Part shown: piece after piece, positions 1 to 64,000 of the stretch
Position numbering within the stretch: the first letter of the stretch is position 1
Layout of the letters: the number at the start of each line of letters is the position of its first letter
DNA from: Chara braunii
Lineage: Eukaryota; Plantae; Charophyceae
Direction: 5' to 3'
Assembly: GCA_003427395.1 (NCBI GenBank)
Contig: BFEA01000013.1
Coordinates: 1,867,827-1,931,826, forward strand
DNA length: 64,000 nucleotides
The notes under the pieces: model-generated
Database searches by the model: none
What the model saw: the letters and a program-made list of their open reading frames with translations, nothing else
What the model was told of the DNA's origin: nothing
Made by a program: the position numbers and the translations under genes

Positions 1-1576
1 CTAGCCTATACTACAATGTCGCACGATGATGACAACAGCTTCCCGAAGTACGAGCATACAGCGACCAATGTCGCACACTTCCAGCACCATCTATGTCTCT
101 CGCCTCACTCACAATCTTGTTCCCCAACGCACAGATGCCACTTGCACCCAAGGACCACCATGCGCCCCATCTCATTCCCTCTCTCTTACTCTCATGTAAA
201 CACACACACATTCACGTACACACACACATACGCACCCGTGCAGTGGTGTATATTTCCATGTTCTAGCGATAGATTCACTTATTTTGCTCATCCTATCGAT
301 GGAAGTAGCGTGTGGGCAGTTGCGGTGTTGGGAGACTTACCTGTTGTCCTCCCTTCTAGTCCCCGTCGTCGTCGTCGCTCGACAGTCCATCACTCTCCGC
401 AAGGCAACGCGACCAGTCATGGAGTGCAACGTACCGGGATCACAGTATGTGGGACATAACAGGTACGTGCGCGTACTGAACAAGTCGGGCGGATGGCTGA
501 TTCGTGCTCATGACGTCGCCGGCTTCGATTGCACGACTTAGGTGAGTAGCCTTCTTCTTCCTTTACTTCTCACCTTCCCTTCTTCCTTCCTTCTTCGTCT
601 CCTCCTCCTTCTTCTTCTTCTCCTCGCGCGCCTCTTTCTTCTGCGCAGCTACCTTTTTCCCACCGCGCGGTCATCTTTTTCCCCGTCGTCTCCTTCCCGT
701 CCTGTTCATGCGTTATTTCGCCCCGCTGTTCTCCCCTTTTCACTTTGTTTGGGTGTCTTCATTCATTTGCGTCCGTGGTCTTCCTCTTGACCGGTCTCAC
801 CACCTCACTCTTGATCTCCCCCTCTCCCTTCTCCTTCTTCTTCTTTGTCTTCCTCCTTCTCCTCCTCCTCCTCCTCCTCTTCTTCTTCTTCTTCTTCTTT
901 GCACATCTGCTTTCCTCTGCGCCTTACCTTTCGCGCGCTGCTATCTTGCTGTTCCCACCGCGCGATCACTCCGTTGCTCCCTGTTTGTTCTTCTGTTGGT
1001 CTTCCCTGTTGTCATTGTCTCCCTTACCGTAATCGTCATCTCCGTCGCTTGCTCCTCACCTTCTCCCTCATCCCCTTCGTCGTTCTTGCTACCTTCCCCC
1101 TCCCATTCTCCATCTTTCTCCTTCCTCCTTCTTTTTTTTTTCCTTCTTCTTCGTCTATTTCGTTTTCTCGCGACGCTACCTCGCGACTTCCGCTCCGCGT
1201 TGTCTATGTTGCGCCCATTCTTGCATGCTTATGCTTCCTCCACACGCGCCTTCCTCTACCGCACAGCCATCCTTTTTCCTTTGCGCTGTCTCGCTTTCTA
1301 CCCGTACTCGTTTTCTCTGTCCTGACGCTCCTCCCTTGCCGTACTCAAACGCGAGAGTCCTCCCTGTCGTCGTCGCAGGTCGGATACCGAGCGAGATGTC
1401 GGGAAGTTCGGGGGAATGAATCTGCCCCGGTTCTAACAACTGATTCAACAAGTTTTCATACGAGAACGGAGGAAAGGAAATAAACCAAGAAAACAAAAAC
1501 AAAAAAATCGTAAAGGAAAGAAAAAAATAAATAAAGAAATTTGAACAAGGCAAAAAAAGAAAATCTAACTACCTAA

Positions 1577-1592
1577 CTACCCTGTCGTGCCA
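1577..1592 (-). promoter_or_regulatory. Putative primer-binding site (TGGCACGACAGGGTAG)
   Basis: A TGG-initiated motif 2 nt after the LTR end CCGACA. Similar motifs occur at 3303 and 54121. The cognate tRNA is not identified. Confidence 0.6.
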
Positions 1593-1695
1593 TCTGTCGG
1601 GGAGGCCAACTACCTATAACTACTCCTAACAATGAGGTCGCGGGTTCGAGTACCCACCGCCTGAGGTCGGGGTAAAAGTGCAACTCCCTTACAAC

Positions 1696-1783
1696 AAAAA
1701 TGGAGCTAGCTCAAGGGGCCGAGGCAGATTCAATCCCTATGTCCCCGGCTTGACAGTCTGCCCTGAAACCTAATGAGCTAGCT
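1696..1783 (-). ncRNA. Pol III-like / terminal-stem small RNA unit in the LTR (copy H)
   Basis: GGAGCTAGCTCA...TGAGCTAGCTCC forms a 12-bp terminal stem followed by ATTTTT, with a degenerate B box and an upstream TATA-like element. Confidence 0.4.
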
Positions 1784-3116
1784 CCTACTTCGGTTAGAAG
1801 AGGAGCCGCTCAGTACTATATAGAGTAGTGGGGCTCGGTCCACCTAGTGACCCGAGCCCTTTTTTTAAATTTGTGTGTGTGCACGCTTGCCGGTCTGCAC
1901 ACCTGTTTGAGAGCTTTGTTGGCTAGAGTGTGTGTGTGGCCCGCAATGGCACTTGGTTGACCAGAAGGTCTGAAACGTCGTTTCTTACCTGCGGTCGTGA
2001 CATTGAGGGTCGCATCGGGAAAACACTCAAGTGGCGGGGAAAAAGACCCCCGACACTTAGCGGAAAATACTCAAGTATCAGGTAGGACAATACCTTACCA
2101 GTAGAGGTAGATATGCCGGGTACTCGGGATTGAGTAGAAGAAGACAAAAGTTGGCATTTTTAGAGGCCCGGTATCGGTAGATAGGCGGGTACCAGTTCAA
2201 GTAGCCTGACTCCCGGCCCTATGTGGACGGTATCAGAGCTTTCAACGGTGTCTCCTCCTGCAAAGTGAAGAAGGTACCGGTTGCTTGGGTGGCTACGTAG
2301 TCAGGGAGTCGCCGCCCAAGACGCAACCTCTTTTCTACATACGGGAGGCTGAGTGGTAGCCTCAACCTTACTCACAGTATTTGAGTAAGGACAGATGTAT
2401 GGACTGCCATTCCCAATTATGGTCGGCAGTGTACTTCTCTTGGCTTCCCCGGCTGCATGGCCGGGGTTATATTAATTTTTCAGTCGCCTTTAGATTTTAC
2501 GGCAGCGCGACCTGTCGATTTTCCCGTACCGACCGATCCGACGCCCCCAGACTCGTTCTAATTCATTTTTGCCTTACCGCCTGGACCTTTGACTGATTTA
2601 GATCGTGGTCGCCGCATCCTGCGCGACTTTTTCTCGTTCTCTTCCAACCCTCCGGCCCTTATGGCCGAAGGCTTTTATTTTTTACTAACCCTTACCTGTT
2701 GTCGTACGCGTCACTGCGTATGATCACTTAGAAATCTCGGCCTCAATGGTCGAGAAGTTTGCTTCACGGCACTATGCAAAAAAAAATAAAAAAAAAATTC
2801 ACTTCTTACTCCAGACCGTCCCCGGTACGGTAACTGGCATTGATACTGTATCGAATGCAAAATCATGAGCAAATACCCTTGTAAGGGTGTTTACTCCGAT
2901 AACGGCCATGAGGTAAGAAACGACCCTTCGGACCTTCCGATCAACCAAGTACCCTTGCAGGTCACAGACACAGGCAAGTCGACAGGTACTTAGATAGACA
3001 GACATACCAACGAACGTGTATACGCACACAATACTTAGAAATGGGTTCGGGGCACTAGGTGGACTGAAACCCACTCCTCTATATATACTGGAGCGACTCC
3101 TCTTCTAATCGAAGTA

Positions 3117-3201
3117 GGAGCTAGCTCAGTGGGTTTTGGTGCGGATTGGGAATTAGGTGACTCGGGGATCGAATCCATCCGACCCCGAGCTAGCTCTTTT
3201 T
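3117..3201 (+). ncRNA. Pol III-like small RNA unit in the LTR (copy C)
   Basis: TATATATA at 3080-3087, A box TAGCTCAGTGG at 3122, B box GGATCGAATCC at 3166, GAGCTAGCTC at both ends, and TTTTT at 3197. Confidence 0.5.
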
Positions 3202-4106
3202 GCAAAGAACTCGCCTTTCTTTTCACCCGCATTCAGATGACAGGGACTCGAACCCGTGACCTCGGAGTGAGAACCAAACGAGGTTAGGCCCGTTGTGACA
3301 GTTGGCACAACGCGGTAGTAGCTATATTCGTTGGATTTTTGTTATTTTTTTTTTATTATATTTTATTCTACATTCAACTACCTTTTCATTTTAAGTTCGG
3401 ATGTTTTCTCTTTCTTTTAGGCCCTGTGGTAAATCTCCCTTGTGAATCTGGCTCTGAGTCTAGGGCAGATCCAACAAGGGAATTCGGATCGCAAAGAGGC
3501 CCCGGTAGAGCTGGATCCGCCCTAGCGCTGGGATCTTCCGCGGAGGACGAGAGAAGGACGGAAGGGGGGCGCGAGGGAGGAGCGGAGACGGGATATGCAA
3601 AAGAAAAGGCAGGCGCAGAGGTAGCACACGCAGACAGTCGAGATAGCACCTGCAGACAATCCAGATAGCGTCAGAGTAGGAAAGAGAGGTGCAGGAGGAA
3701 GAAGGAGGAGTAGAGAGGGAGGTGAAGAAGAAGAAGAGAGGGAGAAGAAAGGAGTCGGGAGGTGGGAAGGTTTACCTTCCTTGACGACGGCGGCACTCTA
3801 GGTGTGGCATTTGAGATCTTGTACTTGAGTTTCTCTGCACACGCTTTGGGTGGTTTCCAATTCTGCAAGGAACGGACGAGTTGCTCCTAGGGGTAGACGA
3901 AACATCTGGGTGAGTCGTCCGAACCTAGAGTCGACTATCTCTAAGGACTTCTTTTTACGACATCGAGCTGCATCAGCTAACGATGACGACATCGAAAGGA
4001 AACGACAGGTAAGTCTCCCAACTCTGCGACTATCCACACGCTACTTCCATCGATAGGATAAGAGGATCGATCGAATCTCCCGTTAGAACGACGAAAGATT
4101 CACTAC

Positions 4107-4111
<5 letters not shown>

Positions 4112-4167
<56 letters not shown>

Positions 4168-4238
4168 NNNNNNNNNNNNNNNNNNNNNNNNNNNNNNNNN
4201 NNNNNNNNNNNNNNNNNNNNNNNNNNNNNNNNNNNNNN

Positions 4239-4271
<33 letters not shown>

Positions 4272-4316
4272 TGTGTGTGTATGTGTGTGAGTGAGTGAGA
4301 GAGAGAGAGAGAGAGA
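4112..4316. repeat. (TG)n/(GA)n microsatellite spanning an N gap
   Basis: Direct reading; Ns at 4168-4238. Confidence 0.95.
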
Positions 4317-4367
4317 TCGAAGAGTGAGAGAGGGAGGGAGTGTACTTCGATCGATGCGTCTCGCAGC

Positions 4368-4606
4368 TTCCATCGAAAAAATGAGGAAAGTCGATCTAGT
4401 CTTTCGCTGTGACGTCGAAATATTCACGCCTATACATGTGTGTGTGTGTGAGAGAGCTCCATCGAAAAGATGAGCAAAGTCGATCAAGTCTCGCTGCGAC
4501 GTCGAAATATTCAGTACTGTACATGTGTGTGTGTGTGTGAGAGCTCCATCGAAAAGATGAGCAAAGTCGATCGAGTCTCGCTGGGACGTCGAAATATTCA
4601 CTACTG

Positions 4607-4642
<36 letters not shown>

Positions 4643-4925
4643 TGGGAGAGAGAGAAAGGGGGACAGTTCTTTGATCGTATCATTGAGCAAAAAGGATCAA
4701 ATCTCCCGCTGAAACATCGAGAGATTCACTACTCTACATGTGTGTGTGTGTGTGTAAGAGATATGAGAGAGAGAGGGAGAAAGAGGTCAAGGAGAGCGGG
4801 GGAGAGCAAGTACTTCGATCGATTCATTAGGGAAAGGCTGCAACTGGCCTCGCGCAACCTCCATCTAAAGGCTAGCAAAATCGATCGGATCTTCTACTAC
4901 CACGTCGGAATATTCACTACTGCAC
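4368..4925. repeat. Tandem ~90-130-bp units CCATCGAAAAGATGAGCAAAGTCGATC...GTCGAAATATTCACTAC separated by (TG)n
   Basis: About 5 copies; the reverse complement is related to 245-305 and 55000-55430. Confidence 0.8.
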
Positions 4926-4976
4926 GTGTGTGTGGGCATGTGAAATAAGAGAAGGAGAGAGAGCGAGAGAGAGGTA

Positions 4977-5359
4977 TGGGTACACGTGGCATCTGTGTGG
5001 GGATCGAGGTTCTGAGTGGTATGCGAAGCATACTTGGAGCATGAGGCGAACGGCATTGGCCGATATCTGCTCGTACTTTAGGGAAGCTGTTGTTGTCGTC
5101 GTCCACATTGTAGTAGTAGGCTAGGTACGATCCGTCGTCTGTAATCTGGGCACTTAGCGCTAGATAAGAAATCGACGTTGGTTCTGTGTTGATGACGATG
5201 GGACTATTCCAAAGTTGTCAATTTTGAGTTTTTGATGTGTTCTTATTGGGTGGGGCTCGTGATGCAACACTGCTATTGGCCCGAGATCACGACTACCTGA
5301 TCACATGTGTAAGATGCTGAAGGTTCGCTATCGATCATCCTTCTTTACATTAATTGTTA

Positions 5360-5397
<38 letters not shown>

Positions 5398-5784
5398 GTG
5401 ATTATTAGATGCACACCGGGTTGGCTACAAGTGGCATAAGTGATGGGGAAAACGTACCTGGTGAAAAAGACATGCGACATTTGGCCGCTATCCACTCGTA
5501 TTTCTGGAAGTTGTTGACGTCACCAGCGGAATTGCAGTATAGGCTAGATAGGATCTGCCATCTGTAGACTGAGCACCGGGCTCAGGTAGCTTGAGGACAT
5601 TGATTCTGTGTTTATGATGGTGAGACTATGCCAGCTTGTCAAATCTGAGCTTTTGCTGTGTTCCTACTTGGTGGGACCGTGATGCAATTCTGTTTTTTGT
5701 TCGAGGTCACGACTATGTGGTTACACGAGTGTGATGCTGTAGATTTTCGAAGTTCGCTATTGCTAATCTTTTTATTATTATTAT

Positions 5785-5826
<42 letters not shown>

Positions 5827-8186
5827 GTGTACAGTAGTTTCTTGGGTGCGAGTGGCATCTGTGTGGTGAGGATCGAGGGTGTGACTGAAGCGAGAGACAT
5901 ACCTGGTGTTGGAAGCGGGTGACATTGGCAGCGATCTGCTCCTACTTCAGGAAAGTTGTTGTCGTCGTTGAGACTGTAAGATAGATAGGATATGCCATCT
6001 GTAGACTGAGCACCGGGCTCAGATAGGATGGCGACATTGCTTTTGTGTTGATGATAATGAGCCTATACCAGCATTATCAATTCTGAGCATTGCTGTGTTC
6101 TTATTTGGTGGGGTAGTGACTATCGGGTCACTTGTGTATGATGCTGTTGATGTATGAAGTACGCTGTCGTTCATCCTCCTCGCCAGATAAGATGGCGACA
6201 TTGCTTCTGTGTTCATGATGATGAGCTTATACCAGCACTCCCAATTCTGAGCATTGTTGTGCTCTTATTTGGTAGGGTAGGAGATATGGTTAACAGATGC
6301 ATATATTTTCAGGCCTCCTTTCCAGGCAGTTCAACCACTTTAGGTTAGTACATCACTTTCAGATTATGTGTGGATCTAAACATGGGGTTGTCTGGAACCC
6401 CCTTCAGGAAGTTCAGCCACTTCAGGTTGATACACCACTTTCAGATTGCCTACAGATCCATTGCAAATGCTGGGATGGGGATACCTAAAACCCCTTTCAG
6501 AAGCTTCAGGCACTTCAGTGGTTTCATGTCCCCACCTGAAATTCCGGAAATGATCTGACATGATTGAAGCTTTTGAAATGGCTTTCAGGTACCCCCATCC
6601 AACCATTTGGATAAGGGTACCTGAAACCCCTTTCAGAAGCTTCAGCCACTTCAGCGGTTTCAGGTCCCCACCTGAAATTCATGAAATGACCTGAAGCGGT
6701 TGAAACTTCTGAAAGGTGTTTCAGGTACCCCCATCCAAATGGTTGGATGGGGGTACCTGAAACCCCTTTTAGAAGCTTCAGCTACTTCAGCGGTTCCAGG
6801 TCCCACCTGAAATTCCTGAAATGACTTGAAGTGGCTGAAGCTTCTGAAAGGGGTTTCAGGTACCCCCATCCAACCATTCGGATGGGGGTACCTGAAAGTC
6901 CTTTCAGAAGCTTCAACCACATCAGCGGTTTCAGGTCCCCACCTGAAATTCCTGAAATGACCTGAAGTGGTTGAAGCTTCTGAAAGGGGTTTCAGGTACA
7001 GTACCTTAAATCCCATTCAGAAGCTTCAGCCACTTCAGTGGTTTCAGGTCCCCACCTGAAATTTCTGAAATGACCTGAAGTGGCTGAAAAAACAGGCAGA
7101 AAAAAAAACAAAAAAAACATAAAATTTGTCCTGCAAACCACCCGAAACTTCTGAAATGACATGAAGTGTCTTCAAGCCATTTCAGCGGTTTCAGACCACT
7201 TCATAATCTTTGATTTTGAAATTTCAGGTGGTCGTTAACCTCGAGTGTAGGGTAGTGATGTAATTCTGCTTTTGATCCGAGGTTAATTGATCACGTGTGT
7301 AAGGTGCAGTTGGTTTCTGAAGATCACTGTTTTCTCGTTTTCCTACCTCAGATAGGATCTGCCGACAGCAGTCAAGGCACGGAGAACCAGATAGGAAACA
7401 GACATTGGATCTCTGTCGATGATGCTGAGATCATTCTGACGTTGTCACTTATGAACCTTTGTTGTGCTCTTATTGGTGGAATTCGTGCTGCAATACTAGT
7501 CATAGTTCGAGGTCAAGATTATCTGGTCTCATGTGTATGATGCTACTTGGTTTCTGATATTCGCAGCCACTCATTTCTTTGCAGATATAGTAGTATTGTT
7601 ATTATTATTATTATTATGACTATTATTGCTATTGTTGCCAGACTCGCTTTCTTTATCGCTTCACATGCATGTGGACAGGGGGACACGCCACGCTAGCGGT
7701 CAACACCCAAATGCAGAGCTTAGAGATATGGCAGCAAAGAACGCAGTTCGATTGCAGACTCGCTTCGAATGACTATGGCACGTCAGACCCACACGCGGAG
7801 AGAAAGAGAAAGGGTGATGATGACATGATGTGAGGGCACATGCCTGGTATTGGCAATGATTGGCATTGGTTGACATCTTCAAGTACTTCGTTGGCTGCTG
7901 ATCTCAACAGTAGCAGTGTCAATCATTAAGGGGGTAGTAGTTGTGTAGGGAATAGTTTGGGCGTCGAGTGTCAGATAGGAGGTTCGACATTTGATTCTTC
8001 ATTAATCATGATGAGGCTTGACCAGCATTGTCACTTATGAGCATTGTTGCGCCTCACTTGGTGGAAACTCGGGTTGCAGTACTGCTTTTGTTCAAAGTCA
8101 TGACTATCTGATCTCTCGTGTGTAATGCTGATTAGTTTTGAGGTTCGCTGCCAATTAGTGTCTTGCAAAATGTGATGTATCGTTGC

Positions 8187-8240
<54 letters not shown>
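4977..8240. repeat. Degenerate ~400-450-bp tandem units separated by (ATT)n
   Basis: Recurring GTGGCATCTGTG...ATACCTGG...GTATAGGCTAGATAGGAT...TGATGATG...GTGATGCAA blocks at about 4985, 5440, 5850, 6000, 7340 and 7830; homologous to 56283-61250. Confidence 0.75.
6281..7246. mobile_element. Non-autonomous DNA transposon-like insertion filled with a palindromic CTGAA/TTCAG satellite
   Basis: GTAGGGTAG is duplicated at 6272-6280 and 7247-7255, with inverted GGTTAAC/GTTAACC near the ends. It interrupts a host repeat unit. Confidence 0.7.
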
Positions 8241-8260
<20 letters not shown>

Positions 8261-9848
8261 GCAATCAGATTCCCCTTCCTTCTCACTCTATCTTCATATA
8301 AGCAGAATAGCACCCCAAACCGAGTGTTGTCTCCCGGTCTACATTCTGTTTGAGGCTGCCTCAACTTCACAAGGCCCTGAGTGCTCACCGTCCCACGTGG
8401 AACTTGCTGACTGAACTAAGTGAGACTGGGACTGGGTACCGCCGACTCACCATGGATGGACCTAGCCGCCTGCCCACTTGCCTCTAGTTTGTTTAAAGAA
8501 CCACTTTTGAACTTTCTGCGATCTGGGGACTTGGCCATTCGATACTGCAGCGCTACAACCTTGATCTTTCGGAGTTGCAGCGGATACGACCCAGGCCTCT
8601 TAAGAGAAATCCGACAGACTGACACAGACGAGAGACAAACAGACACAGACAAGAGACAAACAGACACGGACAAGAGGTAGTCAGACAGAAAGAGTGCAGG
8701 CCATCAGACAAAAAAAACAGACACAGATAAGGCTGATACACGAGACAGACAGGGACAAATGGGCGGACGATAATACGGACAACGAGGGACAGATAAACCA
8801 GACGGAAGCAGGGGAGCACATGTAGTCAAAACAAACAAGTAAAGGCCGACAAACCAGTCACGTTGACACATTGATATACACTGATATACAGTGGAAATAT
8901 ACATAGTCATTGTGACACACGTGCACACGCTGCACCTTGACCACTGTTGCACAAAGTCGTTGTAGCAGCGCTTCCACATGGCTTAAGCAGGAATGAATGG
9001 ATGGCTTGGCGCTGCATCTTGATCCAGAAACTTTTGTTTGATATTGGCTTGCATTCCCATCGGCCCTAGGTGCCCACTGTCCCTTACGGTACTTGCGCGA
9101 GTGAACCTGGTTAAATTGGGACTGTACCGCTGACTGCAAGTGGATGTACCACTGACACAGCATAGTTGCCCTGCAAACCTAGCAGGGAGAGCTTTTGCAC
9201 CTTCCATCAAATATAGGCGGACAATCTGAGGAAAACAAAACAGACAAATAGTCTGAGACAGACAGACAGACATACAAAGGTGACACAGACACACATTGAC
9301 ACTCATGCGCACGGTCGGGCACGGTGACATACAAGTGCATATTCACCTGCAAAGTCACACACACGCTGTGAGATACAATGACACTATGACAACCACACAG
9401 GCACGGGGACATATAGTGCGCGGTTACTTACAAGGTCACACACAGACTGTGATTCACGGTGCCTCAAAGAGAGGAAGACACGTATACGGTAAGGGAGACG
9501 AAGAGAGAGAGAGGAGGGAGATAAGCACCGGGTGTACGTGAAGGGTCGGCGAATGTGTTGACATCAGGAACACTAGGATCAAAATGAACCTGTTGCGTGA
9601 GCACAACTGTAGGTAGGATAGTGGAGTAAAGTACGGCGGGGCATTGGGCGCCGGACAGAGAAAGTGACAATGGATACTGAATTGGTGTAGGCCTGAGAGC
9701 TTGAGCATTGGCTCATTAGTTCATAATATTGCTCTGTTTGGCTGGATTCTCAGTACTATGGTGCTCGCTGCTTGTATACGACTACTCATACATCTGTGTG
9801 ATCTCACAACTTGGTTTTGAAAATCATTCGCACTCATATTCCTTGCTA

Positions 9849-9849
<1 letters not shown>

Positions 9850-9912
<63 letters not shown>

Positions 9913-9939
9913 CACTATTATTATTATTATTATTATTAC

Positions 9940-9976
<37 letters not shown>
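9850..9976. repeat. (ATT)n microsatellite
   Basis: Direct reading; similar tracts at 8187-8256, 59820-59873 and 62787-62870. Confidence 0.95.
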
Positions 9977-10236
9977 TGACGGCACATGCTAGGATGGGAG
10001 TCAGCGGTGGGAAGGGTGCGAGGTAGTAGAAAGGGGAGGATCGTCGTCCAGCGTGATGGCTTCAACTTCCTTCATCCTCCTCCGTCTTTCCTATGTCTAA
10101 TCCCCTCGCACACCAATCATTTTCAAGCAGTACATGTGAAAATGATGTTGCCAAATGGCTTGCTGAAATCAAATCTCAAACACGAGAGACTCCTATTCCG
10201 TACTTGGTCAGTTTAGACGTCTCCAAGTGACAGGGC

Positions 10237-10298
10237 GATTGCGGAAGCTCTGCCGGAGTTCAGGAGGAACTCTGGAGGGAGGGAACAGCAAGGTGCGC
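10237..10298 (+). promoter_or_regulatory. Conserved hairpin plus 5' splice donor (copy C)
   Basis: CCGGAGTTC-AGGAG-GAACTCTGG followed by AAG|GTGCG; five homologues in the window. Confidence 0.6.
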
Positions 10299-10459
10299 AC
10301 ACTCCAACCTAACATGTATAGCGCTTGAACCTATAACATTCAGGTAACTACCTATGATTGTATTAATAAAGAGAGTACTTTGAGTCAGGGGTTCGTCAGG
10401 ACTAAATACGGAGACAGAAGGGAAAAGAAACAATAATGCTTGAATAAAGAAAGAAAGGC

Positions 10460-11669
10460 ATGATTTGAGTAAGCGAGGCTCCGAGAAGCCTGCCTTATCA
10501 CCACAATGATAGTAACATGGTGATAAGAGTAGCGAGGCTCCGAGAAGCCTGCCTTATCACCGCGATGATAAGAATCAATGTGGTAAGAGGAGCGAGGCTC
10601 CGAGAAGCCTGCCTTACCATTGGAATAACAAAAGATCAATGTGGTAAGATGAGCGAGGCTCCGAGAAGCCTGCCTTACCACTGCAATAACTAAGATAAAT
10701 ATGGTAAGAGGAGCGAGGCTTCGAGAAGCCTGCCTTACCACTGTAATAATAAATACTACTATAATAACTAAGATCAATGTGGTAAGAGGAGCGAGGCTCC
10801 GAGCAGCCTGCCTTACCACTGTAATAACTAAGAAACAACGTGGTAAGAGGAGCGAGGCTCCGAGAAGCCTGCCTTACCACTGCAATAACAAAAGATCATT
10901 GTGGTAAGAGGAGCAAGGCTCCGAGAAGTCTGCCTTACCACTGCAATAACTAAGATCAATGTGTTAAAAGAAGCGTGGCTCCGAGAAGCCTGTCTTACCA
11001 CTGTAATAATAAATACTACTGTAATAACTAAGATCAATGTGGTAAGAGGAGCGAGGCTCCGAGAAACCTGCCTTACCACTGTAATAATAAATACTACTGT
11101 AATAACTAAGATCAATGTGATAAGAGGAGCGAGACTCGGAGAAACCTGCCTTACCACTGTAATAATAAATACTACTATAATAACTAAGATCAATGTGATA
11201 AGAGGAGCGAGACTCGGAGAAGCCTGCCTTACCACTGTAATAATAAATACTGCTGTAATAACTAAGATCAATGCGGTAAGAGGAGTGAGGCTCCGAGAAG
11301 CCTGCCTTACCACCATAATAACAACGATCAATGTGGTCAGAGGAGCAAGGCTCCGAGAAGTCTGTCTTACCACTGAAATAACTAAGATCAATGTGGTAAG
11401 AGGAGTGAGGCTCCGATAAGTCTGCCTTACCACTGCAACAACAAAAGAAGCAAGTGTGATAAGAGTAAGCGAGACTTCAAGAAGCCTGCCTTATCACCAC
11501 AACGATAAGAACAAGGTGATAAGAGTAAGCGAGGCTTCGACAAGCCTGCCTTATCACCACAATGATAAGAAACAGGTGATAAGAGTAAGAGAGGCTCCAA
11601 GAAACCTGCCTTATCACCACAACGATAAGAAACAATGTGATAAGAGGAGCGTGGCTCCGAGAAGCCCGT
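10460..11669. repeat. Array I: ~19 tandem 60/78-bp stem-loop units
   Basis: Consensus GTGGTAAG-AGGAGCG-AGGCT-CCGAGA-AGCCT-GC-CTTACCAC, with the variant GTGATAAG/CTTATCAC. Confidence 0.9.
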
Positions 11670-12145
11670 TGTCGAGCGCATCGGTCCCACACGGGGACCC
11701 TCCCGGCTGCGTCACACAGGATTATGCAGGACTTGTCGCGGAGAGCGTTTGCCGCTCCGGCCGAGTGCGCCAGCCGTACCTCTCGCGAGCCCCTACGACA
11801 GGACAAGGTCACGCGAGGCACCGCTACCTCCACCTGCGGGAGCTGTTACCATCCCTTAGGTGGGCGTATCCCTGCCGAGCTACTGAACCACATGCGAAAG
11901 CTTTTCGTATGCAATTGCAGAGGTGGCCCAGCCGAGGGCGTTTCTCGGTCGCTGTAGCATAGGGGGTACGCGAGGTCGAACGCCCGAAAATCGAACCCGT
12001 ACGCGAATCGTCGTACTGGGGGGCTGAAGTCCCAACGCAACTCGACGTCGGTCGACTAGGACGCACTACATACCCATGCCTTACACCACAATACGCACGC
12101 TTACTCACCCATAACACTTGAAACCCCACGCGAAACAAACACCAC
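11670..12145. repeat. Left inverted terminal repeat (X-type terminus)
   Basis: Reverse complement of about 22130-22601; homologues at 43498-43990, 23930-24251 and 30400-30610. Confidence 0.9.
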
Positions 12146-12435
12146 GAACTACCCCACAACCTTTGTGTTTGAATGAGATTGTGCTATCCCCGTTCTGTTG
12201 AGGTGATAATCCAAGTAGACATTCGGGTAAACCCCCACAGGGCTAATCCCGACGGTGTCCTTTCTGATAACACTAAAAGTATTTGTATCCTTTCCTTGTT
12301 AGGGTTTATTTTGGTGGAACGATGAAGTTCCGAGCGGAAGGGTTAGCGTGTCGCTGGTGTTGCGCCAGACAACTCATCACCGCTCCAAATTCCTTCCCGC
12401 CCTAGGAGTCGTCTTACCCCGCACCCTTTGGGGCA
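12146..12435 (+). repeat. Internal direct repeat, copy 1
   Basis: GAACTACCCC...CGGAAGGGTTAGCGTGT...GTCTTACCCCGCACCCTTTGGGGCA, repeated at 21620-21904. Confidence 0.9.
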
Positions 12436-12906
12436 CCTCAGGGTGCAGAAGACGGAAAGACCATCAGGCCGGTTTTGCGCTCTCTAAAGGGTTACCTCCC
12501 CTTAGCGCGCGCTTCAGCCAACGCCTTAGCGTCGGAAGTAACCCCATGGTTCCGAAATGGCCATTTAGGTATGGGCACCACATAATTGTCGGGGATCTCG
12601 GCTGCCTACCGGGGTCCTTAAGAGAACGAACCCAGGTTAAGTGTCGGCTGATGATCTAGGCAAAACGACAAAGGTTATAGGTTGGATTGGCTTATATAAG
12701 AGGGATGTATATGAAGTCATAATAAGACTGAGCGATATATAGTGCGACTAAAGGTTGTATCTTGGGCGTGAATGACTAATGGTAGAGCGGTTAGCTAAAC
12801 CTAGAAGTAGAGAATGATGTAGGGCAAACCCTCTGGAACTTGACGAACTGCTTACCGATCTGTCCCCTATTACTCCTGTCAGGTTGGTTAGCAAAAAGGG
12901 GTAAAG

Positions 12907-14710
12907 ATGCCAGACAACGATGGAATCGAGCGGGGCCCGGACGCTACGCCGGAGGACTTCGTCAAGGCACTCGAGAAAAGGGAGTTGGCACGGCTACAAG
13001 TGTCAAAGATTGACATCTTCCACTTCGAAGGGGAGAGGGTGTCAAAATGGTTGGAGCTCCTGGAGCAGATTACGGTCGAGGTGCCAGAAGCGGATAAATT
13101 CAAGTACCTACCTCGATACATCTAGTGGGAAATCCGGCCTGAGATAATGAAAGTAGCTGCCGGAGCAAGGGGAGACTGGGCGAAGTTCAAGGCGGAGATG
13201 CAAAGGCGATTCAAGTTAGGGGATGGTTTGCTGACAAAGACGGACTTGGAAATGCTACAACGTGATGAGTTCTCCACGGTAGGAGCCTTCGCCACGGCGT
13301 TTGAGAAAACGGCCAAGAAAGTCCCAGGGTTGGCAGAAGAGGAACAGTGTGCCACTTTCCTGGGCACTTCAAGAACTGGGAGACCTCGTCGCTAACTAAG
13401 AAGGCTGCGCCAGGAAAAAAGCTCACTTGGGCTGCCATAAAGGAAGGCGTAATGGACGGAGAACTGGACCAGGTAGACATCTTCCATATGAGACAGACTA
13501 GGAAGAAAAGGAAGGCCTTAGACGCTACGACGAGTGATGGGCGCGACTTCAAGAAAATGGTGGAGGATGCGGTGGCCCAACTCGATGCAGCGAAGGAGGC
13601 AAGGAGAAAAACTATGGCGGCATCGCAGACCCAAGGTAAAGCAAAGAAAGCGATGGTGCAGGAGGAAGAAGAAGAGGAAGAGGAAGAGGAAGAGGAAGAG
13701 GAGCCGCAGAAGTTGACAAAGGCTCAAAGGAAAGCAAGGAATTTGGCTCAAGGGGGGCAAGGCTCGGGGAGGGGCCAGATCCCACAAGCTGTAGCCATGC
13801 CGCCCCCTGAGTCGCCTAGTCAGTCCGCACCAGTACACTATGGGTCGTGGCCAGGGTGCGGACCCCCGAGTCATTGGCATGGGCACTGTTCATACGCCCC
13901 GTGGCCGATGAGCGGGCCGCATGGGTCGTGTGCCGGACCCTCAGTGAGTGCGGCTTCCTGTGGCTGCCCGGGACCCCAAGTGCAGCAAGTGAGCCGCCCG
14001 AACCCACCGCCAAAACAACCCCAACAGTCAGCCCCACAAGGTTCACAAGGCAATCAAGGGGGTGGACGTGGACAGAACCAAGGATGGGGCCGAGGGCGGG
14101 GGAATGGTGGCCGAGGAGAAAACGGTAGAGGGAATGGTGGTGGTAACGCTTCAGGTGGCGGAAACGAGGGCTGGACGGCATCCGGGAGTCAAGGCGGTCA
14201 AGAGTGTGGAAGAGGTGCTGGCAGAGGGAGGATAGACTGGAGAAATGCCATTTGTTGGCACTGTGGGCAGAAAGGTCATACTATTAAGTTCTGCCACGTG
14301 AGGAGGAACGACGAGGACGAAGGTTTAATTAGCACCAACTATGATGGAGACGTGTACGACAAGTGGGGGTACCACCTTGACCCGAAGATTCCGGGCGGTA
14401 CGAGGAAGGAAGCCCTGCGAAGGGCTGAGGCCGGTGAGCCACCCGCACCTCCAGCCATGTTTCGGATATGGCAGGAGAAAGAGGTCCGTAGTGACGTCAG
14501 GGTGGAGGAGGCAGGAGAGAACGAAGAGGTGGAGCAAGAAAGGAAGGTCGGCACTACTAAGGCATAACCGATCATGGTAGAGTCGGACGATGAGATTGAA
14601 GAGGATTACTGGAACAGGCCGTTGCATGCCGAGACAGGGGAAGACTATTGGAGAACGGTCCGACAGACAATGGAGAGAATGGAGGACCTGATAGACAAAG
14701 TCGGGAGAAG
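12907..14710 (+). pseudogene. gag: Retrotransposon Gag pseudogene (Ty3/Gypsy-like) with CCHC zinc knuckle, truncated before pol
   Basis: ORFs 12907-13125, 13147-~13365, 13347-14567 and 14574+ join across two stops and one frameshift. Capsid-like N-terminus (FHFEGERVSKWLE...W..FK.EM.RRF), RG-rich tract, and CWHCGQKGHTIKFC at 14253-14294. Confidence 0.85.
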
Positions 14711-15880
14711 CCCGACACCGGTTGCTTGTTGGGGTGATGGAAAACTGCCGCTGCCGCTCGTTCCCTTGGCCGAGTTAAGCACTGGGCGCTGTGCAGAGAA
14801 AGGCAGCGAGGGTGAGAGAGAAGGGGTAGGAGGAGTTAGAGGAGAAGGATACAGTACAGGTAAACATAGACGGACCAGAAGCAAGGAAAGAAGGTGACGA
14901 CAACAGAAGGGGAGTCAAGAGACTTACCTGGCGCAGTAGTCGGCAGTGTCCCAACGGAGATCCGCTTTCACGTTGTACCGTTGGAGACTGGAATACGGTG
15001 GCCCGTACTCGTCGTGGCGACCCCAATCTAGTACCATCCGGGGAGAGCTTTCGGCGGGATGGTAGTTACCGCCCCACTGGTGGTCCTACCTCTTCTCATA
15101 CTCGACAGCGCTGGCCTTGCCCTCGAAGATCATACGAACCTGGCCTGGAGACCGGCTAGGTGCACTGGGGAGAAAGACGAAGGTGGCAAAGGAAGGCTGT
15201 ACCTGAACAAGGCGTAGTACCGGGTGCATGCAGCGACAGGGATGGAAGGAGTAAGGGGAGGAAAAGCTATGGGGGGAGTGGCTGGTCATACCACGCTTAA
15301 TCCATGACGGATTTGAGAAGGGAAGGAAGCAGGGGATAGTCTTTTTGTAAGGCGAATTCAGCTCTGCAGTCAGATTGAGCAAAGGGTTAGAGGAATAGAA
15401 AGAAAAAAAAAAAAAAAAAAAAAAACCAGGCGTGGGTGAGTCGAGAAAGAAGAACAACAAAAAAGAGAGGAGTGAAAACTGTGTAACTTGGTCATTTCTC
15501 AGCGGATTCGGGCAAGAAAGGATGCTAAACTGGGGTTTCGGGCCACTGCGAGCACCATGGCGGTGTCAGAATTAGTAGTAAGGGGTTAGTTTTAGTGATA
15601 CAAGTGTTAACAGCTGCGCGGAAGGTAGAACTCCATGACTGTCGACAAAAGGTAATGTACCTTTCCACTTTTTGGCGGGAGATTCATTCACCTTTTCTTT
15701 CACTCATCTTCCGTAAGTGCCGCAGGGGAAACACAACGACTGTTTGCCTTGGAAGTACGCCCGGCTTTTATTTCGGTTTCCACCACGTTCGTAGTCTGTA
15801 TGCTAACGCTTTAGTTTTCTCTCTAATTTTGACTGAATCGGGCCATAATAAACGTAAGGTCCATCCATGGAGTAGGCGCG

Positions 15881-15938
<58 letters not shown>

Positions 15939-15951
15939 CACCTACCTCGGA

Positions 15952-16066
15952 GAATGGGCGACACGGGATGAACCGCAAGTCGAGCTACGGTGCCAAGCTG
16001 CGGGCGGACCAACTCCAAGTGGGTCATTTTTGGTAGGCAGAACAGACGACGCGGGGTAAACCGAAC
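15952..16066 (+). pseudogene. Two short rearranged 28S/25S rRNA-derived fragments
   Basis: CTCCAAGTGGGTCATTTTTGGTAGGCAGAAC and GGCGACACGGGATGAACCGCAAGTCGAGCTACGGTGCCAAGCTGCG match the conserved LSU segment CCATTTTTGGTAAGCAGAACTGGCGATGCGGGATGAACC. Confidence 0.75.
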
Positions 16067-18924
16067 GAAGAGCAGCAACCTCAGGACTGCAGGGGACGTA
16101 TCTTTCCACTTGCTAGTGGAAGGTTCATTCTCATTTTGTGCAGTTGGTGAGTGCGCTGCTGTGCAGTTGGTGAGTGGCAGCGCACGACCCATAGTTGTTA
16201 TCGGTTCGTCGTCATTAGATCCTGCTGTGGCGATCGTACTCATCATAGCCTTAGTTGGTAAAGCTTGCCCTCCCCGAGCCTTAAGCCATCCGTTTTGCGA
16301 TGGTATACGGCTGTATACGATCGTATACGATTGTGTGTTTCCTCTATTTTTATTCTTTTTCGTGTGTGTGTTCAGCAATTTACGAAATTCTCTTTCAATT
16401 TACGAAATTCTCTTTCTGTTTTTTCTTTTCTCTCCTGCTAGCATTTCCAGCAAGTCAGGGTAGACCCTCCTAGTGATGCCCCTAAGAAGGCCACAATCTC
16501 TCATTAGCACTGCATGCTCGGATTAAAGCCTAATGGCACTGAAAGATGACGTCCAGAGATTACATTGGAGACGACACTTGGAGTGCTCCGTGTGCCATCA
16601 ATAGAGGAGTGCTGCTGGGATAGACTTTGTGCTCTGAGTGCGAGAGAGTGTGACTCCTTGGACAGCAAAGGGTGGGTGNTATTGGAGAGGCTGATTTATC
16701 CACGCCGAGGCGAAGCTGGAAGAAACAGAGGGGATGTCTTCATGAGCAATCATTGAACGAGGGTTGTGGTCCTGAGGTGGCAGTATCTTGGCTTGGGGTT
16801 TAGCATGTGCCGTAACCACGTTCCTTTCGACAGGCTGGTTTATTGACTTCCAGCCTCTGGATGCTTGCTCGTCTGATGCTCGTTGCTCCTCCTGCGTGCT
16901 GGCCTGCCTGCTTGTCGAACCCTTCTTGACTCATGGGCTTGATGTCTCGGGTGGACTGTTCTGCGCGATCTTGATGGACTGTGCCCGGACAATAAGGTTA
17001 GCCCTGGAGGCGCAATTCGCCCTTGACGGTATTGCTGGTCTTTGCAGCCTGCAGGGGCGAGATTATTGCTGTACNATAGGCAATANCTGTTGTCTTGGCT
17101 TGTTGGTAGGCTCGAGAGGGGCGGGGCCGCTGAGTCAGTAGTTGAACGTCAGGCTAGTAAAGTATAGACCGAGCTGATCTCAGAATTGGTGAAAAGTCGA
17201 GCAACCACAACTAGAACGAAGACCGCCACCTCAACCTGGGAAGTTCCTACTCCCTTATCAGGCGGCTGCCTATGTAGCTGCACTATTATTAGACTACTGC
17301 TGAACTGCTGCAGTTGTCATGGCTGCTACGACCCCGGGTGAGCGACGCGGGTAGCGGTTGAACTGTGCATCGTTGGGCTACCTGATCGAAAGGCTGCGCT
17401 GAGGGAGAAGGTAGAGGAAGCAGCCTGGCAAAGTTGTGTAGTTTCAACTGTGCTGAGTTCGTGCGGGGGACTGTGCCGAGCGATAGCATGCAGATTTAGT
17501 GTGACTTGTATCATTGCACTGTCGACGAGGTACCGGCGCTGATCATAGCACTGTTGTTCCTTGAGGTACTAGGTTATCAGGCTGGTACTGCCGTGGTTCT
17601 GGTTGTGNGGCGTTGCCGGTTTCTGCNGGTCGGTGCCTTTTGCTGGGTCTCGCCGTACTCGCGGCATCATTTACTAAGCATCNCTGGGGGTTACTGTTAT
17701 GCTAGCCTACTGCAAAGACTGTTGCTGTTCTCGAGTGGGCTGATGCTACGACCGGGGTTTGCTCAAGAAGAGGTCACTACTACGTCTTGAGGGCCTGACG
17801 GGGGACTGTTATTTTTCAGGACTTGGTACGGTTGCAGGGCGCTCGGGGTTTTGAGTTTCGACAGCAACTGCGGTGGGGAGGATTGCTGCTGGGCAGCACA
17901 GTGCCCTTTGCTGGGTACTGCTGCTGGGCAGCATGGTGCCCTTCGCTGTGTATTGCTGCTGGGCAGCACGGTGCCTTTCGCTGTGTACCACTACTGCGTG
18001 TGTCAGGGGCTGCTGGTATGGTGGCGGTATAGCGGCTATCTTCTGGGAGGCTACAGCTACGGACTGTGCATTGGTGGGGCCCTCGCCGGGCTACTACCGC
18101 AGTATACCATAGATGCTCTCCGTCACGGCGGAGCTGCTGTTGCTATTTGGGGGGGGGGTCTATCCAAAACGCAGCCCTTCCCAGGCTGTGTGGCTACGGT
18201 TCGGACAGTGGATGCTGTTGTTGGCCAAGGTCTGGACTGGTTGCTGTGGTTACCGGCTACTAGCTACTGCATATTGTGGGCTGTGCACAGGCCACCGCTA
18301 CGAATTGCTGCGAGCTGCGGCTGGCTACAGTTGCTGCTGTTGCTGGCAAAAAACTGTTGCTGCGGGGGCTGTGTCGCTCCTGTTTCTTTGGGAGCAGCAG
18401 CGACAGGTTGCGGACAACTGAGACTCGCTGAGCTGCTGCAGCCAGCCAGATGGGGCAGTGACAGCTACCACCGCTGCTACAGAACCAGGTTGCCACAGTG
18501 CACGGACTGTGGGTTGCTGTGCGCTTGGGGACTGATGCGGGGCCACTTCGTGGCACACCTGGTACTTGTCGTACGTTCGCTGATGTGGGTGGCTGGCTGT
18601 GCATTAGCTACATGGAGAAGTGAACAGGCCGACATAAAGGTGTTGCAATGACTTAGTGGACGTCAGGGGGGTTGAGTTCAGCGGGAGGCTTCAGAAGTTG
18701 AACAGGCTGTTACATTGGTCGTCATTGCGGAGCCCTCAGGCGCATCAAGACAACGAGGCCCTCTCCAGTGAGCTAAGCGCACCTCTCTTGGATCCTGAGA
18801 GTCTGAACCTTTCTCCATCTATCCTTCTTACTCTCAGTCTGGTCGTTGGTTACGAGAGGAAGGCGGCAAACGGGATTGCAACCCGTAGGTCCACGCCAAG
18901 GCCTCTGTGGGAGGTTGCCCCACC

Positions 18925-18985
18925 GATTGCGGGAGCTCTGCCGGAGCCCAGGCGGGGTTCTGGAGGCAGGGAACTTCAGGTATAA
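18925..18985 (+). promoter_or_regulatory. Conserved hairpin plus 5' splice donor (copy A)
   Basis: CCGGAGCCC-AGGCG-GGGTTCTGG followed by CAG|GTATA; a pyrimidine tract and CAG acceptor lie at about 18805-18837. Confidence 0.6.
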
Positions 18986-19214
18986 TCTCGCTAACCTGTG
19001 TGATCCCTTCCCCTATCTCCTATCCCCTAGGTATCTGAATGTGTATATGGGAGGTTATTACTTTTTGTTTTGTTATGTATGTCAGGACATGCATTGTGGA
19101 AAGCTAAATGAACAAGTATATATGAGTGTTCATATAAGCTTGAGTGAAGTCAGAAAGAATGAATTGGGGGAAGGTGGGAGGAAGGTGTATCGCTTGCTGT
19201 GACCAGGTCAACCC

Positions 19215-20490
19215 AAGGCTGGGCCCCTCTAAGTTGGTGTGGGCTCAGTGCTGTGTTTTATTCATGTTTGCTGGGCTGCTTGTATGGTTTGGAGGGTTGG
19301 GCCTATCCTAAGTTGGACGGACCAGTCGCTGTTTTTTTGGGGTTTCTGAACAGGAGGATGGGCACCCTAAGTTGGGAGGTCCCAAAATCCTGGTGGTTTT
19401 TTTGTGGGTTGCTGAAAATAGAGTTGGGAACACTCTAAGCTGCGTGGACTCAGTTCTGTGTGTGTTTTTTTCTGAGGGGGACACAGGCATGAGGCTGAGC
19501 ATACCCTTAAGTTAGGGCGGCTCAGTCATAAGCCATGAACACAAAGGTCAACCAAAGTATACAACTTTGATACATACTATACGAACCTATATCATCTGAC
19601 AGACCGGGCACCCTAAGTTGGGAAAGCCAGTCAGTAAGTCAGGTAGAACAATAAGAAGAAAGAAGTGATAAAGAATACAATGATGGTAACCAGGGAAGAC
19701 TGAGCGTACCCTTCAGTTAGGGCGGCTCGGTCCTATGCTCGTAATAAGACAAAGGATCAGCAAGTTAGTATAAACTTGTTTTATTTTCCCTTCTAAACAC
19801 GAGGCAGGGTTGGATGTCTCCCTAAGTTGGGTAGGTTTGATCATCTGCCTAATAAGAGAGAAACACATAAAGTTTGTGCATGTATCAATGGTGGTTTTCA
19901 TATGATTGTCGTTACGGAGGCTAAGCGTACCCTTAAGTTAGGGCGGCTTGGTCATACGTCGTTGTGCCTTGTTCAGGCAGATTCTGTCTTATATAACTAT
20001 ACTGTTTAAGTCAGCTAGGCGTACCCTGAAGTTAGGGCGGTATGGTGATAGGCTCTTGTCGTTGGTGTGATGTAGGTTGGACATACCCTTAAGTTAGGGC
20101 GGTCTGACCATTCGTCGTTCGTGCTTGTTGTGTAGGTTGAACGTACCCTTAAGTTAGGGCGGTCTGACCATTCGTCGTTCGTGCTTGTTCTAGGCAGGCT
20201 AGGCATACCCCTAAGTTGGGGCAGCCTAGTCCTATGCCCTATGTAGCCAGGTCTATGAGCTGGTTAGGCATACCCTTAAGTTAGGGCAGTCTAGCTTTAT
20301 GCTTCATGTCGTCAGTTCAAGCAGAAGCCAGGCGTACCCTTAAGTTAGGGCGGTCTGATCATATGCTTTATGACTAGAGTTTATCTGGAGTTGGGCATAC
20401 CCTTAAGTTAGGGCAGTCCAGTTGTGCGTACCTTTACTTGTTTACTTAGGCAGGTTGGACATACCCTTAAGTTAGGGCCTTGTCTGATCC
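19215..20490 (+). repeat. Array II: ~17 stem-loops with core RTACCCT-TAAGTT-AGGGCR and variable spacers
   Basis: Period about 60-110 bp; each core is enclosed by its own complementary 7-9-bp arms. Confidence 0.9.
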
Positions 20491-20869
20491 TATGCCATAA
20501 GTGAGGGAGTTATTGAAAGGGAACAACTTAGTGATCTAACGAACTACCTGGGCAAATGTATGTGGGATTGTGAGAGATGCATGCTCATGTATGATTGTAG
20601 GGTTTCACTTGGGGTATCTTTTCGATAGGTTAGTTGCTTTAGATGCTCGCCAAGTGCAGGAGCCATAGGTAGGTCAGATAGATGTTGGGAGGGAAAACTT
20701 CGGATGAGGATAGGACTGACCCTGCTAGGGGTTAGGCCCAATGCTAGCCCCCGGTCTCATCTAGAGGTCGTGTTGGTTGTCATTGAGTCTGGATCATCAC
20801 GCAGATGTCGGAAGTTAGTCCCAAGTATAGTTGCTTTGTTTCGTTGCTTTTTCAACTTTGTATAAATCT

Positions 20870-21000
20870 TGGCAGCCTCCTGTTCCTACAGGAAGTGCTG
20901 CCGAAATTTCTAGCAATCTGAGGGAGTTGGTCATTTTTTTACTCATAGAAATTCTGAAAAGGCACTTTTTCTATGGGAAGAGCTGCCGAAATTTCGTAGA
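20870..21000 (+). repeat. Array IV, two units (GGCA...TTYC-TAYR-GGAAG.GCTGCCGAAATTT)
   Basis: Reverse complement of the units at 31815-32430 and 45230-45850. Confidence 0.7.
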
Positions 21001-21619
21001 ATTTTGGGAGTTAGAATGTTTTTCAGTTGGGAGTTACTTAGCAGACCTATCCTGATTAGAGGAGATGCTTAGTGACCTGGTACTCGTAGAGGAGCTAGGA
21101 CGCGACTAGGGGGATGTTCTCCCCTTGGCACAAGCATGAGTAGTACTCTTCTTTCGCCTGTACTGTGATGCAGGTTTCCGAGTTATCATTTGAAGGCTTG
21201 ATCTGATCAAGTTATTTCGTCAAAAGGATTACTCTTCTGTTATCGCTGATAACAGGTCGGTTGCCGACTCGTCGGTCTGCGACTCAACCCCAACTCACCC
21301 TCAACACCCATCCCTAAAAGGCTTTAGCCCTGGTGATTTTGTTTGTTTTGTTAAGGCTTCACCCAGACTTTTATTGAATGGTCATTTAACAGAAGTACAG
21401 AGTACTTAATTATCGTTGGTTGGCTGGAGGTAAGGGCTTGTGTGGCTAAAGCGAGGGGTGTGAGTGGAGAGGCTGGTTGGAGTTGACCCCGTGTAGCATG
21501 TGGATCTTTGTTTGATATCGTGGTGTGATTGCAGGTATGTAAGGAAGAGTCTCGATTGATTCATGTTGAGTGGTATTGCGTGGATTCAGATGGGCAGACG
21601 ACACAACTGTTGTGAGAGT

Positions 21620-21904
21620 GAACTACCCCATAACCCACTTGTTTGAGTGAGACGGTTTTGTTCGCGTTTCAATAGGGTGGTAATAAATGTGCGTTCGGGT
21701 AACCCCTATAGGGTTAATCCCGACGATGTATTTCTTGATGATGCTAAGGGTAGTTGTTTTATCCTCGTTGGAGTTTATTTTGGTGGGACGATAGAGCTCC
21801 GGGCGGAAGGGTTAGCGTGTTGCCGGTGGTGCGCCAGACAACTCACCACCACTCCAATTCCCTTCCTGCCCTGGGGGCCGTCTTACCCCGCACCCTTTGG
21901 GGCA
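21620..21904 (+). repeat. Internal direct repeat, copy 2
   Basis: Matches 12146-12435. Confidence 0.9.
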
Positions 21905-22129
21905 ACCCTCGAAGTTAGCAAGGGCCACAAGGCTACGAGTACACCAGAGTACCCCACCAGCGCGAATGCTTGCGAATGCCCGCATGGCTGGTTGTCATGA
22001 GGAGGTCATGCGCTCGCTCGACTCTTATACGGAAACCCAGCGCGCGACGCCTATCTGCTTCTGTTGCGTAAAAGTATGGGTCGGATACTGAAGGGACTAG
22101 GAGTGGTGTCGTGGCGTTGTTTGTGGCGG

Positions 22130-22601
22130 TCGTTCTGTGTGTGTTTCTGTATGTTATGAGTGGGTAAGTATGAGTATCGTGGTGTAGCGCGTGGTGAGAG
22201 TAGTGCGTCCTAGTCGACCGACGCCGAGTCACATTTGGAATTTCAGCCCCCCAGTACGGCGAGGCGCGTGCGGGTTCGATCTTCGGGCGTTCGACCGCGA
22301 GTAACCCTCTATGCTACAGCGAACGAGAAACGCCCTCGGCTAGGCCACCTCTGCAATTGCATACGAAAAGTTTTCGCATGTGGTTCAGTAGCTCAGCAGG
22401 GATACGCCCACCTAAGGGATGGTGACAGCTCCCACAGGTGGAGGTGGCGGTGCCTCACGTGACTTTGTCATGTCGTAGGGGCTCGCGAGAGGTACGGCTA
22501 GCGCACTCGGCCGGAGCGGCAAACGCTCTCCGCGACAAGTCCAGCATAATCCTGAGTGACGCGGCCGGGAGGGTCCCCGTGTGGGACCGATGCGCTCGAC
22601 A
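22130..22601. repeat. Right inverted terminal repeat (X-type terminus)
   Basis: Reverse complement of 11670-12145. Confidence 0.9.
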
Positions 22602-25600
22602 CCGCCTTATTATCATCTGACCTTGTTCTAATGCAGGACAGTGAATAGGAGCAGTAAGACCCTCGAGGTCTGCCCTATTAGAAGTAGACGATGGGAAGAT
22701 CCCGAGCGGTCTACCATATAACTACTAACCTTCTCAATAAAATTGGATCAATCAATTACTAACAGACTGTTTCTGATTCTATTGAGGAGAGGATAGTGAG
22801 ATTTTGACCCTGAGAGACTTATCACTCTATCTTGAAACTTCTCATTTGTTTTCTATCATGTGATTTTTCTCCAAGATGAATTAATGACATTGCTTGTGCT
22901 CGCTAGGGAAAGAAACAAGAAAAAGGGTTATAATAAATAATCTTAAAAGGAAACTTATGAAGGATCACTAGGTCGGAAGAGATAGGAATTAACTTTGTTC
23001 ATTACCCAAACCCATAAGCCAACATCCTGGCATTTAGGTAAGGATTGAGGATAGACAGTGGGTCACAGGTGAGCATCGATCTTTACGTCACAAATCTAGA
23101 AGGAATCTTTTAAACCTTAGCATAGGAAAGAGGATGTTAAGTTTCTTTCGGACTGTGCTGTGTCTACAGGTTTCATCACACTTGGAGAAGATTACGGAAG
23201 AAAACCGTAAGGAACTGCAATTCTGTTATCATTGGATAAAGGTCGGTATAATTCCGACTCAACCTCCACATGGCTTGATACCCACACCTAAGACAAAACC
23301 TAAAAAGGGAAACGGATAGATCTTCCCTTGTACCTTAGCCTAAATTGTCCAAATCATCTCTCGAAGGTCTTTGAAAAGATGAAGGGCTGGGTAATAGGAG
23401 TCAGGAGTAGGAAGGAGTGTTGTTTTCAAGGTTTTGGGGAGTGAGGGACTTGCTGTGAATGGGTTAAAGGTTGACGCTTGTAGCGCATTCTGTGTTTTGT
23501 ATTTGTATGCATGTATGTGTTTTCTTGCATCTGCACAAGTGTTGGGCAGTGAACTGTCTTTTCTGGACTTAAGGTCACCTGGGATATTCGGACACAGGGC
23601 ACCGCAATTTTGAAAGTGAGGTCCACCGCTCATTTGCTCCCCTGATAAACATATGTACTTATATATGTCTATCAACAAGTTCATACTCTGGTCTGAGCTT
23701 AGGAAGGTTATTGTTTGGGATTCTGTTGAGATCTTGAGAGGGTGAGAGATTACAAAAGAATTTAAAATTTGACATTTTCTCGTTTGGTCAATGAAGGAAC
23801 ATAGATTCGCTATCATATTTAGCTAAGCGTGGAAGACTGTTCGGAAAAGTCGACCTGATAAGAATAGTCGGTCCGAGGGAGTTAGTACCTCGAGGCACAA
23901 TATACGGGTCAGTCTTAAGGTGTTTTACCGCGTGTATGCCTATGCTACGACGATCGAGAAAAACGTCATCGGCTGGCTTACCTCTGCGATTGCATGTAAA
24001 AGTCTTTGCACGTGGGCCGGTAGCTCAGCAAGGATACGCCTGCCTAAGAGATGGTGACAGCTTCCGCAGGTGGAGGTAAGTTGTACCTCGCGGGATCTCT
24101 AACCTGTCGTAGGGATTCGCGAGAGGTACAGCACGCGCGCACGGTCGGAGTGGTGTTTTCCATAGGTGACAAAAGACTCATGTGTGATACGAGTGTGAGG
24201 TCCGACACAAGAATTACTTTGCGTCTGGGTGTGGGACCGCCACGTGCGACAGCGGTATGTGTGACGGGAGCCTGCAATAGTTAATTTTAGCTTATGCGTG
24301 TGAGTCATGAACAAGGAGGACACTAATCTTCTTTGTATCATTCCAATTATAACAAATGTCCCAAATGACTTTGTAGTAGTTATTCAATAGGTTGTAATAT
24401 AGTAGTTATTTGCATAGCAAGATTGACTATAGCGTCCGTAGCTACATGAGTTAGCATAGCAAAGACTATAATCTCAACAACAACTATCGTAACAGTTGTT
24501 TGTTGCAACAACTTCATTGATCTGCACAAGTTTATAATAACAATCAGTTATAGTACTCTGCAGACAATAGGCAATAGCAACAATAGTCTGCTGCAATAAA
24601 TTTTAGGTTTACCTTACGATAGTTATTATTAGTGTTTCATAAAGATCACACAATTTTAAGTAATTGTGTGTAACACTGGTCACTATAATCTATAGCAATA
24701 ACTTATGCCAACTATTACCGTAGAGGTTATCAAAGATAAGCTTCTTCAATAATTGATTCGCAAGTTAACGACCTCGAAAAACGTGTTGTAGAATCAAGTG
24801 ACTTGTTAATGTGTGTATGCTTATTACTGAGTTTTCTATTGGTTGCTAACTACAGGAACGCTTGAAAAAGTTGAAATCTATGAAAAAGCAAGATTATGTA
24901 AACTTGCACCATTATACTTTCCTTACCTGATCAAGAGGTCGAATCCCGATTTAATATTTGATGTACTTTCACTGCTAACAGGTAACTCTTAGCAGGAATG
25001 AATTTCAAAAATAAATAAAATCGATTGAAATTAGTGACACAATAAAGCATATTATTATGAAAACTCGATGTAAACAAACCTTGAAGATCAAGTTTTCGAA
25101 GATATGATCCTATAAGGTCTCCATGAGAGTATATCAATACCGAAATTTATCAACCTTGCCCCCTCTTTTCTTCTTCTTGTTTATTTTTTACCATCCTTCG
25201 ACATCTTGCTTTATTATATTGTCTTTTGTTTATTTGTCTTCTCTCTTCTTCCTCGTTATTTTCACCCCATTGCTTCCTCTATATTATGTCAGATTACCGT
25301 TGGGTCCATGCAGACCATCAACATTGTATTTAACTACGTTCATGATTGTATTTGTTCAAAAAAAAACAAATAAATAAGAAGAATGAAATTAACAGATATT
25401 ATCATCAATAAACAATTTAACTACACGAAACGGTTAGTGACCCACACAAAATGTTGTCAATAGCGGGGAGGACGGTCATAATGGTGGCAACAAAATCCTG
25501 AGCAACTTCGACTTTGTCACGCTCAAGCATAATTCACTTCCTTAGTTGCAACAGATATCCATGTGTCTCAATCTCTTTATTCACTTCAATACTCAAAATC

Positions 25601-26311
25601 AATAAATGATAACTTACCGGGGGTATGCAAACTATTTTTCCTGCTTGTTGCAGTCACGAAAGTGACAGTATAGTTCAGGAGAAGTAACAACTTATCTATG
25701 TCAGGTAAGTATCTTTAAGTTGCCCTCTACTTTTCCTTGGTATATCTACATATGTACAATTTGGAAAACAAAGAGGAATGTGACTGCGAAAGATTGTTTT
25801 ATCGAATTTTCATCAACTCATCGATGGATTGAGTCCCCTAGGTTATTGTTCTTTTGCTCGCTGCGGTGGGTAAAAATATTTTCGTTATTTGATCTGCACT
25901 TACGTCAATCAACTGCTTTTGTTAATACTATTACGATTATATTATTATTACTATCTCTTATTTCCCATCTTTTGAGATTCTCTATTCCTACCGTACGGCG
26001 AATTGGTGGTTTGGTTGTAAATGGTTACATTTCCCCTTCTGAATATGGTCGTACTTTTTACCTAAGACAGTATGTATTTCCTACCAACAGATTTCAAGTA
26101 TAAAATCTCACATATTACATTTATCAATTGTTGGTTTTTCATACAGGTTTGAGCCACGGGGTCTCAGTATTAAAAATCAAAGGATCTTCCCAAAAACTTG
26201 GACATATTCACAACCTAAAGCCACTAGAAATCTCGTGGCACATAAGGAAAAAAAAAAACAAATGAGAAATGAATAGATACTAGTCATTTGCTTGCTCCTT
26301 GTAACACCAAC

Positions 26312-26856
26312 TGTTGCGACAGGGGGCACCCTAATTCCTGTTTATTGCTAGTAACTCTTACTGTGAGAGCACAAGTTCAAATTATCGAATCATTGAACGA
26401 GGGATCAAGCCTAACCCTCGTGATGCCTTAGGATTAAAAAGAACATAGCCCCACTGGTCATGTAGACTCAATCCTTATATCAACCAAGTTATAAGTCTGC
26501 ATGTAAAACTATTTAGTTTAGCTCCAAGTTCGGCTTGGAAATAAGCACTACACCTATAAGTGGAGCATAAGCCTACAATCTTATTAGTGGTCTAAGCTCA
26601 TGCCTACTTAATAAAAATAACCAGGCTGAATGTGTCGTGCCAGCCTTATCTTAATTTACAACCCTCATTCGATCCTAAGGTGAATCACATCACCTTCGCT
26701 ACATATCGATACATTGGTCGCCCGCTACGAGATTGAACTGACTCTCCCTCCGATTACGTAGGACACACAGGCGAGGTTTTGATTAATTTTGAATGCTATT
26801 CGGCCTTAGACCTGTCGGCATGAGCAAATACACTTGTAAAGGTATTTGATACAACA
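26312..26856 (-). mobile_element. Old solo LTR (Y-type)
   Basis: TGTTG...CAACA termini, hairpin CAAATACACTTGTAAAGGTATTTG at 26825, and 26400-26550 resembles 1640-1810. Flanks are CAAC/CCAC. Confidence 0.65.
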
Positions 26857-27396
26857 CCACAATTATGTTTTGAAATCAAGTCAATAGATCAGTGCTTCGA
26901 AGGAGCCAGTCACATTTCTCATCTGCAAGGTTAGATAGCGTGAGGTGTTCAACGCCCAAAGGTGCGATAACATACTATCGTCATCGTCGATCCCCTACAT
27001 ACAGATACTTCCTTTATAACTAGTATATCGCCTCCCCTTCTTCTTCCTCTTCCTCTTCCACTCCATGAATTATAGTACCTCTTGCTTGGCTGGTGCATTC
27101 ACATAAGCATCTATCTGCCTTGCCTGTACCTAATCGTCGTAAGGACCAAACTTGGAGAAAAGGCAATAAGGACCAGGATAAGGCAAAGGTAAAAACAACA
27201 AGATTCACACAAAGTGAGGAGGGATGAAAGAAATGATGACCATAACACGAGGAAGGTAACGATTACAACGAATAAGAGTTGACAATTACGACGACGGCGC
27301 AGAAAACCGCCAACAAATAAATATCATGAGTCGTTTTTTTCACAAGTACCCTTTCTAGTTCCTTGTTGTCTCACTCCATGTCGCCTCCTGTCTACG

Positions 27397-27735
27397 CTAT
27401 ACTTCTCCTTCGACGAACGTGTTCGCGCGTTCGCACGAACAGCTTGCGAACATGTTCGGGTGAACATAATTTTTTTTCGTAAAATATATATATATATCTA
27501 TATTTCAGTTTTTTATTTTTAAATCATGATTGGCTATGAATTTGAACATGACTCCAAGGCAAACGTTGCTTGTATGGTTATTTTACATGAGGTATATGGT
27601 TTTCAGATTTTTCTGAGAAAGTTTTTTTTTTTTTTAATATTTTTTATGTTCGCGTTCGGAGGGTTTTTGACGCTTGTTCGTGTTCGGGCGAACATGTTCG
27701 CATTCGCCTCCGAACGCGAACACGGTGCTACATAG
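27397..27735. mobile_element. MITE-like relic with clustered CGAAC/GTTCG subterminal motifs
   Basis: CGAACATGTTCG-type palindromes at both ends around an AT-rich core. The right end CGGTGCTACATAG is TIR-like; the left end is degenerate and no TSD is seen. Confidence 0.45.
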
Positions 27736-28429
27736 GTCACAAGTTACTTTCCCATGCTCCGTCCTCATTCCATCTGCTCGTGTCTAGTCGCCTTTAGAAG
27801 TTCACCTCCTACTCGTTTTTACTTTGTACCATACCGTCACGACCTCCTTTTTGCTTCGCATTCTCAACAAGTACAACCTCCTATTCATTTTTCAGGGTTA
27901 GAGTGACGCAGCACACATTTATGTTATACATGACTTGGATCATCGCCAAATATAAATTTTAAATAACTATAATTATATAAAAAAAAACTTATGTAGATGG
28001 TAAAATTAACTTATCACGTATCAAAATAATATCAGATATCCTTAGGCTGAATTTGAAAGCTAAAGCCAAACGAAAATGCCCGCCAAGTAGGTAGCAACAC
28101 TTCATCAAAGCTCGTCCGAAACTGAAAGGCGGAGAACAGTGAGAGGTCACACAAACTATGAAAAAGTAATACACCGAGGTCTTGAAAGAAACTTTTATCT
28201 CGCTGCTTCCTATTATCAATATAGCAATGATATAACTCACCTATTGGCGTGCGGCATGCCGATCCTACCTCGTCTATTTAACTTTTATAGTCATGTTACT
28301 CTTATTCCTCTATGCGGTTATTTTTCTCTCTTAACCGCTCCTTTCCTTACTTCACAATTCTCTTCATACCCAACCAAGTCACCTCCCTCGCGTTCGCCTT
28401 CACCGTGTGCTCTACTTCCTCGACCTTCT

Positions 28430-28441
28430 ATCTCTCTCTCT

Positions 28442-28500
<59 letters not shown>
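28430..28500. repeat. (CT)n microsatellite
   Basis: Direct reading; (GA)n also at 15883-15936 and 40981-41029, (CA)n at 43349-43418. Confidence 0.95.
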
Positions 28501-28503
<3 letters not shown>

Positions 28504-31500
28504 CCTGTGGTTGCTTCCTTCTTAGTTCCTTGGCTCGATCCTTCCACCGACTGCACTTGATCACGTTCGCGGCAGAACGGGTCTGGGAGATGAGGACTAT
28601 GATTTCTCTCTTCTTCCTCGTCTGGTTGTCGTCGTCCAATCACATTATTTTCAATTCCTCATCATCATCTTCTTCTTCCCCTTCCTCCTTCATAGGGTCT
28701 TTTTTCATGTGTCACGTTCCTTTTCTTCTCATGTGTCCGCGTTTGTCTCTCATTTCATGTTCGTGCGTCTGTGCACGTCTGCGAGTCTTTTATCTTAACC
28801 TCCTAGTGCCATATCCCCTTCTCTTACTTTGTGTGCACTTTTATTTCCTTATCCCTTGCTTTGTGTGCGTGCTTTCCCCGTTTGCTAAGCTCTTCCTCTT
28901 TACTCCGTAGCTCAACTCCTCCATCACACATTCACTCATGGCCTACGCTCATGTGTTCATTTTCCTCTTCGTCGCTCGCTTGTCTCCATCTCCACCTCAT
29001 TCCCCCCCCCCCGTTCTCCTTCACACATTCATCTCCTACGTTGCACTAGTCTCATTTCTCCTACTACCCATATTCTGTCATCTACGTGTTACCACATACT
29101 TCATTCATGACACCTCGCCCTTGTTTTTCCTAAGGTCATTCAACCAAGGTCCATAACGTAGGATCGGCATAGCAGGATGGAGGACTCCACCAGTAAACAA
29201 ACCTAGCCAATAAGGCGGCCAAGATCCTTATAGCAAGTTCGAATAGTAACTTCGATTGAAAATCTCACCCTATTAGTTCTATATAGGGCATGTATCCAAA
29301 ACTCGCCCTTCTCTGCTTCTCGAGATCTTAATCGAGAAGGTGAATCAACCCTTAAATTTATTGCAGATTCAATGAAATAGTTTTTGAATCGGCACCAGAT
29401 TCAATAAAATAAAATTATTAATACGACAATGTCATAAAACATGAAGAAGAAGGGGGAAAAAAAATAAAATCTAACACAACTACTCTTGTTAAGTTATTGT
29501 GGTCATATTTCCAAGCAGAATCTTTGAATCTAATCGTGCAATAACTAACTACCTATGCCGAAAACGAAATAACTCGTTGTTTAGATTTGTTGCATAGAAG
29601 AGAAATACCATAACCTACTAGTCTAGCTCCTTTTACGAATAAAAACCTTCATTAGGATTAGTTAGTACTGCCTATTGTCAAACTGACAGGGTGGATTCTT
29701 ATCCGAACCTCGTCACTGCCTAAAAGTGGAATTAATTCACACCATAAAAAATTTACCCAAACTGAACAATCATTTTTATTTATTACCTCAGTTGTATCTA
29801 AATCATATTTTAATTTCATACCTGGACTTTCCACGGACTAAAAGTATTGATCCTTAGACTCATGCGTGTATCGTTGGCTGGTTTTGCTCGACCGATCCCG
29901 CAACCATCGTAGTCGAGGGTTTTTAACCAATTTCTTATTCTTATCACACGTCACGATGAAGACTCGATTGATCGGACGATCAATCCTTTACATTGTCCTG
30001 ACCATACGGTCGGTAGTTATAGTAATTTTAACTAGTACCGTTATGCTCCACACACGTCGACATTCTAATTTTCAATATCACATGTGTGCACGACGGACCC
30101 GAGTTGTTCATTTTGACTAAGCGTTTGACTTTTGCAGTTGGAGGGTTCTTTTCACTAATTTCAACCATCTTAGCATGCGTCACAACATCTCACTCGTATA
30201 CTTACCTATTTTGTTTTACTTATACATATCGTCCGCAATGGTCGAGGCACGATACACGAAATAGGCAGGCAAAAACCTGATTTTTACCTATGGTGAACTT
30301 TGTTACTCGGACCCAACAGAGCTGAAAAACAAAGAAACATAAAACTTAGCCAGAAAAAAGAAAAAATGTTAAAGAAATATTAGAAACCATGAGGTTGCGG
30401 CTTTACGAACCTAAGCATTCGTTGTCTTTCATTTTCGTAGGTCGTGTATCGATCCCGCAGAGGTAGTTCAGTCGAGGGCGTTTCTCGTACGATGTAGCGT
30501 ACGGGGTTCTCGAGGTCGAACGTCTTAATCAGACCCATATGAAAATCAAGGCTCTGGGGGTTTATCTCCCAAGCACGACTATGGGCCGATCGACTAGAAC
30601 GATTCATCTAACCACGCGGTACACTTCACAAAAATAAAATCAGACTCCGGATGTAAATCTTTCCTAGTCCTTTTTTCATATCTGACCCATAACCTTTTGA
30701 CTGTAGAAACCGACGTGTATCGCATGTGAGGTTCCTAATAAATGTCTAGGCATTGTCATATCGAGTAGCTATGCATGAATGCGCAGACAGTCGCAGGGAT
30801 GGAATACTATGTGCTACCTATAACCGTGTGATCCTCAATGATTTCGAGGATCAGTGTTGGTTGACACGCGTTTTGAGAGGTCAGTTTCTTGACGCTAGAC
30901 AATCACGTGTGCACTTGCAAGACATACCCTCTTCTGCACCCTGCGCGAGTGAGCGCTAGGCGGGCTTCGACCCTTTGTGGAAACGGGACGCCTCAGACCC
31001 TGAAAGCAGAGCTCCATCTTTGGAGGCTTAGAAACAGGTCAAAGCGTTTGATTTTGATAGTTGTCATGAACCTTAACGTCCAACTGTATAAAAAAAATAA
31101 AAAGTAGAAATAAAAAGGATTTTCATTTTTCTCTCGATTCAAGTGTGCTCAATTTTTACACACGGTCGACTTAGATCGTGCGGATACACAAAGATATAAA
31201 TATAAAGGGGTTATAGAACACAAGGCCATCACTCTCTCAATCATCAGTGTGACTCCCTTCAAAATATACGCATGATCACAGACAAAGTCAAAATCCGGAC
31301 TTCAACTCATAAAACATATCTACAATCACACCAAAGATTCAACATCGGCAGACCATGCACTACACGGGGTCAACTTTAACCACTGTCTGCGCTCACACCC
31401 CTTGACTTATTCACACAAAACTCAACCTTTATCCAACCTTCCAAAATAAAACATTCAGTCCGTTTTAAATGGTCATTTAATAAAAGTTCAGGTAAGACCC

Positions 31501-31814
31501 CAAAGAAACAATTGAACCCACAGGGACTAAGACCTTAAGTCGAGTGTCGAGAATGAGTTAGAGTTAAGCCGGAAACCCACGAATTGACAACCAACCTTCT
31601 ATCAAAAGATAACAAAGGACGATCCTTGTAGGATTGAGTTGAAATTAGTCAGAACTTGAATCGAAATGACCGAAGACGAATTGTAACATACCAAATATCA
31701 ATTATCAAAACTAAATTTTTAAGTGTACGGAGAATAAACCCTTATATCATATCTCACTCAAACTATCCTATGACTAAATATAAATTTACCTTTCAATGGG
31801 TGTCAGAAGAATAA

Positions 31815-32430
31815 GAAAATTTTCGGTAGCATCTCTCCTTTATGCGGAGAATCGCCAAATTTTTCCTTATCAAAATAGAACCTGACTCCTCAAAACTAAA
31901 AAAATTTCGATAGCACTCTCTTTAGAGAAAATATATTTTCAGAATTTATAATCTACTGAATATGAAATTTGGAAATGATATTTGACTTTACCGAGTTAAA
32001 TTTTATCTAACTCTCTAATTTCGTAAGACATTAAGCAACATCTCCTTTAGAGAAGTAGGCTTCCCATATTTATACCAAGTTTGATATTGACTCGATATAA
32101 AAATGGAATTCTGCCAATACAAAATTTAACCAACTCTTTAGATTTTTAGAAATTTTGGTAACACTTTCCGTAAAGAAAGTACCTTTTCAAAATTTATGCA
32201 AAGTTAAATACAAATTATAAGAGTAATCATGAATTCAAAAAGCAAAATTTTGTCTATCTTCTTGATTTAGCAAAAAAATGGGCAGCACTTCCCGTAGTGA
32301 AGTGAGTTTCCCAGATTCTTACCACGGTAAACATGAAACGCAGACAGAAGTTGAATGTGAAGATTTAACTTAACTCCTTGGATTTACAAACATTTGGGCA
32401 ACACTTCCTTTAGTGAAAAAATCTTTACAA
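31815..32430 (-). repeat. Array IV: ~6 units, mostly ~120-130-bp period
   Basis: AAATTT(C/G)GGCAGCACTTCCYKTAG variants. Confidence 0.75.
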
Positions 32431-33199
32431 AAATTTATACAAAATCAAGCATGACAAATAAACTTAACTCGGAAAAAGCAGAAATTCAAGCGACTCGGAT
32501 AACTCCAGCACATGACGAGCATCTAAAACAACCACCTATCAAAGCTAACACTCAGAACGAGTAGAGTCCACACTCAATCACATGCAAGTTCATACCACAA
32601 TGAATAAGTACTCTAAAAAAAAATCATTGATCCTTCAAATGATGAACTCTTTGCTCATCTAACATATGACATTAAAATTTTTCAGAAATAAATAATCATT
32701 CTGTAGTAAAATTACATTCTAAATTTTAAATTTTTATTTTATCTCTAAAATGTCATTCCATTTTAAAATATTTTCGTCTTATAGTATCCCTTCTTTAAAT
32801 GTCATTCCAAAAATTTAGTATCCCTTCTTATTTGAACTAAATGCTAGAGATGGAATGAAAGTCAAGACAATTTCATGAAATATTTAATTGGACTATCATT
32901 CTACAGAAGAATTTCTCGTTATAAATAAATTAATTCAATATAAATTAGAATATATTTCTTATAGTACAATGAAAGTTTGATTAACACATTTCATAAACTT
33001 TTTCAAACTTTCATTCCATCTTCAACAAATAGATGTAGTTGCAAGGAAAATTTTATTTTTTAACGAAAATTTACCAAATTAAAGTAAAAATTTTACAATT
33101 TGACGAACATTGGGATGATAATTTTTAAATATGAAAGATTTTTTTTTAATGGAATGTTTTTTCAATTTTTGTTTCTTGTGAGAATTTTTCCGTTGATGG

Positions 33200-33930
33200 C
33201 GCTGTACCATTCTGCTTAGAAACAATGACCAAAATGCCTTAGGTTATACACGAATATGTTATATAACTACTTTTCTTAACTTTTGACATGTGAAAAAATA
33301 ATTATGCTTAGAAACAATGCAATAATCGTCTTGAACTGTTTAAATAACTAAAATTTAATAATTTTCTTACTTGTTTTCAAAATATGAGGATTGGACTGAA
33401 ACATCGTGCTTCGAAACAATGTTCCACTTGCGTAACTTACTTCCAATTATACTCATGACTTTACTTTTTTTCTCAGTGATATAGCTTAAGATGAATCATT
33501 CTGCTCAGAAACAATGTCCAGATGCTTGTTTACATGCAAATATACATAAATTACTTCCAATGTTATACCCAGTTTGCACTTCTGTGTGTGGTTTTGGGTT
33601 AAACCATTCTGCTTATAAATCATGTTTAGCTTTTCATAAAAATCCTCCTTCAAAATAAAACAACAGATTGAACCATTCTGCTTAGAAACAATGCTCAACC
33701 TATCTCAAGTCACACAAAAGAATGAAGTTAGACCATCTTACCAAACTTCAGTCTCAAACCCGAAAAGAAACAGATAGACCAAGCCATTCTGCCTCGCAAA
33801 ATCATACAACCAAGCGTTTTAGAAATAAACACATCAATCAGATCATTCTGCTTAGAAACAATGTCTGACCCTTCAGAAAATAAACAAGAAACATATCACT
33901 GAGCCAATCTATTTAGAAGCAATGCCAACC
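33200..33930 (-). repeat. Array III: ~9 copies of CCATTCTGCTTAGAAACAATG with non-repetitive spacers
   Basis: Copies at about 33207, 33300, 33401, 33496, 33604, 33673, 33784, 33843 and 33904. Confidence 0.85.
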
Positions 33931-34636
33931 TTTAATTGACTCGGTCAAACGCTTGCAATACGATCTTCTTATTACCTTCCTCAGTTCATCTTTTTGACTG
34001 ATTTTCAGTCAGAAGAAAACAAAACTGAAAATTCACACATGCATTTTTTTCAGTTAATCTAATTAAGTCTCAAATAGGAGAGACATAACAATAAGCATAT
34101 TATTAGAGGAAAGCATGCATACCTCTTAAGCAAAACTAGAGAGACATAACAATAGGGGCATGATGGTCTCAAACAGGGCAAGAGAAAGTCACACCTGATA
34201 GTTTTCTGCCTCCAAAACCTTGCATAGTTTTCGGCAGAGCTCCCGCAGGGCGAACCTCCCACAGAGGCCTTGACATGGATTACAAGTTTCCAATCTCGCT
34301 GGTCGCCTTTCTCTTGTAACCAATAGACTAGATTGAGAGTAAGAATGATAGAAGAATAATAGTTAAACTTTTGAGGTGCAAGAAGGGGACAAACTCAACT
34401 TGCACGAGAGGGTCTTGTTGCCTTCATGCGACTGAGAGCTCCGCAATGATAGTCTAAGCTCAATGGGATGGCCGAATCGCGGCCCAAACTTAAAACAACT
34501 GCACTCTGGCAAATCTCCAAGTCGCAATGACGACCCCCTTGCACAGGATGACCACTCCCCCAAATTGAATTGTCGTTCCCTCTTGACCAAACTGCCACTA
34601 CTCAGCTTAGAAAATATGTGTTCAAGTAAAACATGT

Positions 34637-35640
34637 TGTCCGTGCGAATACCCTTACAAGGGTATCCGCCCTGATTTTTGCAAGTGATAGAAAAAATAAG
34701 TTTGGTTTAAAGTTTGAGTACACCGCGCGGGTCACGGTTGTGTCTCGATTACGCTGATTGAATAATTGACAAAAGGAAAAGTGTGTGTGGGCGCTCAGAC
34801 TTAAGGCGTGCGTGATCTCTTTTCTTGTTGATGATTGTAAAGTTGGCGTCGTTCTCAACCAAGTTTTTATTTTTGACTAACGTAGAAGTAAATTATATTT
34901 TCTTTTGATTGGTCCGGTTGACCGTGATGTGCGCACGCTCGTTAGGAAATCGGCTTCGACGACGGTGCGTCTTCTCTGTGGTAAGCGAAATGTAGGGGGG
35001 GGGAAAACACGGAACGGGTCTTCGAGCGGTAGGTGCGGGAGCTTAGCGGGCGTAGAGTGTCGACAACAAGGTGCAGCCTTAAGAGGCTCAAGCGTGCGAG
35101 GCGTCAAAGGCCAACGATAACGACCTCTGTTGTTTTTCTCATTTTTACTTTTTATTTTTTATTTTTTGTTTTTAATTGTGGTCCTATTTTTGAACTGGGT
35201 CCAACACCGATTCCAAGGCTGGTTTTGGGACCAACGGACCTAGCTTAGTTGGTATGCTCGTGAACTGTTGAGATACAAATCTGGGTTGGACCCCTACTGG
35301 GGTCAGGCGGTTGTAAGCCCATGGGTGACCATCACGGCAGTTGAGGGTTTTGGGCACGCACCTCTTTTCGCAAACTCGTTCGGATTCCTGCGTGTTCGGG
35401 GTGCTCGCGAAATTCCTCGACTTTGCCCATCTCGAAAGTGTCTTTCATTGCTTCCCGTTTGGAGAGCGTCGACAACCTAAATTGAAAGAGAATTGGAGAA
35501 CATTCTGGGCGAGCCTGTAGAGCTGAGGCCCGAGGGTGGCGGGGGTCGTTGAGGGTGTACAATCCGCCCCAGCCATCTATCGTGAGGGGTTTGAGTGTGA
35601 GTTTTGTCACACTTTTTCCAGTCAAGCCACGTTTAGAAAC
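34637..35640 (+). mobile_element. Copy G: 5' terminal fragment (Y'-type end)
   Basis: Starts TGTCC followed by the hairpin GAATACCCTTACAAGGGTATCC; homologous to the reverse complement of 50720-50988 and to 39000-39260. Confidence 0.75.
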
Positions 35641-36089
35641 CAGAACGCCAAAAGGCTGTCATACAAAATTTTGATCATTGTTTGCAATAAATAAATAAAT
35701 AAATTAATTAATTAAAGCAAATTCGTTCTTGTTGTGTGCGTCCGACTTTGAGCGAGACCCTTCAATTGAAGTCTTCGTCGGTCCCCGGTCTCAGGAATCT
35801 TTTATTTTGATTCGCAACAACAAAGAACATTGCAAATGATAATTAATAAATTTTGGTGTGCCATGCATGTATCGATTATGCCAACTTACTAATTTTCAAT
35901 ACTGTGATAGGATTATTAGAAAGCATAATCATAAAACTGAGATAACACACAAATGAAACAAAACTGACTGACTCAGAACATAGGCAAGATAAATGATGAA
36001 AAAGTGAGAACTCATAAAAATTTCCGAAAGTACAGATGAATAAACACGATCAGCACTCGTCAAGAGTCCACACTCATCCCTTTAGAATA

Positions 36090-36470
36090 TCATCATCAAT
36101 CTCTTATTTGGCTGTGCATCTCTTGTCCCTCGATCCATGTCTATGTACCTCCCGAAATTGTGGCCTCTAGATATAGAACCACTTGAAGACTGCGAGTTCC
36201 AAACACTTTCATCCAAGGCTCATGATATGGAAGTCAACCATAACGCAAAATTCCTCCCACAGAGTACGGAGGTACTGCTGGGAGAAAATTTCTTGCCTGA
36301 GATGCTGAAACTCGGATGGTTCAATCACTACCTCGTCCTCAATCATTGCCGGTGAGATACACCTCTTTGTTAGATCTACTAAGTCACCCCAGCAAGAACC
36401 ATCCGTGAGAGGGAAAAAAACTGAAGGTTTAGGATAATCAGGTGTAAAGCTTGGGTCCAAAGCGCCGAAT
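36090..36470 (-). pseudogene. Possible decayed hAT transposase C-terminal region
   Basis: One minus frame reads SPSSTSVLCGRNFA, loosely like the hATC P.S...CER.FS motif; heavily disrupted. Confidence 0.2.
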
Positions 36471-37277
36471 CAGCTTTGCCCCACACTCGTCAAGCTCTCG
36501 TTCTCTTCCCTCATGGCACTTTGTTGCTAGGACCCAAACTGAGTCAAAAAAATCATGAGTTTCTCTGCCTTTCTTCAAATGGATTATCAGGTCATGAATA
36601 ACCCCTTTTGCAAACTCAGTGTGAACTACAAAGACATATAGATATCCCTAACTGAAACCAATGACACTGGTATATTTGTACTGAAAAACATCTTTGAGTG
36701 CGATCTTGTTGAGGCCAGTTAAGACTTACTCACTGACTGGAAATGGTTGAACTATACTTATGTCTTTTGGCGAGCGCACTGTCTGACAAATATTGATCTA
36801 TGAGATGGTTTGAAAGGACTGAACAACGATTGATATCGTCATATAATTTACTGGTGGCCTTTCTGGAATGCTGTTGATTAACGAACCACGAAACACTGAC
36901 TGTGTGATGTCCAGATACAGACTTGAAAAACAACCAAATAGTATCTAGGATTTTGTAAGTTATGATGCCCTGGTATCCTGGATAACTATTAAATGTTGAC
37001 TGACCGGTTGCTGATCACTAAGGGACCAAAATGAGAGATATGAATTACTTGAATGATACATGAATTACTTGAATGATACATGTTGAATAACTAACTAAAA
37101 TGTCAATGGAAAACAAGATACAGATACTTATGTGCTTTCATGTGCGCCCGAGTCTTGCTCTGGCCTGCTCCACCGTCTCCAACGACGAGCCAGTGCTATG
37201 CAACTTGTCATTGTGACCATAAAATAGAACACGTATTCTATATACTTCTTTTCTTTTATTATCCGAACTGCACCTTC

Positions 37278-37775
37278 TCGGGTAGCTGAAAATTCAGGAA
37301 TGAAAATTTTGAAGTGAGAGTTTCCCCAGGCCACAAGCAGTTATCGGGTAGCTGAAAATTCAGGAATGAAAATTCTGAAGTGAGAGTTTTTGGCAGTCTG
37401 AAAATCCTGAATGGTCCTGAAGTGGTGAAAGGTCTAAAGACCCTGAAAACCACCTTTTTAGGCAGACTGCATCCTGAAGCGGTAAAGGGTATCCTGAAGT
37501 GGTCAAGTGAGAGTTTTAGGCAGTCTGAAAATCCTGAATGGTTCTGAAGTGGTGAAAGGTCTGAAGACCATGAAAACCACCCTTCACCACTTGAGGATGC
37601 AGCCTGCCTTAATAGGTGGTTTTCAGGGTCTTCGGAGCTTTCACCACTTAAGGATCATTCATGATTTTCATATCTGAATGGTCCTGAAGTGGTGAAAGGT
37701 TCGAAGACCCTGAAAACCACTTGTTTAGGCAGGCTGCATCCTTAAGTGGTGAAGGGTATCCTGAAGTGGTGATGA
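37278..37775. repeat. CTGAA-rich direct/inverted repeat cluster
   Basis: CCTGAATGGTCCTGAAGTGGTGAAAGGT...GAAAACCAC occurs three times plus an inverted copy; similar in composition to 6310-7230. Confidence 0.8.
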
Positions 37776-39394
37776 AAAATACGACTGTTGTCAACCTTCT
37801 CTCGTCCTGACAGACTTCCTTTTTCCACCCCTCCTTCTTTTCTCTGTTAGATATGTACTTCATCATTAGGACCTTTTGATCCTTCATGGTTCCCCTTTCA
37901 GTTTCGAGAGTAAATCACAGTCTCTGTATACAGTTTGTTTGTCCTGCATAGCCCTCCAACACTTAACCAATGTCTGTTCCACTTGTATGGGTGTGCTGAT
38001 CCGAGTTCAACTCAGAAACTTTAATTATCTTTGGGTGACGGTTCACTCTTTCGAACTTCGACAATTGATTTCTCCCTCCATTTCCTGTGAAGGGACTGTA
38101 ATGGGAACTTTGGAGAGTCCCACGGAGAAACAGTTTGTCATGAAAACCTTAGAGTGCGTTTCTTTTGGGCAACTGTTGTTTAAACCATCCCCATTATCTT
38201 TCCATTACATAGGATCCTCTCTTTGAGCGCCTATGATGTTCGTCTACCACATGAGTTTGAGTGGATGCAGTCTCAGCCTAACCAAGTACGCGACGTGACT
38301 CAACTTAGCTCTAATTGACCAAGAAAAGAGAAACAAAAGCTAGCCATCGTGATTCCCTTTCAGTAATTATGTAGGGTACCATTAGTTGTGGTTTTCGCTC
38401 GTTTATTGCACAAAGTACTACTAGTGGTACCAATTGCTTTAAAGACTTTTCGGTACGGAGTCGGTTGTACTACGACCTTCGCAATGCGTGAAATTAACGT
38501 CGATCGCAGACTTCTTCTGCTTCCTGCCTGAGGTGGCATTAGCACGAACCCCAGATGATCACTTTCCCTTGTAAACTTTTCCACGAAAATTTGTCCGGTG
38601 TGGTCAGTCGAAAGTAGTGGTGTCGTACAAAATACCCTTACAAGGGTATTTGGCGTGCTTTTGCAAGCCACGCCGGTGTGGCCTTGTCCGGTTGATAGCA
38701 GGCACGAGGGAGGAAGTTTAGGTCCTCGCCTGGGCGAGCGGCGCGCGTGGGTTAATGACGGCGAGGCGCAACCGTGCGTGGCCTAGCGGGGTGCGGCGTC
38801 ACAGGCCAGCGGGATGTACGACCCCTAGTCCCCTTACTTCTTCTGTGTTCCCTAGCGTTTATGTTTATGTTATTATTATTATTATTTCTTTTCCTACTTT
38901 TATTTTTACAGATGTCTTTGACCCGGTGACCAGTTCCGAGAACGACATCGGGCCCACGGGCCTGGCTCGACTACTACTTTCTGGACTCGGGTGGTCGTCA
39001 TAGCAGTCGAGGACCTTGATCACGCGCCTCTTATGGCGAGGCCGTTCGGGGTTCCTACGTGTCCGGGATGCTGGTAGAATTCCCCTACCCTACCCATTCT
39101 GAAACGCGGACCGAAGAGGTCAACGTGCGTGAGAGTGGTGGGGTATGTGGTCGTGGCTTCCTCCGCTTCCCATTTGGAGAGCGTCGATAACCTAAAGTGG
39201 GAGGGAATTGGAGAAATTTTTGAGCAGACCTGTGGGACTGCAGCCCGAGGGAGGCAAGGGTTGCTGTGGGCGCACCATATGCTGGCCATGATCTGCTGTC
39301 AGAGTTTTGAGTGTGAACGTGCCCGCTGGGACATGTAAGATGGTAAACTATGCCTGGGCCAGATGGAAGTCCGCAGCGGCACTGGCTGCAGCAG

Positions 39395-39725
39395 CCGTTC
39401 CCATGGAACCCGTCCCCACTTCGACCTTCAAAGTTCTCATTTGAATATTTTACTACTACCATCAAGATATGCACTGGGACATGCTCCACCTAGGCATAAG
39501 GTGCGGGCGTTGGAGTAGGGTCGGTGCCCTCCCACTCGCTGCAGTGGCAGAACTTCCTCGACTGCCGAGCATATGCCGAACGCTGCCCCATCATCCGGTC
39601 GGGGCTGATTAATTTGACAGGTTAGTTGTACTCACTCAATAGATGACTTCGACTTCCATGACCACTGCCCTGCTGCCTGTATCAGTTATCGCACGTCGTG
39701 ATGCATGGGTTAGCGCACAGTAAGG
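39395..39725 (-). pseudogene. 28S/25S rRNA-derived fragment, antisense to the element
   Basis: The minus strand has GTGGTCATGGAAGTCGAA and GTGCATATCTTGATGGTAGTAGTAAAATATTCAAATGAGAACTTTGAAGGTCGAAG...GGTTCCATG, conserved LSU motifs in the correct order. Confidence 0.9.
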
Positions 39726-40977
39726 CGCAACGGAAAACGAGCGGACCTGAGATAGGGTGAAGCTACGGAGAGGGAAAAAGGAAAACGGACCTGGACGGGG
39801 TTCTACGCAAGGTGCATGAGGGGAAGAAGGCGGCAACGAGGGGAAGCAACTATGGGGGGAGAGAAAATTATATAGCCTGCCCGTTCCTTGATGGAATCAG
39901 GTGCGAAAGATAGTAGGTAGGGATTTTGGCATACGGCGAGTGCACTGGCAAGGTTCGTTTTAGTGCTAGATTAGTGTAGAGGGAGGTTAGAAGAAAAAGT
40001 CGTTCACGAAGATACGGAGAACGAAATATGGGAGAAAAGCGAAAATGACATATCTCAGCCGTTTCTTGACCGATTTTGCCAAACCAAGATGGTAAGTCGG
40101 GGTTTTGGACCATTCTTAGTTGAATGGTCATGTCAGATTCCCGATTTGGATAACGGTCTAGCCGGTACAAGCATTGGAGGCTGCGTATGGGGGTATGCAT
40201 CAGATTGAAGGAAGAAGATAACGAAGAGCGCATCTTACCAGCTCTTGCTGCCACGCCCGTGGTCTCTGTTTCCCTCCTCCTGCGACTCCTTTCGTCGATT
40301 CACCACGGTCATCCTTGTTACCTTGTCCCCCCTGCCATTTCCTGTTGCAACCGAGCTCCCCGCCCGCTCCTGGTGCCCTCGGCCGATGTGTTGATAGGAT
40401 TATGTGAACGTGGTTGGGGGTGTTGGCCAGGAGCATCTAAAAAACATGAAGGATTGCTTGATAAGGGAGGGGGGCACTAAAGAGGAAGATGAGGAAATAG
40501 GACGAAGTCGTGGTGAGAGTGAGAGAGGAGAGGATCTCAAGAAGGGAAAGTTGTGGGACGCTTACCTGAAAAACGGGGAGTGACAAATGTATTTGTCCTT
40601 TATTTAGCGGAAGGTTGACACCCAATTCGTATTTTGGAGGGAGTGTATGAAGGCGCAGCGTAGGACCATATAATAAGAAAAATATTAGTAAATAATATGG
40701 TCATACATCTTCCCATTTTCTAAGGGAGGATTCATTCTCATTTTGCACATAGTCGGCGCTTCGTCCTGTTCGTGCTAGTCGTGGTGCTACGGATGGTTAC
40801 AGAGGAGATCGTGCTCGCGTTTGGCTTCGGGGTTCCGTCAAAATAGCACTGATCGTCTCTGCGACACCAGGTACTACCTCATTAAAGTGATCACGGTATT
40901 GGACAGTACATCTTCCCATGTTTAAGCGGAAGATTCATTCTTATTTTGTGTAGCTGCAAATGTTCGATGCAACGGGG

Positions 40978-41032
<55 letters not shown>

Positions 41033-41056
41033 TCACCTCGACATGGGAAACGGTAA

Positions 41057-41460
41057 ACTGGCGACGAGGGCTGAACCAAGGAAACGAGCTTGGAAGAGTC
41101 AGCAGGAAAAAAAAAAGAAAAAAAAGATCCTGTCGAACTTTATTCTAGCTCGAATTTGTTGCATGACCTGAGAGGAGTAAAACGAGTGGGAGTTTTACGA
41201 CACAAGTGAAATACCACTACTTTTAACGACAGGTTACCTTTTTTGAGGTAGAGTCGGGGCTTTGCCCCCGCTTCTCGATCTGAGGTGCATACCCTCGTGG
41301 CCTGTCCGATCCGAGCGAGAAAGATTGTCTAGCGGGATGCTTGGCTGGGACAGCATAACTGTTAACAGATAAGACAGGTGTCATGAGGAGAGCTGGAGAG
41401 AAAAATGTTCATTTGGTTTTTGTTTCCGATACAATCACACGTTGTGAAGGCATGCATGGA
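41057..41460 (+). pseudogene. 28S/25S rRNA-derived fragment
   Basis: CCAAGGAAACGAGCTTGG, CAAGTGAAATACCACTACTTTTAACG and TTGGCTGGGACAGCATAACTGTTAACAGATAAGACAGGTGTC follow LSU order. Confidence 0.88.
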
Positions 41461-42647
41461 ATCTTGGCGGCGGTCTACAGAGTCGACACCCGTGTACACT
41501 TTGGTTGACATTGTCCCTTCAGAATGACCACAGGCTGTTTTTGAGTCACGGCTTGTGTTGTGGAGTCGTGGTCAGTGTGCCTCAGATCAGGGGCGACGCT
41601 TGTTGTGAAGTTATTGTTGCTACTGAGTTTTGAGCAGAGAAGGAGACCACTATTGAAGGGTATTTGTTGAGTCGAAAAACCGTATCAGACTGTTGACTAT
41701 CACTAACTTGTGAATCAATCACCGTTCCAGACCACTACCACCGGCGTTTTGTTGTTGGTCTGAGGTGGTAACTTGCTGTTGGCTGGAGGTTTTGTTGTTG
41801 CTGTAAGTAACGTGTCGTTGTCGTTGTTCAACACTACTGACCGTCGCTTTTGGTATCAAGGGATGCCGATTTCGTATACTTAGGATACAATTACTGTCAC
41901 TATTGAGTATATGTCGGCGGTTACTATGTTCTCTTTTACTGAGGCTGTTGCTTGATTCTTTTCGCTGCACTATTGCAAAAACTTTCGTGGCACTACCGCA
42001 ACGCATTTGCCGAGTTTGTTACGTCTTGTTGTGCCATGTGGTGTTTTGTTGAATGTAGTGTTGTGCATCGTTGCTGAGCTTTGCCACATGCATTGCTCTT
42101 GTGTATTTTGCTGCATTCATACATGTATTCGAACACAGTACATGGGGTGTGCTCTACTCGAACGCAACCATTTAGGCTGGGTAGCGATAATTTGGTCAAA
42201 AGGGGAGGCACTGAGACCTTGAGGGAGTGATCTAGTTGCACGGAAGGGATGCTGTTATGATTTCAACAGAAAAAAATTGAGCTTTTTAAAAAAATATTGA
42301 TGAACTTTATTGGGTTAATAATCAGTTTACAAAATTGTATGCACACTATTTTTTAACCTTTGAAGGTTAATTAACCTTTGAATGTGAAACACACAATGGT
42401 ACAACGTTGCTTCAGTAATAACATTAACTTTAGTTGACAAACAATTAAGCAAACCATGTCTACAATGTCCGAAATATTGATTTCATTGTTGGTTGAATGA
42501 TCGCTTCACATTAGCTCAATATTTCTTTTATTGTTCGTTCAAATGTTGCTAAAATGTTGAGAAGATGTTTTTAGAATTGTCATCTAATTGTTTCACCAAG
42601 GTGTCTTCAACATGAAGTAATGTTTTATCAACATTCTGTTTTTCTTG

Positions 42648-43075
42648 GCAAAAAAACACTTGGAAGGGCAGGAAGGGGGCGAGGGCTGCCAGAGGTTGAG
42701 AGGTCATTCACGTCGTGTAAGCATCTGTAATACTAGTTGTACTGATATTAGTAATACCAATACTTATAGCCCTAAAAAACACCGCATGGACGATACTAAA
42801 AGTTGAAGCAAAGATAATAAAAATTGTAACAAATGCACCAATAGTAAAAGTTGTAACAGTCTCATTACAACTTTTATAATCCGTGCATTTGTTATAACTT
42901 CTACTATCTTTGCTTCGATTTGCACGATCGTCGATACAACGGCTTCTTGTAAGATAAGTATTGACACTACTAATGTTAACATAGTTAACATTACTAATGC
43001 TTACAGGTCGTGAGCGACCTCCCAACCTTCGGCAACCCCCACCCCCCCTTTTTCCTTCCACGGTGTTTTTTTTGC
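42648..43075. mobile_element. MITE-like element with ~65-bp imperfect TIRs
   Basis: GCAAAAAAAACAC..GGAAGG...GGTTGAGAGGTCATTCACG pairs with CGTGAGCGACCTCCCAACC...CCTTCCACGGTGTTTTTTTTGC. Confidence 0.7.
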
Positions 43076-43347
43076 TACTACTAGGACAGCAACTATACTC
43101 GTATTGTTTCTAATCGTACTCACTTCGATAGGATTGTTACAAGTAGCATAGTAGTACAAGCACTACTACAAGTGGACAAATGAGTGGTACTGCCACTACT
43201 AAAATACCAAAATTCGTACACATGAAGAAGAGTGAGTGCTAGTGCCACAGTCCAATAGGTAAAGCCTATTGTAGAGGTGCTAACACTCTCTTGCAAAACA
43301 CCGTTCAAATGGGATGGGTTGCATCTCTGCCTCTCTCATATGCATAC

Positions 43348-43422
<75 letters not shown>

Positions 43423-45229
43423 ATGAGGTAAGATATCACCCGTCAAGGAGGTGGTCACACTCTCTTGCCAAAACTAGCTAAAGCGATCATAGAGCGTTGT
43501 CGAGCGCATCGGTCCGGCACCGTTGAAGGGCAGTACGGGACCCTCCCGACCGCGTTACGCAGGAGTTGGTTTATTCTCTCACCGTGAATATACATGGAGC
43601 TTCCGCAAGCCGCTCTGGCCGAGTGCGTCAGCCATACCTCTCGCGAGCCCCCACGACAGGATAGGGCCTATGCGAGGCACGACTTACCTCCACCTTACGG
43701 GAGTTGTCACCTCCCTTTGGTGGGCGTATCCCCGTCGAGCTACCAGTCCACAGTACGAAAGCTAATCAGTTGCAATTGCAGAGGTGGACCAGCCGAGAGC
43801 GTTTCTCGTTCGTTGTAGCAGAGGGGGTACGCGCTGTACTACACCTCTATCGGATTCGTACGTGAACCGACACCTTGGGGGGCTGAGGTCCCAAGTGCGA
43901 CTCATCACCGGTCGAGTAGGACGGATCCCACACTCCACACGCACACCACTATAAAAAACATAAAAATAAAAGCACACATATACTTACACACACATACGAA
44001 ACGATACCGGACAAACAACGAGAGAACACCCCTAGTCCCTTAGTGACCATCCCATAACTTTCCGATGTGAAAATCGGATAAGCGTCACGCGCAAGACTTA
44101 GTATAAAGCCGCACGGACGCAGAGCCTACTCATATCGACTAGCAATGCAATCATACGCAAACAGTCGCAATGATGGCGTACTATGTAATGCCCATAATCA
44201 AGCGGTCCTTCGTGGATATGAGTACCACTTACGACACTCAAGTGTCATTCTCGAAGTATCGTGAAGGTTTGCCCCTTCACGATATTGCACGACTGAAGGA
44301 CTAACCGTGCGGCCGCCGCGGCACCTCCGACCTTTAGGCTGAGTGTCTCGGCAGACAGGACAAATAGGCTCTGCACGGGCGAAAATTCCTTCCATGCAGA
44401 GTCTAGGACTTGGGATGTCCTAGACAAGGACCTCGAATTCAGACTAAGGACTAACGTCCGACTAAGAAATCTTTAAGAAGTATACAACCAATAGAGCGGG
44501 GTTCTCCTTCTTTTCTCAATCTCAACCCCTCTTTACCTTTTAAGCGTGGGCCCTCACAGGCCACGAGGACACCCTGCATAGGTATACATATATATTTATA
44601 TGTATATATATAGGGGAATAAGTACGAGACGATCACTTCTCACAATCACAGTAAGACTCCTCACAACCATATATTTAGGTGTGATCGCAGATAGTCAAAT
44701 CCAAAATCCGAACCACATATCATACCTGCAATCACATCAAAGAGTCAACAAAGTCCACATACTACACGAAGTCAACTCCATTCAATCTCTATACTCATAC
44801 CCCTCGTTTTAGCCATGCAAGCCTCAACCTCTGTCCAACCAACCATAATTAAATACTCAGTACTTTTGTTAAATGGTCATTCAATAAAAGTCCGAGTGAA
44901 AACCTTAATAAAACAGAAGAATCACCGGGGCTCAAGCTTTTTAGGTTGAGCATTGAGGGTGAAGTGGAATTGCGTCATAGACCGACGAATCGGCAACCGA
45001 CTTGTTATCAGTGATAACAAAAGATGATCCTTATATGATCAAAATGAATATAGCCCAAATCTTGAATCAAACGATCAAGAGGACCTGCAACACAAGACAT
45101 GTAAATCCCCATGCTAAATCTTTAAGTCCAAATCGAGAATAATCTTCATATCATGATTTCACCAAGAATCATTCTACTTAACTAATCCTGAGTCTACCCC
45201 TAAGTCAGTGCCTAATGGAAAGGTAGATA

Positions 45230-45850
45230 TTTTGGCAGAATTTCCTCTATGCAGACGGGATTGTCATAATCGCCACCTGTCAAAATATAATCTAACTCCT
45301 CTAAACTAAGAAAATTTCGGCAGCGCTTCCCGTAGGAAAAGTGCCTTCATAGAATTTATAATACTTCAAATATAAAAGCAAAACTAAAACACTCATTCTA
45401 GAAAGCCAAAATTTGTCCAACTCCCTGAATTAGTAAAAATTTGGGCAGCATTTCCCTTAGAAAGGTAGACTTCCCAAATTTATACTAAGTCAGATATAAA
45501 CTCAGAAACAAGACATGAGTTCAACTAAGACAAAATTTAACGTACTCATTCGATTTGTAGAAATTTCGGCAGCGCTTCCCGTAGAGAAAGTACTATTCCA
45601 AAATTTATACAGAGCTAAGTTTATAATCTAAAATGACTTTGACTTCTCAAGGTCTAATTTTGTTTAACTCCCTGGATTAACAAAAATTTGGGCAGCACTT
45701 CCTTTAGAAAATGAGGTTTTTCATATTTTTACTAAGCTAAAAAAATCAGACAATATGAACTTTGAAAGACAAAATCTTACTAACTCCTTGATTTGTAGAA
45801 ATTTCGGCAGCGCATCCCGAAGAGAAAGTGGCTTACCAAAATTTATACAA
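45230..45850 (-). repeat. Array IV: 5-6 units, ~125-bp period
   Basis: AAATTT(C/G)GGCAGCRCTTCCCGTAG at about 45312, 45437, 45561, 45684 and 45799. Confidence 0.85.
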
Positions 45851-46139
45851 GACCAAGTATAATAAATGATCAAGAAAATGCAAAAATCGACCAAAGTAAA
45901 AATGAACTTCACCCAAAAAATGCAGAAATTGAAACTAACTCCTATGACTCTAGCACGTGGCGAACAACTAAAGCAACTACCTATCAGACTAGAACGCAGA
46001 CTAAGTAGTGGTCGCACTCAGTCATATGCAGGCTAAGCCACAAAGGTAAGTACTCTCACTATCCCAAGTCGATTTATATAAAATTATTTATGAACCTTAA
46101 GGTAATTCAACCCTTATACCCAACTTACATATGGCACAA

Positions 46140-46756
46140 GTGCTAGACCGTTCGGCTTGGAAACAATGTCCAGCGTGCCTTAGGATATACACGGACAGGT
46201 TGGACTACTACTTTTCTCGTCTTTGGGCACTTGACTAGACCATCCGTCTTGGAAACAATGCCTAGCCGCCCTGAAATGTTTAATATCTAAAATTTAATGA
46301 CTTTCTGACTTTGTTCTCAAAAGAAAATGCAAATATGGGCAAGGGACAGAACCATTCGGCTTGGAAACAATGTTCAACTTGCCCAGACTATTACCAATTA
46401 TACTCTGTAATTTCTCTTCTCTTCTTGATGATATGGCTTAGCGCTGGACCATTCGGCTTGGAAACAATGCCCAACTGTCAGTTCACATGCAAATATAAGT
46501 AGAGTACTTTGTTTTATACTCAGCTTATACTTATGTGCGTGGTTTTCAGGCTAAACCATTCAGCTTAGAAACAATACTCATCCTTAGACCAAAATCCTCC
46601 CTTAGCATAAAACAAGAGAACCCTTCACATCAGGCACACGCTCAGAAAATAAACAGAGCAACCAGGCCATTCAGCTCAGAAACAATGTCCGACCCTTCAG
46701 AAAACAACCAAATAAACACAGCCCTGGGCCATTCAGCTTAGAAACAATGCCCAGTC
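46140..46756 (-). repeat. Array III: ~8 copies of CCATTCRGCTTRGAAACAATG
   Basis: Copies at about 46148, 46239, 46352, 46449, 46556, 46640, 46667 and 46729. Confidence 0.9.
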
Positions 46757-46969
46757 CTTGGTTGACCCAGTCAAACGCATGCAGTCTGTCGTCCTCCCAC
46801 CTTTCCCCAGTTCATCCCTTAGTCTGCTTTCAGTCAAAATAAAACTGAAACTTATACTTCACTCTCATGAAAGAAAGCAAACTCATAGGGGCAATCTCAT
46901 TCATACAACAGTCAAACTAAGGGGAGATAAGCAAACATGGGTATAGTGGGGTCATAGAGATAGAAAATG

Positions 46970-47031
46970 GTATACCTGTCAATTCCCTGCCTCCAAAACC
47001 TCGCCTAGGTTCCAGCAGAGTTCCCGCAATC
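46970..47031 (-). promoter_or_regulatory. Conserved hairpin plus 5' splice donor (copy B)
   Basis: The minus strand reads CTGGAACCT-AGGCG-AGGTTTTGG followed by CAG|GTATA. Confidence 0.6.
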
Positions 47032-50000
47032 GGTGGGTGGACTCCCCACAGAGTCTTGATGCGGTCTTACGGGTTGCAATCCCGCCTGCCGCCTCCTCTC
47101 GTAACCAAGGAAAAAACTGAGAGTTAGAAAGGCAGAAGGAGATAGGTTGAGACTCTCAGATACAAGAATGGTGCGCTCAGACTCGTGAGAGAGGGTCTTG
47201 ATTTCTTGATACGCCTGAGGGTTCCGCAATGGTGACCAAAACTGTAGAAGCTTGGTCAAACGAAGTCAAACGGCTGAACCCAACTCTCTGACGACTCCCC
47301 AGGTTGCAATAATAAACTTCTTCACAACCACTCGTCCTTTTTATCCAAGCAGCAGTCAAACGCAACGCTAAGTCCCCAAAGGAACCCAATGTGTAGAGTA
47401 AAAATGGCGTAGTGAGACTGCGTGCACAACAACCGCTTCTTCATCAAGACCCAGCGAGCTGAGCAGCACAGTGCTGCTCAACAATTACAGCAATCCGTAG
47501 CAACTTCAGCAGCCGCTGCAGTAGAAGCATGACTGAGGCAACCTGCGGCTTCACCCAGCAACAGAGCAACACCGGATAGTGCAACAGCAATGCATCGTGT
47601 CAACCACAATTCTCTGTCAGCAGCGGCACGTCAACTTCTGGCCAATCTGCTGTTGCGCAACCTAAGATGAGTGCACTCCTGTGCTCTAGGACTCCACAGA
47701 AAACAACGCGCTCAACATTCGTTCGCAACAACAACGCACCTCAGCAACGTATAGTGCTAGGTACAATATCGCCCCACGACCCTCTTTCCTCTAATCAGCA
47801 ACACTCCTTTCTCCCAACTCAGTGCCTTCGTCGTGCCTTGCGATCCGATGCGTTTTGGCAATAACCCAAAATATTGGTTGCATATCAAGAACTCAGTCTT
47901 TGCCTATGTCGAGGTAGGTGACAACGATGTTTATCTGGCCATGCAATCAGCAGAGCTTGGGAATACTTATGTAGAAGTTGACAGTGTTGAACCACCGTCA
48001 GCATCTGGTACGTACCCAACCAGTAGGCCGACTCATTCTACTTTAGTTTAGTGAGATAAACGACACACCATTCAGCGGATGGATCCGCAATGCCGTAGCC
48101 CACAACCAACCACAGACATGACCTCAGCTTGTTTGGCTCACTCCCCACTGGCTTCTTCAGCTAGCAAGGCGAGTCCGCTGCAGACAGGTAGGATACACGC
48201 CGCTCTTCCAGTTGTCCGTATAGAGGAGCAGGTGCGTGCTACTTTCTCCAACACATTGGTCCAAGCCTGAAGGGTCAGCCACCCAAATCATCCGCCCGAC
48301 TGCGCAAGCCGACCGATGAAAAGAGTCAAGATGGCCCCACCTGCTAGATGCAGATCTTCACACTACAAGTCCCTCCCTCCAGACATCTCAGCCTTCACCA
48401 TCGCAGCTCATCTCCGGGCTCTTTTTGCCCAACCAATCTTCCAGGCGAGCCTTCCAACCTTTTCCCGCTCTCGCTTATCCTTGCTAGCAGGTAAGTCATC
48501 GTCGCCTACGACTAACTCCACACGCTACTCCCACTGATAGAACCCGAGAAATCGGCGTGACTCTTCCGATGGTACGTGGCCGCATGCAGCACGAGGTAAA
48601 TGCGTTAATCCTGCTGCCTTTCTTCCTATCGTTGCCCACTCGTCATGAAGAAAGGAAGTGTTCCTTTCGCCCTCTATCTCGCTAGCTATTCCGAGGTCAG
48701 GATGCGGGCTAATCATCCCGCTAATCAGGCCCGATGCATCGCGCGCTGGCTACGACCTGTCTAGCGAGCAAGCGAGGTGCTATTCGATATGCTGAAGGGA
48801 ACCCGGCCAAAGACTTCGGTCACACGAACGAGTTACACGAGTAAGGATGACAACCACCGCGTGTGAACCGGAGGCAAGGAGTATGATGGTTCCCAAGGAG
48901 TACAAAGTAGGAAACAGAACACTAAATGAATCTACTCCAAAAACGCGGAAAGATACATCGCCATATTCATCTCCGAACGCCACTTTGCCATTCCCCAGCG
49001 CATCTTGTTTTCCTACTAACTCTCTTTCTTTTAACCTACAGCTGAATCTAGCCACCGATTCGGGTTCGCCCTCACTCCAAACAACAGATCAAACTTCTTC
49101 CTAACCGAAATCGCCCCCCACTCAGGTGAAAACTAACTTTTTCTTCCTCCTCCACCATGGCTCCGTGCAATAACTTGTCTACTAATCTCCCTTTCTACCA
49201 TTCAATCACACAGACTAACACCGGATTCGAGGTCGTCTGACCCGAAAACCCCTATCTAACATCTCCTTTCAGTCGATTTCATCCAGAATCGGGTGAAATC
49301 TCGGTTCTCCTTTTCCCGCTGTCTCTCTCTCCGCCATGTCCCCGCGCAGCCCCTATCTCACTTATCTCTCTCTCTACTAACCGATTGCTAAATTTGACAT
49401 AATAATCGAATTCGCCTTGGTCAGAAACCCCTGAATCGCTTCTTCCCACGTCTGAATCCGTTAGGAAACGAGGGAGATCAATACTTCCTCACTCTCCATC
49501 CTTCCTACTCCCGCCACCACCGTGCACGTTTCTCCTCCAGCAACTCACCACCTACTCACTTTTGCTCCAATCTTAACTCTTCACACAACTCGCCTCACCT
49601 TCAAATACCAACTTCATCTCTTTCCTCGCTTGATTTCATCGAGCGTCGAGGGACTCGGAGATCTCCACCGCCTAATTCGTCATAGCCAAGCTCCCCCCCT
49701 TCCATCATTTTTTATTCTGGATGCACCCTGGCGCAAAATGAGCCCAGGTTCGTTTACTTTTCCCCGCTCTTTACTCCTTGCCTTCACCAGCTCCGACCTA
49801 CTGCGTCCGGTAGTCTGAGACCATCCAGCGCTATACCACGCACTCCCCCACACAGCGCACAGGCACAGCCTGATACAACCGGCGGGTCGGCGGTCGTAGA
49901 GGTCGAGCTTTGCTAGGGAGCATGTGTTAACTTTCCTGCGGAGTCAGGAAGTCCCTAAGGATGGATAGCGCCGAGTCCACGGTCTATGCTTGGCTGCGAC

Positions 50001-53000
50001 GGTCACTCTGCCCTCGTTACGCACGGGTCATGCTTATTTTCTCCGTATCGTTCCATCCTTAATAGATGTCCCGAAGGACTTCGACCGGGGCAGTGCCCCG
50101 CGACCCTTCGGAGTCTGAGCGACCCCAGGCATTTCAAAGTATTCAGCCCCACACCTCAAGCCCCACTGTTTGGGACGGAACGCGGGTCTTTGCCCATCAG
50201 CTCACGGGTGTATCCACCGAGCTACGCCCGTTGGGTCAACAGCCAGTCTTGGACCCGGCCCCGGACCCGATTTCAGATAAGACTAAATAAGAGTAAAGGA
50301 AAATTTTACAAAAGCAAGAAAAGTTCAAATTAAGGGAGGGAGTGATCGTGAGGAAGGGAGGGATCCACCGGTACTCCCTCGACCTTTCCAGCACGGCCCG
50401 CAATCAGACTTCCCAACAAAAACCAAGGGGGATAGTCCCACCGGACCCTCGACCACTTTGCCTCTCCATAAGACGCTCCCTCGCTCCTAAGCTGCCGCCC
50501 GCTGGCCTCGATCCCCACATTTTCGTCTCGCAAGTCCAATGTCGTAACCCATAGGGCTAAGCCCAAGCCTGAAACCAGCATGCGAGGAATCTCATATAAA
50601 CTAGTGTGGCATAGTGCCCAGGGTCAAGAAAGCGCCCTGGGCCGCCTCTCCGCCCACGGCCGTGTGTGCGTCATTCCGCACACCCAACTTACCGTCGGTC
50701 GAACGTGCTGGATAGGAAGATAGAAACTTTGATATCCTTACCTTAATCAGCAAACAAAAAACAAGCCGGCTGGCTATGCCGGCCTTACGAACAATTCAAA
50801 GGAAAATATCACACTCGCGCCGTAAAGCTTGCGCGACCACACACTCTCTGCCCTAGTCAACCATTTAGTCAGCGGGATTCACAGACGCAACCGCGCCTTA
50901 CGTGGAATACTTAGATTTTAAACCAACTTATTTCCTGTTGTTTGCAAAAACTACGGCGGATACCCTTATAAGGGTATTTGCACCGACAACTTACCGGACC
51001 ATATTAAGCGATGTCCTCGTCGCTGTGCAGAATCAATAAACTATAAATCCATTCACAATACCAAATGTTGACGATGAAGGAACCAATCCGATTAGCCGAC
51101 AGACTCAGGGTTGAGGCCTCCAACAATCCAAGCCCTTATAACTATATGCCGCCACAGTTCCAACCTGGGTCTCTATTGTCCTGACATTAGAACGCAGGTG
51201 TACTGGACATACGTACTACAGCACAAGTCTTAGCAGCCCCTCTCAACTGTCCCCTCCCCTTTGTCCTAGATAAACGCCGGCTTCTCGTTAAGTGTCCCCG
51301 GCCTCTACCCTGCACGCAGGGTCATAACCAGAGACGCGGGCCTTAACCGAGACCTTTGTAGGCACTCTTGCCTCCCTCCAACAATTCTCGAAATCAAACA
51401 TATATATATACACAAATCCCATCATAGATTTTTCCTGCAGTCTAGTACAGGAAGGTCAGGTCTCCATCCTGGTCCACCATAGTCTGTGTGATCATGCCAG
51501 ATCTACGGCCCACCGCGTTGTTATTTTAGTGGTAGTGCCCTCGCAGGTTGCGCCACGATAGGCTTTCTCCTGATAAGTATCCAATCAGGACCCAAAAAGA
51601 GTCGACTCGACTCCTATCCCACGTCGTTCCGCAGGAGTAAAACCCTCCTAGATGGTCACATCCTTTTAAGTCTTTACTCCCTTGGCAAGACGTAGGCCCG
51701 TTGTTCAGATTACGCCGATCAGCAGCCGACACTAGGGGTTGCGCCCTAGTGATGCTAAACTTTACCGTTAGCTTGGTATTCTCATAAATGCCCCAAGATT
51801 AGCACGAATAGCTGGACGGTGTGTTGCAACAAAACAGGCCTACTGCGGAACTACACAAAGGTTTGTCATACATAAAAGGTATTTACCAGTCCTCTGTAGG
51901 ACAACACAGAGAAACAAGGCAACCTCTCCACATTTACAAAACATAAATCACCGCGAGATCCACAAGGCTGTGACCTCCCGGCCTGATCAGAGCAAGAGGC
52001 CACACATCCCAGTGACATCTCCCAAATGAACCATTTTGCGACCTCTTAAAAATCTCACCAATGGCCTAGGACAAACGTGGTCCTTCTCGTCAGTCTTTAT
52101 CATTCAAATCAACTTCCCATGCCATTAAATCTATTAACCCTCTTTCTTATGAAGGAGGTCTCACTCAATAGGTCTCCCCAGTCAACCCTTCTCTTTCTAG
52201 GATGAACTCCCATACGACCTTTCTTTAACACATCTTCCCTCTCTGAAGATAAATCTTCCAATAAACAGAAGATTGTCTTCCCACAAAAGGCGTCTCTACC
52301 ATAAAACAACTCAAACTGAGAGACCAACTTATGGGTCCTCATCACAACTCAACAGTAAACATTTGGCATGGCAAGCATTCAAGTCTCAAGGAATCATAAA
52401 TCCCTCAGGATTCTCGCACTTTTCACAAAAACAGACTGCACTTTCTCTCTTTATACCCGACCATATTATCCGCTCATGGGCAGATCGCACGAGTATACCA
52501 AAGAGTAGACATTTCACATTCATTCACTTTCACAAAACATACAGTATGTGAGATGTTTCTCATACATCTCCCACCCAAAACCATTATACATTAGGACAAA
52601 ACCACATGTGTGAGAGTGATTGTGAGCGTCATATACAAAAAGTAGCCTCAAATAGTACTCAACTCAAAGATACACTCAAGGATGGAGGTATCTCACCCAA
52701 AAAAACGCACATAATGGTTCAGGTTTATAACTCACTTGGATCTACTTAAGTCACTCTCAATATGCTACATGGCCATACATCTTGACTCTCACATTTCCAA
52801 AAAGAAACTCGATGGGAATCGTACACTGTAATCCCCTATATGTACAAGCCACAGCGTAAGTGTTTGGTTCCTGACAATATTAAGACAGAAAATGACCATA
52901 CAAACGAGTATCCAATCTGACGAGTATCCAATCTGATATATGAAAACTCAACTCTATCTACAATATCCTAGTGGCTATCTGTACCTGGGCAAACTAGTCC

Positions 53001-53004
53001 CTCC

Positions 53005-53165
53005 TCACTCATCTCCTCTTGGTTTTGCCTATATAATTGTGCTCTACCCCTATCAGTAGATCTCTCTACCACTCGGCTCTGTCTATCATACATCCTTCCT
53101 GCACTCTCTGAGACCTTCCCTTCCGCTTTGTCCTTAAGGAACTTAGGACATTCGAGGGCCCAATG
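53005..53165 (-). pseudogene. gag: Gag C-terminal fragment (second half of a zinc knuckle), truncated by the element starting at 53171
   Basis: HWALECPKFLKDKAEGKVSESAGRMYDRQSRVVE parallels HTIKFCHVRRNDEDEGLISTNYDGDVYDKWG in the Gag at 14277. Confidence 0.65.
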
Positions 53166-53916
53166 TACGCTGTCGGACAAAATACCCTTACAAGGGTATT
53201 TTGCCATGTCTTTGCATTCGACACGGTGGCTGCGTCGGCTACCATGACGTAGCCAGTCTTGAATGAAGGGGGTGTGCACGCTTAGCGTGACACTGGAAGC
53301 GAATTCCTCGGCCACTGAGGCCGGGACAAAAATCGGTGAGAAAATTTCGTTAAGAGAGTGCGCGCGTTATTTTGACGCGCGCCGTGGTAGTTAGGATCAG
53401 TAGTAATACCCCTCGGCAGAAAAGGTCGAGGGGTCAGTTGGGTTAATGATGTGTCTGGTAGGTCTACAACACGCACTGAGACTTGGTCTAGTGCCTGTCT
53501 GTCTTCCGGTACCAGGTATTCTAAAGATTTTTGGCTCTATCTTCCCCGACTCGGCCTCCAAGTCAAGTACCGCCGTGTCTACCTCAATATGGTGAGGTAC
53601 CGACCCACCCGCTACTTGAATGTTGTCCGTCACACTTAAGATGTAGCGGACCTTTGAATGTCGCGGCCACGGCTAAGTACCGGGCCTACGGGCCTTCTGA
53701 GTAACTAAGTGCCCTTGCGGGTCACACACACGCCCAAGCCGATAGGCATGCAGTCTGGCATGCGTAAACACACACAAGCCGACAAGCACTCAGACTGACG
53801 CACAGACCGGCAGGCGGGTGCGCGCCTCACATATCTAGAAATGGGCTCGGATCAGTAGCCAGACCAAGCCCCACTACACTACAAATAATCGAGCTGCTCC
53901 TCTTCAAATTGAAATA

Positions 53917-54001
53917 GGAGTTAGCTCAGTGGGTTTTGGTTCGGATCGACAATCGAGTGATTCAGGGGTCGAATCCACCCAACCCCAAGCTATCTCTTTT
54001 T
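53917..54001 (+). ncRNA. Pol III-like small RNA unit in the LTR (copy D)
   Basis: TAGCTCAGTGG, GGGTCGAATCC, a terminal stem and TTTTT. Confidence 0.45.
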
Positions 54002-54899
54002 GCAAGGGGCTCTCTTTTCGTCCGTGTTCAAATGGTCAGGGTTCGAACCCGTGACCTTGACGTTAGAAGTGGTTGGGGTTAGATGATTTGGGCTCCTCCC
54101 CGTGACAGGTGCCCGACAGTTGGCGCGACGGGGCGGATAAAAGTTAGATTTCGAGGCTGTTGATCCAAAAGATTCACTATTAGTGAATCTCTCCTCAGAG
54201 TCCGGGCAGATTCGGCGAGAAGTTTGAGTCCCGGTCGACCGAAGCCGCCACAGCTCTGGGCCTCCCGCGGAGAACGTGCGGCGGCAGGGTGCAGCCCATG
54301 CAAAAGAAGGCGGACGCAGGGATAGCGTACGCGGACGAAAGAGGTAGCGCAAGGAGTGGGAAGAAGAAGGAGAAAGGAAGGCACGAAGAAGAAAGAGAAG
54401 ACGAAGGGGGAAAGAGAAAGGGAGGAGCGGACAAACATGCAGATGTGGAGCCGAGCCGACAAAAGGGAGTGAAGCGTGATCGCAAGCGGAGATAGCGCGG
54501 CTCGACTGTTCGCCATACGCGAGGGCAAAAGCTTGTGGGGAATGCGGTGCACCGCGGGCGGTAACGACACCGGCAGATTGAAAGCTACGATGCCGACTAC
54601 TCTAACTCCGAAGACGAGAAAAGGAGAGAAAAGAGAACGGGTAAGTCTCCTCCTTGCAACCGATCCCCGGGGCTCCCCTCGATAGGACGGAGAAAATGAA
54701 TAGAAGAAATTAAATAAATAAATAAATAAAATCGCACGAATATTTCTACTTTTCAAAAGAAGATTCACGTGTGTGAGTGTATAAGAGGGTGAGATAGAGA
54801 AAGATCTTCTTCTTCCTCTTCTAAGTCCACCATCTCTTCACCCTCTCCCTATCTTACTTTTCATCATCTGCGGACTACGAGAGAGAAAAGAGAGAGAGA

Positions 54900-55435
54900 G
54901 ACTATAAGTCTCCTACCTCGGCCAACAGCTAAGTCTCCGACCTCGGCTTCACGAACACTACTTGGATCGATAAGATGAGCAAATCAAAAAGTGTCAGTGT
55001 ATAGTTCCACGTTTCAGCGGAAGATTCATTCCATTTTTGCTCATCCTATCGATGGAATGTGTGTGTGTATATGTGTATGTGTCTGTGTGTGTGTATGTGT
55101 GTGTGTGTGAGAGAGAGAGACATCTAGGTCTCAACTCCACGGCTCGCCGCTCGCTACTAGGATCGATAGAAAGAGCAAATCAAGAAGTGACAATGTATAT
55201 TTCCACGTTTCAGCAGAAGATTCATTCCGGGTTTGCTCGTCCTATCGATGGAATGCGTGTGTGTGAGGCGGTCATGATTCGACCAAGGAGGGAGAGAAAG
55301 CTCAGTCTCCACCTCACGGCTCGCCGCACGCCACTTGGAATGATAGAACGAGCAAAAACGAAAGGGACAGAGTATATTTCTACGTTTCAGCGAAAGATTC
55401 ATTCCGTTTTTGCTCATATTATCGATGGAATGAGT
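54900..55435. repeat. Three ~180-195-bp tandem units, each containing a foldback
   Basis: CGATARRATGAGCAAA...TTTGCTCATCCTATCG arms enclose TATTTCCACGTTTCAGCGGAAGATTCATTCC. Confidence 0.8.
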
Positions 55436-56022
55436 GCGTGTGTGTGGGTGTGTGTGGGTGAGTGTGCGTGTCTGTGTGAGGGGGGTGTCATGTTCGTTGC
55501 ACACGACAACGATAAAAGCACGATCGTGCCGGACTGTTTTGTTGGACTTTCACCGACTCATCAGGAGGATGAACCTGGACTGACAGTCTTCCCAGATGCA
55601 TTTGACTGATGGACAAGGACTCGCCACGTCGCCCAGAGTTAGCGATACCCCTCAGAGAGAAAAAAAAATGGTCGGCTTCACTCACGCCCTCCCTGCAATT
55701 TTCTTCCGCCCCCATCTTTGTCTCTCTCGTACTGCCCAACACCGCTCGCTTTCTCATTGTTGTTTCTCATTGCTCTGACATTCCACTCTCTATTCGACCT
55801 CATGACGTCATTATTCGCTTTTGCACTCCTTCCTATGTCCCCTTTGTGACCCCTTGTCGGTCCTTGTCTCCTCTCGGCCTATCTTCCTTCTTTCTCCTCA
55901 TTGTCTGAATCCGCCGGTATCCCTGCTAATTAGTTGGCGTTGGCGCTCCGAAAAGAGATACAGATAGATAGATCGATAGATATAGAGAAAAGAGAGGCAG
56001 AGAGAGAGAGAGAGAGAACTCT

Positions 56023-56280
56023 TTCCTGGCTGTGTGCGCGCTACACCGATGAATCCAACAAGTTGATTGCCTGGTCGAAAGGCCAGGTGACCTTCCTAAG
56101 GATCATCGTATCGGGGATAGATTGTTGTAATTATCGATCTTGAACGAGGAATGCCCAGTAAGCGCGAGTCATCAGCTCGTGTTGATTACGTCCCTGCCCT
56201 TTGTACGCACCGACCGTCGCTCCTACCGATTGAATGGTCCAGTGAAGTGTCTGGGTTGCGGTGATCTTGGCGGTCTGCCG
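56023..56280 (+). pseudogene. 18S rRNA 3'-region fragment
   Basis: GCGCGCTACAC...AACGAGGAATGCCCAGTAAGCGCGAGTCATCAGCTCG...ACGTCCCTGCCCTTTGTAC...CCGTCGCTCCTACCGATTGAATGGTCC. Confidence 0.95.
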
Positions 56281-56873
56281 ATGTGGGTGCAAGTGGCATT
56301 TGTGTGGGCGGGATCGATGGTTGTGAGTGAGTGATACGGGAGACATACCTGGTGCTTGAGGCGAACGGCATTGGCCGAGATCTGCATCGTACTTCGGGAA
56401 TGTCGTTGATGCCATCTTTCGGGTTCCTCGTATAGGCTAGATAGGATATGCCATCAGTAGTCTAGGCGATGAGTGTCAAGAAGGACGGCGACGTTGGGTT
56501 TGCATTGAGGATGATGAGACTGTACTCACGTTGATGATCGTGAGCTTTTGCTGATCTCTTATTTGGCGAAACTTGCGATGCTTCTGCTCAGGGGCACCGC
56601 TTTCTGATCACATGCATATGATAATGTCTGATCTCTGAAATTTTGCCACCGATCGTTTTCCCATCTCCCTTATTAGTATTATTATCTCATTATTATTATT
56701 ATTATTGATTATTGATTTATTATTATTATTATCGCTATTATCATAATTATTATTACTACGCAATGATCCAGGTGCATGCGGCCCCGACAAAACGAAAATG
56801 AGGTTGTGAATGAGGCACGAGACTTACCTTGTGCTGATGCGTGTGGCTCTAACCTCTATCCGTTTGTGCTTAA

Positions 56874-57464
56874 ACCACCACTACCCCCGCCAGCCTAATA
56901 TGGAGTTTCCTGGCCTTACGGACAAGGTTCTTAGGGAGGGGGGGGGGGGGCAGGCACAGGTGGGTCCGGTCCAAGAATTTTCAAGCGCAAACTTTAGCGA
57001 TTTTTCCCGCTCCGAAAAATTGGCAAAAAAATCTGAAAATTTGATATCTTGTAGATTAGGCCGTGATCTTTCCAGGAAAAATATCAAAAAAATGGAAAAA
57101 AACAACAACAAATTAGACCGTAAAGTAAATAACGCACCGTTTCAACACATTTTCCATTGTTGCTACTCTACGACGCATGGGACAACGATAAAAGTAACCC
57201 AACTTTCGCAATTTTTTGCGATCAGAAGGATGACCTAACAACTCTTACAATTCGAGGGTCCATAGATTTTGTCGTGATCTTTTAATGGAAAAATATTCAA
57301 AAATAAATAACAATTCATTTTAACCGCGAAATAAATTGCGGGGGTCATTTGGCGCATTTTCAAATTTTGCCACTCTGCCAGTTCCTCCCACTATGCTACC
57401 GGTAGCCCTCATGGATCTGTGCTACCGGTTCCCCCTAATTTTTGACGGCGGGGGTAGCGGTGGT
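56874..57464. mobile_element. TTAA-specific non-autonomous TIR element (piggyBac/Kolobok-like target)
   Basis: TTAA at 56870-56873 and 57465-57468; TIR ACCACCACTACCCCCGCC / GGCGGGGGTAGCGGTGGT; splits a host repeat unit. Confidence 0.85.
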
Positions 57465-59835
57465 TTAAGAAGAGTTGTTGTAGTCATCTTTTGATCATAT
57501 AGTAATAGGCTAAGATAGGATCCGCCTCTTGTAGTCTGGTCGCCAAAGCACCCGATAGGATAACAACATTTGTTCATTATTGATGATGATGGGACCATTA
57601 GCCCATCGTCACAGATGAGCCTTGCTGTGCTCTAATTCGGTGGAACTTTGTGATGCAAATTCTGCGCTGGTTCAAGATCGTAACTATAGTACTGTTTTGA
57701 CTTCTAGGACTCGATATTGCTCATCTTTTCATATATCCTAACCAAGATAGGAATAAGGAATGAGAGGGGTGAGAAAGATTAAAAAAAAAGGAGGAGAGAA
57801 TGAGAGGTCGAGGAGAGAAAACGTATGAGGGAGATCAAGGAGGAGGAGTGATAAGAGAGAGACGGAGGGAGGAATGTCGATGTCACCCACTCAACCTTAC
57901 CGTTGGTTCGTCCCATAGCCTGTCTTCTTTCATTCTCTCGTCGAAATACTTAGATCCTCCCATACGTCCACTGCCTATCATCCATGATGTGTGAGTGAGT
58001 GTATGTGTGTGTGTGTGTGTGTGACACATGTCCAGTAGGACAGTACGCAGGGAGCCAAAGATTCACTATGTGATGAAATGGGACTGAAACAGACAATGGG
58101 AGGTCGGCGTAGCTTCAACAAGCAATGTACATTCCGATTACATAGAAGATGGCACAAAACGCCGCAGTAGAAGACTTAGAAAGAAAATCTGATCTGATCT
58201 GGACTAACCCGACATCCATCATACATCCTGCAAGAGAAAGAGAGAAGGAGGAGGGACCGCGAACAGGGGAGAAAGGTCCCTTCCTCGCACGCGTACATGC
58301 GGAGGCACGAAAGTAGACCAAGATCGAGATGGCAAGGTCCCTTGCCGAGTGACCGATCAAAGTCTATTCCAGAAATGTCGAATCATATCCTGGGCAATAC
58401 GCCCAGCACGACCGCTGCCTGAGTTTCTGCTGATAACCTTTCCTCCCTTCCAACCCACTGTCATCTCTCCTACCGTCTCTCTCTCCACATGTCTGTGTTC
58501 AGGGGAGAAAGAGAGAGAAAGAAGGTGGTAATGATGATGATGACGACGACGACGATGATGATGATGATGTGAGAACACATACCTGGCATTGTCGACGGTC
58601 TGCAACGACCAAAATCCTCAAGTACTCCGGGCTGCCGCAGATGTCAACTGTTGCATTGTCTTTTGGTAGCCTGTAGTAGCGGTGTAGGGAGTAGGCTGGG
58701 CACCAAGTGCCAGGTAGTGAGACAGGGCCTGGATACTCATGTTGGTGGTGGCGAGAGCAAGCTCTCATTGATATTGGTTTTCAGAGTTACGGATCTCCGT
58801 TTGGTGTATTATCGGTGCAATGCTGCCTGACTATCCGATTTCAGAGTGATGATGTAATCAAGAATTGTCATCACACGGTTGTTAATTTCCCTGTATTATT
58901 ATTATTATTACTATTATTATTATTTAACGATCCGACCACTCCCTTCCTTACCTTCGCGTGGCATCTGTAAACTGGGGAAGGGATGAGGTGGTGAAATGGA
59001 GAGAGGGAACGTACCTAGTTAAGAGGAGATCGATATTGGTGTTTGGTCTCATTACTCGCTGGTCGTCAAGTTGTCAGGTTGTTTTCATTGCTGTAGTTGC
59101 AGGCTTAATCTGTACGGTAGACAGGGCGCCAGGCGCCATTCACGAGTGCAAGCTACATTGGGTTATGATGTCGGTGTTGCCCGATTGGGCTTGGACACTG
59201 TCTCACAATTTTTTTTGTTATATCGCTCTCCGAGGGATGGGTACTCAGTTCCGTTATGCAGTCTGATCTTGCTTTGGCTACCTGGACTGCGGTATGATTT
59301 TTGCAACTTGGATTTCTGTGTTTCGTCCACAATCATGTTCTTGGATTTTCTTTATTATTATTTTTATTATTATTACTAATTATAATAATAATTATTATTA
59401 TTATTGCTTTATTTTAATTATTATTTGCATGGTTGGGACCACGTGGCATCTGTGTAAAAGGGGATTGAGGTTGTGAGTGTAATGAGAGGCATACCTGGTA
59501 CTGAGTGCGTGCGACACTGGTCGCTGTATGTTTGTTCTCCAGAAGAGTTGTTGTCGTTATCTTAACCATTGTAGTATAGGTTAGATTGCCACTCATTTGT
59601 CTGAACGACGAGCGCCAGGTAGGATACCTGCTTTGGTTCTTCGTGGATGATGATGGGACTTTTACCAACAGTGTCAGATACGAGCTCTCGGTGTCTTGAA
59701 GTTCTCAGTTGGTGGAGCTCGTGATGCAACCCTGCTGTGGGTGTAAGGCCACGACTCTCTGGTCTCATATCTATGAGGCAGTTGGGTTACTGAAGATTAG
59801 CTGCCATTAGTTTTCTGTGCATTATTATTATTATA

Positions 59836-59874
<39 letters not shown>

Positions 59875-60124
59875 TTTCTTACTACTGCGATCAGACTCGC
59901 TCCCATTCACTCTTTACATGTATGCAAACAGTAGTGCAATAAGCTGGCGCCATGCGCTCGCTCGAAACTTAGAGTTATGGCAATTCAAGATAAGAAGTTC
60001 ACTTTCACAGGCCATGGCCACTCAGCGCCCAAACAACCCTCTGTTTGCATACACCGGTGCACCCTGGGTGTCCTACAATGCTACTTACTACACACACCCA
60101 AAAGGGGAGAACAAACCAACGGAC

Positions 60125-60295
60125 TAAAACAGACAGACAAACTGGACAGACAGACAGATTCGACATACATACAGACTGGACAGACAGACAGATTTGACAT
60201 ACAAACAGACTGGACAGACAGATTCGACATACAAACAGACTGGACAGACAGATTCGACATACAAACAGACTGGACAGACAGACAATCTGGACGGA
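60125..60295. repeat. GACA-rich ~30-bp minisatellite
   Basis: ACAAACAGACTGGACAGACAGATTCGACAT repeated about 4 times; a related GACA tract is at 8610-8820. Confidence 0.9.
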
Positions 60296-61206
60296 CATGC
60301 GGATGAACAGTGACACAGATACAGTGACAATCACGCATACGCATAAAAAACAACGCTGCCACACGGTGACAGGTGCGCATACGCAGTGGAACCAGCGCGT
60401 ACACGGTGGGAGTCACACAAACACTAGGACACATACACAGACTCACGGTATACAATAACAAAGAGATATTCATGCAGTCTCACAAATGATGTGGGACAGA
60501 GAGATCAGATGTTGTGGCACACTGACTCACGGTATACAAGAACGAAGGCCAATGACATGATGACACAGTCACAGTGATACATACACGGTGACGCGGGCGT
60601 GCTGTGACACACGTAGAGGAGGCACGGACAAGGACCAGCAAGACTGAGACAAACGAGCAGGAATTGCGGGCGCACTGTTGTATTGTAGCGCTACATTTGC
60701 GCTGTGGCTGAGAGAGGCAGGCTAGCACTGACCGGTAGAGCGCTGCCTGGGCATAGTTCGATGGTAGCCATGGCCGGATTGCCTGAGGGCACAGTGAAGG
60801 TGAAGGGCGAAGGTGGTTCTTCGGATGTGAAGGGAGATGTGTGGGATAACAAGGGAGAGTGAGGGTGAAGAGAGAGACGTACCTGGTGGAGAGGAAGTCG
60901 GCATTGGTGTTGACGTCGTCACTCGCTGGTCGTCAAGTTGTCTGGTTGCTTTCATACTGTAGTTGTAGGGACAGGCTGTAGAGTAGATAGGGCGCGTGGC
61001 GCCATTCAAAAGAGAGAGCTGCTTTGGGTTATGCTCTTGATATTGCCCGATTGAGCTTGGACTTTGACTTACGACCCTGCTGATGCGTTCTCGAATGGAT
61101 GGTTACTTGATTCCATTGGCTATCTACTCTTGCTTTGATTACTTGGACATCAGTGTGATTTTGCGATTTGGATTCTGTGCTTCGTCCACGTTCATGTCCC
61201 TTGCAT

Positions 61207-61245
<39 letters not shown>

Positions 61246-62783
61246 TTATTACTATAATCCGACTCGTTTCATCCACATTTCATGCATGAGAAACAGCAGC
61301 ACCGCAACTGGCGCTATGACGCCCGCTCAGAAACTCAGAGTCATAGCAAGCCAGACAAGAGTTCACTCTCAACTGACTAGGCCAACTCAGCACCCAACCA
61401 CACGTTGTTCACATGCACACGCACCGCTTCCCTAACTATGAACTATGGCAGTTGTGGCTGCCCCTACCGTATCCACGATGGCTGTACTTCTTTTCTCTCG
61501 CCCTCTGCGTCCTTCGAGCACGCTGTAGACCACCGTGCACGAGGCGCTGAGACAGCGCTCTCGCATGGCTTCCGCACGAGTGAAGGAAAGCCTGGGCGTT
61601 GCCCCATGATTCATACTTCTGAAAGCCGTTTGGTCTGCTCTGTCCCACCGGCCGTGGTGCTCACGACCCCTCGCTGTACTTACTGGACTAGGCTGAGACA
61701 GACAGACAGACAGGCTGATTCGGAAAAAAAAAAAAAAAAAACGGACAGGCAAACAGACGATCAGAGAGCAGGGACACACAAACACTATGACATGAACGCC
61801 GTCACAGTGACGCACACACAGTCACACGGTGACATTGCTCAATGACATAGTGTGACGTGCACGCGGATGCGGTAACGGGCACAATGTCACGCACTGTGAC
61901 ACGCACGCACATGCATATACAGTAAAACCCACACCATTGCGGTGACAGACACAGTGTCACATACGCGGCAACACAAATCTTCGGGCGCTTGCGGACCTTC
62001 GTGCACAAGATGCTCTGACAAACGCTCAGCACGACTCACAGGCAGAATGAATGAAAAACTTGACGCTATTTTCTTTATTTATACTTCGGATTGTCAGAGG
62101 GCTGCCTTTAGACCCTGGGGCCGGTGCGCACACAGTCCCACATGGGACTTGCTGACTTGTCAAAGTACGATAAAGACTGGGCACCGCAGATAGGGCTGAA
62201 TCAGACTGCTGCTCGCCCTATTGCCTACAGACCGCGTGATCAGACTCACGAACGGTCATTTTCAGAATCTTCAGAAAACTGCAGGGTGGATCTTTCGGTA
62301 CAGTTGCAACCACGACTATGATACAGCTGTGACTCCTAAGGCGCAGACACCTAGTGCTCGGTGACAGGCACTGCGCTGTGACACAGATACGCGATCACAG
62401 TGACATACGGGCACGTGGACGAGATGTCACATATACTGTGACACAGGCGCACTCGCGGTCTACATTGCTGATAACGTTACGGACACTGGTCCTAGAGGTT
62501 AAAGTGAACCTGTTGTGAGAAGGCGGTTGTAGGAGGGATAGGCAAGTAATAAAGGCTGGGCAAGGAGGCACCAGTCCCTATATAGGGAAGGGCGACCCTG
62601 GGTACCATGTTGGAGTAGGACTGAAGGGTTGAGCATTGACCTATCACTTCATCTTATTGCTTTATTTTTATGGATTCTCGGCGATATGGAGCTCGCTGAT
62701 TGTACACGGTTCCCCAGGACAATCTAAGTGAATTTTGTAACTAGGGTTGTATATCATTCACGCTCGTACTCTTGGGTCTTTAC

Positions 62784-62844
<61 letters not shown>

Positions 62845-63827
62845 GTATTACTATCATTATTATTGTCATTATGAGGACTACTGCTGCGGCAAGGCCTCTT
62901 GCCAGCCCTAAATAAAGGCGGGCCGGACATGTGACTACCCTAGGAGAAGGCAAGTCAGAATATCCATGATCAGGTCTTCTTTTCAACATTGTAAATGGGT
63001 ATCAGACAATTCCAGCACGCCGGTTGGTTGGGATGCACCGGGGTACCCCGGGCTCCTACAAGGAACAACTGAGCCTGGGCGTAGGCCAGGGCAGGCGGAC
63101 TCATCACGCATTGGACAATGGCCAATTAGAAAGCAACACTGCCGGTGTAGAGGCTGAGCGAACCAATGGGAAAACCAAAAAGGGGTCTGCCTCTGGATCA
63201 CAGTCCGGGCATAAGGGGCGCTACTGCTGGGGACACAGCGCCGCGCCGCTCTCTGTTCGAATACATGGGCAGGGCCCACCGATTGAACAACCGCTGATGC
63301 ATTAACCCAATGAAGAGAGGAACTGAAGGGAAGGAAAGGAAAGAGGAGAAATAAAGGAGGAAAGAAAGGGGAATGGGGGTGAATCGACGGTGGATCTAAT
63401 AATAGGCACTTCTGCCTTCCCGCTCATCCGATGGTTTCTTTCGAAGTCGTTCAGAAAACATTGATAGAATATAGCCACTACTATTGTTATTGTCATAATT
63501 ATTTTATTTTGATATATTTCTTTGTTGTTATTGTTTGCTATTGTTATTGTTATTCTTTTACTACTATTATTAAAATACCATAGGGTCTGGGAGAATCAGA
63601 CATGAAAGAAATGTGAGACGCTAGAGGAGGGAAAGACAATATCACATATGATGGTGCCTACTTCCTCTGACCTCCGCCGTACTTATCTCCGTCCAATCTC
63701 CTCAGGCATCTGTCTTCTCGACTTTGAGTATCTGATGATGTATTTTCCATTGAGAATGATCCGGTTTTGCTAATTTAAAGGTCAGACAATCAGTTGCGTA
63801 AACTAGACGTGATCAATAGAACAGGGC

Positions 63828-63890
63828 GATTGCGGGAGCTCTGCCGGAGTTCAGGTGGAACTCTGGAGGCAGGGAACAGTGAGGTATGAG
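63828..63890 (+). promoter_or_regulatory. Conserved hairpin plus 5' splice donor (copy D)
   Basis: CCGGAGTTC-AGGTG-GAACTCTGG followed by GAG|GTATG. Confidence 0.6.
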
Positions 63891-64000
63891 TACATAAACC
63901 TAAAACCCTAAACCCTAAATCTAAAACCTATGACTGGGTTAGTAAAGAAAGTACCTTGAGTCAGGGATCCTTCTGAACTAAACCTGAGGGCAAGAAGGCA

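Follow-up and report, generated by a model that had tools for sequence, protein, structure and literature searches.

Covarying stem-loop arrays beside a conserved hairpin and putative splice donor in Chara Ty3/Gypsy 3′ regions

The signals by which plant retrotransposons direct packaging and export are poorly defined. Family-specific 3′ arrays are common in plant Gypsy elements, where they give rise to satellite DNA; according to a 2025 survey, it is still unknown how they arose and what they do (PMC11963269). In the Retand and Ogre elements, tandem arrays of this family-specific kind lie between pol and the 3′ LTR, and the available portions of the two papers describing them hold no mention of stem-loops, hairpins, or secondary structure (PMC11963269, PMC7004042). 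Among other retroelements, export elements occupy an equivalent 3′ position (PMC4588558).

We analyzed a 64,000-nt stretch of Chara braunii DNA (hereafter, the window), in which several element copies combine a short conserved block with arrays of stem-loops. We give about even chances to the reading that the block and arrays are repeated putative protein-binding sites which tag genomic RNA that has not been spliced, either for export from the nucleus or for packaging. The original prediction that this arrangement has no described equivalent was too strong given Retand and Ogre (PMC11963269, PMC7004042).

Colinear copies and the block hairpin

Five blocks of about 60 nt, each ending in AG|GT (5/5), had been proposed and were all recovered: copy C at 10237..10294 (+), copy A at 18925..18981 (+), copy E at 34193..34250 (−), copy B at 46974..47031 (−), and copy D at 63828..63885 (+). 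The first intron base of the putative donor would be 10293, 18980, 34194, 46975, and 63884, respectively. The blocks of A and D are 85% identical over 61 nt (E 4.8e-11), which is beyond chance across subfamilies, and a model built from the five blocks found no sixth copy below E 0.7 in the 64-kb window. The window stops 115 nt past block D, so downstream sequence is visible in C, A, B, and E only.

The copies had also been described as otherwise diverged, which does not hold. A, B, and E are colinear, with 67–80% identity over ~3.9 kb, and a conserved non-coding segment precedes the block in each (A, 18698..18924, +; homologues at 47032–47259, −, in B and 34251–34449, −, in E). Copy C has its downstream segment and terminus in common with these three, and C and D share the flanks on both sides of the block. 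The right termini lie at 22108..22601 (+) in A, where the sequence ends in CGACA, folds better on this strand, and is flanked by CCGC; at 23913..24251 (+) in C; at 30457..30522 (−) in E, as a remnant; and at 43498..43923 (−) in B. Judged from sequence, the 3′ regions seen in A, B, E, and C are colinear, belong to one Ty3/Gypsy superfamily, and have the same terminus.

The non-coding nature of the copies was upheld by the absence of any Pfam match above the curated cut-off among the 117 window ORFs, by 1-nt indels that segregate among RNA reads just upstream of the block, and by two protein searches in which block-containing frames found no match. A search of Rfam with the block and arrays returned nothing, and a tRNA scan found none. 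The block pattern had 0 matches in metagenome contigs and 0 in viral contigs, and a gag query yielded no confirmed locus in either.

Selection on RNA structure was supported for the block. The five copies form one hairpin in which 5/7 inner-stem pairs have changed on both sides. In total, 67 of 70 cells are paired, a number reached by 0/500 shuffles, and the count of double-change pairs was matched by 27/500; the cells of this and the following comparisons are non-independent because units and copies are related. G-U pairs outnumber A-C pairs 12:1 on the block-sense strand. Identity between A and B falls from 0.86 inside the block to 0.54 directly after AG|GT.

Stem-loop arrays, candidate intron, and RNA reads

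As predicted, an array follows the block in all four copies with visible downstream sequence, starting ~170–270 nt past the donor. The arrays comprise 19 units in C (plus two diverged units), 17 in A, 8 in E, and 7 in B, so that unit number ranges from 7 to 21. Array I, in C, spans 10461..11669 (+); its 19th unit is cut by an insertion, beyond which the remainder of that unit and the two diverged units, with compensated stems, resume at 22602..22730 (+). Each unit consists of a basal stem, an internal loop, a 5-bp stem, and a 6-nt loop. Array II occupies 19206..20497 (+) in A, and array III occupies 33189..33940 (−) in E and 46130..46764 (−) in B.

The idea that the motif is exchanged between subfamilies failed for arrays II and III, which are orthologous: their spacers are homologous, and they agree in basal stem and loop type. 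On sequence grounds, they are one orthologous array with concerted divergence of one motif and no module swap. Both retain the basal stem and a UAAGYY-type loop, and the apical stem has changed with compensation. Across 32 units, 82.8% of 256 basal-stem cells are paired, with 38 double changes; this pairing was reached by 0/500 shuffles and the number of double-change pairs by 61/500. In the three apical base pairs, 84/93 cells are Watson-Crick (31 units) versus 45.5 after shuffling.

Covariation is present in arrays I to III, in agreement with the proposed selection on RNA structure. On the block-sense strand, G-U exceeds A-C by 62:15 in arrays II and III, counts that are inflated because the arrays in A, B, and E are mildly G+T-rich. 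The excess here and in the block favors a single-stranded molecule of that strand. Array I has double changes in 6/13 pairs and no strand preference (G-U 4, A-C 12), and its sense fold is lower in 1/18 units.

The predicted second array (IV) is present in A (20855..21017, +, 2 units), B (45204..45853, −, 6 units), and E (31795..32444, −, 5–6 units, the sixth being weak). RNAalifold gave no consensus fold for it; it folds with its own upstream arm, and its G-U to A-C count is 16 versus 11. We also observed that its 3′ arm resembles the 5′ arm of the block.

These arrays could instead be neutral, hypervariable 3′ repeats, in which hairpins stall reverse transcriptase, template switching duplicates and homogenizes units, and the fold is a by-product that nothing binds. 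An origin of this kind has been proposed for the Ogre/Tat 3′ arrays (PMC7004042, available portion). Array I looks the part, being a young homogenized tandem array without strand bias; unit number varies from 7 to 21, and conversion between units could account for the concerted motif change. However, orthologous units with distinct spacers persist in A, B, and E, the loops are fixed while the stems vary with compensation, and the single-copy block covaries too. Repair of palindromes at the DNA level would yield Watson-Crick pairs rather than a one-strand G-U excess. We therefore regard neutrality as rather unlikely.

The putative donor may have a partner. A, B, and C have in common a conserved acceptor-like site, which lies 3′ of all arrays. 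In A, it stands with a conserved downstream segment that closes on a second donor-like site (21140..21540, +; last intron base 21173); the same segment follows the site in B (44721..45115, −; acceptor 45085), and a homologue of it follows in C (23140..23520, +; acceptor 23169). Copy E has no acceptor AG, and a crude filter passed 10 acceptor-like sites in A and failed the site in B. The candidate acceptor would place every array inside one intron.

We used three poly(A) libraries (X1, X2, and X3; raw-read runs picked by species label) and mapped reads on the A and B regions; most were <95% alike to the window and come from relatives. Two of the three libraries contain block-sense RNA from these relatives, with sense versus antisense values at the block of 31.3 versus 1.2 (A) and 17.1 versus 0.6 (B) in X1, and 59.9 versus 0.3 (A) and 45.3 versus 0.2 (B) in X3. 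In X2, reads come from both strands, and antisense exceeds sense near the terminus. Read cover extends to the terminus from ~18700 in A and from ~47270 in B. AG|GT is retained in every listed read variant, and the reads reveal another compensated inner stem (16 reads in X1 and 31 in X3, at a loose end at 47009).

Presence of the arrays in the transcript had been suggested to depend on the donor. The conserved candidate acceptor past all arrays speaks for this part, whereas the joints listed in the RNA reads include no donor junction, and most of the listed loose ends (the 24 listed of 379 and the 24 listed of 711) read through the donor. A contig joint at 46065–46973 (depth 33) was rejected as a splice because its start lies 3 nt past the donor, and we read it as a relative with a different array. 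In X1 (17 reads) and X3 (27 reads), a single loose end has GTTT rather than GT-purine after AG; it resembles the start of the candidate downstream exon in C, and its 23 letters are too short for a junction call.

The gag-bearing insertion and competing readings

The element that interrupts array I has its left end at 11670..12160 (+), an inverted copy of the right terminus flanked by CCGT. Its termini read TGTCG...CGACA, the flanks CCGT/CCGC match at 3/4 positions, and array I resumes beyond. It contains a decayed Ty3/Gypsy gag (12907..14720, +) with stops, a frameshift, and one CCHC knuckle, truncated before the protease. This single insertion holds gag and block A on one strand, and the gene models P0022, P0030, and P0031, which come from other loci, also combine this gag family with these 3′ segments in matching orientation, so the suggested link to Gag-encoding elements is supported. 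Relatives of the window gag continue into protease, RT, RNase H, and integrase, with rve and H2C2 integrase domains; the window itself has gag and an ORF tail only. The best solved match was Ty3 Gag-Pol (E 4.6e-51). Since gag and integrase occur in this family, we rejected a Penelope-type origin.

The ORF tail is the C terminus of a post-integrase ORF, just past its second CCHC knuckle (52995..53177, −). It lies on the same strand as block B and 6 kb upstream, with another terminus between. In the ESM Atlas, this ORF gave gag-like clusters at 0.88–0.91, which serves as a lead only.

As a separate observation, the gag-bearing copy has inverted ends of ~500 bp (435/504 columns identical) and a 4-bp target duplication, not direct LTRs. 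Two direct LTRs are absent from this sole copy with both ends visible; it has an internal direct repeat of 290 bp, 77.6% identical, whose copies lie at 12146..12435 (+) and 21620..21904 (+) and of which B and E show no counterpart at the corresponding position. A look by eye found no obvious tRNA primer-binding site or polypurine tract.

Based on these features, the tagging reading may work as follows. The conserved stem-loops sit in the 3′ non-coding region of the Chara Ty3/Gypsy superfamily, and AG|GT would act as a donor with the acceptor-like site 3′ of all arrays as its partner. Splicing would then strip the tags, and unspliced RNA alone would keep them. The binder may be either Gag or the product of the post-integrase ORF, a second Gag-like CCHC protein of this family. 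Co-evolution with this binder would account for the concerted change of apical stem and internal loop within a subfamily, and non-autonomous copies may retain the cassette so as to exploit the protein in trans.

Alternatively, the 3.9-kb unit from ~18700 to the terminus could be the R/U5 of a long LTR, in which the block would form the leader hairpin carrying the major donor and the array behind it would be a psi-like packaging signal. Retroviral leaders have this order of hairpin, donor, and stem-loops; the terminus closes with CA, and read cover spans ~18700 (A) or 47270 (B) to the terminus. This edge of cover need not be a start site, because homology to the relatives also drops at 18700. 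Moreover, the 1.2 kb before the window's only gag has no block or array, and no copy shows the unit and then gag. We consider a leader unlikely.

Palindromic double-stranded DNA sites for an element or host protein are very unlikely. The core of array II is similar to a palindrome at the termini of a different element family in the window, and DNA binding has been predicted for the antisense proteins of Retand (PMC11963269, available portion). However, pairing is kept while the stem letters vary freely, and G-U exceeds A-C on one strand, neither of which is predicted for double-stranded DNA.

Small-RNA precursors or a host-protein sponge, both raised in the original prediction, would suit a long row of hairpins and the antisense RNA in X2, but the helices are short (3–13 bp) and interrupted by internal loops. 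Dicer-like substrates have longer helices, and with Rfam also matchless for block and arrays, we see only the slimmest chance here. Equally improbable is that the block ends a coding exon, now decayed, from an accessory ORF, which would explain several synonymous-looking changes in one frame and the weak upstream similarity common to C and D, but not the 1-nt indels among copies and reads or the lack of a match in 815 candidates or 1.84 billion representatives.

Comparison with known systems

The Chara arrays share with those of Retand and Ogre (Tat) a position 3′ of the coding region, family-specific units, variable copy number, and a long 3′ region (PMC11963269, PMC7004042). They differ in that the Chara units are covarying stem-loops in arrays orthologous across subfamilies, with a conserved hairpin-donor on one side and a candidate acceptor on the other. 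The structural evidence on 3′ arrays looks new. Tat membership is not established, because two Tat features were not seen. An additional archaeal-type RNase H marks that lineage (PMC4408406, available portion), and no second RNase H family was found in the 5 of 53 long relatives scanned, whose gene models may be incomplete; the antisense TRP28 ORF of Retand has no Pfam match in the 117 window ORFs of these decayed copies.

Like the RRE, CTE, musD MTE, and MLV PTE, the Chara arrays are structured cis-elements near the RNA 3′ end, proposed to act on unspliced RNA (PMC4588558). Those elements are mostly single multi-stem domains, whereas Chara has 7–21 simple units plus a second array. As expected of an export or packaging element, the block and arrays II and III have a conserved RNA fold on the genomic strand; the signal is weak in I and IV. 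If the tagging reading holds, the Chara cassette is a concrete candidate packaging or export signal in a plant retrotransposon, and its natural motif variants on orthologous units permit swap experiments. These would offer a test for a class of plant retrotransposon 3′ repeats with unknown function.

The insertion's ends invite two further comparisons. As in DIRS-1, a gag-bearing retroelement has inverted terminal repeats (PMC7192593), here in one copy. Unlike DIRS-1, the Chara family encodes a protease and a DDE integrase and has a 4-bp target duplication; neither a tyrosine recombinase nor an internal complementary region was detected, and nothing internal matches the termini. Ginger1 has similar TGTNR ends, terminal inverted repeats, 4-bp target duplications of the CCGG/CCGT type, and a Gypsy-type integrase, but its inverted repeats measure 40–270 bp (PMC2836005) versus ~500 bp in Chara. 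It encodes only an integrase-like transposase, whereas gag lies between the Chara inverted ends and relatives have RT and RNase H. A broader proposal, which we hold to be improbable, is a Chara Ty3/Gypsy lineage with inverted terminal repeats, a second Gag-like CCHC protein, and intron-borne stem-loop arrays as an RNA recognition code that is specific to each subfamily and evolves together with this protein. Such a lineage would combine DIRS-like ends, a DDE integrase, and a Ginger-like 4-bp target site, and, if the inverted ends prove general, it would be a missing link among the Gypsy, DIRS, and Ginger architectures.

Five block copies and one superfamily

All five predicted hairpin blocks were present (C 10237+, A 18925+, E 34248-, B 47031- and D 63828+), and a model built on them found no further match in the window below E 0.7. 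Every block ends in AG|GT plus a purine (5/5), the putative donor, and folds into two 7-bp helices with a 3-nt bulge between them and a 5-nt loop, the sense fold having lower energy than the antisense in 5/5 copies. Pairing held in 67 of 70 cells, with both-sided changes in five of seven inner pairs, although these counts, like those for the arrays below, are not probabilities because units and copies share ancestry. Reads from relatives supplied another compensated inner stem (loose end at 47009). Identity between A and B rose from 0.78 upstream to 0.86 within the block and fell to 0.54 immediately after it.

The copies had been described as otherwise diverged, which did not hold. A, B, and E are colinear from ~280 nt upstream of the donor through to a shared right end (the terminus), and C shares the terminus and a conserved segment downstream of the arrays. 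C and D have common flanks, and the A/B/E upstream segment is absent from both (z 1.2 and 0.2). Repeats with (TAT)n tails end ~250 bp upstream of both blocks. C's apparent truncation is due solely to a 10.9-kb element (11670-22601) that interrupts its 19th array I unit; the unit continues at 22602 and is followed by two diverged units and then the A/B/E-type conserved segment and terminus. This inserted element is copy A plus its own gag; gag, block, and arrays therefore lie on one strand within one insertion. The conserved segment also holds a small hairpin in all four copies (21238-21256(+), 23224-23243(+), 45001-45019(-), and 31595-31614(-)), with one compensated A-B pair.

Stem-loop arrays

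As predicted, arrays begin ~170-270 nt downstream of the donor in C, A, B, and E; D leaves the window first. The claim that the motif is exchanged between array II (17 units, in A) and array III (7 in B, 8 in E) stood as to the kept fold, but the two are one orthologous array whose spacers align. Matched by position, six A-B unit pairs had stems and flanks more alike (0.58) than those of unmatched pairs (0.44; permutation p 0.01); that alignment also supplied the matching. Each unit is built from an 8-bp basal stem and a 3-4-bp apical stem, separated by a small internal loop and capped by a 6-nt UAAGYY-type loop. Over the apical 18 nt, B and E units were 0.80-0.87 identical, whether compared inside one copy or across the two; the value was 0.67 among the A units (13 of 17 used) and 0.35 for A vs B.

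In the basal stems, 82.8% of 256 cells were paired with 38 double changes, values reached in 0 of 500 shuffles; double changes touched six of eight pairs, which 61 of the 500 shuffles equalled. Apical pairs were Watson-Crick in 84 of 93 cases vs 45.5 when shuffled (31 of 32 units, A10 excluded), largely a two-lineage contrast. G-U pairs, whose excess over A-C favors single-stranded RNA of the block-sense strand, led 62:15 in total (A 36:5, B 14:3, E 12:7). Array I has the same architecture in unrelated letters, with double changes in 6 of 13 pairs and no strand signal (G-U 4 vs A-C 12; sense fold lower in just 1 of 18 units). Array IV, the second array in A, B, and E, forms longer hairpins when units are folded singly (sense lower in 11 of 12, from about 14 units); RNAalifold gave no consensus fold for it. 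The RNA structure is shown to persist while its sequence changes, at a constant position and on the strand that is transcribed. Neutral hypervariable repeats are an unlikely account.

Transcripts and element setting

We aligned reads from three raw poly(A) runs with the same species label (X1, X2, and X3) and one contig set. On A, 172, 3022, and 297 reads aligned out of 8.9, 16.7, and 16.2 million, and they derive from relatives, since most were under 95% alike. X1 and X3 were one-stranded at the block (A 31.3 vs 1.2 and 59.9 vs 0.3; B 17.1 vs 0.6 and 45.3 vs 0.2), in block sense under the usual library convention. X2 was two-stranded, with antisense roughly twofold over array IV and the terminus; this excess runs inward from the terminus (20706-22542 and 43430-46245). 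Depth across the arrays was 0-3 in X1 and X3, which may reflect splicing or only divergence of the expressed subfamilies.

Among the joints listed, none of the raw-read joints fell at the donor. Of the loose ends listed (24 of 379 and 24 of 711), most run on into GT-purine intron-like sequence, and one continuing with GTTT could be a junction. An acceptor-like site with shared upstream context stands downstream of every array (A 21173, B 45085, C 23169); in E the AG is lost. A crude filter gave 10 acceptor-like sites in A and failed B's conserved site, so it is conservation that argues for the candidate acceptor. If it is real, all arrays lie inside one intron.

The window is composed of decayed repeats nested in one another, and a Pfam scan of its 117 ORFs gave a single match, under its cut-off. 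Its longest ORF (13305-14564) matched 42 proteins, every one of them labeled Chara braunii, and a second search from the best match for longer proteins added 53, again all C. braunii. Many related proteins have the Ty3/Gypsy domain order of protease, RT, RNase H, and integrase, and Ty3 Gag-Pol is the nearest solved structure. The family encodes an extra ORF downstream of integrase (P0044, P0054, P0082, and relatives) with a terminal CCHC knuckle, the family's second, and this knuckle is intact in 7 of 12 proteins having that tail; the ORF's gag-like features are a lead only. The tail of this ORF occurs at 52995-53177(-), on B's strand and 6 kb upstream of B, a link that is only suggestive because another terminus stands between. 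In three gene models at other loci (3 of 95 proteins), the gag family is joined in the same sense to the conserved segment, terminus, and segment S (12146-12435 / 21620-21904). These models, the single insertion, and the suggestive ORF tail place the cassette of block and arrays, probably, in the 3' noncoding region of the element; a leader or LTR location instead is improbable.

The 11670-22601 element begins TGTCG and finishes CGACA, with ~500-bp inverted ends (435 of 504 columns identical) and flanks CCGT and CCGC, a 4-bp target duplication within array I. The 290-bp segment S is directly repeated inside both ends (77.6%), and the terminal sequence folds better in 3'-end orientation (-72.9 vs -51.0 kcal/mol). 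Unlike Gypsy elements it lacks direct LTRs, and it showed no recombinase of the DIRS type; its target site fits Ginger1, but gag is present, unlike Ginger1 as excerpted from PMC2836005. The same excerpts suggest that such ends could arise from two opposed LTRs. No paper in the literature searched described inverted LTRs in a Gypsy element, DIRS aside, and the inverted ends, seen in one copy, may be a rearrangement. Another family's termini (TGTCG, then a conserved palindrome) lie at 2900(-), 34625(+), 38621(+), 50990(-), and 53165(+). Six of nine termini of both families have N-CG-N flanks and two N-TG-N, which suggests a CpG target preference.

Other features include U6 snRNA-like fragments below the Rfam gathering score (50009-50079(-), 24276-24369(-)), the former with a read pile that leaves at 50079 and hints at a U6-derived repeat; decayed LSU and SSU rRNA fragments lying between repeats (41129-41534(+), 39571-39729(-), 56048-56145(+)); a palindromic tandem array of 136-bp period (6464-7088) with a related inverted-repeat cluster (37378-37770); a MITE-like self-inverted element of ~420 bp with 71% arms (42650-43072); and many SINE- or LINE-like copies with (TAT)n tails (4977-6116, 9682-9976, 56284-56755, 59434-59877, 62610-62872).

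Proposed function and known 3' arrays

We put at about even the chance that the arrays are protein-binding tags restricted to unspliced RNA. Many units, each a hexaloop stem with an internal loop, would offer avid binding sites, and their position between putative donor and candidate acceptor would limit the tags to unspliced RNA, as with the export elements that retroviruses carry close to the RNA 3' end (excerpts of PMC4588558). The predicted binder would likely be the post-integrase CCHC protein or Gag. Readings as DNA sites, as small-RNA precursors, or as a coding exon are improbable even taken together. Upstream of the block, reads differ by 1-nt indels, which, with two empty protein searches, speaks against the exon and agrees with the predicted noncoding character.

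The original prediction knew of no described equivalent. In the literature searched, we found no description of this cassette or of structured 3' arrays; "stem-loop," "hairpin," and "secondary structure" are absent from the main texts of PMC11963269 and PMC7004042, and older Retand, Grande, and Ogre papers may discuss hairpins. Family-specific 3' arrays as such are already known. With evidence from five copies, and function and splicing putative, the arrays make the open question of 3' array function testable. The feature is real and is a variant of these known arrays: in Retand, tandem arrays particular to each family lie between pol and the 3' LTR, of unknown origin and function (PMC11963269, in part), and Ogre carries them in the same position (PMC7004042, in part).

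Follow-up and report, generated by a model that had tools for sequence, protein, structure and literature searches.

The block at positions 11670 to 22601 of the window (the whole stretch of Chara braunii DNA that was analysed, 64,000 nucleotides long) is, on balance, probably a defective, internally deleted copy of a Ty3/gypsy-type element that integrase inserted as an aberrant cDNA with two U5 ends. The block starts at 11670 (TGTCGAGC...) and stops at 22601 (...GCTCGACA), with TGT...ACA termini. Its left end is not a 5' LTR; an inverted LTR tip stands in that place. The pieces are as follows, from left to right (strand given where a feature has one):

10460 to 11669: array I, in 60/78-nt units, the host sequence to the left of the insertion
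11666 to 11669: left copy of the target duplication, CCGT, 4 bp
11670 to 12160, minus strand: X-prime, the inverted last ~490 nt of the family LTR (U5 side), which is the left "ITR" arm
12146 to 12160: junction J1, 15 nt fitting two sides (the inner end of the inverted X at 11/15, the start of D at 15/15)
12146 to 12586, plus strand: D, a forward 441-nt piece of LTR interior
12587 to 12597, plus strand: PBS remnant, positions 10-20 of the 20-nt PBS
12598 to 12906, plus strand: leader, from the PBS to gag
12907 to 14609, plus strand: gag, with a capsid-like domain and a CCHC knuckle
14697 to 14707: junction J3, an 11-nt microhomology between the 3' part of gag and LTR interior
14709 to 22601, plus strand: the 3' LTR minus its first part
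17884 to 17988: 35-nt repeats within the 3' LTR
19494 to 20500: ~60-nt arrays within the 3' LTR
21620 to 21904, plus strand: the right DR within the 3' LTR
21905 to 22107: segment g within the 3' LTR
22108 to 22601, plus strand: X, the right "ITR" arm, which is the end of the 3' LTR
22602 to 22605: right copy of the target duplication, CCGC
22606 to 22700: array I resuming in phase, in degenerate units

Alignment confirms the inverted repeats (~470 bp) and direct repeats (~290 bp) that the first-pass annotation had described. The inverted repeat measures 494 nt (11667-12160 against 22604-22108), with 87.7% identity over 497 nt and 95% over its outer 301 nt; the direct repeat of ~290 nt (12146-12435 against 21620-21904) is 77.6% identical. 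The TGT...ACA ends at 11670 and 22601 and their flanks CCGT (11666-11669) and CCGC (22602-22605), also described there, are confirmed as well. Each terminus of the block is the exact U5 end, and neither carries the GG that stands between U5 and PBS in a normal copy. The flank match (3/4, of the NCGN type) is weak taken alone, because U5 ends of the family are nearly always flanked by ACG (AC in 7/8, ACG in 6/8), and the case for a target duplication therefore rests on the phase of the array. Compared with the 60-nt unit of array I, the right flank fits best at phase 29, the phase that a 4-bp duplication predicts, with a score of 11/16 (null 1.3e-4) and, beyond the duplicated bases, of 8/12 (null 3.5e-3). 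Removing the block does, as had been claimed, restore array I. (No empty-site copy of array I was found in the window or in the fetched loci.) TG...CA termini together with a target duplication within the 4-6 bp of Ty3/gypsy elements are thus present, with the array in phase.

The normal layout of the family can be read from 12 other gag-family loci (L001-L012), which with the window copy bring the number of sampled 5' ends to 13. In 10/12 of these loci the pieces are arranged as LTR interior, D, g, forward X, GG, PBS, leader, gag, and a complete PBS lies 2 nt past the LTR end in 11/12 (the 10 canonical loci and L010). Relatives that are 84-87% identical in gag encode PR, RT, RNase H, Integrase_H2C2 and rve, the integrase downstream of RT; neither a tyrosine recombinase nor a transposase was matched in the family, whose relatives carry RT and a DDE integrase. 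Direct LTRs are present in L003 and L007, and these direct repeats put the LTR length at 8.5 kb at least, a lower bound, the LTR starts lying beyond the fetched flanks or in gaps at all loci; the window copy has a 3' LTR only. It shares with the Ty3/gypsy elements (Metaviridae) of plants a gag with a CCHC knuckle, TG...CA ends and a short target duplication, and its relatives carry PR-RT-RNase H-IN, but it has an inverted U5 tip instead of a 5' LTR and lacks pol and PPT. The family PBS begins TGGCGCCGTTGCC, which is the start of the tRNA-Asp/Asn PBS reported for ATHILA (10.64898/2026.03.20.713144). The family is ATHILA-like in this PBS, and L010 has an extra 717-aa ORF after the integrase, another ATHILA trait; LTRs of at least 8.5 kb are far outside the ATHILA range (default 1-2 kb).

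Set against this layout, the right 7.9 kb of the block is evidently an ordinary 3' LTR, and the right "ITR" arm simply the end of a normal LTR. What had been called non-coding arrays is LTR interior, judging by the layout of the 12 other loci. An LTR start at 18708 (TGTTACATTGG) was considered and rejected: the direct repeats of L003 and L007 continue kilobases further upstream, so that 14709-18707 also is LTR. Nor is X a tRNA-derived SINE inserted twice; despite its tRNA-like words, it is the LTR end adjoining the PBS. ARAGORN found no tRNA in X, the best Rfam tRNA match there had E=0.91 (19 bits vs a gathering score of 47), and a search for conserved RNA structure in the X tip gave a fold no better than shuffles (z = -0.5). 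Isolated N positions occur in the window at 16679-17683. J3 marks the loss of pol, of the PPT and of the first part of the 3' LTR; the join that the first-pass annotation had suspected near 14710 is a true breakpoint, at 14708, where pol is deleted.

The gag call stands: Pfam Retrotrans_gag matches at E=4e-4, the CCHC knuckle is present, and a 560-aa Chara braunii protein is 87-90% identical to the window gag, which is broken twice: a stop codon lies in frame at 13123-13125, and the reading frame changes near 13356-13365. Upstream of the leader the pieces depart from the canonical order. X-prime begins exactly at the LTR terminus and aligns in reverse to the pre-PBS LTR end of L001-L007, L009, L011 and L012; at J1 the overlap with the inner end of the inverted X includes an exact 7-mer. 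D consists of the left "DR" and 150 nt that are absent from the right LTR, and it ends at junction J2 (12586/12587; microhomology of at most 1 nt). Eleven of the 20 nt of the PBS are left at 12587-12597, and the full PBS is absent from the window copy, in agreement with the earlier remark that none is evident before gag. A protein search with the 103-aa ORF that spans J2 found no annotated match, which is uninformative, since such ORFs are rarely annotated.

The left pieces are 78% identical to the right ones, vs 95% in the conserved tip. The inner 200 nt of the two arms are 78.8% identical to each other; over this stretch the right arm is 91.5% identical to L006, and the left arm 83% identical to L001/L002. 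The outer 290 nt are 95.1% identical between the arms and 92-94% identical to nearly all other family members, vs ~84-88% for L003 and L006. In addition, the right LTR shares its D290|g junction with L006, while the left D is a different structural variant. The pattern of identity therefore makes the unit a mosaic whose left pieces were not copied from the right LTR, and the arms and DRs come from different subfamilies. Together with the structural variant of D it rules out that the left end is what decay has left of a 5' LTR belonging to this element.

The rearrangement most likely took place during reverse transcription. The pieces would have been joined as synthesis switched template among two different RNAs packaged together and the cDNAs made from them, and in the final switch minus-strand DNA would have been copied as far as its 5' end, the U5 terminus that is defined once the tRNA primer is removed. 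The product would be a linear cDNA that carries U5 attachment sites on both sides and lacks a U3 end, because J3 removed the PPT and the start of U3. Integrase would have trimmed GG off both ends and inserted the molecule, by a 4-bp staggered cut, into an array within an older related LTR. (In a close variant, two separate cDNAs would give one U5 end each and host end-joining would close the middle.) By both routes the copy is unable to transpose again, because it is without PBS, pol and 5' LTR. The microhomology of 7-15 nt at J1 and J3 argues for a two-U5 cDNA. Against it, four template switches are a lot, the microhomology at J2 is at most 1 nt, fragments of this family crowd the window, and microhomology junctions are also produced when an inserted copy undergoes illegitimate recombination, a common event in TE-dense genomes.

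There are precedents for the separate steps. HIV-1 integrase in vitro prefers U5/U5 pairs in concerted integration and keeps the correct duplication (PMC8742673); two U5 ends are joined there with a normal staggered cut, as we propose here, but on test-tube model donors, whereas the window case is deduced from a genomic insertion. For asymmetric-LTR and inverted proviruses, the explanation given is that reverse transcription switched template from one packaged RNA to the other (PMC9278108). Defective HIV-1 proviruses of this kind are, like the window copy, integrated products of faulty reverse transcription with proper host junctions, but they keep the left U3 end, where this algal retrotransposon has a second U5 end. 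The earlier suggestion of a chimera mobilised through two identical integrase ends survives in part: both termini are U5 and without GG, and the target is in phase, but the block would be a one-off defective cDNA, not a mobile unit. In 5'-inverted LINE-1 copies, which arise by twin priming, the 5' part is inverted relative to the 3' part, a single target duplication encloses the copy, and the junction of the inversion shows microhomology. The window copy is similarly a 5'-inverted retroelement copy with microhomology inside a single target duplication; LINE-1, however, uses target-primed reverse transcription on the chromosome and has neither LTRs nor integrase.

An inverted X upstream of the leader is present in 2/12 other loci, and so in 3/13 copies including that of the window, and absent in 10/13. 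In L010, covered on BFEA01000011.1 up to 681 kb, the order is non-family flank, inverted X (355 nt), an overlap of 12-17 nt and forward LTR, which appears to repeat the window plan independently; the locus also has a spliced gene model (14758-19136, 1278 aa). In L008 the outer X end (13524) and the inverted X show no duplication match (ACGC vs ACTT). All three cases differ in their junctions and inverted lengths and are not copies of one another, and the inner limits of the inverted X vary (494 vs 355 nt), so that they do not mark one fixed RNA 5' end. That a normal LTR starts with an inverted X was rejected, since L003 has none between its PBS (9043) and its 3' repeat (22102). We suggest, tentatively, that two-U5-end insertion may be a recurrent side pathway of this giant-LTR family: synthesis of the 8-9-kb 5' LTR would fail, or the PPT/U3 end be lost, a template switch onto minus-strand DNA would supply a second U5 end, and integrase would insert the molecule all the same.

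The strongest competitor, which we consider unlikely without dismissing it, is decay after insertion: family members in opposite orientations would have inserted next to or into one another, and microhomology-mediated deletions (illegitimate recombination) would later have fused an inverted LTR tip, a forward LTR piece and a gag-bearing element. Nested family fragments are abundant both in the window and in the fetched loci, J1 and J3 have the required microhomology, and L008 and L010 can be read in the same way. The preference of U5 ends for ACG would moreover create a short CGT+TGT repeat at many element edges that could mediate a flush deletion. For this decay, nevertheless, no fewer than three elements and four deletions would be needed, and two of the deletions would have to stop precisely at the termini of elements. 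The inverted tip directly abuts the duplicated target bases, and beyond the block the array is still in phase; a normal element would show the start of U3 at the left edge, and the right LTR cannot have had the left D in its 5' counterpart.

An assembly artefact, in which many near-identical repeat copies were collapsed or chimerically merged into one consensus, is improbable. The published Chara braunii assembly is gap-rich, with N runs in most fetched loci, the window has its isolated N positions, and L005 carries a 99% inverted duplication abutting gaps. Yet both edges of the block and all three junctions (J1, J2, J3) are free of gaps; the junction overlaps are imperfect and just 1-15 nt long, unlike joins through long shared repeats, and an artefact would not give flanks that restore a 60-nt array in phase.

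It is highly improbable that the block represents a distinct propagating class with long TIRs, an internal DR serving as R and a gag, moving in a DIRS- or Ginger-like manner or through two identical integrase ends: long inverted ends with TGT...ACA termini are indeed there, as are a 4-bp duplication and, in three sampled copies, an inverted X upstream of the leader, but those three copies disagree in junctions and inverted lengths, the family has RT and DDE integrase in place of a tyrosine recombinase or transposase, the window copy is devoid of PBS, pol and a promoter-bearing 5' LTR, arms and DRs are of different subfamily origin, and no annotated protein shares the J2-spanning ORF. The proposal that the DR acts as an R region is not supported either: the family is ordinary Ty3/gypsy in 10/13 5' ends, with direct LTRs, a tRNA-type PBS and a DDE integrase, the DR is LTR interior, and its left and right versions are not even copies of each other. 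DIRS elements (and some Penelope arrangements) also have inverted terminal repeats, but the window copy has a target duplication and its relatives have a DDE integrase and no recombinase match; Ginger elements also have TGT-starting inverted ends and 4-bp duplications, but this family has RT and a PBS, and the inverted tip is missing from most of its 5' ends. Normal family copies, unlike all three of these groups, have a tRNA PBS and direct LTRs. Searches for Penelope traits gave no hammerhead ribozyme at Rfam thresholds and no GIY-YIG nuclease, and the pol of the family is of the retroviral type. The resemblance to DIRS and Ginger noticed in the first-pass annotation stems from the doubling of an LTR tip, whose two copies point in opposite directions.

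A candidate new class of mobile element is thereby removed, its mixed DIRS, Ginger and LTR traits being those of a dead copy with a doubled tip. Finders of LTR pairs will miss or mis-class such copies, which is a warning for annotation. The remaining interest is mechanistic: the block resembles the fossil of a reverse transcription that went wrong and whose product integrase still inserted through identical U5 ends, and the same plan appears to come back within this family, whose LTRs are unusually long. A census could gauge the natural failure rate of reverse transcription and the substrate tolerance of integrase. If the side pathway is indeed recurrent, it would be evidence from nature that U5/U5 integration takes place in vivo and that aborted cDNAs have a way of being rescued.

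The longest gag ORF of the unit at 11670-22601 (13347-14567) is 85-87% identical to proteins of Chara braunii, the source of all 28 of its matches. A 560-amino-acid Chara protein is matched end to end by this gag, across two frames, and the copy carries an in-frame stop (13123-13125) and a frame change near 13356-13365. The comparison set comprised twelve further loci that carry related gag (L001-L012), all from assembly GCA_003427395.1. Ten of them (L001-L007, L009, L011, L012) share one order upstream of gag: LTR interior; D, a segment of that interior; g, the LTR segment between D and X; X, the last ~490 nt of the LTR on its U5 side, forward and ending in GCTCGACA; GG; the PBS (TGGCGCCGTTGCCGGGGATC); leader; gag. 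Their LTR interior matches window 18708-21619, ~60-nt arrays included. Downstream of gag, relatives encode aspartic protease, RT, RNase H and integrase (H2C2 + rve), in that order, which makes this a family of Ty3/gypsy type. Over its first 13 nt the PBS is identical to the tRNA-Asp/Asn PBS that plant ATHILA elements are reported to carry (10.64898/2026.03.20.713144). Direct repeats in L003 (spanning at least 9 kb) and L007 (1-1156 and 3001-7469 against 16029-17162 and 19070-23527) put the LTR at 8.5 kb or more and the internal part at 6.4 kb or less; the LTR start was found in none of the loci. Throughout the family, the terminal ~290 nt of the LTR (window 22300-22601) are 92-95% identical in most copies and the adjoining inner ~200 nt about 80%, a pattern of conservation suggesting that the tip is a functional U5/R region; no stable fold beyond those of shuffles was found in it. 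In L010, a 717-aa ORF without Pfam match (16983-19136) follows integrase and could be an extra, perhaps env-like, family gene. In L005, a 3.4-kb inverted duplication (4902-8343 against 15095-11654, 99%) surrounds a gag copy; one outer end, 15095, abuts an N gap and the other lies ~600 nt away from such a gap. The duplication may be a true palindrome or else an artefact of scaffolding.

Set against the canonical layout, the window copy resolves into the following parts and joins.

11670-12160, inverted: X, an abnormal left end that begins exactly at the LTR terminus
12146-12586, forward: D, joined to inverted X at J1, where 15 nt suit both partners
12586/12587: J2, where D meets the final 11 nt of the PBS
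14708: J3, where the 3' portion of gag meets LTR interior, with 11-nt microhomology at 14697-14707
14709-22601: 3' LTR without its first part

The "non-coding arrays", right direct repeat and right inverted-repeat arm of the first-pass annotation are all LTR. The join that it suspected near 14710 is real, the true break being J3; pol, the PPT and the start of U3 were lost there. It saw no PBS before gag because J2 has left only the last 11 nt. The end of D resembles a degenerate PBS (TGCGCCGT against TGGCGCCGT; L001 9010-9022, the equivalent in L003 and L004, and window 12579-12586), and in the window D ends at precisely the position where DNA synthesis from a tRNA at that site would begin; a pseudo-PBS was possibly involved in J2. 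Six isolated N positions within the 3' LTR (16679-17683) hint at ambiguous consensus calls in repeat.

Repeat alignments and array phase bear out the layout of inverted and direct repeats described earlier, together with the unit ends and their flanks. The inverted repeat (11667-12160 against 22604-22108) is 87.7% identical over 497 nt and 95% over its outer 301 nt, and the direct repeat (12146-12435 against 21620-21904) 77.6%. The unit begins with TGTCGAGC at 11670 and ends with GCTCGACA at 22601, flanked outside by CCGT and CCGC, and its host is a 60/78-nt repeat array (array I). The best fit of the right flank to the 60-nt array unit is at phase 29, exactly the expectation for a 4-bp duplication (11/16, null 1.3e-4), and past the duplicated bases the flank matches at 8/12 (null 3.5e-3). 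Eight U5 ends without a PBS after them were scored (window 11670, 22601 and 43498; L007 24553; L008 8726, 13524 and 17934; L010 8240): seven are flanked by AC and six by ACG, suggesting that the family integrase strongly prefers certain targets, 4-bp sites with a central CG. ACG being nearly constant beside U5 ends, the bare CCGT/CCGC match is weak, and the case for duplication rests on array phase.

Near array I lie a partial family LTR (23913-24153, +) and a 51-nt LTR-like piece (10236-10286), which suggests that the element is nested in an older related LTR comprising the array and the sequence around it. Further partial LTRs of the family occupy 30457-34449 (-) and 43498-47259 (-), the latter with ACGC beside its exact U5 end. 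The window also holds (TAT)43 at 9847-9976, (AG)27 at 15883-15936, a 71-N gap at 4168-4238, and eukaryotic LSU rRNA fragments (Rfam RF02543; 52 and 94 bits) at 39571-39729 (-) and 41129-41534 (+), far from a complete rDNA unit.

Neither arm of the inverted repeat is a copy of the other. Over the outer 290 nt of X they are 95.1% identical to each other, which is little informative, since either arm is 92-94% identical to almost any family member (~84-88% to L003 and L006). Over the inner 200 nt they agree at 78.8%, the right arm being 91.5% identical to L006 and the left 83% to L001/L002. The left D holds 150 nt (12436-12586) absent from the right LTR, which shares with L006 its junction between the 290-nt form of D and g. 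That the left end is the element's own decayed 5' LTR is ruled out: with the tip only ~5% diverged, decay after insertion cannot account for 22% divergence in D. The left pieces therefore come from other family members, and by these sequence comparisons the unit is a mosaic.

Comparable joins occur elsewhere. L010 reads, 5' to 3', non-family flank, inverted X (355 nt), a 12-17-nt overlap and the last ~1.1 kb of forward LTR, followed by intact PBS, gag, PR, RT and IN; the plan is that of the window copy, with different junctions. At L008 7112-9643, LTR arrays stand flush with inverted X, followed by inverted g and D and then the PBS, which this block meets within 3 nt of the window PBS break. 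Aberrant joins may occur preferentially at the PBS. In all, 3 of 13 sampled 5' ends (window, L008, L010) carry an inverted U5 tip, with junctions private to each.

Both termini of the window unit are U5 ends, and the GG that separates U5 from PBS in normal copies is absent at both, as expected after end trimming by integrase. Given two U5 termini and an array that resumes in phase, it is simplest to suppose that integrase inserted, in one event, a linear DNA with a U5 end on each side. Every minus-strand DNA begins at the U5 terminus, so a nascent strand that switched onto one and ran to its end would acquire exactly such an inverted tip. We infer that reverse transcription switched template several times, guided by microhomology, between two distinct packaged RNAs and the cDNAs made from them; by another route, two cDNAs would each supply one U5 end and host end-joining would close the middle. 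With PPT and U3 start gone at J3, a second U5 end would have been the only way to become insertable. HIV-1 integrase in vitro prefers U5/U5 pairs in concerted integration, with correct duplication (PMC8742673), and two-RNA template switching explains asymmetric-LTR and inverted proviruses (PMC9278108).

Illegitimate recombination between nested copies after insertion would also yield microhomology junctions, and nested family fragments fill the window, but it calls for no fewer than three elements and four deletions, two of which must end precisely at element termini, and we consider it possible though rather unlikely. Misassembly is improbable, because the junctions are gap-free and the flanks match. 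A propagating ITR-type element, the DIRS-like or Ginger-like class whose traits had been noted, is very unlikely: recombinase and transposase are both absent, the copy lacks a PBS, pol and a 5' LTR, junctions differ among the window, L008 and L010 cases, and a search for matches to the J2-spanning ORF gave none. Of the earlier interpretation, a retroelement using the direct repeat as R finds no support, and only the alternative of two identical attachment ends is supported, by the two GG-less U5 termini and the in-phase array. The object is a dead, rearranged copy of a known kind of element, and its mechanistic interest is modest: it is a probable natural U5/U5 insertion of aberrant cDNA.
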